From the NCBI GenBank assembly GCA_010093815.1, contig ML996589.1: DNA of 64,000 bases. One strand, 5' to 3'. How positions within the stretch are numbered: position 1 is the stretch's first letter; the number at the start of each line of letters is the position of its first letter. Under the pieces are notes generated by a model. The model was given only the letters and a program-made list of their open reading frames with translations. It ran no database searches and was not told the DNA's origin. Position numbers and translations under genes: made by a program. Positions 1 through 64,000 of this stretch are shown here, piece after piece. Source of the DNA: Pseudovirgaria hyperparasitica. Taxonomy: Eukaryota.

Positions 1-222
1 ACTCTAATTCTATAGACTCTAATTCTAGAGACTCTAATATAGAATCTAGCTCTAGAGACTCTAATTCTATAGACTCTAATTCTAGAGACTCTAATTCTAT
101 AGACTCTAATTCTATAGACTCTAATTCTATAGACTCTAATTCTATAGACTCTAATTCTATAGACTCTAATTCTTCAGACTCTAATTCTATAGACTCTAAT
201 TCTATAGACTCTAATTCTATAG
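1..222 (+). repeat. 15-bp tandem repeat (gactctaattctata), ~14 units, in frame with the copia polyprotein
   Basis: Directly visible. Translates as (SNSID/SNSRD)n and runs without stops into the HERLGH motif. Confidence 0.9.
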
Positions 223-511
223 AAATTATAAAAGATATAGAAGAATCTAGTTCTAATATATCTAAAAATAAAGAGCTTATAGTCTATAATAAGAATACAG
301 TCGACTTAATTCATGAGAGACTAGGCCATATTAATAGTATAGCTATTAAGAATATACCTAGTAATACTTTAGGTTCTAAAATAGATCTAAAAGACTTAGA
401 TACTAGTAAAACTAGTCTAGATAACTGCGAAATATGTATTAAATCGAAACTTACGTAGAATATATCTAAGACTCCTAGTACTAAAGTTAATAATTACTTA
501 GATCTATTATA
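1..511 (+). mobile_element. Ty1/copia fragment (GAG-pre-integrase and integrase zinc finger), truncated on the right
   Basis: Frame from nt 3 reads ...VDLIHERLGHIN...DNCEICIKSKLT*NISKTPSTKVNNYLDLL, the copia HxRLGH...CxxC motif. It then switches abruptly to LINE sequence at ~512. Confidence 0.8.
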
Positions 512-1674
512 ACCGTTATATATAGAGGTTAGGGTATATAGCTAGATAGTGGCGTATTATACCTCTCCGGCCGCACGCCTTATACTATAGGGAGGTGTTA
601 GGAACGCCTCTCTTATAGATATAGTATAGGAGTTCTATAGCGCCCGTTCGGGCTTAGATAAGTATAGATACTTAGGCTTTCGTTAGCCCTTTATATATCT
701 ATTTACTCGGTTCCTTCTATAGCCCTCGAATCTACTCTAGATATCTATTCTACTAGGAGGTCTAGTAGGCACGGAGTGCCTCTTTCTACTTATCTTAAGT
801 CTATAACCGTATATTTTTTATAAGTTCTTAAAGGCTCTACTAGTCTAGGAGAGCGTCCGGGTTATCTCGGACTTCTTATACTACTTAGCTAGAGTCGGCT
901 TCTATTAAGCACCTATACCATATTTAATTCCGGCCTATATATAGGAGTACGCGGTAATATATACTAATTTATATATATAGCGCGGCGAAAGTATATTCTA
1001 CGTTTTCTATGCGTTCCTATACTTATTATTTAGTAAAGTATACTACCCTCTATATCTAGTAGAAGTTATATATACTTATAACGTCTATCTCGCGTCGTAG
1101 TAGTACCGTGTTAGTAGCTTTATATACGCCTAATATAAGACGGAGTATACGGTTCTATATGGATTCGAGCTTTATTCGCCTAGTCTATATAAGGGCTATA
1201 TACTAGTACTCGTGTCCGTACGTAAAGGCGGGTCGTACTATAGATATATATAGCTAGCGTGCCTTATCCCGGGCGGTTCTCTATATAGAGGCTATAATCC
1301 GTCGTATAGCGGCTTCTACCTAGAGGGCCCTAGAGACGGTGTATGCTACTTATGGTCCCTATTTAAGCTTACTATCTAGTATAACTCCGAGCGCGCGCAT
1401 GCTTTATACTAGTAGTTCGTTAAATACGTCGATTCGGGGGCGTTATTTACCTTCCCTAGTTACCTATTTCCCTTAATAATTAATAAAGTGCATAAGCTAG
1501 TATTTCTCTAGGGCGAACTTTACTCCGTGGCGTTTTACCTACTAGAGGTACCTCTCGTAGTCCTATTCTAGTCATCTACACGTTCGGTTAGTATTATTAT
1601 TAATAGCTAGGAGGTATATGTTATCGGCGTATCCGACTACCTCTATATACTTTATTCCTTAAAGAAGGTCTACT

Positions 1675-1684
1675 NNNNNNNNNN
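1675..1684. other. Assembly gap (10 N) with duplicated flanks
   Basis: 1542-1674 is repeated at 1685-1817; the sibling LINE copy has this segment once. Confidence 0.95.
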
Positions 1685-4600
1685 CTAGAGGTACCTCTCG
1701 TAGTCCTATTCTAGTCATCTACACGTTCGGTTAGTATTATTATTAATAGCTAGGAGGTATATGTTATCGGCGTATCCGACTACCTCTATATACTTTATTC
1801 CTTAAAGAAGGTCTACTATAAAGAAGAGGAATAGAATTAGAGAGATAGTGCTCCCTTATAGGATGCCGTATACCGTCTCTTTATATTCGCTCTAGTACCT
1901 AGAGATATATATCTAAGTTATTCTTCCTATAAGGAATAACTATATAAAGCGTATAATCTATTCTAGTATTCGTCTTATCTAGAGATTATAAATAAGTCTT
2001 ATATAGTTTACCTTATTAAACGCTCCGGCTATATCGAGGGAGAGAAGCGATACTACCCGTCCCTATTTCTATACGGCCTAGACGACTTTAATAATATATT
2101 AGATAGCTATTATTAGGGAGCTATCTACCTTTACCTTCTAGTTTAGAGGGAGGAGATTATATTCCTATACCGCGGTACTTATCTTCTTCGCTATCGTGGC
2201 CTCTAGTATCTTATCTAGGTAGAAAAGAAGGGCGATTAGTCTCTATCCCTTTAGGGAGTTAGAGCTCTTTCCTAGTTTCGGGAGTATAATGGTATAGGCG
2301 ACTTAGAAGCTCTAGGGGTGGTACCCCTACGTGACGCATGCTTAGAATATATAAGTAATAAGTGGTAGGGTCACTTTTATAGTACTTTTTAGGCATCGAT
2401 TTAGAATTCCATCTGGTCCGGGTGCTTTATTATTTAGGAGTGTCTTAATAATATTAAGTATGTCCTCCTTCGTAACTTCTTTAGGGATATCTACCGCGTA
2501 TAGATATTCGGCGCTGTGAACGTCTAATAGGTCTACTAGTTCCGGGAGAGGGAACATGGCCTCCCGTAGGGCCTTAGTTTTCTTAAGGCCCGTAGAGTAT
2601 GTTCTCCCCTAATATATTAGGGGAGGCATAAGTAGCGGGGGTATCGGAGTGTCTACGCCCTTAGCCCATTTCGCCATGCGCCATAGCCCTATTATGTATC
2701 ATATCTATTAACTAGTAATTATACGCTACTATTTACGCCTTTCGTTACGGAGAACTTTATCGCGTTATTATATTGCTTCCTTCTATTCTTTCTACGACTC
2801 GGGTATTCTTATATAGTATACGCGTGTATATAGCCTTCGGGCGTCTTATCTACTTTCCTATACTTAAGGAATCCCCTTTACTTCCGGGGGCTAGTATATT
2901 TAGTATAGTACGTGTTTATTTCTCGCATTCTAATATATTTATAGGAGTATCTATATGGCCTAGTCTATAGCTAGCTCGTTAGATATATCGACTATAGAGA
3001 GATCTAGGATCGCCGATTCTAGGTCCTTTAGGTACTTTTCCTAGTCGGTATCCTTCTATATCTATTATCCCTATTATTTATTCGGGGTATATACGTTTAT
3101 TACGGTTTCTATATATTCATGGTCGGAATCCGTCTATACCTAGCCTAGGCGGTAGTATTAGATCCGGTAACTAATATACTCCGTGGCGAAGGTAAGGTTA
3201 AGCGTAGACCCGTCTTTATCCTATTTATATTTTTTCTATATAACTTATTCTATAGGTATAAGTAGGTATAGAAAGTCGTAGTAGTAGGTGCGTAGTTCCC
3301 TTACTCTAAGTTCTTCCCTAACTACGGCTAGGTCTCCCTACTATTAGTAGTAGAGGTTAAAGTCTCCTAGGAGGATGTGTTACTCTAGTTCCGTAGTACT
3401 CTCGAGTATCTCGTCTAGTATAAGTATATGTTATTAGTTATATATGTTATATATATATAGGGGGCCTATATCTATTTATAGGTATAGTATTATTCTAAGG
3501 TTATCGCGCTCGGTATACGACTATAATAAGAGTAGTATTAACCTATAAATGTGGAAGAGGACTCGTCTTTCTAGTCCTAGAGGGTGTATAGTATGGTATC
3601 CGGGGTATGTGGTTAGTTTACTCGTCTAGTAGTATTTATAGGGTTCCTAGATGGCGAGTATTATAGCCCCGGTCTCTTCGAGGAGCGTCGCCTAGTTCTC
3701 TCTTTTATATTATATGTTTACCTATATAATTTAGAGTATATTCTAGTCCCTTATTAGGTACTAGGGAGTATATATATCTATATACTTATTCCTTAGAGGC
3801 GCGACTATCCTCACGCGGTAGCGGCTTTAACTATACCTTTTAGTCGTCCTATCGTCTTCGGGATAGTCTACTATCCTACCTAACTACCTTCCGGAGGGGA
3901 GGTTAGGGGTATTATAAAGGAAGGGCTCGTGGTAGGTATTATATTCTATAACTATCTCACGCCTCTTACTTTTATCGTGCGAATATATTCTATAACCTAT
4001 TTACGTTTTATGCACGTTAACGACTACGATAGGTGTTTCCCATCGTAGTTTAAACACTATACTATGTCCCTATTTCTTAGTCTATCTCCTTGCGGTTTAT
4101 AAGGGTACTCCTAGATAGCGTGGTCCCCACGGTACTATCCGCACTTGGTCTTCTATAAGTACCTTTATATAGTATGTCTATACCCTTAATAGTTAAAGTA
4201 CTATATTATTACCTATACCCTATTCTATAGCTCGGCTATAAGGAGCTCTCCTTCTATTAGGAATCCCTCCTATATAATATGTTATACGAGGGCGGGGTCT
4301 TAGAGCTCTATAATTATAGTAGAGTGTTTTTTCGCCGTCGTCTTAATCGCCTATAGGTTCTTCTACCACGCTTTTACGATCTTAATCCCTAGGTATTTTC
4401 GCGTGTTAGATTATTCTATACGCGTAATATCCTCCGCTCCGATAGCCTATCCCCGTATAGGTACTACGTATACTATAATCGGATATATAGCTACTCTAAT
4501 AGACGCGCTAGAGAAGATACTACCTATCGCGTTCGGATCTCGCGAGATGTTTTACTATATAGTATTCGTTATAGTAGTAAGTACTATCCTATCTAGCGTA

Positions 4601-5204
4601 ACTTTAGTAGCTATGATACTCGACCATATTCCTTTCTATTTATTAATCTTATTTATAATTTCCTTTAGGGATGCCTATTAGACCTACGCTAGCGTGTCCT
4701 TATCCTAGATTACGATATATATACTATATACTCTATCTATGGTCCTAGTAGTCCTTAGTACGGTGGCTCCGGATATTACTATAATCTAAGCCCACGTGTT
4801 AGGGCGCTTACCTTAGAATAGCTCTTCCTAGATTCTCCGTAGGCTAGCTTCTATTCGGTCGAGCCTACTACTAGGTTTCTCTCGTGGCGACTTCCTTTCT
4901 TCCTCTATAATTCCTCTTAGGTTCCGGATAAGGTCCCGGAATATATAAAGGAGGGTCTTCTTTCCCTCCTCGGCGTCCCTCTCTATATATATTACCTAGT
5001 ATTTAATTTTATCTAGGAGGGTCTCCCCTCTCGGGGTCCCCTTAGTCTAGGTTATCTATAGCGCTTCGCACCCTTAGTTAGTTCCTATATTTTAGATAGG
5101 TATCTAGCTATCTATATTAATATCGCTATATGGCCGTTTCTACCGTACTAGTAGGGGTATATCCAGCGTATACCGGGGTATTATGATGCCTAAGGCCGCC
5201 ATGG

Positions 5205-5235
5205 TTATTAGTTAAGGGTAGCCCTTAACTAATAA
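5205..5235. repeat. 31-bp palindrome, 2 nt upstream of the LINE-A ORF1 ATG
   Basis: ttattagttaaggg-tag-cccttaactaataa; minus-strand ATG at 5202. Confidence 0.95.
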
Positions 5236-5471
5236 AAGGGGGTTAGCGTGTCGGCGTTTATTAGATATAGTCTATACTCGTGTTATCGAAGAGTCTTCGA
5301 GCGTATATATATAGTATCTCTATACGTTAGTATCGTCGTGTATTATACACTATACGTACGCACGTGTGTCGGAGGTTGTTATACTCGGTGTGCTCTATCG
5401 TTTGATGTATGTAAATCGCTGTTTTACCCCGAATTGACTAGTTTAGTCCGTTAGGGTGTAAGAAGTTTTTT

Positions 5472-5526
5472 ATAGCTATATATATAGTTCTTCCTAGTTA
5501 AATACTAATATTATTATTATTATTAT
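5472..5526 (+). mobile_element. 3' remnant of another LINE ((TTA)n tail)
   Basis: ttcctagttaaatactaatattattattattattat resembles the 3' ends of LINE-A and LINE-B (cctagtt...aatattattatt). Confidence 0.5.
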
Positions 5527-7126
5527 AGTAATACCTCTTTAATTAGTAATAAGATATTAATATATATCTAGATAATACTCTAGTTATAGCTATTAAGTCT
5601 ACTTTCTATAATAAATAATAGAGTCTTATTTATTAAGTTAATATCTTTATTATTAGAATCTCTATCTCTATTATCTATAAAGATATCTATATTAACTACT
5701 ATTTAGATACTACTCTAATATATCTACTAGAAGAGAAATTTCTCTATATACTTATTAATTATAGTTTAGAGCTTAAGGCTATACTCTATAAAGTTATAAT
5801 AGCTATTCTAGTATATCTTAACTAGCTTAATAAGCTTAGTAGAAGTAAAGTTTATATCTAAAGTAATTATATTCTTATTATACTATTACTTCTATATAGT
5901 AATAAATTTCTATTATCTCTTAGCTAAGTAATAGATAAATATCATAATTAACTATAGTACTATAATTAGTTCTATTTTCTACTACTCTTATAGAAAGATA
6001 AGCTCTATAATAAGGTTCTTAGATAGGTTATTAAAGGTATTCTTATCTTTACTAAAAAGTAGAGACTAGATAATAAGATTAAGAGTATATAGAAAGTAGT
6101 TAAGCTATAAGAACTTACTTACTCTAGAAAGAGCTTAAGAGAGAAGTTCTATGGCCCTAGTATTATTACTTACTCTATTAAGAATAAAGTAACTAATCTT
6201 ATTCTTAATTCTATATCTCTTAAGTACTATAAGAGTTAAATCTCTAAAGCTTTTACTAGTATAGCTATCTCTAATCTTAGATAATTCTAAGGAGATATTA
6301 ATAAAGCTACTCTCTTTATTTATAAAGTACGCTATATAGAATTATAGAGATAGATAGTAGTTCTATAAACTCTAGCTATTAAATATAATATAAATCTTTA
6401 AGATAGTAGTACTAAGAATCTTATAAAGGTATACTAAGCTATATCTATAGGTATTTAAGATATAGCTTTAAAGGGTATCTATACTCTTCTATATTAAGGC
6501 TTCTATCTCTAGATTTACTCTTAAAATAGCTTTATAGAGATAAGGGTTTTTAATAATATAAAGAGACTATAAGTTAAGTATAATCTACTTTACTAGTAGC
6601 TAATTAAATCTATTAGAATAAAAGGTCTAGATAAGTAGATTTACTATATTCTAATCTATTCTAGCCTTCTTAACTATTATCTTTAGTATATTACCCTTCT
6701 TATACTTTCTCTTACTACTTAGATACTACTAGTATATATTATAGAGATAGTCTATAGTATTAGTAGTTAACGCTACCTTAAATCTTCCTTTTATATATTT
6801 CTCTTTATAGTAGATTTAATACTACTAGTACTTATCTCTATTACTAATTTACTCTAGATAGAAACTATACTTCTAGATCTAATTAAGTTAAAAACTTCTT
6901 TTACATCCCCAAGAGGCTAACTTAGTCCATTCGGGGTAATACAGCGAGATATACACCTTAATTAATAGAGTATACTAAGTATACTAACTACTACTATACG
7001 TATGTACGTGTAGCATCGAAACTAAGACGTTATCGCCGTGTAAAGATATATATATACCCTCTTAAAATCCTCACGGAGATAGAGGCACGGACTACGCTAC
7101 TAGAACGCCGATACGCCGACCCCCTT

Positions 7127-7157
7127 TTATTAGTTAAGGGTAGCCCTTAACTAATAA
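7127..7157. repeat. 31-bp palindrome just before the LINE-B ORF1 start
   Basis: ttattagttaaggg-tag-cccttaactaataa; start codon (RIPed to ATA) at 7160. Confidence 0.95.
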
Positions 7158-7159
7158 AT

Positions 7160-8623
7160 ATAGCGGCCTTAGGCACCGATATACCCCGGTATATACCGGA
7201 TATACCCCCACCGGTACGATAGAAAAGGCCATATAGCGATATTACTAAGGGTAACCATATACCTATCTAAAACGTAGAATACACCTAAAGGCGCACGCCG
7301 CCATAGATAGACGGAATAAAGGGGACCCTAAGAGGGGAAACCCTTCTAGATCGTATCGACTACTAGGTAGTATATATAGAGAAGGAAGCCGGAGAGGGCT
7401 AGAAGACCCTCCTATATATATTCTAGAACCTTATCTAGAATCTAAAGGGAATTACGGAGGAGGAGAAGAAGATATAACTAGGAGGACTAGAGGACAGGCT
7501 CGACTAAATAGAGGCTAGCCTACGTAGAATCTAGGAGGAACTTACTTAAGGTAAGCGCCCTAGTATATAGGTATAAATAGTAGTAATACTAGAGGCTATA
7601 CTATAGGCCCCCCGGACCGGTAACGCGGCGTATAGTATACGCGTTATAATCTAGGATAAGGATACCCTAGTATAGGTCTAGTAAGCATCCCTAAAGGATA
7701 TAGTAAGTAAGATTAATAAATAAAAGGGAATATAGTTAAACGTCGTCGCCGCTAAACTCACGCTAGGAGGAGTAGTACTTACCACGATAACGAATATTAC
7801 GTAGTAGACTATCTTGCGTAATCCGAACGCGATTAGTAGTATCTTCCTAGGCGCCTCTATTAGGGCGGCTATATACCCGATATAGGTATACTCTATGCCC
7901 GTAAGCGGATAGGTTATTAGAGAAGAGGATATTACGCGGATAGAATAGTTAAACAAGCGAAAATACCTAGGGATTAAGATCGTAAGAGTATAGTAGAAGA
8001 ATATATAAGGGATTAAAACCAGATCGAAGGTATACTCTACTATAATAGTAGAGCTTAAGGACCCCGCCCTCGCGTATTAAATTATATAAGAGGGATTCCT
8101 AGCGGAAGGGGAGCTTCTTATAGCGGAACCATAGGATAGAGCATAGGCGATAATATAGTGCTTTAACTATTAGGGATACGGGTATACGGTATAGCGGTAC
8201 TCCTAAAAGACTAGGTATAGGTAGTATTAATAAGAATATAGTACCTAGGAGTACCCCTACGGGACACGAGGAGAGGGCTAGAGGGATAGAGATACGGCGA
8301 AGTACTCTAACTACGACGGTAAGTACCCGTCGTGGTCGGCTACGTACGCGAAACGTAAATAGGTTACTAAATATATCTACTTAATCCGGATAAAGGGAGT
8401 AAGATAGCTATAAATAATGCGATCTACTACTATTCCTCTCTTTACTATAATACTATTACTATAGACTACCTCCTTATAAGGAAGCGGTTAGGAATGGTAA
8501 ACCGTCCCAAGAAAGCTAATAATAGAACGGCCCTAAGGAATTACTAAGGCCGCCGCCGTACGAGGATAGTCGCGTCTTAGAGGAATAAATATATAGGTCT
8601 ATATATTCCCTAGCACCTAATAA
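7160..8623 (+). pseudogene. LINE-B ORF1 (gag-like, CCHC zinc knuckles)
   Basis: De-RIPed QCFNCQGYGHTxQRC near 8155 and a further CxxCxxxH knuckle near 8300. Its stop overlaps the ORF2 start (inferred ATGA, RIPed to ataa, 8620-8623). Confidence 0.8.
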
Positions 8624-11600
8624 GAGACTAAGATATACTCCTAATTATATAGATAAACGTATAGTATAAACGTAAGAACTAGACGATACTCCTCGAGGAG
8701 ACCGGAGCTATAATACTCGCTATATAGAAGCTATATAAATACTACTAGACGAATAAACCAATAACACACCTAGGATATTATATAATACACCCCCTAGGAC
8801 CGGAGAGGAGAGTCCTCTTCTATATCTATAAGTCTATTCTACTCTTATTATAGTTATATACTAAACGGGATAACCTCCGGATAACACTATACCTCTAGAT
8901 AAATATTAGACCCCTCTACATATATAATATATATAATTAGAACCGATCGCTTTAGGCGGATAATATACTTAAGGGCACTACCGAGCTAGGATAATACATC
9001 CTCCTAGGAGACTTTAACCTCTATTATAGCTAGTAGGGTGGACTAACTATTACCCGCGAAGAGCTTCGAGCTAGAGAACTACGTACCTAATACTATAGCT
9101 TTCTATACCTTCTTATACTAGTAGAATAGATTACCTAGCGAAAATATAAATAAGATAAGGGCGGATCCATACTCGACCTTACCCTAGCCACTAGATATAT
9201 TTATAATAGAACTTAATACTACCGCCCAAGCCTTATATAGATAGACTCCGACTATAAATGCATGGAGACTATAATAGACGTATCTACCCCTTAAGACTAA
9301 TAAGGGCGATAGCTATAGAAGGATACTAACTAGGAAAAGTACCTAAAGGACCTGGAATTAATAATCCTAGACCCGTCTATAGTTAATATATCTAATGGCC
9401 CGGCTATCGACCAGGCCGTGAATACACTCCTATAGGCGTACTAGGGAGTAAGAGATAAACACGTGCCGTACCGAATATATAGACCCCTAGACCCGAAAAG
9501 TATATCTTAAGTATAAGAGTATAGGCGAGAAGTCCGGAGATTATATATACGCGTATACTATAACCGTATACCTAAAGCATAGGATAAATAGAGAGAGGCG
9601 AGAAGATAATAAGATAAGGTCCTCCGTAACGAGCGACGTAAATAGTAGCGTATAGTCACGGATAGATATACACGTAATACTACTAGACTATAGTATATAG
9701 TAAAATAGGCTAAAAGCACCGCCTCCCCGACACCTATACCACTTATACCTCCCCTTATATATTAAGAAAAGACGTACTCCACGAGCCTCGAGAAAATAGA
9801 GATTCTATAAGAGGTTATGTTCCCTCTCCTAGAACCCGTAGACCTATTAGATATTAATAGCACGGAATACCCGGAAGCTATAAGTATCCCTAGGGAAATC
9901 ACGGACGACGATATACTCGGCGCTATTAAGACACTCCTAAATAATAAAGCGCCCGGGCTAGATAGAATTCCGAATCGATACCTTAAGAGGACTATATAGG
10001 CGACCTTACTAATTATAGGCCATATATTCCGAGCGTGCGCCCGTATAGGATACTATCTATAGAGCTTCTAAACTATATACATAGTTATACTCCTAAAACT
10101 AGGGAAGAGCCTAAACACGCCGAAGGGATAGAGGCCGATCGCCCTCCTCTCCTACCTTAGTAAGGTACTAGAAGCTACGATTACTAAGAAGATAAGTATA
10201 GTAGTATAGGTACACGGCCTTCTCCTAGTAAACTAGAAGGCGAAGATATAAAGCTCCCTAATTATAGCTATTTAATATATCCTCGAGGTTATCTAGACTA
10301 TATAGAAATAAGGACGAGTCGTCACGCTACTCTCCCTAGATATAGTAGAGGCGTTTAATAAGGTAAACTATATAAGACTTATCTATAACCTCTAGATAAG
10401 GCGAATACCTAAGTAGATTATACGATTTATATAGTCCTTCCTCGCGTAAAGGACTACTTAAATATATATCCCCGGATACCGAAGCGAATATAAGGAGATA
10501 GTATACGGCATCCCGTAAGGGAGTACCATCTCCCCGATCCTCTTCCTCTTCTTTATAGTAGACCTCCTTTAGAGAATAGAATATATAGAGATAGTCGGAT
10601 ATATAGACGATATATATCTCCTCACGGTCGATAGTAGTACTAGTAGAACATGTACACGACTCGAACGAGACCACGAGAAATACGTCTAGTAGATAAAGCG
10701 CTACGGAGTAAAATTCGCACCTAAAAAATACTAGCTTATATACTTTATTAACCGCTATAGAGGATAGGCTACTAGGGAGGGGGCACGTCGCCCCTAAATC
10801 GACGCCTTTATAGAACTACCAGCATAGAGTATATAAGCACTCGGCGTCATAATTAATAATAAGCTAAAATAGGGACCATAGATGGCACACGCCGTCTCTA
10901 GAGCCCTCTAGGTAGAAACCGCTATACGCCGGATTACGGTATCCACGTAGGGAATAGCCCGGGATAAGGCGAGACAGCTATATATCTCCCTAGCACGCCT
11001 AGCCTTTATATATAGACACGAGTGCTAGTATACGGCCCTTATATAAGCTCGGCGGGTAAAGCTTAAGTCCATATAAAACCGTATACTCCGCCTTATCTCC
11101 GGTATATATAAAGCTACTAACACGACGCTCCTCCGACGCGAGATAAATGTAATAAGTATATAGGACTTCTACTAGATATAGAGACTTATATACTTTACTA
11201 AATAATAAGTATAAGAACGTGGAGGAGATAGGGTATATACCTTCGCCGTACTACGTACACGTATCTATACATATTACTAGGCCCTCCCTACTATAGGATA
11301 AACTCGAGTATAATATAAATACTATATAGAGGCGGACTCAAGCTAGACCGTGTAGAAGGTTTAAAATAACCCAGACACCATCCTAAGCTAATAGAGCCCT
11401 AAGGAGCTTAGCCGCGTTATATAGTTATAGATCTAGGATAAATAGAGGGAGGTACTTAAAGCCTAGTGGGCCTCCTAATAGAATAGGTATCTAGAATAGA
11501 TCTAAGGGCCTTAGAAGGAACTAAGTAAATAGATATATAAAGGGCTAACGAAGGCCTAAGCATCTATACTCCTCTAAGCCCGAATAGGCGCTATAGGTCT

Positions 11601-11922
11601 CCTATATTATCTCTACTAGAGAGGCGTTCTAGATATATCTTTCTAGTGCGAGGACTACGGCCGGAGAGGTATAATACGCCACTACCTTACGACGTGCTCT
11701 AGCCTCTATACCCTAAGATAAGCCCTCGTCTATATAACGAGGACCTCTAATATCACGCGATAGCTTAATAAGTACCCTAAGGACGTCGCCCGATGGATAC
11801 TCGTACACCTTCCTCTCCCCTAGTTCTAGTAGACCCGCGTATATATACCGGAAGAAGCCTAATATATGCCGGAAGAACCCTAGTATACGTTAGAAGAACC
11901 CCGGGAGAACGGCGATTATTAG
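8620..11922 (+). pseudogene. LINE-B ORF2 (APE endonuclease, reverse transcriptase, C-terminal CCHC)
   Basis: De-RIPed AIQEP, LLGDFNLHH, DSDH, KAPG, RPIALLS, GIPQGS, GYADD, CEDCGRRGxxRHYLTTC. Length 3303 nt, the same as LINE-A ORF2. Confidence 0.85.
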
Positions 11923-11946
11923 TTAAGGGTAGCCCTTAACTAATAA
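11916..11946. repeat. 31-bp palindrome overlapping the LINE-B ORF2 stop
   Basis: In-frame TAG at 11920-11922 lies in the left arm. Confidence 0.95.
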
Positions 11947-12570
11947 TCTCCGCACCTATACGTGCTACCTAAGGGTAAACTATTATAATATAGGCTATAG
12001 ACCTATAGATAGCCCCTAGGGCTATATATATATAAAGAACGAGAGGATAGATAGAGCGTAGTTATGGATATGAGGGAGTTTTTCCTATTTATAGGTTTCT
12101 TCTTATATAGTAGCTTAGACTAGAGGAGGCATGCGCCTATAGAGTGGTACTCTACCTAGTTTACTAATATTATTATTATTATACTTCTAGATCTAGCTAA
12201 ATACGTTTATATACCTAAGTAGTACTATAGGTTTTATAAAGTCTAGAAGATAGAATTATATAATATCCTTATATAAAGACTCTATATCTAGGCCTATAAA
12301 ACTCTAGGAATCTTTATTATCTTTATCTTCCCTAGTACTATCTATCTCTATTATCTCCTTCTCTTATACTAGGTAGCTATATAGATCTTTAGATATAGAC
12401 TAGTATAGTATAGAGCTAGTACTAGATAGAGGTAGTAGTATTAGCTTATAGATAGTTATATTATTATTATTATCTTTATTATCTTTATTAAGAGGTAATA
12501 TATTCTAGAACTTTCTAGAACGTATAATTCTCTATATATACTTAACCTAGAAATATTACTATTTAAATAT

Positions 12571-12942
12571 TATGGAAGGCCGCTCCTACAGCCCCACATG
12601 TATGTGTCCCTGGCTCGATTACATGGCTCATTGTATATTTAAGGAGGGCGTTTTCCTTGGTCATTCTGCTCGGCACGCTTCCCCCATCACGAATATTCGA
12701 CGATTCGACCTTTCCTTACGTTCATGGGCCTCTATGGGTATTGATTATTAGGCTTAGCTATTGATAAATTGATTAAGAGTATTATATAGACCCGTCCTAT
12801 CGTAAAAGAGAACTAATAAGAAGTCGTGCGTTCAAAGAGAACTCATAATACCTGGGAGAGATACTTGTGAGTTCGTCGCGACTACTATACTAAGAACACA
12901 GCCATTTACAAAAAGGGACATACGTGGTAATAGCTTATTACA
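12571..12942 (+). repeat. 5' LTR of gypsy copy 1 (372 bp)
   Basis: Direct repeat of 23610-23981. Confidence 0.95.
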
Positions 12943-12946
12943 ATTT

Positions 12947-12963
12947 TAGAGGTCGTACCCGGA
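12947..12963 (+). promoter_or_regulatory. Putative primer-binding site
   Basis: tagaggtcgtacccgga (de-RIP TGGAGGTCGCACCCGGA), 4 nt after the LTR; identical at 50819-50835. Confidence 0.6.
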
Positions 12964-13444
12964 CCGCGAACTTACAGGGGGAGATTAGGACTCCGAAACT
13001 AGCTTAGGGGAAGTATATGGCGTGCCTAATAAGGTAGTCTAGACTTACTAGATCGAAGCCACGAGTCCGGAAAACAGGGAGTCTAGAGTCGCTAGGGGCT
13101 AGCCTCTTAAAAGTAGCCGTAAAAAGCATGCGCATGCTAACACGGGTAATAGCGCGACTCGAAAATGTCTTAGGGGAATAGGATAAAACAGGGCCAGATA
13201 AAGCAGCAAAGAAGAGTTCAAAAACGACAAATACAACCTGTTTAGTGCTACTATAGCTGTTATTCATAAACACGGCCACACGAGTACACCACTTTAGGAA
13301 CGCCTTATACGAAGATAATAACATAAGTAGAATACCATGAACCTTATATCGATAAAGACGATAGTAATAGTTCACCTTATAAAGGGATTAATTAACATAA
13401 AGAAGGGATAATAGGTGTTATGGGTAGACGCATTGGGCCAACCT

Positions 13445-13472
13445 TTAGTTAAGGCAATCCCTTGACTAATAA
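13445..13472. repeat. Degenerate copy of the 31-bp palindrome
   Basis: ttagttaagg-caat-cccttgactaataa; keeps the un-RIPed TGACTAA. Confidence 0.85.
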
Positions 13473-13557
13473 CCTTACCCCTAGCGTCTCTACTAGCACA
13501 CCTACTACTAGTAATGGTGCGATAGGAGCTTAAAACGACCTAGTAACTCGTAGAGAG

Positions 13558-16500
13558 ATGCTTAACTTCTTCGTAGCATTTGCGCGACAAGGAAGGATGG
13601 TACCTCTATCTACTCTAGCCCCCGAGCGCTTTGAAGGAATAAACATTACGGCCTTCCTTCGGAAGTACGAGGACATATATATAAACTATAAAGTTCCGCC
13701 TAATAAGAAGATAACCTCTCTACCGTTATACTACGAGGACTATCTCCGTCCTACTATTAAAGGAATGGGTGGGTTTTAGAAATAGTAGTGGGCCACACTA
13801 CGTAAAGAATTATTAAAGGAATTCTCTCTATTTGACTCCGCCCTCGAGGAAGGCACCATCTACTTTATCCGAAAATACGTAGAAATGGTTAAAGCAGACC
13901 CATCCTACTCTCTCCCCATGTACTACTCCCGGTATCGTGTTATTACGGAGAAACTTACGGCTAAAGGAAGCCTAAGCTCGTATTCGCGAATAGAGCTCTT
14001 CCTAGAAGGGCTGCCTAATAGTCTTAAGGCTCGGGCTATAGAGAAATATTAACTCACGATGGAAGTACATAGTTACGACTAGGTAATTATCTATGGCTTC
14101 GTATTACGAAAGGCTAGAGTACTTAAGGAACTAGCTCGTATTAACAAGCACTTAGCCGCATAAGAGCTGGCCATAGCCATATACCATAAATCAAAGATAG
14201 GGAGTAAGAAGACTAGCTTAGAAGAGCAGTTACATGAAGAAAGAAGAACTAATGAATTTAGCCACCCCTTTCTAGTTAAAGTATATATCGCGCTAGGATT
14301 GGATAAGTTCAACGAGATAGTAGAGAGATTTAGTAAACTAGACCTCACGTCAATTAAGATAAAGTCCTACTTTACCTCTAATCCCTTATTCTCATCCCTT
14401 AAGAAGTACGAACCTAAGCTACTTTCGGCTATTATTAACTAGTAGGCGCGAAGGCTAAATCTTTTAACACACCCCTAAGTACGAGGCATGCCTATAGAAC
14501 TAACGTAAGTTTATCTATAGAATTATATATAGAATAGAGAATACGTCTCCACCCGAGACTCCTAAGGAGGCGTTATAGCCTAGGATAGGCCTCGAAGACC
14601 GATCGTGTGCATCACGTACGGAGGAGATTACCTAATATATAGATGTCCGGAGATGGTAGGATACATTAGAGACGGATTACTAAATATTAACGGGGTGCGA
14701 GTATTCCGAGGGCGTTTCGGGGCAAACGGAGAAGAAATTCTATTACTACCCTCCTCGGTAGGGCCATAAGCTACCCTATAAGCTATCCGGAACTACGTAG
14801 TAACGGTTTAAAACGGCCTAAGCTAGTACGGAGAGGGAGTAAAGGTTTCTACGTCCGTAGTAAACATTAACGCTTTATAGGGAGTGCCGGTATATAGTAT
14901 TAGTGCAAAATCTATAAAGGGTCCCTACTAGGCCTCGGCGGACAGCGATTCGGAAGAAGAAGTTACGTCGCCCGAGAGTAAGAAAGATAGATATATAGAA
15001 TTCCACGAACGCTTCGACGTGGCTAGTAATAGATATATCCGCGAGGAAATAGCCCTAGAAGAGCCTACTATACTTGTAATATCTAGAAGGGGGATCACGA
15101 AGAGTACACCTAATTATACTAAGGAAAGAAAGATCGCCTATCTCCGCGGAATACGTGAAGGGTAGTATATAAGAATTATTAAGGAATAGGAGGACGGCGA
15201 GAAGAGTGGCGACTAGAGAACGTCTAAATAAGAGCTAACGGCGCCTAAGGATAAGATGGATAAAGGGGATGGCCTAAATCCTAGTTAAAAGGCACGTATC
15301 CGAGGCGTTAAGCTTAATAACTATCTACGCGAGGGACAGCGGCTAAGCATAGAAGCTAGCGAAGCATGGCTGGTACGCGTTCTAGGGACAACTATAAATA
15401 TTACTATTAGCGAACTATTAAGCCTTAATAGTAACTTACGTCGTGCGGTGTTCGAGAAGGGCGCCCCCGACTTCATAGCTAGAGAGGTCCGCGAGGCTCG
15501 AGAGGAGAGAGCTAAGAAGAAAGGAAGAAACGACCATGCCATGGCTCCCGAGATAAATAAACTTAATATATTAGCACCCCTCTATGCCACGGGGACGGCC
15601 ATTATATAATAAGACATTAATTAGCTTAAAGAAGGGATAGTAAGGCTAGTGGCCGAGTGTCCGAGGTACCCCGTGGAAGTTAGTCCTAAAAGGGCGACTA
15701 GTATAGTACTATTCGATAGTAGCGCGTAGGTAAATGGCATTCGACTAGATGCTACGAGGCGTCTCGGGCTAGCGATATCTTCGCTTCTACCATATATAAA
15801 GAACTCGAGTTTAGTTAGCGCTACTTAGTATAGTACTCTATTCGTGGGAATAGTATAGTAATGCCCTATCCGCATAGGTCGGATCGTTACGGCCACTTTA
15901 ATATTTATATATAGCGAACTTAATTATGACCTTATCCTAGGGGAGCCATATACTAGGCAGGCCTTACTTACGGTGTAGAGGTCAGCCTCCGGGTAAGTAC
16001 TCTTAATAGTCTACTCCGTATATAGATAAGAACGTGTAACCTTCGAAACTAGTCTAGACGAGTATATTCTAGTCTTAGAGAAGGAGGGTAACTCCGTGGC
16101 TAGAGACTAACTATATAGCGGAGTATGTTACTAGAAGCCGGAGTTAAGCCGGATTATTAGTTAAGGGCTACCCTTAACTAATAATCCGCACTAAATAGGG
16201 TCCGGTAAACCTACTAACGAAGGGGATAGGATATATTTTTATACGGATATAGAAATAAGTTATATAGAGTTGCTTTCCGAGAAAATCCGGCCTAAAAATA
16301 TTACTTAGTTATCGAGAAAAGATAACTTAGCCGCCCTAGTTACGGCGGCAAGGTACGCTGCCTTTATACATAAATAAGGTACGATAATAGAATAGCTTAT
16401 AGTAGGCTCCACCGGCCTCTAAAGACGGTATTCATCCGGGGTATTAAAGGGATTTAGTATAGCTACCATATATAAAAGAAAGGGAGTTAAAGTACACCCC

Positions 16501-19500
16501 GTGGATGACTCCGAAGCCCACCGAAAGGTCCCTAGGAATCCATTAGGGTATCTAGACTAGCGTGAACGAGCAATCGCACGGCAGGCACTTCTTCTAGCCG
16601 TCCACCTAGGCCTTAATATATTTAATAGGCTAATAGAGCCTCGAAGGGTAACTATCCCGCTAGAAACACGTCTAACGCCTCTACGTATAAGTTAGCTAAA
16701 GATTAGAATAGAGCTACGTCCCACGGAACTTAAGTTACTATATATAATCTTATTATATCGCGAGGAAGCACTAGTATAGGAATTCTTATACCTTAGTAAA
16801 TTTAACGAAGAGGTGGCATCTCCGTAGGAGATCCGAACGGTAGAACATAAGGTATAGTAGGCTAAGAACTTTAATATTCCTAGAGCCCTTTATAGGAAGG
16901 TACTCACGATCCTAAAAGAGCGTCTTAATAGCGGAAGGCTTAAGCCCTATAGTAGTCCTTATCGAAACGCCTATTTTCTCGTGGAAAAGAAGAAGGAAGC
17001 CAATAAGGAACGAGATTATAGGTTAATCAATTCGGCGATAGAAATCAACCGAGTTACCATTCGTAATACGGCCACGCCGCCCTTATGTAAAGAATTCTCG
17101 GAGCACTTTACGGGGATGGCCGTCTTAACGTTTACCGACTTCTTCTTAGGATACGATTAGATTCTATTAGTAGAGTATTACCGAGACTTAACGGGGTTTA
17201 TAACGCCCCTAGGATTACTACACGGGATAATATTACCTTAAGGGGCCACTAATTTAGTAGCTTAGTTCGTTAGGATTATGTTAACTATTATATAAGAACA
17301 CATCCCGGAGAGGGCTCTACTATTCCTAGATAACTTAGGTATTAAAGGACCTACGACGAAATATAACTCTAAGGAGGCCCTGCCTAGAATTCGTAGGTAT
17401 ATCCTAGAACATTTAATTAACGTAGATAAGGTTCTCGCGGATATAGAGCGCGCCGGATACGCCCTAAGTGGTAAGAAGACTTAGTAGTGTGTTAAAGCCG
17501 CTAACATTATAGGATACGTCTACGGCATTAAAGGGAGGCGACCGAGTAATAAAAAGGTTACTACTATTAGGGACTGGAAACCCTGTAAAAACACGACGAA
17601 TGTGCGAGCCTTCCTTGGCGTTTATATATATTTCCGGATATGGATCCCCGGGTACGCTGTTATCGCATTACCGCTATTTATACTATTAAAGAATGAATCG
17701 GCCTAGTAGTAGATAGCTAAGGAGTAGACCTTAATAGACGCGCTAAAGATAGCTCTAACTACTACTCCCGCACTAATAACGTTACGGTACGGGATAGATG
17801 CGGGAGACATAATCCTAGTAGTAGACTCTAGTAACGTTGGGTGGGGGGCTACGTTAATACAGGAGAACGAGGATTATAAATGTTAGCTATCGCGGTATAA
17901 TAGAGGAATGTGGTTAAAAGCTAAGAGAAACTACGATACCGTGAAACTAGAGTACCGAGCCCTCCTCCACGCGTTATAGAAGTTCCGGTAATACCTCTAT
18001 AGTACGCACTTTATTATAGAAATAGACGCGAATACTCTAGTCGCTTAAATTAACCGCACCGTAACTAACTTACTAGGGGCGCTCGTTACTAGGTGGCTCG
18101 CGTGGATTTAGCTATAGAACTTTATAGTTAGGCACGTACCTAGGAAGCGTAACGTAGTCGCCAACGGTATCTCACGGATACACGAAGGAGAAGAACTACC
18201 AGACGTCTCTACCTTTGACCTAGACGAGTTCGTGGATATGGCTCTATATATAGACGTACTAGAGACGTCGTTAATCAAGCCTATTAGCGGGAGAGATTAC
18301 ACGATAGGGATACTCGACTATACCGCCATTAAGTCTCCCTTAATAGATAAATATAGCGATAAATGGTAGAGGATTATAAAGTATCTTACTATACTCGAGA
18401 GGCTAACCGACCTAACTAACTAAGCGTATAAGGCCTTTATAACCGACTATCTAAAGTTCCTCGTACGTGACCGAATACTCTAGTAGAGAGGAGATAGGTA
18501 TCGCTAATATACATGAGTAATTGAGGATCCGAATACTAGGGCGTATATAATTACTACCACTTACGACGAGATAGATCATAGAGATAGCGAAGGGACCCTC
18601 GGAAGGATTAAGGATAAGTATTAGTAGGTAGGTATGCGTAGAGACGTGCGATAGCACGTGAAAACCTATAACGAATATTAACGACGAAGTAAGCTCCTCG
18701 GAGGTCTTAATAAAGGGCTCCACCACGTTATAACGCCTATTCTTTAGTAAAGAATATACTTAGACGTAACGGTACTACTACCTTCCATGGGGTATAGTAA
18801 AGTGGTATCTATACGAGAATAGCTAAGCGGATAGACTAAGGCGGAGGCATGTACGGTAGCCACGTCCATAGTCGTCGTAAAGTTCCTCTTTAAGAATATA
18901 ATCTATAGATACGGAATTATTCCTAAAATTACCTATAATGGTAGTAGAGAAAATATAGGTGCTATAGAGGAGCTCCTCTAACTCTATAGAATTCATTAGA
19001 AGGTTACGTCTACGTATAATCCCCGAGTAAATAGGATTATCGAGAGAAGTTTTATACTACTCGCTAATGCTCTCGCGAAGATAACTAATAGCGGATTTAA
19101 GAACTAGCCCGACCACCTCCATGCGGTCGTCTAGATAGATAGAATAACGACACGTGCTAGTATAGGGTATAGTACTATATACCTCGTGCTCGGCCATGAA
19201 CCAATCATGCCTATCGAAGTCGAATTCGAGTCGCTCCGAATACTCCCTTAGGACGAGGTGCGATCGATGTCTAACTTACTCGCTCTTCGAGCTAGATAAC
19301 TTAAGAGAAGATCCGAGGATCTTAAGGAGGCCCATGCCTACGCGATACGAACGCGTGAGGAATCGAGAGAGGCATAGAATAACGACTATTACCTTCGTTA
19401 AGAGTCGTTACTAGTTGATATAATTATCCTCCTATACGACTCGTAGTAATAGAAGGACATGGGGCGGAAGCTAAGGTAGCATTAGAGGGGGCCATATAGA

Positions 19501-19821
19501 ATCTAGTCCGTGTTTAATTATACTTATAAGCTCGCGGAGCTTAATAGAGCCATACTTAGAGGGACGTTTCCTAGCCATAGGTTAAAGAAATATTTTATGA
19601 GAAATATAAGTAACGAGAGTCATGACGAGCTCTCGCGACTACTAATTAGAAGAATTACCGAGGAAAATAAGGAGAGTAGCGATAAGGAAAACTATTATAA
19701 ATAACTTACGGAACACCTCGACGACGCCACACGAACCCGGGTGGAAGTGGTGATTCCTACTCCGCAAGGCTTTAATAGAGAGAAATATTTACGTTTCCCT
19801 AGAATCGATATCTCCTTCTAG
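13558..19821 (+). pseudogene. gag-pol polyprotein of gypsy copy 1 (single frame; true start may lie upstream)
   Basis: De-RIPed CITCGGDHxxxRC knuckle (~14610), protease LFDSGA (~15710), YKRKGVKVHPVD, RT LPQGATNSVAQFVR and FLDDLGIKGP, RNase H VDSS...ADGISR, integrase HHCC and GPY motif; no chromodomain. Confidence 0.9.
16154..16184. repeat. 31-bp palindrome (18-bp arms, 16150-16188) inside gag-pol between protease and RT
   Basis: cggattattagttaaggg-cta-cccttaactaataatccg. Confidence 0.95.
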
Positions 19822-20152
19822 GGGATAGAAGTTTTTTTAAGGAGGGAAGGAATGCTTGTAAAAGTAGTCTTATAACGATGAACTCTATTATCGAAAGAGG
19901 ATGATAAACCCTATCATTACTATAAAATAATAAAACCCATTATTAAAGTAAGCAATGCTCGAAAGAAGACATAATGGCGTTTACGCGAAATTCCACCTAC
20001 CACATATTAAAACCGGTCGTGTAATCGAAGCCTACCTATCGAAGGCCTATTTCGTTACTATAGAACGGGCCCTATTAGGAACTAATAAGGAAGAAAAGAA
20101 GAAGAAGGTATAAGAGAAAAAGATACTTATAGGAAGTCTTATAAGGATGAGA

Positions 20153-20255
20153 ATATACCCGGTATCTATTCATTTATAGATTCCGCTATATACCCGGTAG
20201 ACACATTTATTCATAGATTTCCTATATACCTAGTATATATTCATTCATAGATTCG
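20153..20255 (+). repeat. Three ~35-bp tandem units (atatacccggta..cattcatagatt) upstream of ORF3
   Basis: Units start at 20153, 20188 and 20224; also present in copy 2 (~58030-58130). Confidence 0.75.
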
Positions 20256-20477
20256 ACACGTATACGGGCCTACGGCCGTTGGCAAGGATCATTTATAAAA
20301 ATTACTATATACCCGGCATTCGAGGAGGCATAAAAAAGAGAACTCAAGATAGTATATAACTCTTCCCTCTTACACCTCTCCATATCTCCTTAATTAATAA
20401 AACCTCCTCCTCCACTTCCGCCTCGCTTAAACTACCTCTTCTTAGAATGTAACTCGCCGATAGAACTAATAATAATA

Positions 20478-23438
20478 ATGGCCCCGCCGAAGAAGAAAAC
20501 GCCTACCCGTGAAGAGTTATAAGATCGTTAAGCACTAATAAGATAGACGCGGTCCTAGTTAAGAGTCGTAAGTGCTAAAGCAGGGCCATCGACGGCTATC
20601 GTAGTATTAAGGCCATCTACTACTCCGCACGGATAGGCTATAGAAGCTATAGAAATAAATAAGTCTACTATTAACCGAATTATCGCCATCTAGGACCCGC
20701 AAGAGCGATAGGACTATATTCTAGACACGTTTAATAATCTCCTTCACATTACCAGCCTCATAGAATAGCTCTTAAGTAGTATAGTTAACCTCTTCTAGGA
20801 AGTAGGAGCCGTAATAGGGTATAGTAAGGTAAAGATTAACTCCTCTATTCCGAAAGAAGTCCACGAGATGATTCGTCGTAGAAGAGACACTAACTTCTAT
20901 ATCCTAAAAGCCAAAAATACGATCCTATAAAACTAGCGAAAAGACCTCTCTAATAATAACGGCTAGTCACTCTAATCCGCCCTCGGATAGCTCTAGTAAA
21001 CATAGAACTTTATAGAAAAGCTAGTAGCGCTCTCACGAGTGCGAACATGGGCGAGAGTAAGGAACTAGTTAAACGCATCCCTATGGTCCCGAATCGGCCA
21101 GGGATAGAAGGGAAGGGGAATTAAGGCATATCTTTAGAGCTCTAATATTAATGCCGCCCTAGCCAGCGATAGTAACGAGGACGGCCTATCTCTCTAGTAA
21201 CTCTTAAACTACCCTAGCCGATAAAATAAACTAACGTTCTATAATAAGACGGGACTTATTATCCCCGCTAGTTAATAGTCACGGATAAGTAGAATGGTTT
21301 ATAGGCCCGTTAAACACTACCTATAAATCAAAGAGATAAGTGTATCGCCTCCGCCTTAGACCTTACCGTCGCTAAAACCAGCGTAGGTAACGCCTATAGT
21401 AAAGTCCCCTCCACGAAGCACGCCTTCTAGTTTAGTAGCACGTCGTCTCTTCGAAGCTAGTCGTCCGTTTAAAGTAAGTATTCCTCCTACTACTACTAGT
21501 AAACGTCTCTTACCGGGCCATGTAAGAACGTCTTTAGTACCCGTCACGGCCATACCGATAAAACCCACTCGCGGACGTGCCTTATCTACCGGCCCTTAGC
21601 AATTACTAGGGGCGCCTATATAATAATCCCTAGTTATTCTTAGTTCGTACCCTAAGACGATAGCATTAGTCGAGGAAGAGGACGAGCCTAAGAAGTATTA
21701 ATACGCGCCTTTAGTGACGAAGACTTTTAAGGTAGCTACATTATTAAAGAAGAATTTCACGAGCATTAAGGGAATAGCCCTACTAGTACGCTAGAAAGCG
21801 TAGATAGGTAACATGGCTATTCCGTATAAAGTCTACTACAAGCATTACTAAGACGTAGCTAGAAAGAATAATATACTCGTTAGCGTATCCCACTTAAACC
21901 TAGTAGCAAGACTTAAAATAGTATATAAGTTTAGAGATAACGTGGGGGCCCTTAAAGTTTATAAGGACCGCTATACCTGGTTCACGAAGTACGCGCGGCC
22001 ACCTTATCCGATAGAGGCATTAGGTGTCTATCATTACTAGGCCCTAGAGACCCCGAAGTAAGTTATTAATATTAAAACCATCCTTACTAGTATCGCATTT
22101 ATAATTTAGAAGGAGGATAGTAGGATAGGCAGGTAATTCTTCGACGAGTGGGAACGTACCGGAAGTGTTAATATTAAAGGGCTCTTCGAGCCACTTAAAA
22201 AGACGACCTCCATACTTAATAAGAGTATTCTAGAGCTCGCGAGGGATGAATTTAATATATATAAGTACCACTAGTGCATGTTTAATAAGAAATCGAACTA
22301 CGGCTAGCTACGAACTATATACCACTCCTATATCTAATAGTTTATTAGGTAATGCCTACTTTACTAGCTTACCTATGTCGCTCTTCGGCCCGATCTTAAC
22401 TACTATCTAATCTCGTACCCGTACTATGCGAAGTCCTAGGATAGGGACGATAAGACGGGTTTTAAGCATCTCGATAACGCCATTAATCGAATCCTTAATC
22501 CTAGCGATAGACACGGGTTTAATATAATCTAGGGGAGTATTAGTCTTGACGACGAACGAAGTGACGACTATACTATAATCATTCCCCGCTCCTATAAGTT
22601 CTTAAACGAATGGTAGTTAAAGGCTAAGCTCCACGAGGGGGTCAATCGAAATAGTATAATCACGGCTATTAACGACAAGATCTATAATACGGACGATAGG
22701 AAACGATTTAGTCCCTTCGTCCCGGTCCCCTACTAGTCCCTTAAAGTACGTATCTCTAGCCTACTAATAATACACGGCGCCTAGGGTCCCGTAAAGGGTG
22801 GAAGACGCACGATGCTTCTATGGTATGTCGCGATTAGCCCTAATTACATGACAATGGAAGTGCCTAAAATAGGCACATGGGAATAACTCGCAGCAGCTTA
22901 TAGGAATTTAACTCCGGGACCCACGTCTCCGTCGGGATTTTCTAATAAATATAGCGCGATTCCTTTTGCCTTCCTAGCCGTAGTTTAACTCCCGAGTTTT
23001 AACGCCGTTAGTAATGTATTAGTCGGCCGTAAAAGATAGAATAGCTAGAAGGTAAAAGAAGAGGCAGCTGCGTGGCTTAACGCAAGTCCTTAATAACTTA
23101 AAGCCAAGGTAGACGCCTGGTTTAAGAAGGGCTCGAGGGTATTCGTGGAGACCTTTAAGAAAATAGTAAGGTAGGAAAGGCTAGTCTATAGGGATAGGTC
23201 GTTCTAGAAGGAATTTAACGAGGCGCGCGCCGCTAAGCGGCTAATTAATTTTAAGAAATTCGAGCCCGACGCGGGCCTAGATAATATTAAAGAGAACTTC
23301 TACGGATAAGAGAGGCCTAATAAACTATCCGACGAGGAGGAATCTAACCTCTCTAAGATAAGCGACACGATTCTTTAGGAGCTGGCTCGCGACCTCGAGT
23401 ACTAAGATTAGGCGCCTGAAAACCTACCTAATTATTAG
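20478..23438 (+). pseudogene. Gypsy ORF3, ~980 aa, C-terminal PhyH-like Fe(II)/2OG dioxygenase domain (RIP-inactivated)
   Basis: One frame from ATG 20478 (MAPPKKKTP); true stop is 23405, 23411 or 23438. Several internal stops are sense codons in copy 2. Motifs FKHLD (22467-22475), IQGSxSLDDE and HGAQGPxKGGRR (His 22773). Confidence 0.78.
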
Positions 23439-23462
23439 TTAAGGGCTGCCCTTAACTAATAA
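23432..23462. repeat. 31-bp palindrome at the end of gypsy ORF3
   Basis: ttattagttaaggg-ctg-cccttaactaataa; TAG at 23436-23438 is in the ORF3 frame. Confidence 0.95.
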
Positions 23463-23609
23463 TCCGGGCTAAGGTTTACCCGCGCCGAGAGGTTTACTAG
23501 GGGCGCATTTTATTCGTATTAAGGTCTTTCTTTTAGGCGTTCTTCACACGGTTTCTTACACGGTTACTATACTACTAAGGGCAGTAGTTCTATAGGCCGG
23601 GGAGGTATA

Positions 23610-23981
23610 TATGGAAGGCCGCTCCTACAGCCCTATATATATGTGTCCCTGGCTCGATTACATGGCTTATTATATATTTAAGGAGGGCGTTTTCCTTGGT
23701 CATTCTACTCGGCACGCTTCCCCCATCACGAATATTCGATGATTCGACCTTTCCTTATGTTTATAGGCCTCTATAGGTATTGATTATTAGGCTTAGCTAT
23801 TAATAAATTGATTAAGAGTATTATATAGACCCGTCCTATCGTAAAAGAGAACTAATAAGAAGTCGTGCGTTCAAAGAGAACTCATAATACCTAGGAGAGA
23901 TACTTGTGAGTTCGTCGCGACTACTATACTAAGAACACAGCCATTTATAAAAAGGGACATACGTGGCGATAGCTTATCACA
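23610..23981 (+). repeat. 3' LTR of gypsy copy 1
   Basis: Direct repeat of 12571-12942; ends tcaca, followed by TSD atat. Confidence 0.95.
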
Positions 23982-26220
23982 ATATATTATAAGAGTATAT
24001 TTTAGGTATATAAACTAGATACTAAGTAGCTATATTAATAGTATTAACGCGTAGTAGTAGATATAATAATTATAAGTTAAGATAGTAAATACTTTAAAAA
24101 TATAAGGCTTAGAATAATAGCTAGAATAGACTAGATATAGAGAGACTAGTATAGGTTACTATTAGCTAATAGACTATCCTTAGTAGATAGCCCCCTAAAC
24201 TTAATATCTAAAAATACTACTCTATATATATTATATATAACTTTAGTTTAACTTAACTATTAGTAACTTAATTCTACCCTAGAATTAAATTAGACTAAAG
24301 ATCTAACCCTTAGTAAGAGGCCTTAGTTGAACTAGACTAAGTCAATTCTAGAGAGGCAGAATTGAAGTTGGACTGATTGATAGGAACTCTGGGTAGACTC
24401 CTTCATTTCTTCCGTCCGTAGTCGATTCCATATCTGGAATAGCAAACTCTGCGGCGAGATAGTTTCTCCAGCTAGTATTGCTTCCAGGTCTGCAAGAATG
24501 ATCCTCCAGGAAACAAGGTCAACAACGAGATGGTGCGTAATGAGTAGTAAGTAGAGCTCCGCCCCAGTGCCCACTTAGTAAAGATCGGCAGAGAACACAA
24601 GGCCACGGTTTACAAGAAGCTGCTGCTGCCGTAAAGCCGCGAAAGGCGCAAGATCGGCATATGACTCCAACATCGACGTTTCGAACCGATGGTTTGAGGC
24701 ACTTGGTTGCGGAATGATTTGCATCCGTTTGGAATCAGTTTCCTTATAGAAACATGCACGGAGCATGGAATGCGTTTCCACAATTTTCGCGATAGTAGCA
24801 CGTATGGTCCCGACAGAGACTGCTTTGTTCATACGAAGATAAAAAGACTGGTTGCAACGGTAACCGGATTCGTCAATTGAGTGTTGACCGAGCTGGTTGA
24901 AGAACCATTGCTGCATTGAAGACGGAGCAAATGGTGCGTTAAAATCTTCGCTAAAGGTGGCTGCCGAGTCCGTAGCCACGGGAGACTTCAGTGCGACCTC
25001 GACCAAGGACTTGCTTTTTAGTAAGTTTGCGACAGTGACATTAATGTCTGCGGAACATTGGGCACTCAGCCGCATCGCTGAAATAGAGTCACCTCCATTA
25101 GCTACAAACGATCGTGCAAGGTTGATATCGGAGGCCGAGACGTTGAGGACAACAGAGCATGCGTGTTTAAGGAGTCTCTCTGCTTCGGTGACTGGATGCC
25201 GCAGAACAGCATTGCGATCAATATCGGTCACAAGGTTATACGTCTGCGGATCCATTCTGGATATCCAGTAATCTAGCTGTCTGCGACTGGTCTTCCCAGA
25301 TGAATCAAGAGGAATGCCCTTAAGCACAATCCAGATAGTCGGGATCATGTAAGAAGGTAAAATATTCCCGAGATAGCCCTCTAGCTCCACTAGATCATCT
25401 TTCACACTAGTCGTGAGCCGCTCTAGACTTATCTTATCATGCGGTGTTGTTGGTGAGTCGGAGTCTATAAAAGTGATACTAGTAGCCAGGGTCGATGAGG
25501 CGGAGGCACTGAAAGCATTTTTTACGACTATTGAATCTACTTCGTTGGTATATCTAACACTAATCAGGCCCACCAACCTATTGGCGCAAAGACTAGTCTT
25601 GGGTAGTAAGCATGCGGATTGTCGGACTTGACGAAATTGTGCAATATGGTTTTCAATATCGCCAAGCTCGACACGTTGGCCGTGAATTTTTACCTGCGCG
25701 TCCTTTCGACCAATGAACGTAAGTGATCCGTCCTTATTATAAGTAACCAAATCGCCCGTTCTATATAGACGGCCTTTTCGGCCAGTGCGATCTAACGCAC
25801 TATGAAGCAGCTAAGGGGGGTCCTCGATAAATGCGGAGAAGATGCTAGTGGGGGAATTAAGATACCCGGATCCTACCAAAGGCCCTTCGAGTACCAATTC
25901 GCCGATGCTACGTATTGGCACAAGCGATTGACCTGAGGCCGAGTCCACAATCCACGTGTTGACGCCGAGACCTATCCTGATTGTCGTCATGTCGCCGCCT
26001 GGACGAATGTCTGCCACAGTCGCGGTTGGTGTACATTCGCAAGGACCATACGAGTTCTTTAGCGTGACCAGCGAAGCCCACACCTTGGCTTGCTCTTCAG
26101 ACAAGCGCTCACCACCAAGGATAAGGGTGTCAAGAGATTGTATAGTCTTCTGCGGCAAAAGCGAGGCCGTAGAAGAGGTTAATTTAACGTGCGTCACACG
26201 GAAGCGACGGAGAGACCCGG

Positions 26221-26300
26221 CTGTTATCTGATCAGCAGAGCTCATGCACAAGAATGTTAACGCAGATATATAGCATCTTCGAATGTCCTCAAGAGCTTAC
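26221..26300 (-). other. Spliceosomal intron (80 bp) in NRPS A3
   Basis: GTAAGC...GCTGAT...CAG; removal restores DDLAGSLR. Confidence 0.85.
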
Positions 26301-26853
26301 CTAGGTCGTCACGCCGTTCTGCATCTGTGGGGATACATAAACAAGCCCCGCACTCCAAGGCCCCAAGCACATTTGACCAGGACACATCAAATGCATATGA
26401 TGCAAAATCATAGATGCGCGCGCCCGGTCCGAGGTTATGAGCACCATTTTGGTATCGTAGGGCACTGCTGAAATTTGAATGGCTGATTCTAACTCCCTTT
26501 GGCGTGCCAGTGCTGCCGGAAGTGAAGACAATGTAAAGCGTCTGAGACGGTTGCACTTCTAGAAGAAGTTGCAATGTCTGCTTATCAAACAACGGTCGGA
26601 GTGTGTCGTTGACAACGATGACCGCCTTCTCCTCGTATAATCGACTAGAAAGGTGCCTGTTGGTAAATGAAGACAGAATGATCGATGGCTCGATCTGCTG
26701 TACAATCTTGTACAGGCGATCTTGTGGGAGGGCGGGATCCAATGTCACGCAAGTGCCACCTGCTTTCATCACAGCGAGTATCGCAATAGGCGTCCACTTC
26801 GACTTCTCAAAGCATAGAGGAACAACAGTCTCGCAGCCGACTCCGAGATGCAC

Positions 26854-26939
26854 CTAGAAGCATGAGGGTATTAGTGATATTGATGTCTGGATGCAAGATG
26901 CACTGGAACCCTGAGGTACAAAGTGTAGTAATGACTTAC
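26854..26939 (-). other. Spliceosomal intron (86 bp) in NRPS A3
   Basis: GTAAGT...CTAAT...TAG; removal restores LAHHL-VHLGV. Confidence 0.85.
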
Positions 26940-27523
26940 CAGATGATGCGCCAGGCGAGTAGACATATCGTGCACTTCCGTATACGTCCACATACCGTCC
27001 CAAGCGTGGATCGCTGTAGCATGACGTTGTTTTCGACATGTATCAGCGATGAGATCGTGGACTAGAGCCTCTATTGTTGTCGGCACCTTTGCATTCCAGG
27101 TCCAAATAATATCGAGCTCCATCTTGCTGATCACCTCAATCTCCGCGATTCGTTTTGTGCTGTTTGAAGAGTCGCACAACTGGCGCAAAATGTGCTTAAA
27201 CTGGTCTGCCATGTTTGAAACACGGCTGCTGCCGATGACTTCGTCGTCATACTCAAATCTAAGCTTTAGACTATGCTCCTCCAATTCACACTCTACTATT
27301 AAGGCGTAAGATGCGAAGTCTTTAGAGGTAATTTCTTCCGCATCGTCGTTATCGTGAGCAACAAATAACAAGCTCGCTGGATCCTTTGTCTCCTCGAGAG
27401 GATTGATAAGTAGTAACAATTGGAAGTTGCATGCCTGCCTGCATTCATTGTTGATTCTTGAAATGTTCTATAGACCCTTTTGTTCGTATAGAATCATTTC
27501 AGTCATCTCTCTTTAGACCTAAT

Positions 27524-30500
27524 TATTATAAGAGAAACGTAGACGTAATTAAGGTCATTAAATATATTCTATAAGTTACATAGAGAACTAAGTTCTAGAG
27601 GACAGAGTCGAAGCTATTCAACCGTTTAGATACTAGTCCCGTTTAGAAAGTAGTATCTCTTACTTAAAGTACCTTCTAATAACACTCCCCTATACTAAGT
27701 ATATATATATATATATTTAGTAATATTAGAATAAAGGAAAGCTTAAAGTAAGTAATAGTAAGAGATAGTACTAAAGAATAAAGGAAAGAGGGGTACTAGA
27801 GAAATAACTCTACTATAAACTAATTATTACCTTTATTTAATCTAGTAGTAGTAGAGGTAGTTCTTTTATTTCTATATTAGTAATATTATTATAACTTATA
27901 ATATACTAGATAGATATAACTCTATTAGTAAATAATTTATAGACTATATAATAATATATAGCTATATATTTAGACTATACTATAATTTATTAGTTTTAGA
28001 TAAGAGCTATAATAGCTTAATTATCTATAAGAAGATAGAGAACTAGAATATTATAACTTATAAAGATCTCTTTTATATCTAGTAGGGCCTACTATAAGTA
28101 ACTTATAGTCTTTAAGTAGACTATATACTCTACTTTATAGATCGACTTAGTAATATATAATTATCTTTTACTATTCTAGGCTATAGAGCTTCTATTTAAT
28201 TAAAATATATATATAGAGATAGACTTTATAGTATTAGGGTCTAAACCCTAGGAAGTATCTAAGAATATATTAATTTCTATAGTATCTTTTAACTTCTTTA
28301 GTATAAGGTATTAATTAATAGTCTACTTAAGATAGTATAATATACTAAAGGTAATCTATATATATTATACTAACGGATTTATATTAAATATAGTATATAT
28401 ATCTACTATAAAAGTAAGATCTAGATACGTACTAGTAGTAAGGTAATTAAGTAACCCAATTAATTATATATATATAAGCTACTATTCTTAATTAATAATT
28501 TCTTCTAATTATATTAGAAAGGTATTTATATTAACTAGAGTCTTTCTACTATTATAGTCTATTATACTAAACCTCTTTAGAATATATTAAGAGTAAGCCC
28601 TCTAAGAGAGCTTAATTTTACCTTCTTATAATTAATTAATTTTAATACCTAGAATTAGGCGAGCTTCTCTAAGGTCCTTATATTTTATATAATTTATAAC
28701 CTTATATTTAAATTATTATATATATAAGCTCTCCTCTATAAGTAGAAGGTTATTAATATATATAGTAATAATAATATATCTAATAAAGATATATAGATTA
28801 AACTATAACTATTAAAATTAAAGAGACTAGAGAAGGTTATATAAGGTATAAAACCATTTCTAACTAGACTATTTTAATCTATAAATTACCTTTTATAGCT
28901 TAAGAATCTTACCTAGCTTTTCGAAGCCTAGTAGGTATCTTATATAGTTATTTTTAGATAGACTACTATTTAGATAGATAGTATTAAAGTTAATCTAGTA
29001 AATATACTTATTAAATTATATAGTCTATTAGAGTATAATATAGAGAGAATTATACTTAATAATAGATATAAAAGTTTTATTATAATTAAGACCGTGTTTC
29101 TATATAAAGCTCTATATAATAAGGTATATCTTATAAACTTTAGTATTATCTATAGTAGTCTTAATATTAAATACCTATCTAGAACTAACTATTATAGAGA
29201 TATTTATAGTAAGTAGAGCTTCTTACTATAATTAGTTAATCTTATAACTTCTTAGCTCTCTCTTAATAGCTATTTACTACTAATACTAGTTAGAAGAATT
29301 TCTAGTCTCTTTTAGATTTAAAGGAATATCTATATTTAAGATAGTATTAACTAATAGAGTATAGATTATTTCCTTCTCTTCTATATCTATAAAATTTATA
29401 GAGTTATTAAAATAAATTATATATTTATATTTCTTTCTAAAATAAGATATATTAGAAGATAATCTTAATAGATATAGATTTTTATAAGGTAGGTTATAGC
29501 TAGAGAAAGATTTAAATTTTAGTTAATTAGCTCTAGGTATAGTAGAAGGCATCCTACTATAAGAAAGGGTAGATAATCTTTATTAGAGTATCTAAGTAAG
29601 ACTTATTATATTATCTATATAGGGCTAGAGGTCCTATATATTTTAGACTACGACTAGTATATTATAAGACTAGGGTGGCCTACGACCGGCAGACTGCGTA
29701 CAGTCCTAATTTAAGGCACTAAGGCACTAAGGCACGCCGGAAAATCCACGGCTAAGACATGCGAATTTTCAACTCTCAAACCTGCCACCAAACGCGACAC
29801 TAGAGACTTATAAACCTATCTCGTCCGTGAGTATAGCCCTATAGAGGGTAAAAAGTATATGAAAATACTCGTCGTAGGCAGGGCTATAAAACTAGGGACT
29901 AGATTTTTAAATTAGGCCCTAGTTAATTTAATATGTGGCAAAAGGTGGTTTTTTATCGTGGTTTTAGTAAGGGCGCTAGCGGGCGCTAGACAAAACATTA
30001 TATCTTTTTATAATTCCTTTGGAATACTTCTCTATTATCCGACTCTTCTTTAGAGCTATCTCTTTCTATAATAATTAAGGAAAGAGATTACTATAGAAGT
30101 AGTCTTAGATTAAAGGGTATAAAAGTAATATCTTATAACTTAATAATAACCTTATAGTTAGGAATATAGTACTTATAGATTTTATCTAACTTACTATAGC
30201 TAACTAGAATACCCTTCTCTAATCTATAAAGAAGCTTACTATCTAGCTTTTATACTTCTTTTAGAATATATATATAGTAGATAACTCTAAATAGATATAA
30301 GTTTTAGATAGAAGGCTTCTTACTAAAGAGAGTATAATATAGTATATTAACTATTAGAAGAGAGGTATATAGTATAATATTCTTAATAAACGTTATTATA
30401 TAAATTACTTTAGCCTAGAATTTTAACTTAGTATTAGAAGAGAGAATAGATTTTACTAATATTTAAACTATATAGTTAAACCTTTTAGCTATTTCGTTTA

Positions 30501-32969
30501 ACTTATAAGAGTAGATAGAAGAGATAATATATATAGTATCTATCTTATAAAAGAAGTCTTAAAGACTTTTAGTAATATATTTACTATCTTAGTTAGATAT
30601 AAATTCTTTAATAGCTATATTAAACTACTTCTTAATATATATAAAGGATTATATAATAACTTTAGAAGCTTTAGACTTATACTTTATAAAATAGATCTAT
30701 ATAAAATAAGTTAATTCTTTAATAGAGGAGATATAGTACTATAATCTGTTTAGAGACTTATATAGTATTTTACTAGAGAGATTATTATAAACTCTACTAA
30801 ACTATATCTTATATTACCTATTTAAGCTTAAAGACTTCTTATATATAGATTTAGATATACTATAACTCTTATAGTAGAAGTTACTTAGCTACTTAGAAAT
30901 TATATTAAAATCTTTATAAAGTCTTTTAGAATTTATAATATAATAATAATCTATAGTATAATAGAATTCTTTATATAATATAAAATATACTATAGTATAT
31001 AATAGAAGCGGAGAAGATATATAGCGTAGATGAATCTTTATAAGGCCCTTATAGAATTTTACCTATATTACTTTAGATTTATAGTAGTTATATAAGAAGA
31101 GATTATTCTCTTTTACTCTTAAACTATACCCTTAATTTCTAATATAGAACTAGAAGAAAAGATATATAGAATTTAGTTACTTACTAAAGAGAATATTAGT
31201 AAGTTTAATCTTTTTTATAGAACTATCTAAGAGAATATAATCTAGGAAAACTATTCTAATACTATTAATAGAAATCTTCTAATAATTTATAATTAATATA
31301 TTACTAGAGGTACGCGGCTCTAGTAAGGTAAAGTTATCTATATAATCTAATATATACTATAATATACCTAAATTAAAGATCTAGTTATATATATCTATAA
31401 TTATATTAGAATTTATAAGAAGTCTAATAGCCTTAATACTTAGATCTAAAAATATTACTAAAATAAGAGACTAACTTACTACTTAAGATCGCTTACTATT
31501 TATATTATCTATAGTTATAAAGAAACTAACGACGTTATTATTAGAGTTAGAGTTAGATTTAGAATCTAAAATTTTAATAACTTTAGCTTTATTAGCCTTT
31601 TACTACTTACTTAAGAAGTTCTTTTTAGAAGAAAACTTCTTATCTAACTTACTTTTAGACTTATTATTATCTTTAGAAGTCTTAAGCTTATAGTAGTTCT
31701 AATACTTATAGCCTTTAGAATAGAAGCTACGTTTCTTATACTAGATATATTTAATATTAGAGATAGAAGTAGAGATAGAGAAGGAGTTAGACTTCTTTAA
31801 CTTAGAAGACTAACTAGACTTACCCTTATAGCTTATCTTATAGCTAGTAGTATTAGATTTAATACTATATTTCTTAGCTAGGTTAAGTATCTTTAGCTTA
31901 ATATCTTAAAATTATAATATATCTTAAGTTAATAAATTATTAATAATATAGTCTATAGTATTAGATTAGGAGATAAGAAAGAATAAGCCCTTAACCTCTT
32001 TAGACTTAAAGATTAGATATATTACTTTTATAACTATATAAGATAAAGTAGTATATCTTTTTACTATTTATATCTAGATATAATAGAAATTATTAATATA
32101 CTTATAGATATCTTCTCTATCTTTATAGTAGAGATTAGTAAGTAATCTAAATAAATATATTAAGAAGTTATCTATATTATAATTAAATTATAATAATAGA
32201 TATATCTAGATAGTAGCTACTATATTATAGAATATAAGACCTATAATAAGATCTTAGTATATTAACGAAAGTAATATAATTATTACTTTATTATTCTTTA
32301 TATTCTAATCTATTATATCTATATATAGATCTATAACTTCTATACTAAAAGGTCTAATAGCTCTACTAGAAACTTCTATCTATAATTATATATACTTAAA
32401 TACTATAGTCTATACTAATCTCTATTTAGGAAAATTCTCTTCTCTTAAAGATAGCTTAGAGAGAGAGAAAGAATCGAGTTTAAAGTTAATAGATATAATA
32501 ATTATTATTAATAAATTTCTTAAGTTCCTTCTCTTTCTTTATATAGAACTAATAGTTTTCTAGCTCTAACTCTTTCTTCTTTATTACTTATTTATAAGGA
32601 AGATAGTAAGAGTAAAAGAGATAGAAGAATAGTATAGATAGTAGAGGTTAATTATAGATAGAAGGAGTTAATAAAATAGAAGTAGATTAATAAAGTTAAT
32701 AAAAAACTAAGGTTTTAGAAGTAAGGTTAATTTTTATTAAAATAAGAAGGTTTTTATTAATAATAAGATAGTATTAAGCTTTTATAGTAAAATACCGGGC
32801 TTATAACCTATTATAAGAGAAATATAGACGTGATTAAGGTTATTAAATATATTCTATAAGTTATATAGAGAACTAAGTTCTAGGAGATAGAGTCGAAGCT
32901 ATTTAACCGTTTAGACACTAGTCCCGTTTAGGAAGCAGTGTCTCTCACTCAAAGTACCTTCCGACAACA
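27524..32969 (-). mobile_element. Ty1/copia LTR retrotransposon, complete, heavily RIPed, inserted in NRPS C2
   Basis: 161-bp LTRs at 27524-27684 and 32809-32969; 5-bp TSD CTAAT; ggttataagccc after the 5' LTR; PPT ggggag. De-RIPed integrase (TDQGGEY, NGxAERxNRT), RT (YKARLVA, YVDD, LIGSLNYL..TRPD) and RNase H (SKHIAxRYH). Confidence 0.93.
29581..30002. mobile_element. Probable solo LTR (422 bp) in the copia IN-RT linker
   Basis: GC-richer island flanked by the 4-bp direct repeat TCTT (29577-80, 30003-06). Ends tatta...cattata are consistent with RIPed TG...CA. Confidence 0.55.
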
Positions 32970-35900
32970 CTAATCCAGGTATACTTTAACGGACTAGTCC
33001 CAGTCAAAGATCATTCGTACGGGCAGAGTTTCGAGAGTGGGACCTGTCATCTCATTAATCTAATGAACTACTGCCTAGCGACCACTCATCGTTACGCCGA
33101 AGACCACGTCACTCGAGTTCGTGAGGCGAGCTGTGAGTATCGCCCACGAGGAGCGGATTGCTGTAGCAGCGGTGATACTCGACCGAGACCATGTGATATC
33201 TTGGAGATGATGAATGACATACGACTCCGCTCTTGGTTCATACATTGCTGAAGGTAATGGTGGAAACAACTGCGCTTCTAATCCAGCAAATCTTGCTTGC
33301 CAGAAGCTGTTAGAATCTTCCTTTTCGAGGCTAAGAATGTGTTTGACGAAGCGGTTAAAGGCAGGAGCAGGCTGCAGAGCAGAAGTATCGTGGTAAGCCT
33401 AATTTAGCCTGTCCATGATGAGCCTCATTGATGATCCATCGTAGAGTGCGTGATGGATTGTCCATGCGAAGCGGTGTGTGTCGTTCTCGGAGATGATGGC
33501 GCATCGTACGAGTGGCTTGCCCAGACCAATTCCTTCGTTTTTGTGGACTTCTTGATACTCGCTAACACTAGTGTAATGAGACCGTTGAACATTGTCATCA
33601 ATAATGACCTGTACAAGTCCCTGATCCGCAAGGTCCACGATCCTGGAACGCAGAGTTGGAGTCGTTCTCAGCACTTCCTCCCACGCGCGTTGAAATTGTG
33701 CGAGGTCAACTAAGGGTCGTAAGGGCAGGATATACTGAGCAGTATAGTCGCCAGATCTTTTTGCCGTGAGCGCTAGAAGACCTTCCTGCAGCGGAGTGCA
33801 CGGAAAGATGTCTTGGATTTGAGCAAGGTCGACTTGACACAGTTTTGCGGTTTGTTCCAACAGCTTTACTGAATCTTTTGTGGTATTAAGCAGTGAGAAT
33901 GGAGGTATCTCGTCCTCCTCGAGACCGGAGACCTGGCCTGTCGAATTTGCCATGTCCTGAAGTATCGGCCGCTTGAAGATGCTTTTGACGGTTAAATGAA
34001 GCCCTTCCTTACGAGCCAGGCCCACTAGTTTCATGGCTCTGATTGAATCTCCTCCGATTTCGAAGAAATTGTGATCTATTCTAATGGTGCCTGACGTCTT
34101 GACACTGAGCACTTGAGCCCAGAGGCTTCGCAATTGCTGCTCTGTATCTGTACAGGGCTGTTGGGGTCCGCTAGTACCAGAACTAAGTGACATAATCTGC
34201 TCGAATGTTAGATCTTTCCTAATTTCACGGAGCCGGCGACGATGAACTTTTCCCGTAGTCGTTATAGGCAACTCCTTCAGCATCAGGTAGGCAGATGGAA
34301 TCATATGAACAGGGACCTGCGCCGCTAGTCTCCCATTCACACCGGCGAGGATGCTGGTACCCTGTCCAGTAAGGTCGCGCGCACTGTTGTCAGCGTGTCG
34401 CTCATTGACAACATGAACGAAGACTATGAGGATCGATGTATCGCTTTGGAATGGTGTGAGTATCTCAGCGAACACCTGGACTTGAATATCGGCAATGGTA
34501 ATGCTGTTTCGAACATGATACTCGACGTCACCGAGCTCTACTCTCTGCCCATTGATCTTGACTTGAGCATTATTGCGACCAACGAAGGCCATGGTCCCAT
34601 CAGGCTCATATCTTACTAGGTCCCCAGTCTTATACAATCGACCACAACGACCAGGGTGACCTGCAGCGCCAGATGAGGCGTCGTGCGGCATCCCACGGAT
34701 AAGCCAAGGAGGATTTTCAATGAAAGCTTCCTGTGTTCTTGACGCATCTCCAAGGTAACCGGCCCCGATAAGAGGACCCTCTAGTAGAACCTCTCCAACA
34801 GCACCGATCGGTATAAGCTTGTCGTGGTTGGTAGGCTGCACGATCCAAGTGTTCAATCCGAATCCGCGTCCGATGTTGCCAACTTGTGCTTTATTCTCGC
34901 CGATTTTTGCCAAAGTTGCCTTGACACTGCATTTAGCAGGACCGTAGGTATTGAGAACAGTCGCTCGTTCAGCCCACTGAGCGCCAATATGTGTAGGCAG
35001 GACTTCACCACTGAACAATATGTGGTTTAGGCCAGGGAGGTCATCCGGCTGTATAGTGCTTGTGACAGAAGGTGTTAGATCGACAAATTTCGCTTTGTAC
35101 TTCAAGAAGGAGCTGGCTAGATTGTCCATCGCTTCGGTTTCAGATGGGATGCACAGGCATCCACCACTAGTCATTATATGTAAGAAATTCGACCAAGTGA
35201 CGTCGAAGGCATACTTGACGAAGTCGTACACCCGCGAAGTGCTCTTGAACCCCATGTAAGTCTGCTGATGTTGAATAGCACTGCTGAAGTTAGAGTGTGT
35301 GATGATGACACCTTTGGGCACTCCAGTACTACCAGATGTGAACACAATATACAGCTGATCCGAAGGGTCTACATCTGGCATCTCGACTGCCGGCTCTACC
35401 AGTTCGCTGAGATGCACATCGCTTATGACTACCATGGGCTTGTCCGTGAGCTGCTTGGACAGTTCAGTCTGCGCAACAGACACTAATACCAACAGAGGGT
35501 CCACCTGTTGTACGATACTGCGCAGACGCTCTCTGGGAAGAGTGCAGTCTATTGCTAATGACGCTGCACCTGCCTTCATCACCGCAAGCATCGATACTGG
35601 CATCCATTTTGACTTCTCAAAAAAGAGAGGGACAACGGCCTTAGGTCCCACACCAAGGCTGACCAGATTCCGAGCAAGTTTGTGGGCAACAGCTTCAAGC
35701 TCGCCGTAAGTGAGATCACCATCCCATGCGCATATGGCAGGCGCGCTCGGGTTCCGGCTGGCTAAATCTACAATAGCATGGTGTACCAACTTGTCGACAG
35801 TTTCTGGGACTACCTTGTTCCAGTTCCAGACATCTCGCAAATCATCTATACTAGCAGACTGTGCTGCCGTAAGTTTCGATAGGGTCCCGTGTGTGTCCAT

Positions 35901-38900
35901 AGGAGGTCCAACAGTTTCAGTGGCTAGTGAGATGATAGTCGACTCTAAGAACGAAATAACTCGGCGTGCTTGCTCGGAGTCCATGCAAGCTTGACGATAT
36001 TCTGCAGTCACGCGGATGGCCATTCTTGACTGATTGATGTTGATAGTGATATCGTATTCGGTTGGATCACGCCAATCAACTTCGATAAAATGTATCCCCT
36101 GGCGCACTGGATATTACTCATCCACGCAATCTTCATCTTTCTAGAAGGACATGATGGTATTAAACAGTGATGACAGCCTAAGCTCGTGTAGGATTCCTGC
36201 GACGGAGCAGTGCTGAAATGCTATATCTTCCATGACTTGCTTATAGACATAGTGCACCAAGCCCCTCTCATCCTGTTTGTCAAGGTCTGCACGGCAGATT
36301 ATCATATTCGCATAGGCACCGATGGACTAATCGATGCCTTTAACAGGCAGTTGACGCCCAGAGGCCAGATATCCGAAACAGACACTGTTAGAAGCGACAT
36401 AAGCTGATAGCACCAAAGCCTAGGCGCTTTGGAAGAAACTGGCCAGCGTAACGGCTTGCGATTTGCAAAACCGCTCAACAAGCTTGAGTGTTTCCGCACT
36501 GATTTCAAGGCATGTGACACCATTCGGCTGAGAGCTTGTAGCCGGTGTGCGGCCCCTAAGATGAGGAAATGCACAAGATTCCACATTCGATAGCTTTGCC
36601 TTCCAGTACGTCGTCCTCTCGATGCCTGAACAGGCTATCAAAGCCAACGCGAAATCTCGATTGACATCTCGAAGTTCCCGAACATCAAGACTTCCTGAAT
36701 ATACTTGCACCTAGTCCTTTATAGTGATAGTAGTCGAGGCGCCATCGCATATGGCATGACTAATTTCAACCTGGCATAGGATGTGCGGCTAACCGGAGAT
36801 AGTACAGAGTGTGAGTCGATGCGGAGGTCGAGGTTGAGTATAGTCGACCCTCGGCAGATGCTTCATTGTATCGAGCGCTCCTTCGTAGCTCTCACTTTCC
36901 ACAAGGAGGACGTTGCCACGATGCGAACATAGAACAACAGAGTTGAAGGCGCTTTTAGTGGTGTCCATGCTTTCAATGAAAACTGTTCGCAATGCTGAAT
37001 GGCGTGCGATCAATACCTGCTAGGCGTCGACGAGCCTACTGATCTCTATGTGATTTGATTCGCGTGGTACGATCTACCAGGTCTAAGAAGTCTCGTACGA
37101 CCCTGTACCTTTTGTTTAACTTAGTAGGATGCCATCGACTATCGGAAGGCATGGTAGGACGTCCTCAATGTGAGAGTCATTGACTAGCTCGAGGTGCGGT
37201 AAAGTTATATTCAGCAATTTGTCAAGCCCGCGATAATCAAGGCTCAGGAACTGAAAATCACATAAAGTGCGTGACGTAGTTCTTCCACGCAATTCATTGC
37301 AAAGAACTTGCAGTGATGGTACGATCTATGCGGTCCAAGCCAGAATCGAATCTTGATGGTCGATGTGACGGTTCCAAGCGAAACAAAACTTGGCCACCCC
37401 AGCCTCAATGACAACATTAATGTCAAATAGGACGGAAGTTGGCATGTGCGGACTTGCTGCGGAGACGGCGTCATCAAGATTTATGGAACTGAAGAGTGAG
37501 TTTGTTCGCTCGAGCTGTTGAAACTGGCCGAGATAGTTGAATTGGACCTCCATGGGAGAACTGTGTGGTTGGAAGGCTCTTATGCCATCGGGGTTCAAGA
37601 ACCTTGAGACCCAGTATGCCAGTCCATTGGTCGGCAGGCTTCTTCGAGCGTCTTTGACTAGTCTTACTGTATGCAAGACGTTATCGTCTGTATTTCGATC
37701 CACATGTAAAGGACTGAGCGTTGTAAACCAGCCCACAGTTCGAGATAGATCGATAGCTACGTCCATTAGTGGTTCGCGGCCGTGCCCTTCGTTAAAGATG
37801 GTGAGCCCGGCCCGTTCAGGAAATGACTGGAAGAAAGCGTTCTACACCGTAGATAAAATGATGTCTATAGGTTTAGAATTAAACGCAGTGTTGGAATCCC
37901 TAAGTAGTAGTGATGTAGTGGTAAAATCCGCTTTAAAAGTCTTCATGATATGGTCGTGAGTATTGTTAGGAGTCTGCTCGTTGAAGTTCCAAAAATCTAG
38001 GTTATTATATACCTTGCTACGCGAGAGGACATTCTCCGGTGAAAATCTTAATGATCATGCTTCTTCGGCTTGCAGCTGCGTCCAAATCTGGAATGGAGTG
38101 CTGGGCATAAGTTCTTTGTCTAACAACAAGGTTTCCAGGTCGTCTAGTATAATCCGCCAGGAGACTAGGTTAACCACCAGATGATGGGCGACCAGAATGA
38201 GATATTGAACGTTTTCAGTGGTTAGGTGGTATACTGCTGCTGTAAAGACTAGGGCCCGCTTAAAGTTCAGGCTTCGATGGAGCTCTCTAGCATTCGATTT
38301 GATCTGATATAAGCTCTAAGCATCTATAAATTTAAAACTAACCATAGCTTCTTCTACCCGAAGAACGCTTTGCGTCCAGCCACCCTTAGATGCCGTGAAG
38401 CGTGCACGAAGCATGGAATGGTGTTGAACAAGTTTGCGCATAGCGATAGAGAGTCTGTCAGGAGACATAAAGCGACTTATCTTGACATAGAAGCCTTGGT
38501 TGTAGTAATGTCTTTCGTCGAGATGTTCCTCACGCGGCGCTTGATTAAAGAACCACCTCTGAATTAGCGCTAGATTGAATGCCTCGTTAAAAACTTCGGT
38601 ATATCTCAAGAGAGGTATTGCGGCATCCATCGAGGCAGGTTCTGCCACAATCCTTAGGGACTTGCACTTCAGTAGGCTAGGGACTGAGAGTGTCAGGCCT
38701 AAAGTACGGCAGTAAGACGACAGACGCATTGCTGAAATTGAATCCCCGCCATTTGCAAACATATGAGCGCTCTATATCAATCTCGGCCGGCGATGAGTTC
38801 AGAATATCACTGCAGGCGTTGCGTAGGACAAGTTGTTTGCGTGTCTTAGGCCCGACAGTCGTGGAAGGATGACGCGTATTGTTAATTTCGGCAACACTTT

Positions 38901-39600
38901 GCGAGTCTAGATTAGATAACCAGTCTTCCAAGAGATGTCGATTGAGCTTTCCCGAAGCGGTGAGAGGCAGATCCTTGAGTGGTACCCAGATAGAAGGGAC
39001 CATATATGGCGGCAAACGGTCTCCTAGCAGATCTTCCAGGTCCTGAATGTGCTGTGCAACATTCGGATCAGCCTCTGAATCAATCAACTGGATAATAGCT
39101 GCAGTTTTGCTTGGTTGGAAGCCATGAATATCGAACACTCCCACCAGCTTATTCGCAAAGGGACCGGTTTGTGGAAATAAAGATGCTGACTGGCGTGTGC
39201 GTTCATAACGAGCCATAAAGCTATCAATCTCTGCAAGCTCGACTCGTTAACTATTGATCTTGAATTGGCAGTCCTTTCGGCCAATAGGCATAAGAGTGCC
39301 GTCTAGATTATATCTTACAAGGTCGCCGGTTCTATAGAAAGGACCTCTACAATTTTGCCCAACAGCACTAAGCCAGGATGGTCGTTCGATAAAGGCTGCT
39401 GCTGTCTTTGCTTCGTCACCAAGGTATCCAAGCCCAACGAGAGGTCCTTCCAGCACCAACTCCCCTATTGTACTGACTAGGACGAGAGTTTTGCCCTCCG
39501 CAGTATCTGTGATCCAGGTTAAGCAACCAGCTCCGTGGCCGATAGTTGGCTCGCCCACATGACTGGGGGTGATGGCAGCAATAGTTGCGGTAGGTGTGCA
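32970..39600 (-). pseudogene. NRPS segment: end of A1, T1, E1, C1, A2, T2 and start of C2
   Basis: Includes the 902-aa open stretch 33399-36107 (A2-T2-C2). There is a +1 frameshift just before the T1 GGDS motif (~38760) and several TAG/TAA stops. Confidence 0.92.
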
Positions 39601-40523
39601 CAGACGTGAGCATATACAATCGGATACAATCCGAGGTACTAGATTAGGATTATATGATTAGTCACCCTAAAAGTATAGATTAAGCTTAGAATCTACGCTA
39701 AGGGATTAAGATTACTTATATTAGATTAACTTACTTATATAATAATTATCTAATTAGAAAGGAGATAGAGAAACTAAGAGATAAGTATATCTAAATATAG
39801 TTACTTATAGATAACTTTAAGTTTAAAACCGAGGAAATAGCTAAAATCCGAGCTTTTTTAATAGAATCACCCTCTACTAAGTTAAGTTAATTACTATATA
39901 GAATAGAAAAGTATATTATTAGCCTTACGACTTAGACTATAAGTTAATAAGTTCTTTTTCTATCTATAACTTTAAGTAGAGTACTAGCTAAACTATTATA
40001 GGATAAAGCTTTACTTAATAAGTAGTAATTATATTACTAGCCTTACTAAAGGTATATTTATACTTATAACTTAAGGCTAGAATACTTAGAACGTTAATTA
40101 CTAGTTAACTTAGCTAAGGATAGTTATTCTAATAAGCTATCTAGAAGGTAATTAGTATATTAGTCTATTTACTATTATAGCTAATAGAAGGTTTATATTA
40201 CTAGTAGATAAGCTTATCCTTAATAATCTTATACTATTCTTTCTCTAGTAAGTTAGAGTACTAAGAGATAAAGCTATTAATATCTATAATAATAATAATA
40301 ATATTATATAACTAGGTAGAGTAGTACTCTATAGGCCTATGCCTTCTCTAGTCTAAGCCACTATATAAGAAGAAACCCCATAGGGAAAAACTTCCTTATA
40401 TCTATAACTACATCTCGTTAAACCTCTATTTCGTCTTAAGTATATAGCTATAGGGTACGCCTATTAGCCTATAGCCTATATTACTATTATTTTACCCTTA
40501 GGTAGCACGTATAGATGCGGAGG

Positions 40524-40554
40524 TTATTAGTTAAGGGCTGCCCTTAACTAATAA
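40524..40554. repeat. 31-bp palindrome overlapping the LINE-A ORF2 stop
   Basis: Minus-strand TAG at 40550-40548 is in the ORF2 frame. Confidence 0.95.
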
Positions 40555-43500
40555 TTAGGGTTCTCCCGGGGTTCTTCCGGTATATATCGGGTTACTACCA
40601 GCGTATACCGGGTCTCTTCCAGTATATATTTCCGGGTCCACTAGTACTAGAGGAGTAGTAGATATATAAGTATCTATCGGGAGACGTCCTTAGGGTACTT
40701 ATTAAGCTATTATACGATATCTAAAGTCTTTATAATATAGATAAGCTATTACCGTTATATATAGAGGTTAGGGTATATAGCTAGATAGTAGCGTATTATA
40801 CCTCTCCGGCCATACGCCTTATACTATAGAGAGGTATTAGAAACGCCTCTCTTATAGATATAGTATAGGAGTCCTATAGCGCCTATTCGGGCTTAGATAA
40901 GTATAGATACTTAGGCTTTCGTTAGCCCTTTATATATCTATTTACTCGGTTCCTTCTATAGCCCTCGAATCTACTCTAGATATCTATTCTACTAGGAGGT
41001 CTAGTAGGCACGGAGTGCCTCTTTCTACTTATCTTAAGTCTATAACCGTATATTTTTTATAAGTTCTTAAAGGCTCTACTAGTCTAGGAGAGCGTCCGGG
41101 TTATCTCGGACTTCTTATACTACTTAGCTAGAGTCGGCTTCTATTAAGCACCTATACCGTATTCGATTCCGGCCTATATATAGGAGTGTGTAGTAATATA
41201 TACTAATTTATACACGTAGTACGGCGAAAGTATATTCTACGTTTTCTATACATTCCTATACTTATTATTTAGTAAAGTATACTACCCTCTATGTCTAGTA
41301 GAAGTTATATATACTTATAACGTCTATCTCGCGTCGTAGTAGTACCGTATTAGTAGCTTTATATACGCCTAATATAAGACGGAGTATACGGTTCTATATA
41401 GATTTAAGCTTTATTCGCCTAGTCTATATAAGGGCTATATACTAGTACTCGTGTCCGTACATAAAGGCGGGTCGTGCTATAGATATATATAGCTGGCGTG
41501 CCTTATCCCGGGCGGTTCCCTATATAGAGGCTATAATCCGTTATATAGTGGCTTCTATCTAGAGGGCCCTAGAGACGGCGTATACTACTTATAGTCCCTA
41601 TTTAAGCTTACTATCTAGTATGACTCTAAGCGCGCGCATGCTTTATACTAGTAGTTTATTAAATACGTCGATTCGGGGGCGTCGTTCGCCTTCCCTAGTT
41701 ATCTATTTCCCTTAATAATTAATAAAGTATATAAGCTAGTATTTCTCCGGGGCGAACTTTACTCCGTAGCGTTTTACCTACTAGAGGCACCTCTTATAGT
41801 TCTATTCTAGTCATCTACACGTTCGGTTAGTATTATTATTAATAGCTAGGAGGTATATATTATTAGTATATCCGACTACCTCTATATACTTTATTTCTTA
41901 AAGAAGGTCTACTATAAAGAAGAGGAATAGAATCGGAGAGATAGTACTCCCTTATAGGATGCCGTATACCGTCTCTTTATATTCGCTCTAGTACCTAGAG
42001 ATATATATCTAAGTTATTCTTCCTATAAGGAATAACTATATAAAGCGTGTAATCTATTCTAGTATTCGTCTTATCCGGAGGTTATAAATAAGTCTTATAT
42101 AGTTTATCTTATTAAACGCTCCGGCCATATCGAGGGAGAGGAGCGATACTACCCGTCCCTATTTCTATACGGCCTAGACGACTTTAATAATATATTAGAT
42201 AGCTATTATTAGGGAGCTATCTATCTTTACCTTCTAGTTCGGAGAGAGGAGATTATATTTCTATACCGTGGTACTTATCTTCTTTACTATCGTGGCCTCT
42301 AGTATCTTACCTAGGTAGAAGAGAAGGGCGATTAGTCTCTATCCCTTTAGGGAGTTAGGGCTCTTTCCTAGTTTCGGGAGTATAATAGTATAGGCGACTC
42401 GGAAGCTCTAGGGGTAGTACCCCTACGTGACGTATGCTTAGAATATACGAGTAATAAGTAGTAGGGTCGCTTTTATAGTACTTTTTAGACATCGATTTAG
42501 AATTCCATCTAGTCCGGGTGCTTTATTATTTAGGAGTATCTTAATAATATTAAGTATATCCTCCTCCGTAACTTCTTTAGGGATATCTACCGCGTATAGG
42601 TATTCGGCGCCGTGAACGTCTAATAGGTCTACTAGTTCCGGGAGAGGGAACATGGCCTCCCGTAGGGCCTTAGTTTTCTTAAGGCTCGTGGAGTATATTC
42701 TCCCCTAATATATTAGGGGAGACATAAGTGGCGGGGGTGTCGGAGTATCTACGCCCTTGGCCTATTTCGCTATACGCTATAGCCCTATTACGTATCGTAT
42801 CTATTAACTAGTAACTATACGCTACTATTTATACCTTTCGTTATAGAGGACTTTATCGCGTTATTATATCGCTTCCTTCTATTCTTCCTACGACTCGGGT
42901 ATTCTTATATAGTATACGTATATATATAGCCTTCGGGTATCTTATCTACTTTCCCGTACTCGAGGAATCCCCTTTACTTCCGGGGGCCGGTATATTTAGT
43001 ATAGTACGTGTTTATTTCTCGTATTCTAATATATTTATAGGAGTGTCTATACGGCCTGGTCTATAGCTAGGTCGTTAGATATATCGACTATAGAGGGATC
43101 TAGAATCGCCGATTCTAGGTCCTTCAGGTACTTTTCCTAGTTAGTGTCCTTCTATATCTATCGTCCCCGTTATTTATTCGGGGTATATATATTTATTACG
43201 GTTTCTATATATTTATAGTCGGAATCCGTCTATACCTAGCCTAGGCGGTAGTATTAGATCTAGTAACTAATATACTCCGTGGCGAAGGTAAGGTTAAGCG
43301 TGGACCCGTCTTTATCCTATTTATGTTTTTTCTATATAACTTATTCTATAGGTATAAGTAGGTATAGGAAGTCGTGGTAGCGGGTACGTAGTTCCCTTAC
43401 TCTAAGTTCTTCCCTAACTACGGCTAGGCCTCCCTACTATTAGTAGTAGAGGTTAAAGTCTCCTAGGAGGATGTATTACCCTAGTTCCGTAGTACCCTCG

Positions 43501-45300
43501 AGTATCTCGTCTAGTATAAGTACACGTTATTAGTTATATATATTATATATATATAGGGGGCCTATATCTATTTATAGGTGTAGTATTATTCTAAGGTTAT
43601 CGCGCTCGGTATATAACCATAATAAGAGTGGTATTAACCTATAAATATGGAAGAGGACTCGTCTTTCTAGTTCTAGAGGGTATATAGTATAGTATCTAGG
43701 GTGTGTGGTTGGTTTACTTGTCTAGTAGTATTTATAGGGTTTCTAGATAGCGAGTATTATAGCCCTAGTCTCTTTAAGGAGCGTCGCCTAGTTCTCTCTT
43801 TTATATTATATATTTATCTATATAATTTAGAGTATATTCTAGTCCCTTATTAGATACTAGAGAGTATATATATCTATATGCTTATTCCTCGGAGGCGCGA
43901 CTATCCTCGCGCGGTAGCGGCTTTAACTATGCCTTTTAGTCGTCCTATCGTCTTTAGGATAGTCTACTATCCCGCCTAACTACCTTCTAGAGGGGAGGTT
44001 AGAGGTATTATAAAGGAAGGGCTCGTGGTAGGTATTATATTCTATAACCATCTTACGCCTCTCGCTTTTATCGTGCGAATATATTCTATAATCTATTTAC
44101 GTTTTATACACGTTAACGACTATAACGGGTGTTTCCTATCATAGTTTAAATACTATACTATATCCCTATTTCTTAGTCTATCTCCTCGCGGTTTATAAGG
44201 GCACTCCTAGGTAGCGTGGTCCCTACGGCACTATCCGCACTTAGTCTTCTATAAGTACCTTTATATAGTGTATCTATACCCTTAATAGTTAAAGTACTAT
44301 ATTATTACCTATACCCTATTCTATAGCTCGGCCATAAGGAGCTCTCCTTCTATTAGGAATCCCTTCTATATAATGCGTTATATAAGGGCGGGGTCTCGGA
44401 GCTCTATAATTATAGTAGAGTGTTTTTTCGCCGTTATCTTAATCGTCTATAGGTTCTTCTACCACGCTTTTACGATCTTAATCCCTAGGTATTTTCGCGT
44501 GTTAGATTATTCCATGCGCGTAATATCCTCCGCTCCGATAGCCTATCCCCGCACGGGTACTACGTATACTATAATCGGGTATATAGCTATTCTAATAGAC
44601 GCGCCGGGGAAGATACTACCTATTATGTTCGGATCTCGCGAGATGTTTTACTACGTAGTATTTATTATAGTAGTAAGTACTATTCTATCTAGCGTAACTT
44701 TAGTTACTATAACGCTCGACTACATTCCTTTCTATTCGTTAATCTTATTTATAATTTCCTTTAGGGATACCTATTAGACCTACGCTAGCGTGTCCTTATC
44801 CTAGATTATAACACGTATACTATATACTCTATCTATGGTTCTAGTAGTCCTTAGTACGGTAGCTCCGGGTATTACTATAATCTAAGCCTACGTGTTAGGG
44901 CGCTTACCTTAGGATAGCTCTTCCTAGATTCTCCGTAGACTAGCTTCTATTTAGTCGAGTCTACTACTAGGTTCCTCTTATGGCGACTTCCTTTCTTTCT
45001 CTATGATTTCTCTTAGGTTCCGGATAAGGTCCCGGAATATATAAAGGAGGGTCTTCTTTCCCTTCTCGGCGTCCCTCTCTATACGTATTACCTAGTATTT
45101 AATTTTATCTAGGAGGGTCTCCCCTCTCGGGGTCCCCTCGGTCTAGGTTATCTATAGCGCTTTATACCCTTAGTTAGTTCCTATATTTTAGATAGGTATC
45201 TAGCTATCTATATTAATGTCGCTATATAGCCGTTTCTACCGTACTAGTAGGGGCATATCCGGCGTATACCGGGGTGTTATAATACCTAAGGCCGCCATGG

Positions 45301-45331
45301 TTATTAGTTAAGGGTAGCCCTTAACTAATAA
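45301..45331. repeat. 31-bp palindrome before the LINE-A ORF1 ATG
   Basis: ttattagttaaggg-tag-cccttaactaataa; ATG at 45298 on the minus strand. Confidence 0.95.
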
Positions 45332-48300
45332 AAGGGGGTTAGCGTGTCGGCGTTTATTAGATATAGTCTATACTCGTGTTATCGAAGAGTCTTCGAGTAT
45401 ATATATATAGTATCTCTATACGTCGGTATCGTCGCGTATTATACGCTATACGTACGCACATGTGTCGGAGGTTGTTATACTCGGTGTACTCTATCGTTTA
45501 ATGTATGTAAATCGCTGTTTTACCCCGAATTAACTAGTTTAGTCCGTTAGGGTGTGAGAAGTTTTTTTCCTATTAATATCTATAGTAATAGAGTTATAAT
45601 ATACTACTTACGGTATTATAGATAATACTAATATCTATATAGGCTCCTCGCTAGCTAACTATCTCTTATACTACTACTAATATTACTAGAAGATAGACTT
45701 AGTATCTTTAAAGTCGTCCTACGCGCTTTAATAGAAGGTCTTAAGGTTTAGATAAAAATTTATAGTAGTATAGTATATAGAAGACTTATTAAGTACTATA
45801 AAGTATTTATTTATCTTTAGCTAGCCGTTATTAATAGTAATAATTATATAGTTACTATTAGTAAGTATCTCCGCTATTATCTTATCTTTATTTACTAAAT
45901 TAGATACTATATATTATATTTTAAGTCTCTTAAAATATTCTATAAGATAAGTAATAATAGGGATAACTTACTAGATAGCTCTAAACTTACTATTAGATCT
46001 ATATCTCTTAAGGTAATAAGTAGTAACTCGGAGTAGTAGTAGTAACTTAAGATACTAGCCTATTACGTCCTAGTTATATTTAGTAAGGCTACTAACCTAG
46101 ATAAATAGAGGCTTCTAGTTTTAAGTATTAACTCTTCTTATAGAAGTCTTAATTAGTAGAGCTAACTTAATCGCCTTCTCTTTCTTAGCCTAAGTCTTAA
46201 GAGTACGCCTTAAATACTTTCTTAAACTACTAGGTAGGTAACTTAATTAAGTATACCTATTTCTCTTATAGGCTGCCTTTATACACGTAGCTTCCTTACG
46301 CTTTATCTCTATCTCTATTACTCTCTTATATTATATAACTAGGTTAATATAGTATTAAGAGAACTAGTAGAGAGCTTCTCTAAGCTTAATTACTTACTTA
46401 ATTATAGAGATATAGCTATTCTATTATATCTTTATAGGTATAATAATATCTAGTAGCTTAAAATTAGGGTCTATAGAAGTAAGTAATAGAATATATACTA
46501 TAGAGTAATATACCTAGCGTAGAAAGACTATTATTAATATCTCTCTAAATATTATAGAATCGCCGTAAGCGTTTAGAAGTATTAATATACTAGATAATAG
46601 TAAAAAGAGTACTAAGAGGCCTAAATCTACGCTATTCCTTAATTAATATATCCTTATCTTTAGAATCTAGTATATCTTTATAAGCGAGCTTATCCTTTCC
46701 AAATAGAATACTCTTTATAATAAGGTTAATAATATAGTAGAAGTACTAAATAGAAAGATTTAGGTGCTAATTGTCTCCGGAGCTAACTCCTAGCTAGAGT
46801 TCCTTATAAATATACTCTATAGTAGTATTATTATTTAAAGTAGAGTCGAGTATAAAGTAGCTAATATTCTTTACTATAAGGTTATATTAATTAAGTATAA
46901 AGAGAGTAAGTTTAGCGTAATTTAAGTCTATATAGATATCTATTATCTCTAGTAGATTAAGTAGAAAGTTATAGAATTTACCTATAGTAGTAATATTTAT
47001 TAGTAGACTTATTTCTTAGTAGCTAAGCTTTATAATATAATAGTCTTACCTTCTATATCTATAAAATAAATATAATACCCTATTAGGGTAAATCTCTACT
47101 ATTATATTATCTAGCTATTAAAGGAGATATATATCCTTAATAGTACGCTAGCTATAGCCTTAGTAAGTATACTAATATTTATCTAGTATATACTAATAAT
47201 ATTCTAACGTAGTATACTTTGAGTAATAAGCTATTCTACTATATATAGATTTATAGCTTAAATTATCTTAATAAAGAAAGGGTTCTCTATCTTCTTTAGC
47301 GTGTAGTTACTATATATAATCTATTTTAGTACTTTCTTCGCGAACTTATCTATATAGTAAGCTTTAATAATAGTATTTATAGTACTTTAACTAATACTAG
47401 ATCTATTTAGAAGTTAGTAAAGAATAGAAGGAGTATTATTAACTACTCCGTCCCGTATAATTCTATAAATAATATCTATATAATAGCCGGTAGCTAAAGT
47501 CTATTAAGTGGCGTAGTATATATCTATAAGATAAAGCTTTTTAAGATTATAATAATAGTAGTAAACCTAGAAGATTTAATCTATTTTCTTCTTCTTAACC
47601 CTATACCTATAATACTATAGCTAGCTTAGCTTACTATAAGATAAGAGATACTTAATAGAGATATAATATTGACGGAGACACGTCTAATTAATTATCTTAT
47701 AGTCTTTAGATAACTTAAAGTCGAAGGTAGTATTATCTAAGTTATCTTATTAAGTATATACTATCTTTAGAGTATTACTAGTAATTAGTACTACTAGTAG
47801 TATATTTAATAACTCTATAGTATTAATAGAGATTATTAATGAGAATAGAATAGAGGTAGTAGATAAGGATAGAATAGATATATTAAGGTAATAATTAAGG
47901 TTCTTTAAATAGGTAAAAACGTATAGTAATTAATAGATATTAGGAATATTTAATATTAGTAGATATAGTATATATAGTATATCCGCCTAATTCGTGTCTC
48001 TAACTATAATTAACTTATAAACCTAGCTAATTTAAAGAGATTTTACGTCGCTAACTAAACTTAATTCTAGAACCTATCTATATTTACCTAATATAGATAT
48101 ATATAGGGTCTTAAGTTATACGTCTCTTAGTAAATAAACTCTCTTATAGTATAGAGTTAGGTATATTAAGAAACTTACTACTAGAACCCTACTAAAATCG
48201 ACTAGTTTAGCTATATATAGAGCCTTACATTATATATCTATTAACTTATTAAATATCTACTATCTAGAACCTATATATTTAATCTAATATAATTAATCTA

Positions 48301-48426
48301 ACTAATTAGATTAAGATTATACTATCTTAGTAATTATTTTAAGTTATAGATTAAGCTTATATTCTCTATTAAAATTTTGGCCTAGATTAAGATTATATAG
48401 ATTCGGATTGTATATGCTTACGTCTA

Positions 48427-49320
48427 GATATATATTTACATAGTAACATGGCCTATACGGAAGTCTAATATCAACGAGCCTTAACCATCGTTCGGCATAC
48501 TTAGAAGTCAATCTCTCCCCTCCTAGAATCAAAGTACATAGGGATATAATAGTACTATCGTCTAAGATTATAGCGGTAGACGGCGTAATATTAAGGATGG
48601 TTGGATTAAATTACTTAATAGAAGTAGCTAGATCGTCGCTACGTTCTTATTCCGAAGGAATGTAAAGATAGATACCGATAATAAATATACTCATGAAGTT
48701 AAAGCAAATAGAATCGAAAGCGTAAGAACCGAAGTCGTATACTCGCGCATTAGACATGTAACCATAGGCCCGCCTCTAGTAGCGTAAGACGCTATATACA
48801 TTCGAATGGCTAATCTAAGCGCCCTTTAGTATACTAGTACTACTAGAAGTAAAGATTATATATAGTCTATCTAATGGCTAAACTCGTGGTAAGATCGCCT
48901 TAGTAATAATAGAGCTAGTAATCTCTCTTATTAGATTATCGTTAAGCACGATAGTTGGCGTAGCGCTAAGGGTACTTATAAACTTTTCATCGTCTACTAA
49001 CGTAATGAAAATAACAGTGAAGGCTTAATCTAATCGAGAACGGATTTTATACGTTCTAGTGGCTGGCGCGAATCTATTATAATAGACGTACTACTTAACT
49101 TTATTATACCTAACATCGCGATAGAAGTCTACTTGGATTTTCTAAAGTACAACGGCACGATTGCATTTCGGTCCACCTGTCACCTAATTAGATGCCTGGT
49201 AAGAAGCGAAGATAGTTCGTTAAACTATTAATAAGTATAGTTACTATCCTATGCGTTAATAGCTATCCGTTTGTCTATAGTTACATGGGAAAGCTTAGCG
49301 CCTAATGTATATCTATGTTA
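48427..49320 (-). pseudogene. NRPS segment: N-terminal half of A1, heavily mutated by RIP
   Basis: De-RIPed IDAWDG, FTSGSTGxPKG, ARVYDFGSYAFD, ILGGERL and LPYGPC; continues into 39600 across hAT 2. Confidence 0.85.
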
Positions 49321-50497
49321 CTAACACGCGTTTTTATATATAATTAATATTTTATAACATTGTTAATGAATACTTACATACCTATTAAAATACCTATTAT
49401 ATATTAGTATTATATAATATTAGCTATATATTAGTGTTTTTTTAACTATTTTATACTATCTATTATACCTTCTAAGTAGCGTAAAGATATTTAATTCGGA
49501 TAGAATAACTCGATAGAACCTCTACTACTATCTCCTAGGCTACGGCTACGTATATCTATGTTAAAGGCACTCTAGTATAGTATAGATAAGGTATTAAGGG
49601 CTATAAAGATAGTAGTAAGATATAAAAATATACTACTAGCGCCCTCTAATATACCCTTATTAAGTAATTCTCTAGTCTTACTAGATAATATATCTAATAA
49701 TACTAATAACTCTACTTTAGTTTATAGAGATATAGCTAAGATTAAGAAGAAGAAGAATCTATAGAATAATAACGCGGCTCTTAATAAGATAATATAGTCT
49801 ATCTATATAAATTAGTAACTTAGAGTAGATAGTTTTAGAAAGATTATTAAGACTATATTACTAAAGATAGAAGCCTAGTATAAGTTCAAGAAGGAGTTAT
49901 ATAAGAAGAAGATTTAGTAGTTAATTAATAAGGCTCTTAGTACTAATAACTAGCTATTTAAGACTTAAGGCTTTACTATAAAGCTTGGAATATCTAGTCG
50001 TACTAGGAAATAGTTAATACTTCTAGACTAGAGTCTAGATAACTAGGATAAGCTTCTTACCTTCCTTAATAAGATCTATAGTCTAGTAAGAAAGAATCTA
50101 CTAGAGGCTATATTTCTTACCTTCGAGGATACTATTATCTATAAGTCTTATTAGCTACTAGAACGTAAGAAGGCTATAGTATCTAATCCGAAGTCTTCTA
50201 TACTATTACTACTTACTAGTTATAAGGATTATAGACGTAGGATAGTAGTCTAACAGGTCATAGAAGAATTTAGAAATATATTTAAAAGGGTAGTCTACTC
50301 TTATAACGAGGTTAATTCCTAAAGAGTAGAAATTAAGTATATATAGCCTACTTATATAGTAGTCTCGCTTAATCTAGCTAACTTAATCTAGGTCTATCTA
50401 TTACGGACTATACTAGACTATAGTAGTCTAGTTAAGTCTATTCTAGTATTAGCCCTAATAATATTCTTCTTCTTTTTTATACTTCGCTCTAAAGTAC

Positions 50498-50814
50498 TAT
50501 GGAAGGCCGCTCCTGCAGCCCCACATGTATGTGTCCCTGGCTCGATTACATGGCTCATTGTATATTTAAGGAGGGCGTTTTCCTTGGTCATTCTGCATGA
50601 CACGCTTCCCCCATCACTAATATTCGACGATTCGACCTTTCCTTACGTTCATGGGCCTCTATGGGTATTGATTATTAGGCTTAGCTATTGATAAATTAAT
50701 TAAGAGTATTGTATAGACCCGTCCTATCGTAAAAGAGAACTAATGAGAAGTCGTGCGTTCAAAGAGAACTTATAATACCTGGGAGAGATACTTACGTGGC
50801 GATGGCTCATCACA
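50498..50814 (+). repeat. 5' LTR of gypsy copy 2 (317 bp)
   Basis: Direct repeat of 61486-61802. Confidence 0.95.
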
Positions 50815-51318
50815 TTTTTAGAGGTCGTACCCGGACTACGAACTTACAGGGGGAGATTAGGACTCCGAAACTAGCTTAGGGGAAGTATATGGCGTGCCTA
50901 ATAAGGTAGTCTAGACTTACTAGATCGAAGCCACGAGTCTAGAAAACAGGGAGTCCGGAGTCGCTAGGGGCTAGCCTCTTAAAAGTAGCCGCAAAAAGCA
51001 TACGCATGCTAACACGGGTAATAGCGCGACTCGAAAATGTCTTAGGGGAATAGGATATAAAATAGGGCCAGATGAAGCAGCAAAGAAGAGTTCAAAAACG
51101 ACAAATATAACCTGTTTAGTGCTACCATAGCTGTCATTCATAAACACGGCTATATAAGTATACTACTTTAGGAACGCCTCACACGAAGATAATAACATAA
51201 GTAGGATACCGTGAACCTCATATCGATAAAGACGATAGTAATAGTTCACCTTATAAAGGGATTAATCAACATGGAGAAGGGATGATAGGTGTTATAGGTA
51301 GACGCATTAGGCCAACCT

Positions 51319-51346
51319 TTAGTCAAGGTAATCCCTTAACTAATAA
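51319..51346. repeat. Degenerate copy of the 31-bp palindrome
   Basis: ttagtcaagg-taat-cccttaactaataa; keeps the un-RIPed TTAGTCA. Confidence 0.85.
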
Positions 51347-51434
51347 CCTTACCCCCAGCGTCTCTACTAGCACACCTACTACTAGTAATAGTGCGATAGG
51401 AGCTTAAAACAACGACCTAGTAACTCGTAGAGAG

Positions 51435-54400
51435 ATGCTTAACTTCTTCATAGCATTTGCGCGATAAGGAAGGATAGTACCTCTACCTACCCTAGCCCCC
51501 GAGCGCTTTAAAGGAATAAATATTACGGCCTTCCTTCGGAAGTACGAGGACATGTATATAAACTACGAAGTTCCGCCTAATAAGAAGATAACCTCCCTAC
51601 CGTCATACTACGAGGACCATCTCCGTCCTACTATTAAAGGAATAGGTGGGTTTTAGAAATAGTAGTAGGCCACGCTACGTGAAGAATTATTAAAGGAATT
51701 CTCTCTATTTAACTCCGCCCTCGAGGAAGGCACCATCCACTTTATCCGAAAATACGTGGAAATGGTTAAAGTAGACCCATCCTACTCTCTCCCTATGTAC
51801 TACTCCCGGTATCGTGTTATTATAGAGAAACTTACGGCTAAAGGAAGCCTAAGCTTGTATTCGCGAATAGAGCTCTTCCTAGAAGGGCTGCCTAATAGTC
51901 TTAAGGCTCGGGCTATAGAGAAATGTTAACTCACGATAGAAGCACATAGTTACGACTAGGTAATTGTCTATGACTTCGTATCACGAAAGGCTAGAGTACT
52001 TAAGAAACTAGCTCGTATTAATAAGCACTCAGCCGCATAAGAGCTAGCCATAGCCATATACTATAAATCAAAGATAGGGAGTAAGAAGACTAGCTTAGAA
52101 GAGTAGTCACATGAAGAAAGAAGAACTAATGAATTTAGCTACCCCTCTCTAGTCGAAGTACACGTCACGCTAGAATCGGACAAGTTTAACGAGATAGTAG
52201 AGAGATTTAGTAAACTAGACCTCACGTTAATTAAGATGAAGTCCTACTTTACCTCTAATCCCTTATTCTTATCTCTTAAGAAGTACGAACCTAAGCTACT
52301 TTCGGCTATTATTAACTAGTAGGCGCGAAGGCTAAATCTTTTAATACACCCCTAAGCACGAGGCATACCCATAGAACTAACACAAGTTTATCCATAGAAT
52401 TATATATAGAATAGAGAATACGTCTCTACCCGAGACTCCTAAGGAGGCGTTATAGCCTAGGATAGGCCTCGAAGACCGATCGTATACATTACGTGCGGAG
52501 GAGATTACCTAATATATAGATGTCCGGAGATAGTAGGATACATTAGAGACGGATTACTAAATATTAACGGGGTACGAGTATTCCGAGGGCGTTTCGGGGC
52601 GAATAGAGAAGAAATCCTATTACCACCCTCCTCGGTAGGGCTATAAGCTACCCTATAAGCTATCCGGAACTACGTAGTAACGGTTTAAAACGGCCTAAGC
52701 TAGTACGGAGGGGGAGTGAAGGTTTCCACGTCCGTAGTAAACATTAACGCTTCATAGGGAGTGCCGGTATATAGTATTAGTATAAAACCTATGAAGGGTC
52801 TCTACTAGGCCTCGGCGGATAGCGATTCGGAAGAAGAAGTCACGTCGCCCGAGAGTAAGAAAGATAGATACATAGAATTCCACGAACGCTTCGACGTGGC
52901 TAGTAATAGATATATCCGCGAGGAGATGGCCCTAGAAGAGCCCGCTATACTTATAATATCTAGAAGGGGGATCACGAAGAGTACACCTAATCGTACTAAG
53001 GAAAGAAAGATCGCCCGTCTCCGCGGAATGCGTGAAGGGTAGTATATAAGGATTATCGAGGAATAGGAGGACGGCGAGAAGAGTGGCGACTAGGGAACGT
53101 CTAAATAAGAGCCAACGGCGCCTAAGGATAAGATAGATAAAGGGGATGGCCTAAATCCTAGTTAAAAGGCACGTATCCGAGGCGTTAAGCTTAATAACTA
53201 TCTACGCGAGGGACAGCGGCTAAGCATAGAAGCTAGCGAAGCATAGCTAGTGCGCGTTCTAGGGACAACCATGAATATCACCATTAGCGAACTATTAAGC
53301 CTTAATGGCGACTTACGTCGTGCGGTGTTCGAGAAGGGCGCCCCCGACTTTATAGCTAGAGAGGTCCGCGAGGCTCGAGAGGAGAGAGCCGAGAAGAAAG
53401 GAAGAAACGACTATGCCATAGCTCCCGAGATAAATAAACTTAACGTATTAGTACCCCTCTATACCACGGGGACGGCCATTATATAACGAGATATTAATTA
53501 GCTTAAGGAAGAGATAGTAAGGCTAGTAGCCGAGTGTCCGAGATACCCCGTGGAAGTTAGTCCTAAAAGGGCGACTAGTATAGTACTATTCGATAGTGGC
53601 GCGTAGGTAAATAGTATTCGACTAGATACTGCGAGGCGTCTTAGGCTAGCGATATCTTCGCTTCTACCATATATAAAGAACTCGAGTTTAGTTAGCGCTA
53701 CTTAGCATAGCACTCTATTCGTAGGAATAGTATAGTAATACCCTATCCGTATAGGTCGGATCGTTATAGCCACTTCGATATTCATGTATAGCGAACTTAA
53801 TCATGACCTTATCCTAGGGGAGCCATATACTAGGTAGGCCTTACTTACGGTATAGAGGTTAGCCTCCGGGTAAGTACTCTTAATAGTCTACTCCGTATAT
53901 GGATAAGAACGTATAACCTTCGAAACCAGTCCGGACGAGTATATTCTAGTCTTAGAGAAGAAGGGTAACTCCGTGGCTAGAGACTAACTATATAGTAGAG
54001 TATATCGCTAGAAGCCGGAGTTAAGCCGGATTATTAGTTAAGGGCTACCCTTAACTAATAATCCGCACTAAATAGGGTCCGGTGAACCTACTAACGAAGG
54101 GGATAGGATATATTTTTATATAGATATAGAAATAAGTTATATAGAGTTGCTTTCCGAGAAAATCCGGCCTGAAAATGTTACTCGGTTATCGAGAAAAGAT
54201 AACTTAGCCGCCCTAGTTACGGCGGTAAGGTACGCTACCTTCGTATATAAATAAGGCACGATAATAGAACGGCTTATAGTAGGCTCTACCGGCCTCTAAA
54301 GACGGTATTCATCCGGGGTATCAAAGGGATTTAGTATGGCTACCATGTATAAAAGAAAGGGAGTTAAAGTACACCCCGTGGATGACTCCGAAGCCCACCG

Positions 54401-57400
54401 AAAGGTCCCTAGGAATCCATTAGGGTATCTAGACTAGCGTGAACGAGCAATCGCATAGTAGGCACTTCTTCCGGCCGTGCACCTAGGCCTTAACGTGTTT
54501 AATAGGCTAATAGAGCCTCGAAGGGTAACTATCCCGCTAGGAACACATCTAACGCCTCTACGTATAAGTTAGCTAAAGATTAGAATAGAGCTACGTCCCG
54601 CGGAACTTAAGTTACTATATATGATCTTATTATATCGCGAGGAAGCACTAGCATGGGAATTCTCACACCTTAGTAAATTTAATAAAGAGGTGGCACCTCC
54701 GCAGGAGATCCGAACGGTAGAACATAAGGCATAGTAGGCTAAGAACTTTAATATTCCTAGAGCCCTTTATAGGAAGGTACTCACGATCCTAAAAGAGCGT
54801 CTTAATAGTAGAAGGCTCGAGCCCTATAGTAGTCCTTATTAAAACGTCTATTTTCTCGTGGAAAAGAAGAAGGAAGCCAATAAGGAACGAGATCATAGGT
54901 TAATCAATTCGGCGATAGAAATCAACCGAGTTACTATTCGTAATGCGGCCACGCCGCCCTCGTATAAAGAATTCTCGGAGCACTTTACGGGGATAGCCGT
55001 CTTGACATTTACCGACTTCTTCTTAGAATATAATTAGATTCCATTAGTAGAGCATTACCGAGACTTAACGGGGTTTATAACGCCCCTAGGATTACTACAT
55101 GGGATAATATTACCTTAAGGGGCCACTAATTCAGTAGCTTAGTTCGTTAGGATTATATTAACTATTATATAAGAACATATCCCGGAGAGGGCTCTACCAT
55201 TCCTAGATAACTTAGACATTAAAGGACCCACGACGAAATATAACTCTAAGGAGGCCCTGCCTAGAATTCGTAGGTATATCCTAGAATATTTAATTAACGT
55301 GGATAAGGTTCTCGCGGATATAGAGCGCGCCGGATACGCCCTAAGTAGTAAGAAGACTTAGTAGTATGTTAAAGCCGCTAACGTTATAGGATACGTCTAC
55401 GGTATTAAAGGGAGGCGACCGAGTAATAAAAAGGTTACTACTATTAGGGACTAGAAACCCTATAAAAACACGACGAATGTGCGAGCCTTCCTTAGCGTTT
55501 ATATATATTTCCGGATATAGATCCCCGGGTACGCTATTATCGTATCGCCGCTATTTATACTATTAAAGAATAAATCGGCCTAGTAGTAGATAGCTAAGGA
55601 GTAGACCTCGATGGACGCGCTAAAGATAGCTCTAACCACTACTCCTGCACTAATAACGTTACGGTACGGGATAGGTACGGGAGACATAATCCTAGTAGTA
55701 GACTCTAGTAACGTTAGGTAGGGGGCTATATTAATATAGGAGAACGAGGATTATAAACGTTAGCTATCGCGGTATAATGGAGGAATATAGTCAAAAGCTA
55801 AGAGAAACTACGACACCGTGAAACTAGAGTGCCGAGCCCTCCTCCACGCGTTATAGAAGTTCCGGTAATACCTCTATAGTACGTACTTTATTATGGAAAT
55901 AGACGCGAATACTCTAGTTACTTAAATTAACCGTACCGTAACTAACTTGCTAGGGGCGCTCGTTACCAGGTGGCTCGCGTGGATTTAGCTATAGAACTTT
56001 ATAGTTAGGCATGTACCTAGGAAGCGTAACGTAGTCGCTGACGGTATCTCACGGATGTACAAAGGAGAAGAACTACTAGACGTCCCTACCTTTAACCTAG
56101 ACGAGTTCGTGGACATGGCTCTATATATAGACGTGCTAGAGATATCGTTAATTAAGCCTATTAGCGGGAGAGATTATATAATAGAGATACTCGACTATAC
56201 CGCCATTAAGTCTCCCTTAATAGATGAATATAGCGATAAATAGTAGAGGATTATGAAGTATCTTACTATACTCAAGAGGCTAACCGACCTAACCGACCGA
56301 GCGTATAAGGCCTTTATAACCGACTACCTAAAGTTCCTCGTGTATAACCGAATACTCTAGCGGAGAGGAGATGGGCATCGCTAACACACACGAGTAATTA
56401 AGGATCCGAATACTAGGGCGCGTATAATTACTACTACTTATAACGAGATAGATTATAGAGGCAGCGAAGGGACCCTCGGAAGGATTAAGGATAAGTATTA
56501 GTGGGTAGGTATACGTAGAGACGTACGATAGCACGTGAAAACCTATAATAAATGTTAACGACGAAGCAAGCTCCTTAGAGGTCTTGATAAAGGGCTCTAC
56601 CACGTTATAACGCCTATTCTTTAGTAAAGAATGCACTTAGACGTAACGATACTACCACCTTCTATAGGGTATAGTAAAGTGGTATCTATACGAGAATAGC
56701 TAAGCGGATAGACTAAGGCGGAGGCATGTACGGCGGCCACGTCCATAGTCGTCGCAAAGTTCCTCTTTAAGAACGTGATCTATAGATATGGAATTATTCC
56801 TAAAATCACCTATAATAGTGGTAGAGAAAATATAGGTGCCATAGAGGAGCTCCTCCGACTCTATAGAATTTATTAGAAGGTTATATCTATATATAATCCC
56901 CGAGTAAATGGGATTATTAAGAGAAGTTTTATACTACTCGCTAATACTCTCGCGAAGATAACTAATGGCGGATTCAAGAACTAGCCCGACTACCTCTATA
57001 CGGTCGTCTAGGTAGATAGAATAACGACACGTGCTAGTATAGGGTATAGTGCCGTATACCTCGTGCTCGGCTATAAACCAATCATGCCTATCGAAGTCGA
57101 ATTTAAGTCGCTCCGAATGCTCCCTTAGGACAAGGTGCGATTAACGTCCGACTTACTCGCTCTTTAAGCTAGATAACTTAAGAGAAGATCCGAGGATCTT
57201 AAGGAGGCCCATGCCCACGCGACACGAACGCGTAAGGAATTAAGAGAGGCATGGAATAACGACCATTACCTTCGTTAAGAGTCGTTACTAGTCGACACGA
57301 TTATCCTCCTATACGACTCGTAGTAATAGAAGGACATAGGGCGAAAGCTAAGGTAGCATTAGAGGGGGCCATATAGAATCTAGTCCGTGTTTAATTATAC

Positions 57401-57698
57401 TTATAAGCTCGCGGAGCTTGATAGAGCCATACTTAGAGGGACGTTTCCTAGCCATAGGTTAAAGAAATATTTTATAAGAAATGCGGGTAACGAGAGTCAC
57501 GACGAGCCCTCGTGACCACCGATTAGAAGAATTACCGAGGAAAATGAGGAGAGTAGTAATAAGGAAAACTATTATAAATAACTCATGGAACACCTCGACG
57601 ACGCCACACGAACCCGGGTGGAAGTGGTAATTCCTACTCCGCAAGGCTTTAATAGAGAGGAATATTTACGTTTCCCTAGAATTAACATCTCCTTCTAG
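51435..57698 (+). pseudogene. gag-pol of gypsy copy 2
   Basis: Same motifs as 13558-19821 (offset 37877); the protease motif reads FDSGA here. Confidence 0.9.
54031..54061. repeat. 31-bp palindrome inside gag-pol of copy 2
   Basis: Identical to 16154-16184. Confidence 0.95.
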
Positions 57699-58353
57699 GG
57701 GATAGAAGTTTTTTTAAGGAGGGAAGGGATGCTTATAAAAGTAGTCTTATAACGATAAACTCCATTATCGAAAGAGGATAATGAACCCTATTATCACTAT
57801 AAAATAATAAAACCTATTATTAAAGCAAGCAATGCTCGAAAGAAGACATAATAGCGTTTACACGAAATTCCACCTACCATACATTAAAACCGGTCGTGTA
57901 ATCGAAGCCTACCTATCGAAGGCCTATTTCGTTACTATAGAACGGGCCCTATTAGGAACTAATAAGGAAGAAAAGAAGGAGGAGGTATAAGAGAAAAAGA
58001 TACTTATAGAAAGTCTTATAAGGATGAGAATATACCCGGTATCTATTTATTCATAGATTCCGCCATATACCCGGTAGATATATTCATTCATAGATTTCCT
58101 ATATACCTAGTACATATTCATTCATAGATTCGACACGTATACGGGCCTACGGCCGTTGGCAAGGATCATTCATAAAAATCACTATATACCCGGCATTCGA
58201 GGAGGCATAAAAAGAGAACTTAAGATAGTATATAACTCTTCCCTCTTACACCTCTCTATACCTCCTTAATTAATAAAACCTCCTCCTCTACTTCCGCCTC
58301 GCTTAAACCACCTCTCCTTAGAACGTAACTCGCCGATAGAACTAATAATAATA

Positions 58354-61314
58354 ATGGCCCCGCCGAAGAAGAAAACGCCTACCCGTAAAGAGTTATAAGA
58401 TCGTTAAGCACTAATAAGATAGACGCGGTCCTAGTCAAGAGTCGTGAGTACTAAAGTAGGGCTATTAACGGCTATCGTAGTATCGAGGCCATCTACTACT
58501 CCGCACGGATAGGCTATAGAAGCTGCGGAAATAAATAAGTCTACTATTAACCGAATTATCGCTATCTAGGACCCGCAAGAGCGATGGGACTATATTCTAG
58601 ACACGTTTAATAATCTCCTTCATATTACCAGCCTCGTAGAATAGCTCTTAAGTAGTATAGTTAACCTCTTCTAGGAAGTAGGAGCCGTAATAGGGTATAG
58701 TAAGGCAAAGATTAACTCCTCTATTCCGAAAGAAGTCTACGAGATGATTCGTCGTAGAAGAGACACTAACTCCCGCATCCTAAAAGCCAAAAATGCAATC
58801 CTATAAAACTAGCGAAAAGATCTCCCTAATAATAACGGCTAGTTACTCTAATCCGCCCTCGGATAGCTCTAGTAAATATAGAACTTTATAGAAAAGCTAG
58901 TAGCGCTCTTATAAGTGCGAACATGGGCGAGAGCGAGAAACTAGTTAAACGCATCCCTATAGTCCCGAATCGGCTAGGGATAGAAGGGAAGGGGAATCAA
59001 GGCATATCTTTAGAGCTCTAATATTAATACCGCCCTAGCTAGCGATAGTAACAAGGACGGCCTATCTCTCTAGTAACTCTTAAACTACCCTAGCCGATAA
59101 AATGAACTAACGTTCTATAACGAGACGGGACTTATTATCCCCGCTAGTTAATAGTTACGGATAAGTAGAATGGTTTATAGGCCCGTCGAACACTACCTAT
59201 AAATTAAAGAGATAAGTGCATCGCCTCCGCCTTAGACCTTACTATCGCTAAAACTAGCGTAGGTAACGCCCGCGGTAAAGTCCCCTCCATAAAGTACGCC
59301 TCCTAGTTTAGTAGTATATCGTCTCTTTAAAGCTAGTCGTCCGTTCGAAGTAAGTATTTCTTCTACTACTACTAGTAAACGTCCCTTACCGGGCCATGCG
59401 AGAACGTCTTTAGTGCCCGTCACGGCCACGCCGATAAAACCTACTCGCGGACGTGCCTCATCTACCGGCCCTTAGTAATTACTAGGGGCGCCTACACGAT
59501 AATCCCCGGTTATTCTTAGTTTATACTCTAAGACGATAGCATCGGTCGAGGAAGAGGACGAGCCTAAGAAGTATCGATGCGCGCCTTTAGTGACGAAGAC
59601 TTTTAAGGTAGCTATATCATTAAAGAAGAATTTCACGAGTATTAAGGGAATAGCCCTACTAGTGCGCTAGAAAGCGTAGATAGGTAATATGGCTGTTCCA
59701 TATAAAGTCTACTATAAGCATTACCAAGACGTGGCTAGAAAGAATAATATGCTCGTTAGCGTGTCCTACTTGAACCTAGTAGCGAGACTTAAAATGGTAT
59801 ATGAGTTTAGAGATAACGTAGGGGCCCTTAAAGTTTATAAGGACCGCTATACCTGGTTCGCGAAGTACGCGCGGCCACCTTATCCGATAGAGGCATTAGG
59901 TATCTATCGTTACTAGGCCCTAGAGACCCTGAAGTAAGTTATTAATATTAAAACCATCCTTACTAGTATCGTATTTATAATTTAGAAGGAGGACGGTAGG
60001 ATAGGTAGGTAACTCTTCGACGAGTGGGAACGTACCGGAAGTATTAACATTAAAGGGCTCTTCGAGCTACTTAAAAAGACGACCTCTATACTTAATAAGA
60101 GTATCCTAGAACTCGTGAGGGATTAATTTAATATATATAAGTACCACCAGCGCATGATTAATAAGAAATCGAACTACGGCTAGCTACAAACTATATACCA
60201 CTCCTATATCTAATAGTTTATTAGGTAATACCTACTTTACTAGCTCACCTATGTCGCTCTTCGGCCCGATCTTAACCACTATCTAATCTCGTACCCGTAC
60301 TATGCGAAGTCCTAGAATAGGGGCGATAAGACGGGTTTTAAGCATCTCGATAACGCCATCAATCGAATCCTCGATCCTAGCGATAGACACGGGTTTAATA
60401 TAATCTAGGGGAGTATTAGTCTCGACGACGAACGAAGTAACGACTATACCATAATCGTTCCCCGCTCCTATAAGTTCTTAAACGAATGGTAGTCGAAGGC
60501 TAAGCTCCGCGAGGGGGTCAATCGAAACGGTATAATCACGGCTATTAACGATAAGATCTATAATACGGACGATAGGAAACGATTTAGTCCCTTCGTCCCG
60601 GTCCCCTACTAGTCCCTTAAAGTACGTATCTCTAGCCCACTAATAATGCACGGCGCCTAGGGTCCCGTAAAGGGTGGAAGACGCACGATGCTTCCATGGT
60701 ATATCGCGATTGGCTCTAATTATATAATAATGGAAGTGCCTAAAATGGGCATATAGGAACAACTCGCAGCAGCTCATAGGAATTTAACTCCGGGACCCAC
60801 GTCTCCGTCGGGATTTTCTAATAAATACGGCGCGATTTCTTTTGCCTTCCCAGCCGTAGTTTAACTCCCGAGTTTTAACGCCGTTAGCGACGTATTAGTC
60901 GGCCGTAAAAGATAGGACAGCTAGGAGGTAAAAGAAGAGGCAGCTGCGTGGCTTAACGCAAGTCCTTAATAACTTAAAGCCAAGGTAGACGCCTGGTTTA
61001 AGGAGGGCTCGAGGGTATTCGTGGAGACCTTTAAGAAAATGGTAAGGTAGAAAAGGCTAGTCTATGGGGATAGGTCGTTCTGGAAGGAATTTAACGAGGC
61101 GCGCGCCGCTAAGCGGCTAATTAATTTTAAGAAATTCGAGCCCGACGCGGGCCTAGATAATATTAAAGAGAACTTCTACGGATAGGAGAGGCCTAACGAA
61201 CTATCCGACGAGGAGGAATCTAACCTCTCTAAGATAAGCGACACGATTCTTTAGGAGCTGGCTCGCGACCTTGAGTACTAAGATTAGACGCCTGAAAACC
61301 TACCTAATTATTAG
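58354..61314 (+). pseudogene. Gypsy ORF3 copy 2, PhyH-like Fe(II)/2OG dioxygenase-domain protein (RIP-inactivated)
   Basis: Constant offset of 37876 to copy 1 at the start, HxD (60343), distal His (60649) and end. ORF-track 59689-59916 is in this frame. Confidence 0.78.
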
Positions 61315-61338
61315 TTAAGGGCTGCCCTTAACTAATAA
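61308..61338. repeat. 31-bp palindrome at the end of ORF3 copy 2
   Basis: Identical to 23432-23462. Confidence 0.95.
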
Positions 61339-61485
61339 TCCGGGCTAAGGTTTACCCGTGCCGAGAGGTTTACTAGGGGCGCATTTTATTTATATTAAGG
61401 TCTTTCTTTTAGGCGTTCTTCACACGGTTTCTCACACGGTTACTATACTACTAAGGGTAGTAGTTCTATGGGCCGGGGAGGTATA

Positions 61486-61802
61486 TGTGGAAGGCCGCTC
61501 CTACAGCCCTATATGTATGTATCCCTAGCTTAATTATATGGCTTATTATATATTTAAGGAGGGCGTTTTCCTTGGTCATTCTATATGACACGCTTCCCCC
61601 ATCACTAATATTCGACGATTCGACCTTTCCTTACGTTCATGGGCCTCTATGGGTATTGATTATTAGACTTAGCTATTAATGAATTAATTAAGAGTATTGT
61701 ATAGACCCGTCCTATCGTAAAAGAGAACTAATGAGAAGTCATGCGTTTAAAGAGAACTCATAATACCTAGGAGAGATACTTACGTGGCGATGGCTCATCA
61801 TA
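61486..61802 (+). repeat. 3' LTR of gypsy copy 2
   Basis: Starts with un-RIPed TGTGG, ends tcata (TCACA), followed by TSD gtac. Confidence 0.95.
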
Positions 61803-63094
61803 GTACTTAGCTATATATAAATCTATAATTCTATAAGTATTATATTTATATATATATCTAATTAAATCTATATAACGTTATTAATAGTCTTTATATTAGT
61901 AAACTTAAACTCTAGTTTACTTTTATTTATACACACGCTTATCTCTTACTTTCTAGCTACTACCTTAGAGATAGCTTCATAGGTTATATAACCGCTATAT
62001 TAACTAAGCTTATATTTAGTTCTCTTATTCTAAATTTTCTTCTTTAATATATCTACCTTACTCTTAAGATAAGTTATTAATTTATATACTATCTTCTTTA
62101 GTTTAGATCTATTTAGGTCTAGAGTAGTCTATTCTTATTAGAGCTAGTTCTATATAATCTATTCGCGTTATTATAGTTACTAATTTAGCTTCTTTAATCG
62201 CCTTTAAGGCTAAACGGATATTCTACTATTAGATCTCTAGCTAATATATATATATAGATATCTAATACTAGTTCTATTTCTAAGTCTATCTCCTCCTCTT
62301 ATAAGACTTACTCTAAAGGGATTATCTCTACTCTAGCTATACCGGCTAAAAAATCCACTTATTATAGTAGTATAAAGGCGTACTCTAAGTTAGAGAAGAA
62401 GATAGCTAAGGCTACTACTACTATTACTACTAATATAGCTACTAGTCACTCTAATCTAGGTAATTCTAGTACTAGTATTATAGAAGAGATAGCTATAAAG
62501 CCTATCTATATCTACTTACGCTATCTATCTACTCTACCTTCTTTAGAGAATAAAGAAGATCTTATTATAGATAATAATTAAGAGTTCATACCTTCGCCGC
62601 CCCGCTCTAAACGCTATTTCTCTTTTTAGTCTAATATAGACTAACTTAGTTACTCTAGGTTCTTTAAGGACCTTAATATTTACTCTAAACCTAGCTCTAG
62701 TAATAATAAGGTCTAGGTTACTAAAGATACTAAATATAGTTACGGTTTACGCCATAGAAAAATAGTAAACTATAGTTTAATATACTTTAAGTATATTAAG
62801 GCTTATATAACCGGCTCTAAATATCTCTTCTACTCTAACTCTAGTATTAGCTACTACTCTACTAACTATAATAGGTCTATATATCTAATCTTTAAGCTCT
62901 CTACCCGCTACCGCTACTATACTATCCTTAGTAAAGTTTATCTTTAGGTAAGTCTATTAGACTATTTTAGTCTAGAGTAATCTAAAGTTATCTATACTAA
63001 TATATTTTTAGGTTTCTATTTATATATAGAATATATATAATAATCTTCGCGTCTATAAGACTCTTAGTAGTTTTAGTAATTATCTAGCTTCTAT

Positions 63095-64000
63095 AATAAT
63101 AATAATAATAATATTATATAACTAGGTAGAGTAGTACTCTACAGGCCTATGCCTCCTCTAGTCTAAGCCACTATGTAAGAAGAAACCCCATAGGGAAAAA
63201 CTTCCTTATGTCTATAACTACATCTCGTTAAACCTCTGTTTCGTCTTAAGTATATAGCTATAGGGTACGCCTATTAGCCTATAGCCTATATTACCGTTAT
63301 TTTACCCTTAGGCAGCACGTGTAGATGCGGAGGTTATTAGTCAAGGGCTGCCCTTAACTAATAATCGGGGTTCTCCCGGGGTTCTTCCGGTATATGTCGG
63401 GTTACTACTAGCGTATGCCGGGTCTCTTCCGGTATATATTTCCGGGTCCACTAGTACTAGAGGAGTAGTAGATATATAAGTATCCATCGGGAGACGTCCT
63501 TAGAGTACTTATTAAGCTATCGTGTAATATCTAAAGTCTTCGTGACGTGGATAAGCTATTACCGTTATATATAGAGGTTAGGGTATATAGCTAGATAGTG
63601 GCGTATTATATCTCTCCGGCCGCACGCCTTACACCATAGAGACACGTTAGGGACGCCTCTCTTATAGAGGTAGTATAGGAGTTCTATAGCGCCCGTTCGG
63701 GCTTAGATAAGTATAGATGCTTAGGCTTTCGTTAGCCCTTTATATATCTATTTACTCGGTTCCTTCTATAGCCCTCGAATCTACTCTAGGTACCTATTCT
63801 ACTAGGAGGTCTAGTAGGCACGGAGTGCCTCTTTCTACTTATCTTAAGTCCACGACCGCATGTTTTTCACGAGTTCTTAAAGGCTCTACCGGTCTAGGAG
63901 AGCGTCCGGGTTATCTCGGACTTCTTATACTACTTAGCTAGAGTCGGCTTCTATTAAGCACCTGTACCGTATTCGATTCCGGCCTATATATAGGAGTGCG
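63095..64000 (-). mobile_element. Tad1-like LINE, subfamily A, copy 3 (3' end; runs off the window)
   Basis: Colinear with 40289-41190 including the tail; less RIPed. Confidence 0.93.
63334..63364. repeat. 31-bp palindrome at the LINE-A copy 3 ORF2 stop
   Basis: ttattagtcaaggg-ctg-cccttaactaataa; keeps the ancestral C. Confidence 0.95.

Follow-up and report, generated by a model that had tools for sequence, protein, structure and literature searches.

A 31-bp palindrome common to LINE and Ty3/gypsy retroelements of Pseudovirgaria hyperparasitica, placed at open reading frame edges and coding-compatible positions

The window analysed here, a stretch of 64,000 nt from Pseudovirgaria hyperparasitica (GCA_010093815.1, contig ML996589.1), contains copies of a LINE and of a Ty3/gypsy element together with NRPS and copia sequence (Table 1). 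The LINE is Tad/I-like and falls into two subfamilies; its ORF1 carries CCHC knuckles and its ORF2 the endonuclease and reverse transcriptase (RT) parts (RVT_1, E=1e-10), and the element has a target-site duplication (AGATATTAATAG) and a (TAT)n tail. Its 5΄ and 3΄ untranslated regions show no similarity to each other in either orientation (z 1.8 and 0.2). Gypsy copy 1 has LTRs at 12571-12944 and 23610-23983, an RT_RNaseH match (E=1.4e-14) and 5-bp flanks, ATATT/ATATA, that fit a target-site duplication, and it differs from copy 2 by 706 transitions and 8 transversions. The internal stops of the gypsy ORF3 are TAA or TAG (the type left by repeat-induced point mutation, RIP), never TGA, and its relatives have a PhyH-like 2OG/Fe(II) oxygenase fold. 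The domain matches, the LTRs, and the duplication with its tail show that the first-pass annotation of this DNA had assigned both elements correctly.

Table 1. Retroelement copies and palindrome (PAL) sites, in window positions
Feature	Position	Strand	Remarks
LINE c1	508..5471	-	3΄ end broken at 508 by other repeats
LINE c2	6874..12204	+	second subfamily, 73% identical to c3
LINE c3	40286..45567	-	full length, 5282 nt; own target-site duplication, (TAT)n tail, heavily RIPed
LINE c4	63076..64000	-	3΄ part, cut at window end
Ty3/gypsy copy 1	12571..23983	+	11.4 kb; gag-pol frame 1, ORF3 frame 3
Ty3/gypsy copy 2	50498..61800	+	5-bp target-site duplication GTACT; 93% identical to copy 1
Gypsy ORF3	20478..23438	+	986 codons; ends in PAL D
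PAL site A, LINE c1 (subfamily 1)	5205..5235		
PAL site A, LINE c2 (subfamily 2)	7127..7157		opposite orientation; centre base is complement of subfamily 1
PAL site A, LINE c3 (subfamily 1)	45301..45331		237 nt from element 5΄ end; sense: CC then ATG 45296-45298
PAL site B, LINE c2 (subfamily 2)	11916..11946		palindrome extended: 20-nt arms, 95% complementarity
PAL site B, LINE c3	40524..40554		sense T TAT TAG in ORF2 frame; ORF2 stop 40548-40550 within left arm
PAL site B, LINE c4	63334..63364		sole exact copy with one un-RIPed arm (C at 63342)
PAL site C, gypsy copy 1	16154..16184		pol, between protease and RT parts
PAL site C, gypsy copy 2	54031..54061		
PAL site D, gypsy copy 1	23432..23462		~150 nt before 3΄ LTR; ORF3 stop TAG 23436-23438
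PAL site D, gypsy copy 2	61308..61338		
PAL site E, gypsy copy 1	13442..13472		diverged variant; gag-pol frame reading ..TFS(Q)GNPLTNN..
PAL site E, gypsy copy 2	51316..51346		

Both elements carry a 31-bp palindrome of the pattern TTATTAGTYAAGGG-NNN-CCCTTRACTAATAA, with ten exact and two diverged copies in the window. A pattern scan recovered all ten exact positions reported in the first-pass annotation, and the variants that it had placed at 13445 and 51319 are real: each has six mismatches, and the 10-nt half-sites occur 12 + 12 times in the window, paired every time. No further copy appeared in the window at three mismatches, and a RIP-tolerant scan at up to 10 mismatches returned only the ten exact copies and the two variants at six mismatches; five block shuffles gave on average 0.4 hits when 9 mismatches were allowed and 1.0 when 10 were. 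Neither the NRPS nor the copia element nor the remaining window contains the palindrome, and mismatch-tolerant scans of the window thus uphold what had been noted for the first two. Its architecture is 15+1+15, the central base being free (A or T), and the twelve copies represent five independent sites, two in the LINE (A and B) and three in the gypsy element (C, D and E), not twelve events. The core sequence is identical across sites A to D. Pattern scans found 0 loci in the genome contig set, 0 in the viral contig set and, for the 31-bp or a 25-bp pattern, 0 in metagenome contigs. Among the contigs of sequencing runs, those of X1 span the whole stretch at very high summed depth, those of X5 cover short pieces only and X6 yielded nothing. 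Judged by titles and the first lines of abstracts, none of the publications matched by the motif strings concerns transposable elements or this motif, and nothing on a palindrome common to such retroelements was found among the top-ranked literature matches.

All five sites occupy ORF edges and coding-compatible positions, a placement that is new relative to the first-pass annotation. Site A lies 2 nt upstream of the likely ATG of the LINE ORF1 and in the same frame, with ACCATGG directly 3΄ of it in the ORF1 frame; in c2 RIP has turned this ATG into ATA. As the codon signal in transversions is absent just after site A (6/5/8 by codon position at 268-500), this ATG is a candidate start only. 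Between the LINE subfamilies, transversions per codon position are 8/3/29 in the RT region and 8/8/15 just before site B, with 0 indel columns, and 9/9/5 after it, with 22 indel columns; a related LINE protein continues for 140 residues past a shared motif, compared with 137 here up to the TAATAA of the palindrome, and a 238-nt 3΄ untranslated region comes after site B. Sites B and D provide the TAG stops of the LINE ORF2 and the gypsy ORF3, and in both ORFs the stop follows a tail of the form ..EN(x)PNY (..ENLPNY in ORF3); the two termini are 63% alike across 19 residues, and no other match was found between these proteins. Inside gag-pol, at sites C and E, the only open frame of the palindrome is used, with the reading ..RIIS(Q)GLPLTNNP.. 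at site C, where an extended 39-bp palindrome, CGGA + PAL + TCCG, makes up 13 whole codons. Site E keeps the 10-bp arms TTAGTYAAGG/CCTTRACTAA, with the centre and one outer end altered.

In a lenient BLAST comparison of LINE and gypsy, the 14 best of 145 hits all fell on palindromes, in agreement with the earlier statement that the two classes share no other nucleotide homology. The two longest of these hits, of 60 nt (80%) and 70 nt (75.7%), joined site B to site C. The shared flank amounts to ~5 nt on each side of the core and up to 60-70 nt between B and C; identity between sites reaches 0.40-0.57 over the first 5 nt and is close to the background value of 0.26 farther out. TC[CG]G lies at most 6 nt from the core in 5/8 half-flanks against a background of 2.1% (P=2e-7), and the anchored identity of B and C is 14/21 nt (background P=3e-4; 66 pairs tried). 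In unanchored local alignment of the ±80-nt flanks, the best cross-family z was 2.4, not significant. Judged from these comparisons, the 31 bp are apparently the core of a longer, eroded cassette, longer than had been seen before.

An alignment of the two LINE subfamilies, 5370 columns long, contains 418 transversions and 48 indel columns, and in the flanks of the palindromes the difference is ~10%. Within the arms at both LINE sites we found 0 transversions or indels (P ~0.03–0.09 each and ~0.003 jointly, in post hoc tests based on one LINE subfamily pair and one old variant, E). The arms are therefore more conserved than the flanks, and the possibility raised in the first-pass annotation that there would be no such difference does not hold. 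The six differences of variant E are confined to the centre and one outer end, and the 20 middle positions of its arms are unchanged. A homing-type or recently spreading element would likewise be expected to have a core that is more similar than the flanks, so this pattern is not unique to selection. The RIP index (CpA+TpG)/(ApC+GpT) is 0.20-0.23 in the LINE and 0.42-0.44 in gypsy, compared with 1.21-1.25 in the NRPS, and both arms are RIP-converted in 9/10 exact copies, which fits the earlier reading that RIP has altered the motif. As to the ancestral TTAGTCA/TGACTAA core proposed there, the C...G state can be deduced from 63334, 13445 and 51319; the un-RIPed copies invoked for it find no counterpart with both arms intact in the window.

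Our results suggest that the palindrome is either a signal common to both elements or a very small inserted cassette, of a so far undescribed kind. We tentatively favour the explanation that repeated acquisition of the cassette was followed by its retention as a sequence-specific cis element. A palindromic cassette of ~40–70 bp with a strictly kept 31-bp core would have been placed in five spots of the LINE and the gypsy element while both were active, through separate acquisitions, for which insertion and template switching of the reverse transcriptase between retroelement RNAs are the candidate routes. Since copies of both elements have their own target-site duplications, the cassette-bearing elements did transpose. 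Afterwards, in each arm selection may have held the middle 10 bp (TTAGTCAAGG / CCTTGACTAA in the pre-RIP state) while flanks, centre and outer ends drifted, the arms being read either as a symmetric site pair by a dimeric protein on DNA or as the stem of an RNA hairpin by a protein. Later, RIP changed CpA/TpG to TpA in both arms of most copies, a change that would destroy a TGACTAA-type site but preserves the hairpin.

For a protein that reads DNA, Yap/AP-1 heptamers are the sole named candidate, and bZIP binding is proposed here from a motif match only. The first-pass annotation had called TTAGTCA/TGACTAA a Yap-type site, and the heptamer is indeed listed among Yap1 response elements in PMC6545440. 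It is seen directly at 63337, 13463 and 51319 and elsewhere in the deduced pre-RIP arms, so the likeness to these elements lies in one heptamer per pre-RIP arm, forming an inverted pair. The centre-to-centre distance of the heptamers is 18 bp, ~1.7 turns, and not about one helical turn as had been supposed. Yap1/AP-1 response elements are 7 bp long and usually lie in promoters, whereas here 31 bp are kept and most sites are non-promoter. Plausible promoter positions are only A, in the LINE 5΄ region, and perhaps E, in the gypsy leader, not B, C or D; a promoter role is awkward because sites lie at a stop codon, inside pol and just before the 3΄ LTR. Moreover, a bZIP dimer requires 7 bp, which leaves the identity of the central GGGC-W-GCCC and the outer TTA/TAA at sites A to D unexplained.

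A serious alternative, though a less likely one, is that the palindrome is a passenger, a tiny mobile unit moved by a transposase or by homing-type gene conversion that rides along without benefit to its hosts. It would have survived only where an insert with stops in two of three frames is tolerated. The five independent sites in two unrelated elements are in line with such a unit, and each is a tolerated place: an untranslated stretch, an extreme C-terminus, or an open frame in a linker or N-terminal region. So are the 13 whole codons at site C, the core that outlasts its flanks (a homing signature as well), and the A-T-C-C-G-G-like motif that half-flanks share after T-TA, which could be a target preference. 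On the other hand, no target-site duplication is definable at any of the five sites, a TA duplication inside T-TA...TA-A being indistinguishable from the palindrome itself. The window holds no solitary arm and no longer element with such ends: an arm search at up to 3 mismatches gave 29 matches, of which 22 are arms of the 12 palindromes and 7 are at chance level (8.3 expected). Neither a copy-private insertion nor a copy outside the two families was found in the 64 kb, and among the X1 contigs no copy minus exactly 31 bp reached a share of at least 5%, a weak argument since contigs break at the palindrome. We considered LINE c1 as a copy without site B and rejected it, its 3΄ end being interrupted by another repeat; for a protein-level empty-site comparison at site C, the closest gypsy relative, 42% identical, aligns only from the RT onward. 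Finally, the palindrome occupies the same two positions in LINE subfamilies that are ~10% diverged (transversions and indels), so either the cassette is older than their split or site-specific homing is needed.

We consider it doubtful, in particular, that a nuclear self-spreading palindromic micro-element of ~31–41 bp colonises retrotransposons by site-specific insertion or homing, survives in its one open frame or as a stop donor, and then travels with the retroelements as its vehicles. In bacteria and organelles, short palindromic mobile elements such as the Rickettsia palindromic elements and the mitochondrial GC clusters are inserted into genes in frame, and if the proposal is true, the micro-element would be their eukaryotic nuclear counterpart. 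As in these elements and in MITEs, a small palindromic unit is found at many sites and is frame-compatible (C and E); unlike them, it has no target-site duplication, solitary or empty site or autonomous partner in the 64-kb window. Terminal inverted repeats, by which MITEs are recognised, are present as the two 15-nt inverted arms, trivially so for any palindrome. To our knowledge, 31–41 bp is below known nuclear MITE sizes, and we know of no such in-frame palindromic element from a fungal nuclear genome.

Could the hairpin itself be what matters? We think it unlikely that the essential feature is a structural RNA (or cDNA) hairpin, with a 14–18-bp stem in the retroelement transcript. Its possible roles would be pairing of the identical palindromes close to the two ends of one RNA, or between two RNAs (cyclisation, dimerisation, co-packaging, template switching), or translation control at ORF edges. 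Every site lies in a transcribed part of its element and at an ORF edge. Folding of 71-nt contexts gave -22.5 to -29.7 kcal/mol; the stems are strong in five sense-strand contexts (z -3.2 to -5.4), and a sixth fold, on the antisense strand at 63334, gave z -1.2. Stems are extended in a context-specific manner at C, D and E, and at B in subfamily 2, but the flank-driven extension is weak, with z ~-2 to -2.5 in gypsy and no significance in the LINE. Pairing survives RIP in 9/10 exact copies, and in LINE subfamily 1 the centre is U in the 5΄ copy and A in the 3΄ copy, which gives full 31-nt complementarity; in subfamily 2 (A/A) and gypsy (U/U) the centres do not match in this way. Covariation, suggested earlier as a way to separate an RNA stem from a DNA site, is absent: the arm sequence is the same everywhere, the old variant E included, which points to reading of the sequence and not to pairing. 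The arms carry no compensatory change, so any role of pairing as such is putative. A hairpin of about -25 kcal/mol placed 2 nt before a start codon would be expected to hinder scanning and not to help it. No Rfam family matched at the palindromes, at gathering score or with E up to 0.5, and no RNA run with this stretch is among the sequencing runs listed. An intron or tRNA-like origin, considered on reading the sequence and set aside, finds no Rfam match at the palindromes either, tRNA models included.

Known RNA elements resemble the palindrome in part. Stem-loops at LINE 3΄ ends are known that the element's own reverse transcriptase recognises and that partner SINEs carry as well. The palindrome is likewise a hairpin close to the 3΄ part of a LINE, and it recurs in another, unrelated retroelement. 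However, the known stem-loops adjoin the tail, and the SINEs with which they are shared are non-autonomous and depend on the LINE enzyme, whereas site B includes the ORF2 stop and is separated from the (TAT)n tail by 238 nt, a second copy is found 5΄, and the partner is an autonomous LTR element. In retroviruses, the HIV-1 DIS is a palindromic dimerisation sequence. With it and with the PAL sequences of Ty1, our palindrome has in common that short self-complementary RNA sequences, in the leader among other places, could pair within or between RNAs when copies are identical; site A is close to the LINE 5΄ end and site E falls within the leader or the gag N-terminus, with B, C and D elsewhere. 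Both comparison sequences are each specific to a single family, span 6–10 nt and are confined to the 5΄ region, whereas here 31 nt are identical in LINE and gypsy at two or three places per element, including ORF ends and the inside of pol. That an LTR retroelement uses palindromes for RNA dimerisation and cyclisation is described for Ty1 in PMC6844567, and lends the hairpin some support.

An origin in one recombinational transfer of a longer segment, in chance or in an artefact of assembly or adapters is hardly credible: similarity between B and C extends over up to 60–70 nt at 75–80%, but the five sites differ in their flanks and there is no LINE-gypsy similarity away from the palindromes, so the single transfer with longer flanking homology that had been raised against the first-pass reading cannot account for them, 0/100 dinucleotide shuffles yield the exact pattern, and the copies differ by RIP changes, hold fixed positions in elements with their own target-site duplications and recur at sites A and B in run X3, a second sample of the same organism.

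What would the shared palindrome mean for these elements? Sharing of sequence between unrelated retroelement classes is unexpected, and an identical, conserved palindrome common to them at ORF edges would mean a common factor, exchange at the RNA level or a new, very small mobile DNA. With a common host or element factor, both elements would depend on it, and the palindrome would offer a handle on how retroelements were switched on or handled in a RIP-competent fungus; with exchange at the RNA level, LINE and LTR elements would be swapping material. Extra ORFs common to very different retroelement types are described from bdelloid rotifers in PMC5408684. There, too, modules have been exchanged between LTR and other retroelement classes; the rotifer modules are whole ORFs, whereas the cassette described here is 31–70 nt long and does not encode a protein. 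The cassette is also a practical marker, as it delimits the LINE coding region and shows where the unrecognised third ORF of the gypsy element ends.

Our results show that the 31-bp palindrome TTATTAGTYAAGGG-NNN-CCCTTRACTAATAA occurs ten times in the window as an exact pattern, at all ten positions proposed by the first-pass annotation, and in none of 100 dinucleotide shuffles; no further copies appeared in the window when three mismatches were permitted. The two variant copies of that annotation (site E in the table) are genuine, since the 10-nt half-sites occur 12 + 12 times and every one is paired. A scan tolerant of repeat-induced point mutation (RIP), allowing up to 10 mismatches, returned just the ten exact copies and the two variants (6 mismatches), with no overlooked decayed copy in the window, against a shuffle background of 0.4 matches at 9 mismatches and 1.0 at 10. 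Scanning with a single arm (≤3 mismatches) gave 29 matches, 22 of them arms of the 12 copies and the remaining seven all at 3 mismatches (chance expectation 8.3), so that no solitary arm was found in the window. The palindrome is absent from the NRPS gene and the copia element, as had been claimed, and also from the RIPed NRPS remains and the other window repeats. Sorted by their flanks, the 12 copies fall into five sites.

Positions of the host elements and of the five palindrome sites
Feature	Position	Remarks
LINE c1	508-5471	
LINE c2	6874-12204	inverted; just 73% identical
LINE c3	40286-45567	
LINE c4	63076 to window end	
LTR element copy 1	12571-23983	
LTR element copy 2	~50498-61800	
Site A	5205, 45301, 7127 (inverted)	LINE, 5' side
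Site B	40524, 63334, 11916 (inverted)	LINE, 3' side
Site E	13445, 51319	gypsy, past 5' LTR
Site C	16154, 54031	gypsy, within pol
Site D	23432, 61308	gypsy, ~150 nt upstream of 3' LTR

Self-BLAST of the window revealed four copies of one non-LTR element and two copies, 93% identical, of an 11.4-kb LTR element. The former is a LINE (RVT_1 match, E=1e-10; GDFN and APGxDG motifs in translation) that ends in a (TAT)n tail and is flanked by the 12-bp target-site duplication AGATATTAATAG; its inverted copy c2 is divergent enough to represent a second subfamily. The latter is a Ty3/gypsy element (RT_RNaseH match, E=1.4e-14; best relative 42% identical over RT) with LTRs of 374 bp, flanked in copy 2 by the perfect 5-bp repeat GTACT and in copy 1 by ATATT/ATATA. 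RIP has struck both elements heavily, with a (CpA+TpG)/(ApC+GpT) index of 0.20-0.23 for the LINE and 0.42-0.44 for gypsy, compared with 1.21-1.25 for the NRPS gene; between the two gypsy copies we counted 706 transitions, 8 transversions and 120 indel columns. Separate target-site duplications flank LINE c3 and each gypsy copy, and the elements were therefore active while carrying the cassette, that is, the core with its shared flanks. Contigs of sequencing run X1 gave 45,200 pieces of at least 80% likeness over 19 kb, with 30/30 bins covered, and listed no 31-bp omission at any palindrome, which is weak evidence because contigs break at a 31-mer common to several sites. In a second sample of the same organism (run X3), less-RIPed contigs end and start at site A, and two contigs span site B.

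Two side observations concern these copies. In frame 1 (offsets 1035-7500), gypsy copy 2 shares 87 of the 99 in-frame stops of copy 1 despite its different target-site duplication; it seems that RIP struck identical codons in independent copies, or that the copies were RIPed together. LINE c1 contains 10 N (1675-1684) whose two sides overlap by 132 bp on c3 (508-1674 versus 40747-41913; 1685-5471 versus 41781-45567), which suggests a scaffolding gap whose ends are redundant.

All five sites lie at ORF edges, a new observation here. Between LINE c2 and c3, transversions by codon position are 19/6/33 (2400-3200), 8/3/29 (3200-3900) and 11/9/33 (3900-4600) in the ORF2 blocks, the RVT_1 match lying at about sense 3220-3840; over the 410 nt upstream of site B they are 8/8/15, without any indel column, and downstream of it 9/9/5 with 22 indel columns. 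In the ORF2 frame site B reads ..ENPNY and then TAG, with TAA TAA further along, and in a related LINE protein (P0139, 29% identity) a shared motif is followed by 140 residues, compared with 137 from this motif to TAATAA in our LINE. The codon-position shift, the reading at site B and the length of P0139 together place the end of ORF2 inside the palindrome; the 3'UTR past it is 238 nt. ORF1, which encodes CCHC knuckles, uses frame offset 2, and its transversions (20/7/7 at 800-1300) are most frequent at the third codon position there. Read in the same frame, site A holds TGA, followed by CC and an ATG (context ACCATGG) that is RIPed to ATA in subfamily 2. We infer that ORF1 may start at this ATG, although the codon signal is absent (6/5/8) in the first 230 nt past site A. 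A second perfect palindrome, TCTCCCCTAATATATTAGGGGAGA, with arms of 14-15 nt, is found inside ORF2 of LINE subfamily 1 (42699-42722 and 2604-2625), and is not common to gypsy.

In gypsy, frame 1 is gag-pol, TGA-free from offset 600 to 5400, and frame 3 is a third ORF (ORF3) of 986 codons (20478-23435), whose 62 stops per copy are just TAA/TAG, with no TGA. Site D ends ORF3 as site B ends LINE ORF2, reading ..ENLPNY and then TAG; over their final 19 residues the two ORFs are 63% alike, with no other match. All three gypsy sites begin at offset 1 mod 3, so that C and E are read in the palindrome's sole open frame, inside gag-pol, as ..RIIS(Q)GLPLTNNP.. and ..TFS(Q)GNPLTNN.. respectively. The extended palindrome at C is 39 bp, exactly 13 codons, and E is preceded in the same frame, at a distance of 12-14 codons, by two ATG, one of them RIPed to ATA in each copy. 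At 13533, between site E and the methionine of MLNFF.., the gypsy copies differ by 3 nt (AAT), a difference that recurs in run X1 contigs and, being in frame, hints that this stretch is coding.

ORF3 follows pol (MAPPKKK...ENLPNY; 20478-23438 and 58354-61314, + strand), and Pfam returned no match for it or for any of six relatives tested. A library of 1.84 billion proteins contains 653 relatives (E≤0.001), mostly of ~900 aa, and the family has invariant H-x-D...H residues. The AlphaFold model of one relative (P0143, pLDDT 79.3) matches PhyH-like 2OG/Fe(II) oxygenases (Foldseek E 2e-5 to 5e-4; proline hydroxylase H11, SnoN, EctD), and on this predicted fold the fungal LTR retrotransposon may carry, as ORF3, a gene for a 2OG oxygenase. 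A possible parallel is an orchid gypsy for which PMC9289625 reports an m6A demethylase domain.

When both LINE subfamilies were compared with gypsy by lenient BLAST, 145 matches resulted, the best 14 all on palindromes. Beyond these the two elements have nothing in common, in agreement with the earlier statement that LINEs and gypsy elements lack nucleotide-level homology. Around the core, TC[CG]G occurs within 6 nt in five of the eight half-flanks of sites A-D (background in the elements 2.1%, P=2e-7), and the ORF-side flank of B is identical to the upstream flank of C at 14/21 nt (anchored, ungapped; P=3e-4 against background, 66 pairs tried); under BLAST this pair extends to 60 nt at 80% or 70 nt at 75.7%. 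Mean cross-site flank identity is 0.40-0.57 over the first 5 nt and further out ~0.26, the background, and an unanchored alignment of the ±80-nt flanks was not significant. The picture is that of a shared unit exceeding 31 bp, an old cassette of ~40-70 bp with eroded edges and an intact core. Its short shared flanks would fit a small unit that inserted repeatedly, or recurrent template switching from one retroelement RNA to another.

LINE c2 and c3 differ over 5370 columns by 1048 transition, 418 transversion and 48 indel columns, and transversions and indels were used as non-RIP changes because RIP cannot produce them. Within 50-250 nt of either palindrome these amount to 8-12% per site, and in the arms at A and B to zero (P ~0.03-0.09 per site, ~0.003 jointly, post hoc). 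In variant E, 6 positions depart from the core, all at the centre or one outer end (also post hoc), and the 20 middle arm positions are unchanged. Both results speak for selection acting on the arms during the active life of the elements, which would have maintained the palindrome. No compensatory change was found among the sites and the arm sequence is the same everywhere, which argues that the sequence is read, and not merely its pairing. Our current hypothesis, based on one 64-kb window and one LINE-subfamily comparison, is tentatively that of a selected, sequence-specific cis element. A homing-type element would also leave its core better kept than the surroundings, and the palindrome could be a passenger micro-element, which we consider less likely.

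A purely structural RNA hairpin is doubtful, as it does not account for identical arms without compensatory change. The loop bases 1 and 3 (C, G) are complementary, making this an odd 15+1+15 palindrome with the centre (A or T) as sole free position, and at site A the centre base differs between the LINE subfamilies. For the RIP-prone pair we infer a C...G state; copy 63334 retains the C in one arm, and both E copies have one un-RIPed arm each, on opposite sides. RNA folding of five sense-strand 71-nt contexts gave a dominant hairpin (-23.0 to -29.7 kcal/mol, z -3.2 to -5.4), and a sixth fold (antisense strand, 63334) gave -22.5 kcal/mol and z -1.2; Rfam had no match at the palindromes. A single recombinational transfer with longer flanking homology, the refuting case of the first-pass annotation, is contradicted by five sites with different flanks and, together with chance or artefact, is highly improbable.

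What could read the proposed cis element? By motif match, a Yap/AP-1-type bZIP protein is the sole named candidate: TGACTAA and TTAGTCA are among the Yap1 sites listed in PMC6545440. This upholds the heptamers of the proposed paired AP-1/Yap-type sites, and not their spacing, as the centres are 18 bp apart and not one helical turn. The heptamer accounts for 7 of the 15 arm positions, and most sites are outside promoter positions. For the positions, an RNA role at the edges of ORFs is a better fit than the bZIP reading, and the searches brought up no precedent for it. Papers matching the motif strings dealt, by title and opening of the abstract, with neither transposable elements nor this motif. 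None of the top results of literature searches on the phenomenon concerned a palindrome common to retroelement classes, and three public sequence collections contained no copy of the palindrome.

Two insertions, LINE c3 and the copia element at 27.5-33.4 kb (RVT_2), split the neighbouring NRPS gene (A, T and C domains; 24575-27467, 33399-39657 and 45600-50500, - strand), and past LINE c3 lie heavily RIPed AMP-binding remains. The nearest named relative of the NRPS is from Lindgomyces ingoldianus (78% identity), which makes a Pleosporales-like ascomycete the probable host. Transposon insertion together with RIP leakage appears to have destroyed this gene cluster. At the start of the window (1-507), the 3' end of LINE c1 is interrupted by tandem repeats of a 15-nt unit (GACTCTAATTCTATA-like), followed by a stretch translating like a copia-type integrase N-terminus (..HERLGHIN..CEICIKSK..).

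Follow-up and report, generated by a model that had tools for sequence, protein, structure and literature searches.

The 64-kb window, by which we mean the whole stretch of DNA analysed, holds two RIP-inactivated copies, A and B, of a Ty3/Gypsy LTR retrotransposon of ~11.4 kb (Table 1). Long terminal direct repeats flank both copies, and positions 12918-23905 (copy A) are 93.6% identical to 50790-61781 (copy B) over 10,993 nt. Translated with X at the stops, the single gag-pol frame of copy A returns the Pfam domains RT_RNaseH (8.6e-15), RT_RNaseH_2 (8.6e-13) and Integrase_H2C2 (0.0066), with RT_RNaseH preceding Integrase_H2C2, and the RT-to-integrase part of an intact relative (L059) aligns to ~16459-19614 of this copy. 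The pol of a second intact relative (L011) encodes, in order, an Asp protease, RVT_1, RT_RNaseH, Integrase_H2C2, rve and SH3_Tf2-1. A purine-rich tract, GGGGAGG, is located directly before the 3' LTR of copy A (~23599-23606). No primer binding site was recognised in copy A and no matching pair of target-site duplications in its flanks, possibly because RIP has blurred their traces. The 5' LTR of copy A is one of four copies of a repeat, D1, in the window, and offset self-matches reveal short tandem-like repeats at ~20153-20253 in the spacer of the same copy.

Table 1. Positions of the element features in the window; residue numbers refer to the window protein unless the model is named.
Feature	Position	Strand	Basis or remark
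5' LTR, copy A	12568..12944	+	378-nt blastn match to 23606-23983, 95.2% identical
gag-pol, copy A, RIP-degraded, one single frame	13558..19704	+	start approximate; final open segment ends at 19704
Non-coding spacer between pol and ORF3, copy A	19705..20477	+	alignment of both copies
ORF3 (third gene), copy A	20478..23438	+	986 codons, 63 RIP stops
ORF3 predicted N-terminal helical domain, aa 1 to ~265	20478..21272	+	alignment onto residues 1-204 of the modelled homologue
ORF3 putative zinc-ligand motif CxC...CxxH	21696..21845	+	conserved columns in homologues
ORF3 predicted double-stranded beta-helix oxygenase domain, aa 533-856	22074..23045	+	
HxD of the predicted metal-binding triad, H664 and D666	22467..22475	+	H630/D632 of the model, strand 628-631
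Distal H766, with R776 and R777 (presumed 2-oxoglutarate anchor)	22773..22808	+	H730 and R740 of the model
3' LTR, copy A	23606..23983	+	match to 5' LTR 12568-12944, 95.2%
5' LTR, copy B	50500..50812	+	93.9% identical to 61488-61800
gag-pol and spacer, copy B	50790..58353	+	by alignment to copy A
ORF3, copy B	58354..61314	+	986 codons, 63 RIP stops
3' LTR, copy B	61488..61800	+	match to 5' LTR 50500-50812, 93.9%

Between pol and the 3' LTR, both copies carry a third gene, ORF3, which begins MAPPKKKTPTR in each. Its frame is interrupted by 40 TAG and 23 TAA codons in copy A and by 41 TAG and 22 TAA codons in copy B, without a single TGA. The two copies have 56 stop positions in common, and at positions where one copy alone is interrupted, the other reads TGG (4), CAA (3), CAG (2), CGA (4) or GAA (1). 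Between them, 182 of 2961 bases differ (180 transitions), with no indel. The dinucleotide ratios of ORF3, TpA/ApT 1.74 and (CpA+TpG)/(ApC+GpT) 0.38, contrast with 0.77 and 1.22 in a neighbouring NRPS gene. At ten columns with the same residue in at least 27 of 34 homologues, the window stops replace W (4), Q (4), E (1) and Y (1). The damage to ORF3 is RIP, which has struck the whole element equally, and the gene is dead in this window and genome. Stop counts alone are not diagnostic of the frame, as the other five frames hold 55-118 stops (55 in reverse frame 0); rather, the frame is proven by homology, the best phmmer match to copy B, which is 88.5% identical to copy A, reaching E 3.5e-86. 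These data confirm the sequence-only reading in placing one long frame with a MAPPKKKTP start between pol and the 3' LTR of a Ty3/Gypsy element, in both copies, with internal TAA and TAG stops of which some are sense codons in the other copy.

ORF3 belongs to a large protein family. Queried with copy B, phmmer retrieved 703 matches at E<=1e-3 and 144 at E<=1e-30 from 1.84 billion protein-cluster representatives, and many of the homologues are intact, at ~900 aa. All of 119 clusters are unnamed or hypothetical save two named PhyH by JGI, and four carry a precomputed PF05721 label. In Pfam scans up to E 10, neither window protein (X at stops) matched anything; among 15 homologues PF05721 gave a sub-threshold match in five and no match in ten. 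One of four element-borne copies surpassed the 22-bit cut-off (L074, 25.1 bits), with L011 below it at 17.1 bits and L059 and L039 without a match. Searches of PDB sequences returned chance-level rows only for the window proteins (phmmer), and nothing significant for a 150-sequence profile, which found low-complexity matches and a 'putative oxygenase' (4xaa) at E 1.7. PhyH clusters were retrieved at 0.83 from the ESM Atlas with a whole homologue, a result that we count as a lead only. No longer, pol-fused form of ORF3 was found in a search that constitutes weak evidence on this point. One ORF at locus L013 proved to be distantly paralogous to the oxygenase gene and not a pol, and it was excluded from the pol queries behind the linkage count given below.

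According to the structural model and the alignments, the ORF3 protein of intact relatives, ~900-1200 aa in length, is soluble and consists of four parts: an orphan helical N-domain, a long disordered Ser/Pro-rich linker, a conserved Cys/Cys/Cys/His segment and a PhyH-superfamily Fe(II)/2-oxoglutarate oxygenase domain. For an element-borne relative the N-domain is predicted at a pLDDT of 89.7, and fold searches with it gave no informative match. The NLS-like N-terminus is not conserved in the alignment of the family. The C-terminal half has, in the predicted structure, the double-stranded beta-helix fold of the PhyH superfamily, and the fold matches listed are all PhyH-type, with DUF1479/YbiU/GIG2 on top. 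Close structural neighbours of known substrate are GriE, proline hydroxylase H11, SnoN/SnoK, KanJ, EctD, FtmOx1 and PrhA, whereas AlkB and TET/JBP are absent among the fold matches listed and have no Pfam match in the scans.

The predicted active site is retained across the family. In the window, the HxD is found within FKHLD (22461-22475) and the distal histidine within HGA*GP (22773-22790), followed by GGRRTM (22797-22814). In the model, H730 maps to strand 730-732 and R740 to strand 740-743, a placement that holds at the level of strands only. Across 150 sequences, H630, D632, H730 and R740 each show at least 90% conservation, and R740 is invariant in 36; by PhyH precedent, we take R740 (R776 in the window) to bind the C5-carboxylate of 2-oxoglutarate. 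All eight intact element-borne copies keep the four residues, as do the two window copies, and each departure from them in degraded copies is a RIP-type change. An HxD...H-x10-R signature had been read from the sequence: the triad and an arginine are indeed conserved, but the invariant arginine stands at H+10, i.e. H-x9-R, and the x10 spacing fits the next arginine. The quoted motifs and the PhyH-type fold of the C-terminal half were correctly recognised.

Upstream of the oxygenase domain, C382, C425 and H428 of the homologue are at least 90% conserved (n=36) with a CxC in the consensus, and in 66 sequences all four C/C/C/H columns reach at least 90%. Judging from this conservation, the segment is probably a structural zinc site. 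The CxC...CxxH motif that the sequence-only reading had suspected at ~21696-21845 is thus present in homologues, but in the window its cysteine codons have partly become Tyr or stop through G-to-A changes: the copies read KKY*YAP and KKYRCAP (21690-21710) at the position of the homologues' CxC, and VYYKH (21831-21845) at that of their CxxH.

The genomic context was analysed at 80 metagenome loci with ORF3, 38 of which have enough flanking sequence. At 24 of the 38, which are not independent (14 fall in one clade, largely from related samples, and ~8 independent lineages remain), a Gypsy pol is located directly upstream on the same strand. Pairs of LTRs, 127-357 nt long and ~10.3 kb apart, surround pol and ORF3 at 13 of 20 loci checked, and fully open elements exist, such as L011 and L017, with LTRs 99.6-100% identical. 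That the homologues might be merely single-copy host genes, as initially considered, is contradicted by this linkage. The remaining 14 of the 38 informative loci are without pol, and nine of these make up two clades with no element-borne member, hence some family members do not reside in Gypsy elements. At one locus (L032), ORF3 lies outside a Gypsy element, beside Hid1 and a WD40 gene. One further locus is bounded by inverted repeats, and some have Helitron or Plavaka transposase neighbours.

Between the intact elements L011 and L017, dN/dS is 0.071 for ORF3, 0.091 for pol and 0.198 for gag, at dS values of 0.33-0.58; a second pair, L042 and L044, was discarded since dS is saturated. Purifying selection on ORF3 is therefore as strong as on pol. 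Element-borne copies are just 28-35% identical to each other, indicating that the association is old. They are found on all deep branches of the family tree, and the pol tree is consistent with that tree where it is resolved, both trees being products of quick searches, with deep branches unresolved and no outgroup. As judged by these comparisons, ORF3 is the third gene of a long-established retrotransposon lineage and is maintained by selection. The elements that carry it are themselves heavily RIP-mutated, an argument against effective protection from RIP, which the sequence-only reading had put forward, beside the countering of methylation, as an example of what a nucleic-acid or chromatin modifier of this kind might do.

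Based on the predicted fold, the conserved catalytic residues and the linkage to pol, we consider it very probable that a Gypsy lineage maintains ORF3 as a PhyH-superfamily oxygenase gene serving the element. The protein would be an active oxygenase, as its residues and model suggest. Since pol and ORF3 are separated in intact relatives by a 451-858-nt spacer in which all frames contain stops, the gene is likely expressed from its own or a subgenomic transcript. The enzyme presumably acts for the element rather than the host, and the element seems to need it, because intact relatives conserve ORF3 as tightly as the polymerase.

What the enzyme acts on can be addressed with less certainty. Our best guess, with the odds still somewhat against it, is oxidative removal or alteration of a host silencing mark or factor, be it methylated DNA, RNA, a histone or a silencing protein. 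In a possible, if speculative, elaboration, an old Pezizomycotina-wide Gypsy lineage would rely on this self-encoded Fe(II)/2OG oxygenase to counter silencing, with the orphan N-domain and the zinc segment aiming the enzyme at the host's repressive mark (methylated DNA, RNA or histone) or at a silencing protein; the gene would also have moved to other mobile-element contexts or been domesticated, and this would explain why two clades lack pol, as well as the inverted-repeat locus and the Helitron and Plavaka neighbours. Modification of the element's own proteins or RNA appears doubtful. The solved structures nearest to ORF3 have small-molecule substrates or none known, and a macromolecular target is accordingly not favoured by them. 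Indeed, every close structural neighbour of known substrate is a small-molecule enzyme, and the top matches, DUF1479/YbiU/GIG2, lack an established macromolecular substrate, as expected if ORF3 were to act on an amino acid, a CoA ester or another metabolite, i.e. as selfish cargo beneficial to the host cell or in metabolic support of the element, and not as a chromatin or nucleic-acid modifier. Nonetheless, we deem such a substrate unlikely: metabolic PhyH enzymes of 250-420 aa lack the ~500 extra residues formed by the helical domain, the disordered linker and the Cys/His motif, and a metabolic benefit to the host leaves unexplained both the retention inside LTR elements across ~30%-identical lineages and a selection as tight as that on pol.

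The oxygenase fold could alternatively serve as a non-catalytic scaffold, for example in an RNA- or capsid-binding accessory protein. Pseudo-enzymes usually lose metal-triad residues, but here the full triad and the arginine are at least 90% conserved in the 150-sequence alignment and are lost only via RIP-type changes in dead copies, rendering this very unlikely. LTR elements can incorporate host fragments, and ORF3 might be a captured host gene that rides passively and decays neutrally, as both window copies are dead and some members outside Gypsy elements adjoin host genes, as with Hid1 and WD40 above. Such a passive capture is highly improbable and already largely refuted by the dN/dS value below that of pol between two intact elements, the catalytic residues kept in every intact element-borne copy, the full-length gene retained in ~8 deeply diverged element lineages and the concordance of the pol and ORF3 trees where resolved, while the damage in the window is RIP, equal across the whole element. 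For an env-like or movement gene, enabling the element to exit the cell, only the position speaks, the site between pol and the 3' LTR being that of env in retroviruses and errantiviruses, and this reading is for practical purposes refuted, as five proteins tested have no membrane or hydrophobic segment (maximal 19-residue Kyte-Doolittle mean 1.14-1.45), the model is a soluble alpha plus beta-helix protein and the fold matches listed include no fusion or envelope protein.

Returning to ORF3 as an oxygenase gene serving its element, we note that fixed extra genes in LTR retrotransposons are rare and that each marks a pressure on the element in its host. Here, a large uncharacterised family, with nearly all of its 703 cluster representatives unnamed, is assigned to a widespread fungal Gypsy lineage as its third gene, conserved as strictly as the polymerase and with the complete set of residues expected of an active Fe(II)/2OG oxygenase. 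Fungal annotations contain hundreds of 'hypothetical proteins' that are thereby reassigned to transposons. Should the enzyme act on a silencing mark, the family would provide a direct handle on the conflict between fungal retrotransposons and genome defence, as well as a new oxygenase activity.

The openly accessible literature searched, PMC3248453, PMC8365987 and PMC5987419 included, gives no account of a fungal LTR retrotransposon that carries a PhyH-type gene. Boty/BcGypsy1 of Botrytis cinerea is likewise a fungal Gypsy element with an additional gene, brtn; this gene, antisense by the title of the paper cited there, is set apart by its description, which in the available text makes no link to an oxygenase (PMC8365987). 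Among protein families, the highest fold similarity is to DUF1479, YbiU and Candida GIG2 (PDB 7twe, 4rgk, 2csg, 2dbi, 6akz), at only 12-17% sequence identity. These are stand-alone proteins of ~400-450 aa without the N-domain, linker and Cys/His segment of ORF3, and the DUF1479/Gig2-like family PF07350 had no match in any Pfam scan (E up to 10, 0.1 or 0.05); ORF3 thus resembles this group by shape and is not a member by sequence. PhyH proper (PF05721), which includes phytanoyl-CoA hydroxylase, EctD, GriE, KanJ and SnoN, leaves most ORF3 members and the window copies below the Pfam threshold, and ORF3 differs further in being three times longer and residing in a retrotransposon.

The closest precedents are the Gypsy-AlkB elements of orchids and the TET/JBP genes of fungal DNA transposons. 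In Phalaenopsis, the extra ORF of Ty3/Gypsy elements is, by the accessible text of the report, an AlkB-type 2-ODD with demonstrated m6A RNA demethylase activity, acquired recently by elements of 25 kb and proposed to counter host surveillance of the element (PMC9289625). The likeness lies in a Gypsy-superfamily LTR element with an additional Fe(II)/2OG oxygenase ORF. However, the orchid enzyme is an AlkB of plants, whereas ORF3 belongs to the PhyH superfamily and to ascomycete fungi, and the recent orchid acquisition stands against an old association here; the m6A activity is known for the orchid enzyme only. Fungal DNA transposons and Helitrons, chiefly those of Basidiomycota, carry TET/JBP dioxygenase genes, whose presumed benefit to the transposon is to counter cytosine methylation or hypermutation, as stated in the available part of a 2025 survey that reports none on fungal retrotransposons (PMC12730594). 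As with ORF3, fungal mobile elements here encode a 2OG dioxygenase with an HxD...H triad, but their carriers are DNA transposons, in contrast to the LTR retrotransposon and the PhyH-type fold of ORF3. The ORF3 family may hence fill the TET/JBP gap in fungal retrotransposons, as far as that survey delineates it, with a different enzyme (PMC12730594). Should the counter-silencing role prove true, ORF3 would be to these retrotransposons what the TET/JBP genes are to fungal DNA transposons, drawn from another oxygenase family.

Based on local alignments, a ~300-nt sequence detected four times by a repeat scan of the window, as two pairs ~11 kb apart, represents the LTRs of two elements, copies A and B, whose interiors are 93.6% identical over 10,993 nt. 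The carrier is a Ty3/Gypsy element, as RT_RNaseH (8.6e-15), RT_RNaseH_2 and Integrase_H2C2 follow in this order in one long pol frame 3' of the 5' LTR (Pfam, stops as X). A purine-rich tract is located just 5' of the 3' LTR, and neither a primer binding site nor a target-site duplication was recognised in the copy A sequence inspected. The window is fungal DNA, parts of which display RIP signature blocks, and the whole element, oxygenase gene included, is dead here. In the surroundings, the 3' LTR of copy A ends ~350 nt from the last piece of an NRPS gene, and a second RIP-degraded retroelement family, with RVT_1 as its sole Pfam match (1.3e-16, 1.2e-10) and neither RNase H nor integrase, may therefore be non-LTR.

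Features of the window, of the P0003 model and of metagenome loci (L numbers) holding relatives of the oxygenase gene
Feature	Position	Strand	Observation
LTRs, copy A	12568-12944 and 23606-23983		95.2% identical (local alignment)
LTRs, copy B	50500-50812 and 61488-61800		93.9% identical (local alignment)
ORF3, copies A and B	20478-23438; 58354-61314		oxygenase gene
Spacer repeats, both copies	20153-20253; 58030-58130		~35 nt, short tandem-like, upstream of ORF3
Codon 591, copy B	60124-60126		TAA, GAA in copy A
NRPS gene	33000-39500	minus	Condensation (2.6e-82), AMP-binding (4.4e-53), PP-binding
Further NRPS piece	24000-27500	minus	AMP-binding/Condensation, split across two frames
Block between NRPS parts	27500-33000		GC 0.20-0.29
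Second retroelement family	7000-12500	plus	RIP-degraded
Second retroelement family	40200-46199	minus	RIP-degraded
Second-family repeats	499-1984; 40286-42080; 63096-63847
P0003 N-domain	residues 1-204		helical, pLDDT about 90
P0003 linker	residues 205-364		disordered, Ser/Pro-rich
P0003 C-terminal region	residues 380-900		confident, pLDDT above 90
L011			gag-PR 1059 aa, pol 1214 aa, ORF3 986 codons; fully open
L017			layout as L011, LTRs 99.6% identical; fully open
L059			gag-pol 2365 aa, ORF3 1240 aa; fully open
L039/L041			gag, pol, ORF3 1146 aa; fully open
L013 (also L014, L024)	4938-8069		1044-aa ORF, distant oxygenase paralogue (22-23% identical)
L013 integrase remnant	8588-9568
L013 regular copy	9764-12721		986 codons
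L008 unit	6368-12774		72-nt inverted repeats (91.7% identical) around three ORFs: integrase-core (rva_4) match, 405-aa ORF, intact oxygenase homologue
L004, L012	1409-5245; 3263-7126		homologous ~1280-aa ORFs, same strand, upstream of oxygenase homologues without pol
L009	19009-19710	minus	homologue of the ~1280-aa ORF

The pol frame ends at 19704 and ORF3 opens ~770 nt later with MAPPKKKTPTR in both copies, terminating ~170 nt short of the 3' LTR. The sequence-only reading had described one long frame in both elements; this is confirmed, with 986 codons each, and every motif it quoted was recovered in place. Each copy contains 63 in-frame stops, exclusively TAA or TAG and never TGA. No indels separate the copies, and 180 of the 182 differences over 2961 positions are transitions. 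Stops present in one copy face TGG, CAA, CAG or CGA in the other, and GAA once (codon 591, a non-RIP-type G-to-T transversion in a column that is Glu in 34 of 34 homologues). The RIP indices of ORF3 are 1.74 (TpA/ApT) and 0.38 ((CpA+TpG)/(ApC+GpT)); for the NRPS gene next to it they are 0.77 and 1.22. As one reverse frame has fewer stops (55), stop count alone cannot single out the ORF3 frame; at the level of protein comparison it is proven by homology. Searched with X at stops against a library of 1.84 billion, copy B retrieved 703 cluster representatives (E<=1e-3), of which 144 reach E<=1e-30, the top match being an intact 911-aa protein (E 3.5e-86). The homologue residues at the ten most conserved stop columns are W (4), Q (4), E (1) and Y (1), the W and Q being as predicted for RIP of TGG and CAR codons.

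Neither window copy has a match in Pfam (0 of 2) or in PDB sequences, and PhyH matches of intact homologues are weak (5 of 15 sub-threshold). Among four element-borne proteins, that of L074 passes (25.1 bits, cut-off 22), one is sub-threshold and two lack a match. We aligned 150 representatives and predicted the structure of the best intact homologue, P0003, which is 35% identical to the window protein (mean pLDDT 80.8, three parts). As modelled, the fold is that of the PhyH superfamily and most resembles DUF1479/YbiU in shape; the N-domain is an orphan. H630, D632, H730 and R740 (P0003 numbering) are at least 90% conserved across the 150 sequences; in a 36-sequence alignment H630, H730 and R740 are invariant and D632 is at least 90% conserved. 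H630/D632, H730 and R740 sit on model strands 628-631, 730-732 and 740-743, where enzymes of this class carry their metal triad and 2OG-binding Arg. This placement is at the level of strands of the predicted model. The PhyH-type oxygenase proposed in the sequence-only reading is supported. The window equivalents (H664, D666, H766, R776/R777) are all intact, as is the quartet in all eight element-borne copies that are themselves intact, and degraded copies deviate only by RIP-type changes (H-to-Y, D-to-N, R-to-Q/W/stop). Four Cys/Cys/Cys/His columns, at least 90% conserved, on the N-terminal side of the oxygenase fold form a putative zinc site; in the window they are partly converted to Tyr through G-to-A mutation.

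Metagenome contigs scanned with the family alignment yielded 586 pattern-matching stretches and relatives in 466, the best 80 of which were analysed together with flanks of at most 10 kb, using Pfam on neighbouring ORFs and, as pol queries, the window pol and then intact pols from the loci. One ORF taken as pol query turned out to be an oxygenase-gene paralogue and was removed. A Gypsy pol is located directly upstream on the same strand in 24 of 80 loci (three with an integrase remnant only, one a permuted contig), 14 lack pol although their upstream sequence spans at least 6.5 kb, and the length of the other 42 does not allow a call. Of 20 pol-linked loci tested, 13 have pol and the oxygenase gene enclosed by LTR-like direct repeats (127-357 nt, 91-100% identical, ~10.3 kb apart), and several elements are fully open. 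In L011, L017, L059 and L039/L041 the pol-ORF3 spacer (451-858 nt) has stops in all frames, so, judging from sequence, ORF3 would be expressed separately from pol, by splicing or an internal promoter. The spacer repeats of the window could be part of an internal promoter, or mere repeats. L013 carries two diverged family members in tandem, as its paralogue precedes the integrase remnant and a regular copy.

Selection on ORF3 matches that on pol in strength: between L011 and L017, sufficiently diverged for the measurement (dS 0.33-0.58), the oxygenase gene has a dN/dS of 0.071, compared with 0.091 in pol and 0.198 in gag. Element-borne proteins of different lineages are only 28-35% identical, mutually and to the window protein. 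A quick IQ-TREE analysis of 49 C-terminal domains, rooted at the midpoint and with support from SH-aLRT only, has pol-linked members in every deep branch, namely the window pair, L059+L074, L038, L039, L042, L015, L013 and the large L011 clade. The 24 loci are non-independent, 14 falling in the L011 clade, and thus represent ~8 independent element lineages. The pol-linked label changes 8 times, against 16.6 in shuffles. When 12 of these elements are compared by their pol instead, the resolved groups appear again, with an identical outlier. These trees, of gene carriers and without outgroup, fit a single old acquisition followed by co-descent of pol and ORF3.

Five of the 14 loci without pol are probably broken elements, four being RIP-degraded and nested within the L011 clade and one a close sister of an element-borne copy. 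The remaining nine are intact, evolve under purifying selection (dN/dS 0.14-0.19, at high dS) and form two clades without any element-borne member, which include annotated 'hypothetical proteins' of Venustampulla, Sclerotinia borealis, Rhinocladiella, Kalaharituber, Peziza and Wilcoxina assemblies. The two clades may have escaped into mobile elements of other kinds, may be domesticated, or may be the original donors. Helitron proteins (Helitron_like_N, PIF1, DUF6570) adjoin the homologues of L029 and L044, and a Plavaka transposase that of L046; these surroundings are transposon-rich. L008, whose 405-aa ORF has a 70% identical counterpart upstream of the oxygenase gene in L010, may be a DNA-transposon-like unit, and the ~1280-aa ORF of L004 and L012, without Pfam match, may mark another kind of carrier. 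In L032 a truncated copy lies beside ordinary host genes. All 13 fungi named among the family clusters are presumably Pezizomycotina, and one record carries a moss label.

Collectively, we show that these LTRs enclose a gene whose product is soluble, consists of several domains and has the full Fe(II)/2OG oxygenase active-site signature. The product would be catalytically active and would serve the element. Several features suggest a macromolecular target: additional domains, a disordered linker of some length, the Cys/His segment and, in a number of members, basic N- or C-termini. By analogy with orchid Gypsy-AlkB and fungal TET/JBP, we rank first, tentatively, that the enzyme oxidatively reverses a silencing mark or factor; counting against this, RIP plainly hits gene-carrying elements, which gain no protection. 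Also against it, the nearest solved enzymes by structure use small molecules, and a substrate of this type is a less likely alternative.

In the full-text literature covered, including the available parts of PMC3248453, PMC8365987 and PMC5987419, with subscription journals and Repbase outside this scope, the ORF3-type gene is undescribed. Three aspects are new: the enzyme family (PhyH superfamily, DUF1479/YbiU-like in shape, its N-domain an orphan), an ascomycete LTR retrotransposon as the carrier, and the apparent age and breadth of the association. The kind of finding is not new, as an orchid Gypsy oxygenase and fungal transposon-borne dioxygenases are known. According to PMC9289625, the orchid AlkB is an m6A demethylase; like ORF3 it is a 2OG oxygenase encoded within Gypsy elements, whereas the fungal protein belongs to the PhyH superfamily. 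TET/JBP genes are carried by fungal DNA transposons and, according to PMC12730594, were found in no fungal retrotransposon; the likeness here is the fungal carrier, ORF3 differing in its LTR retrotransposon and its PhyH superfamily membership.
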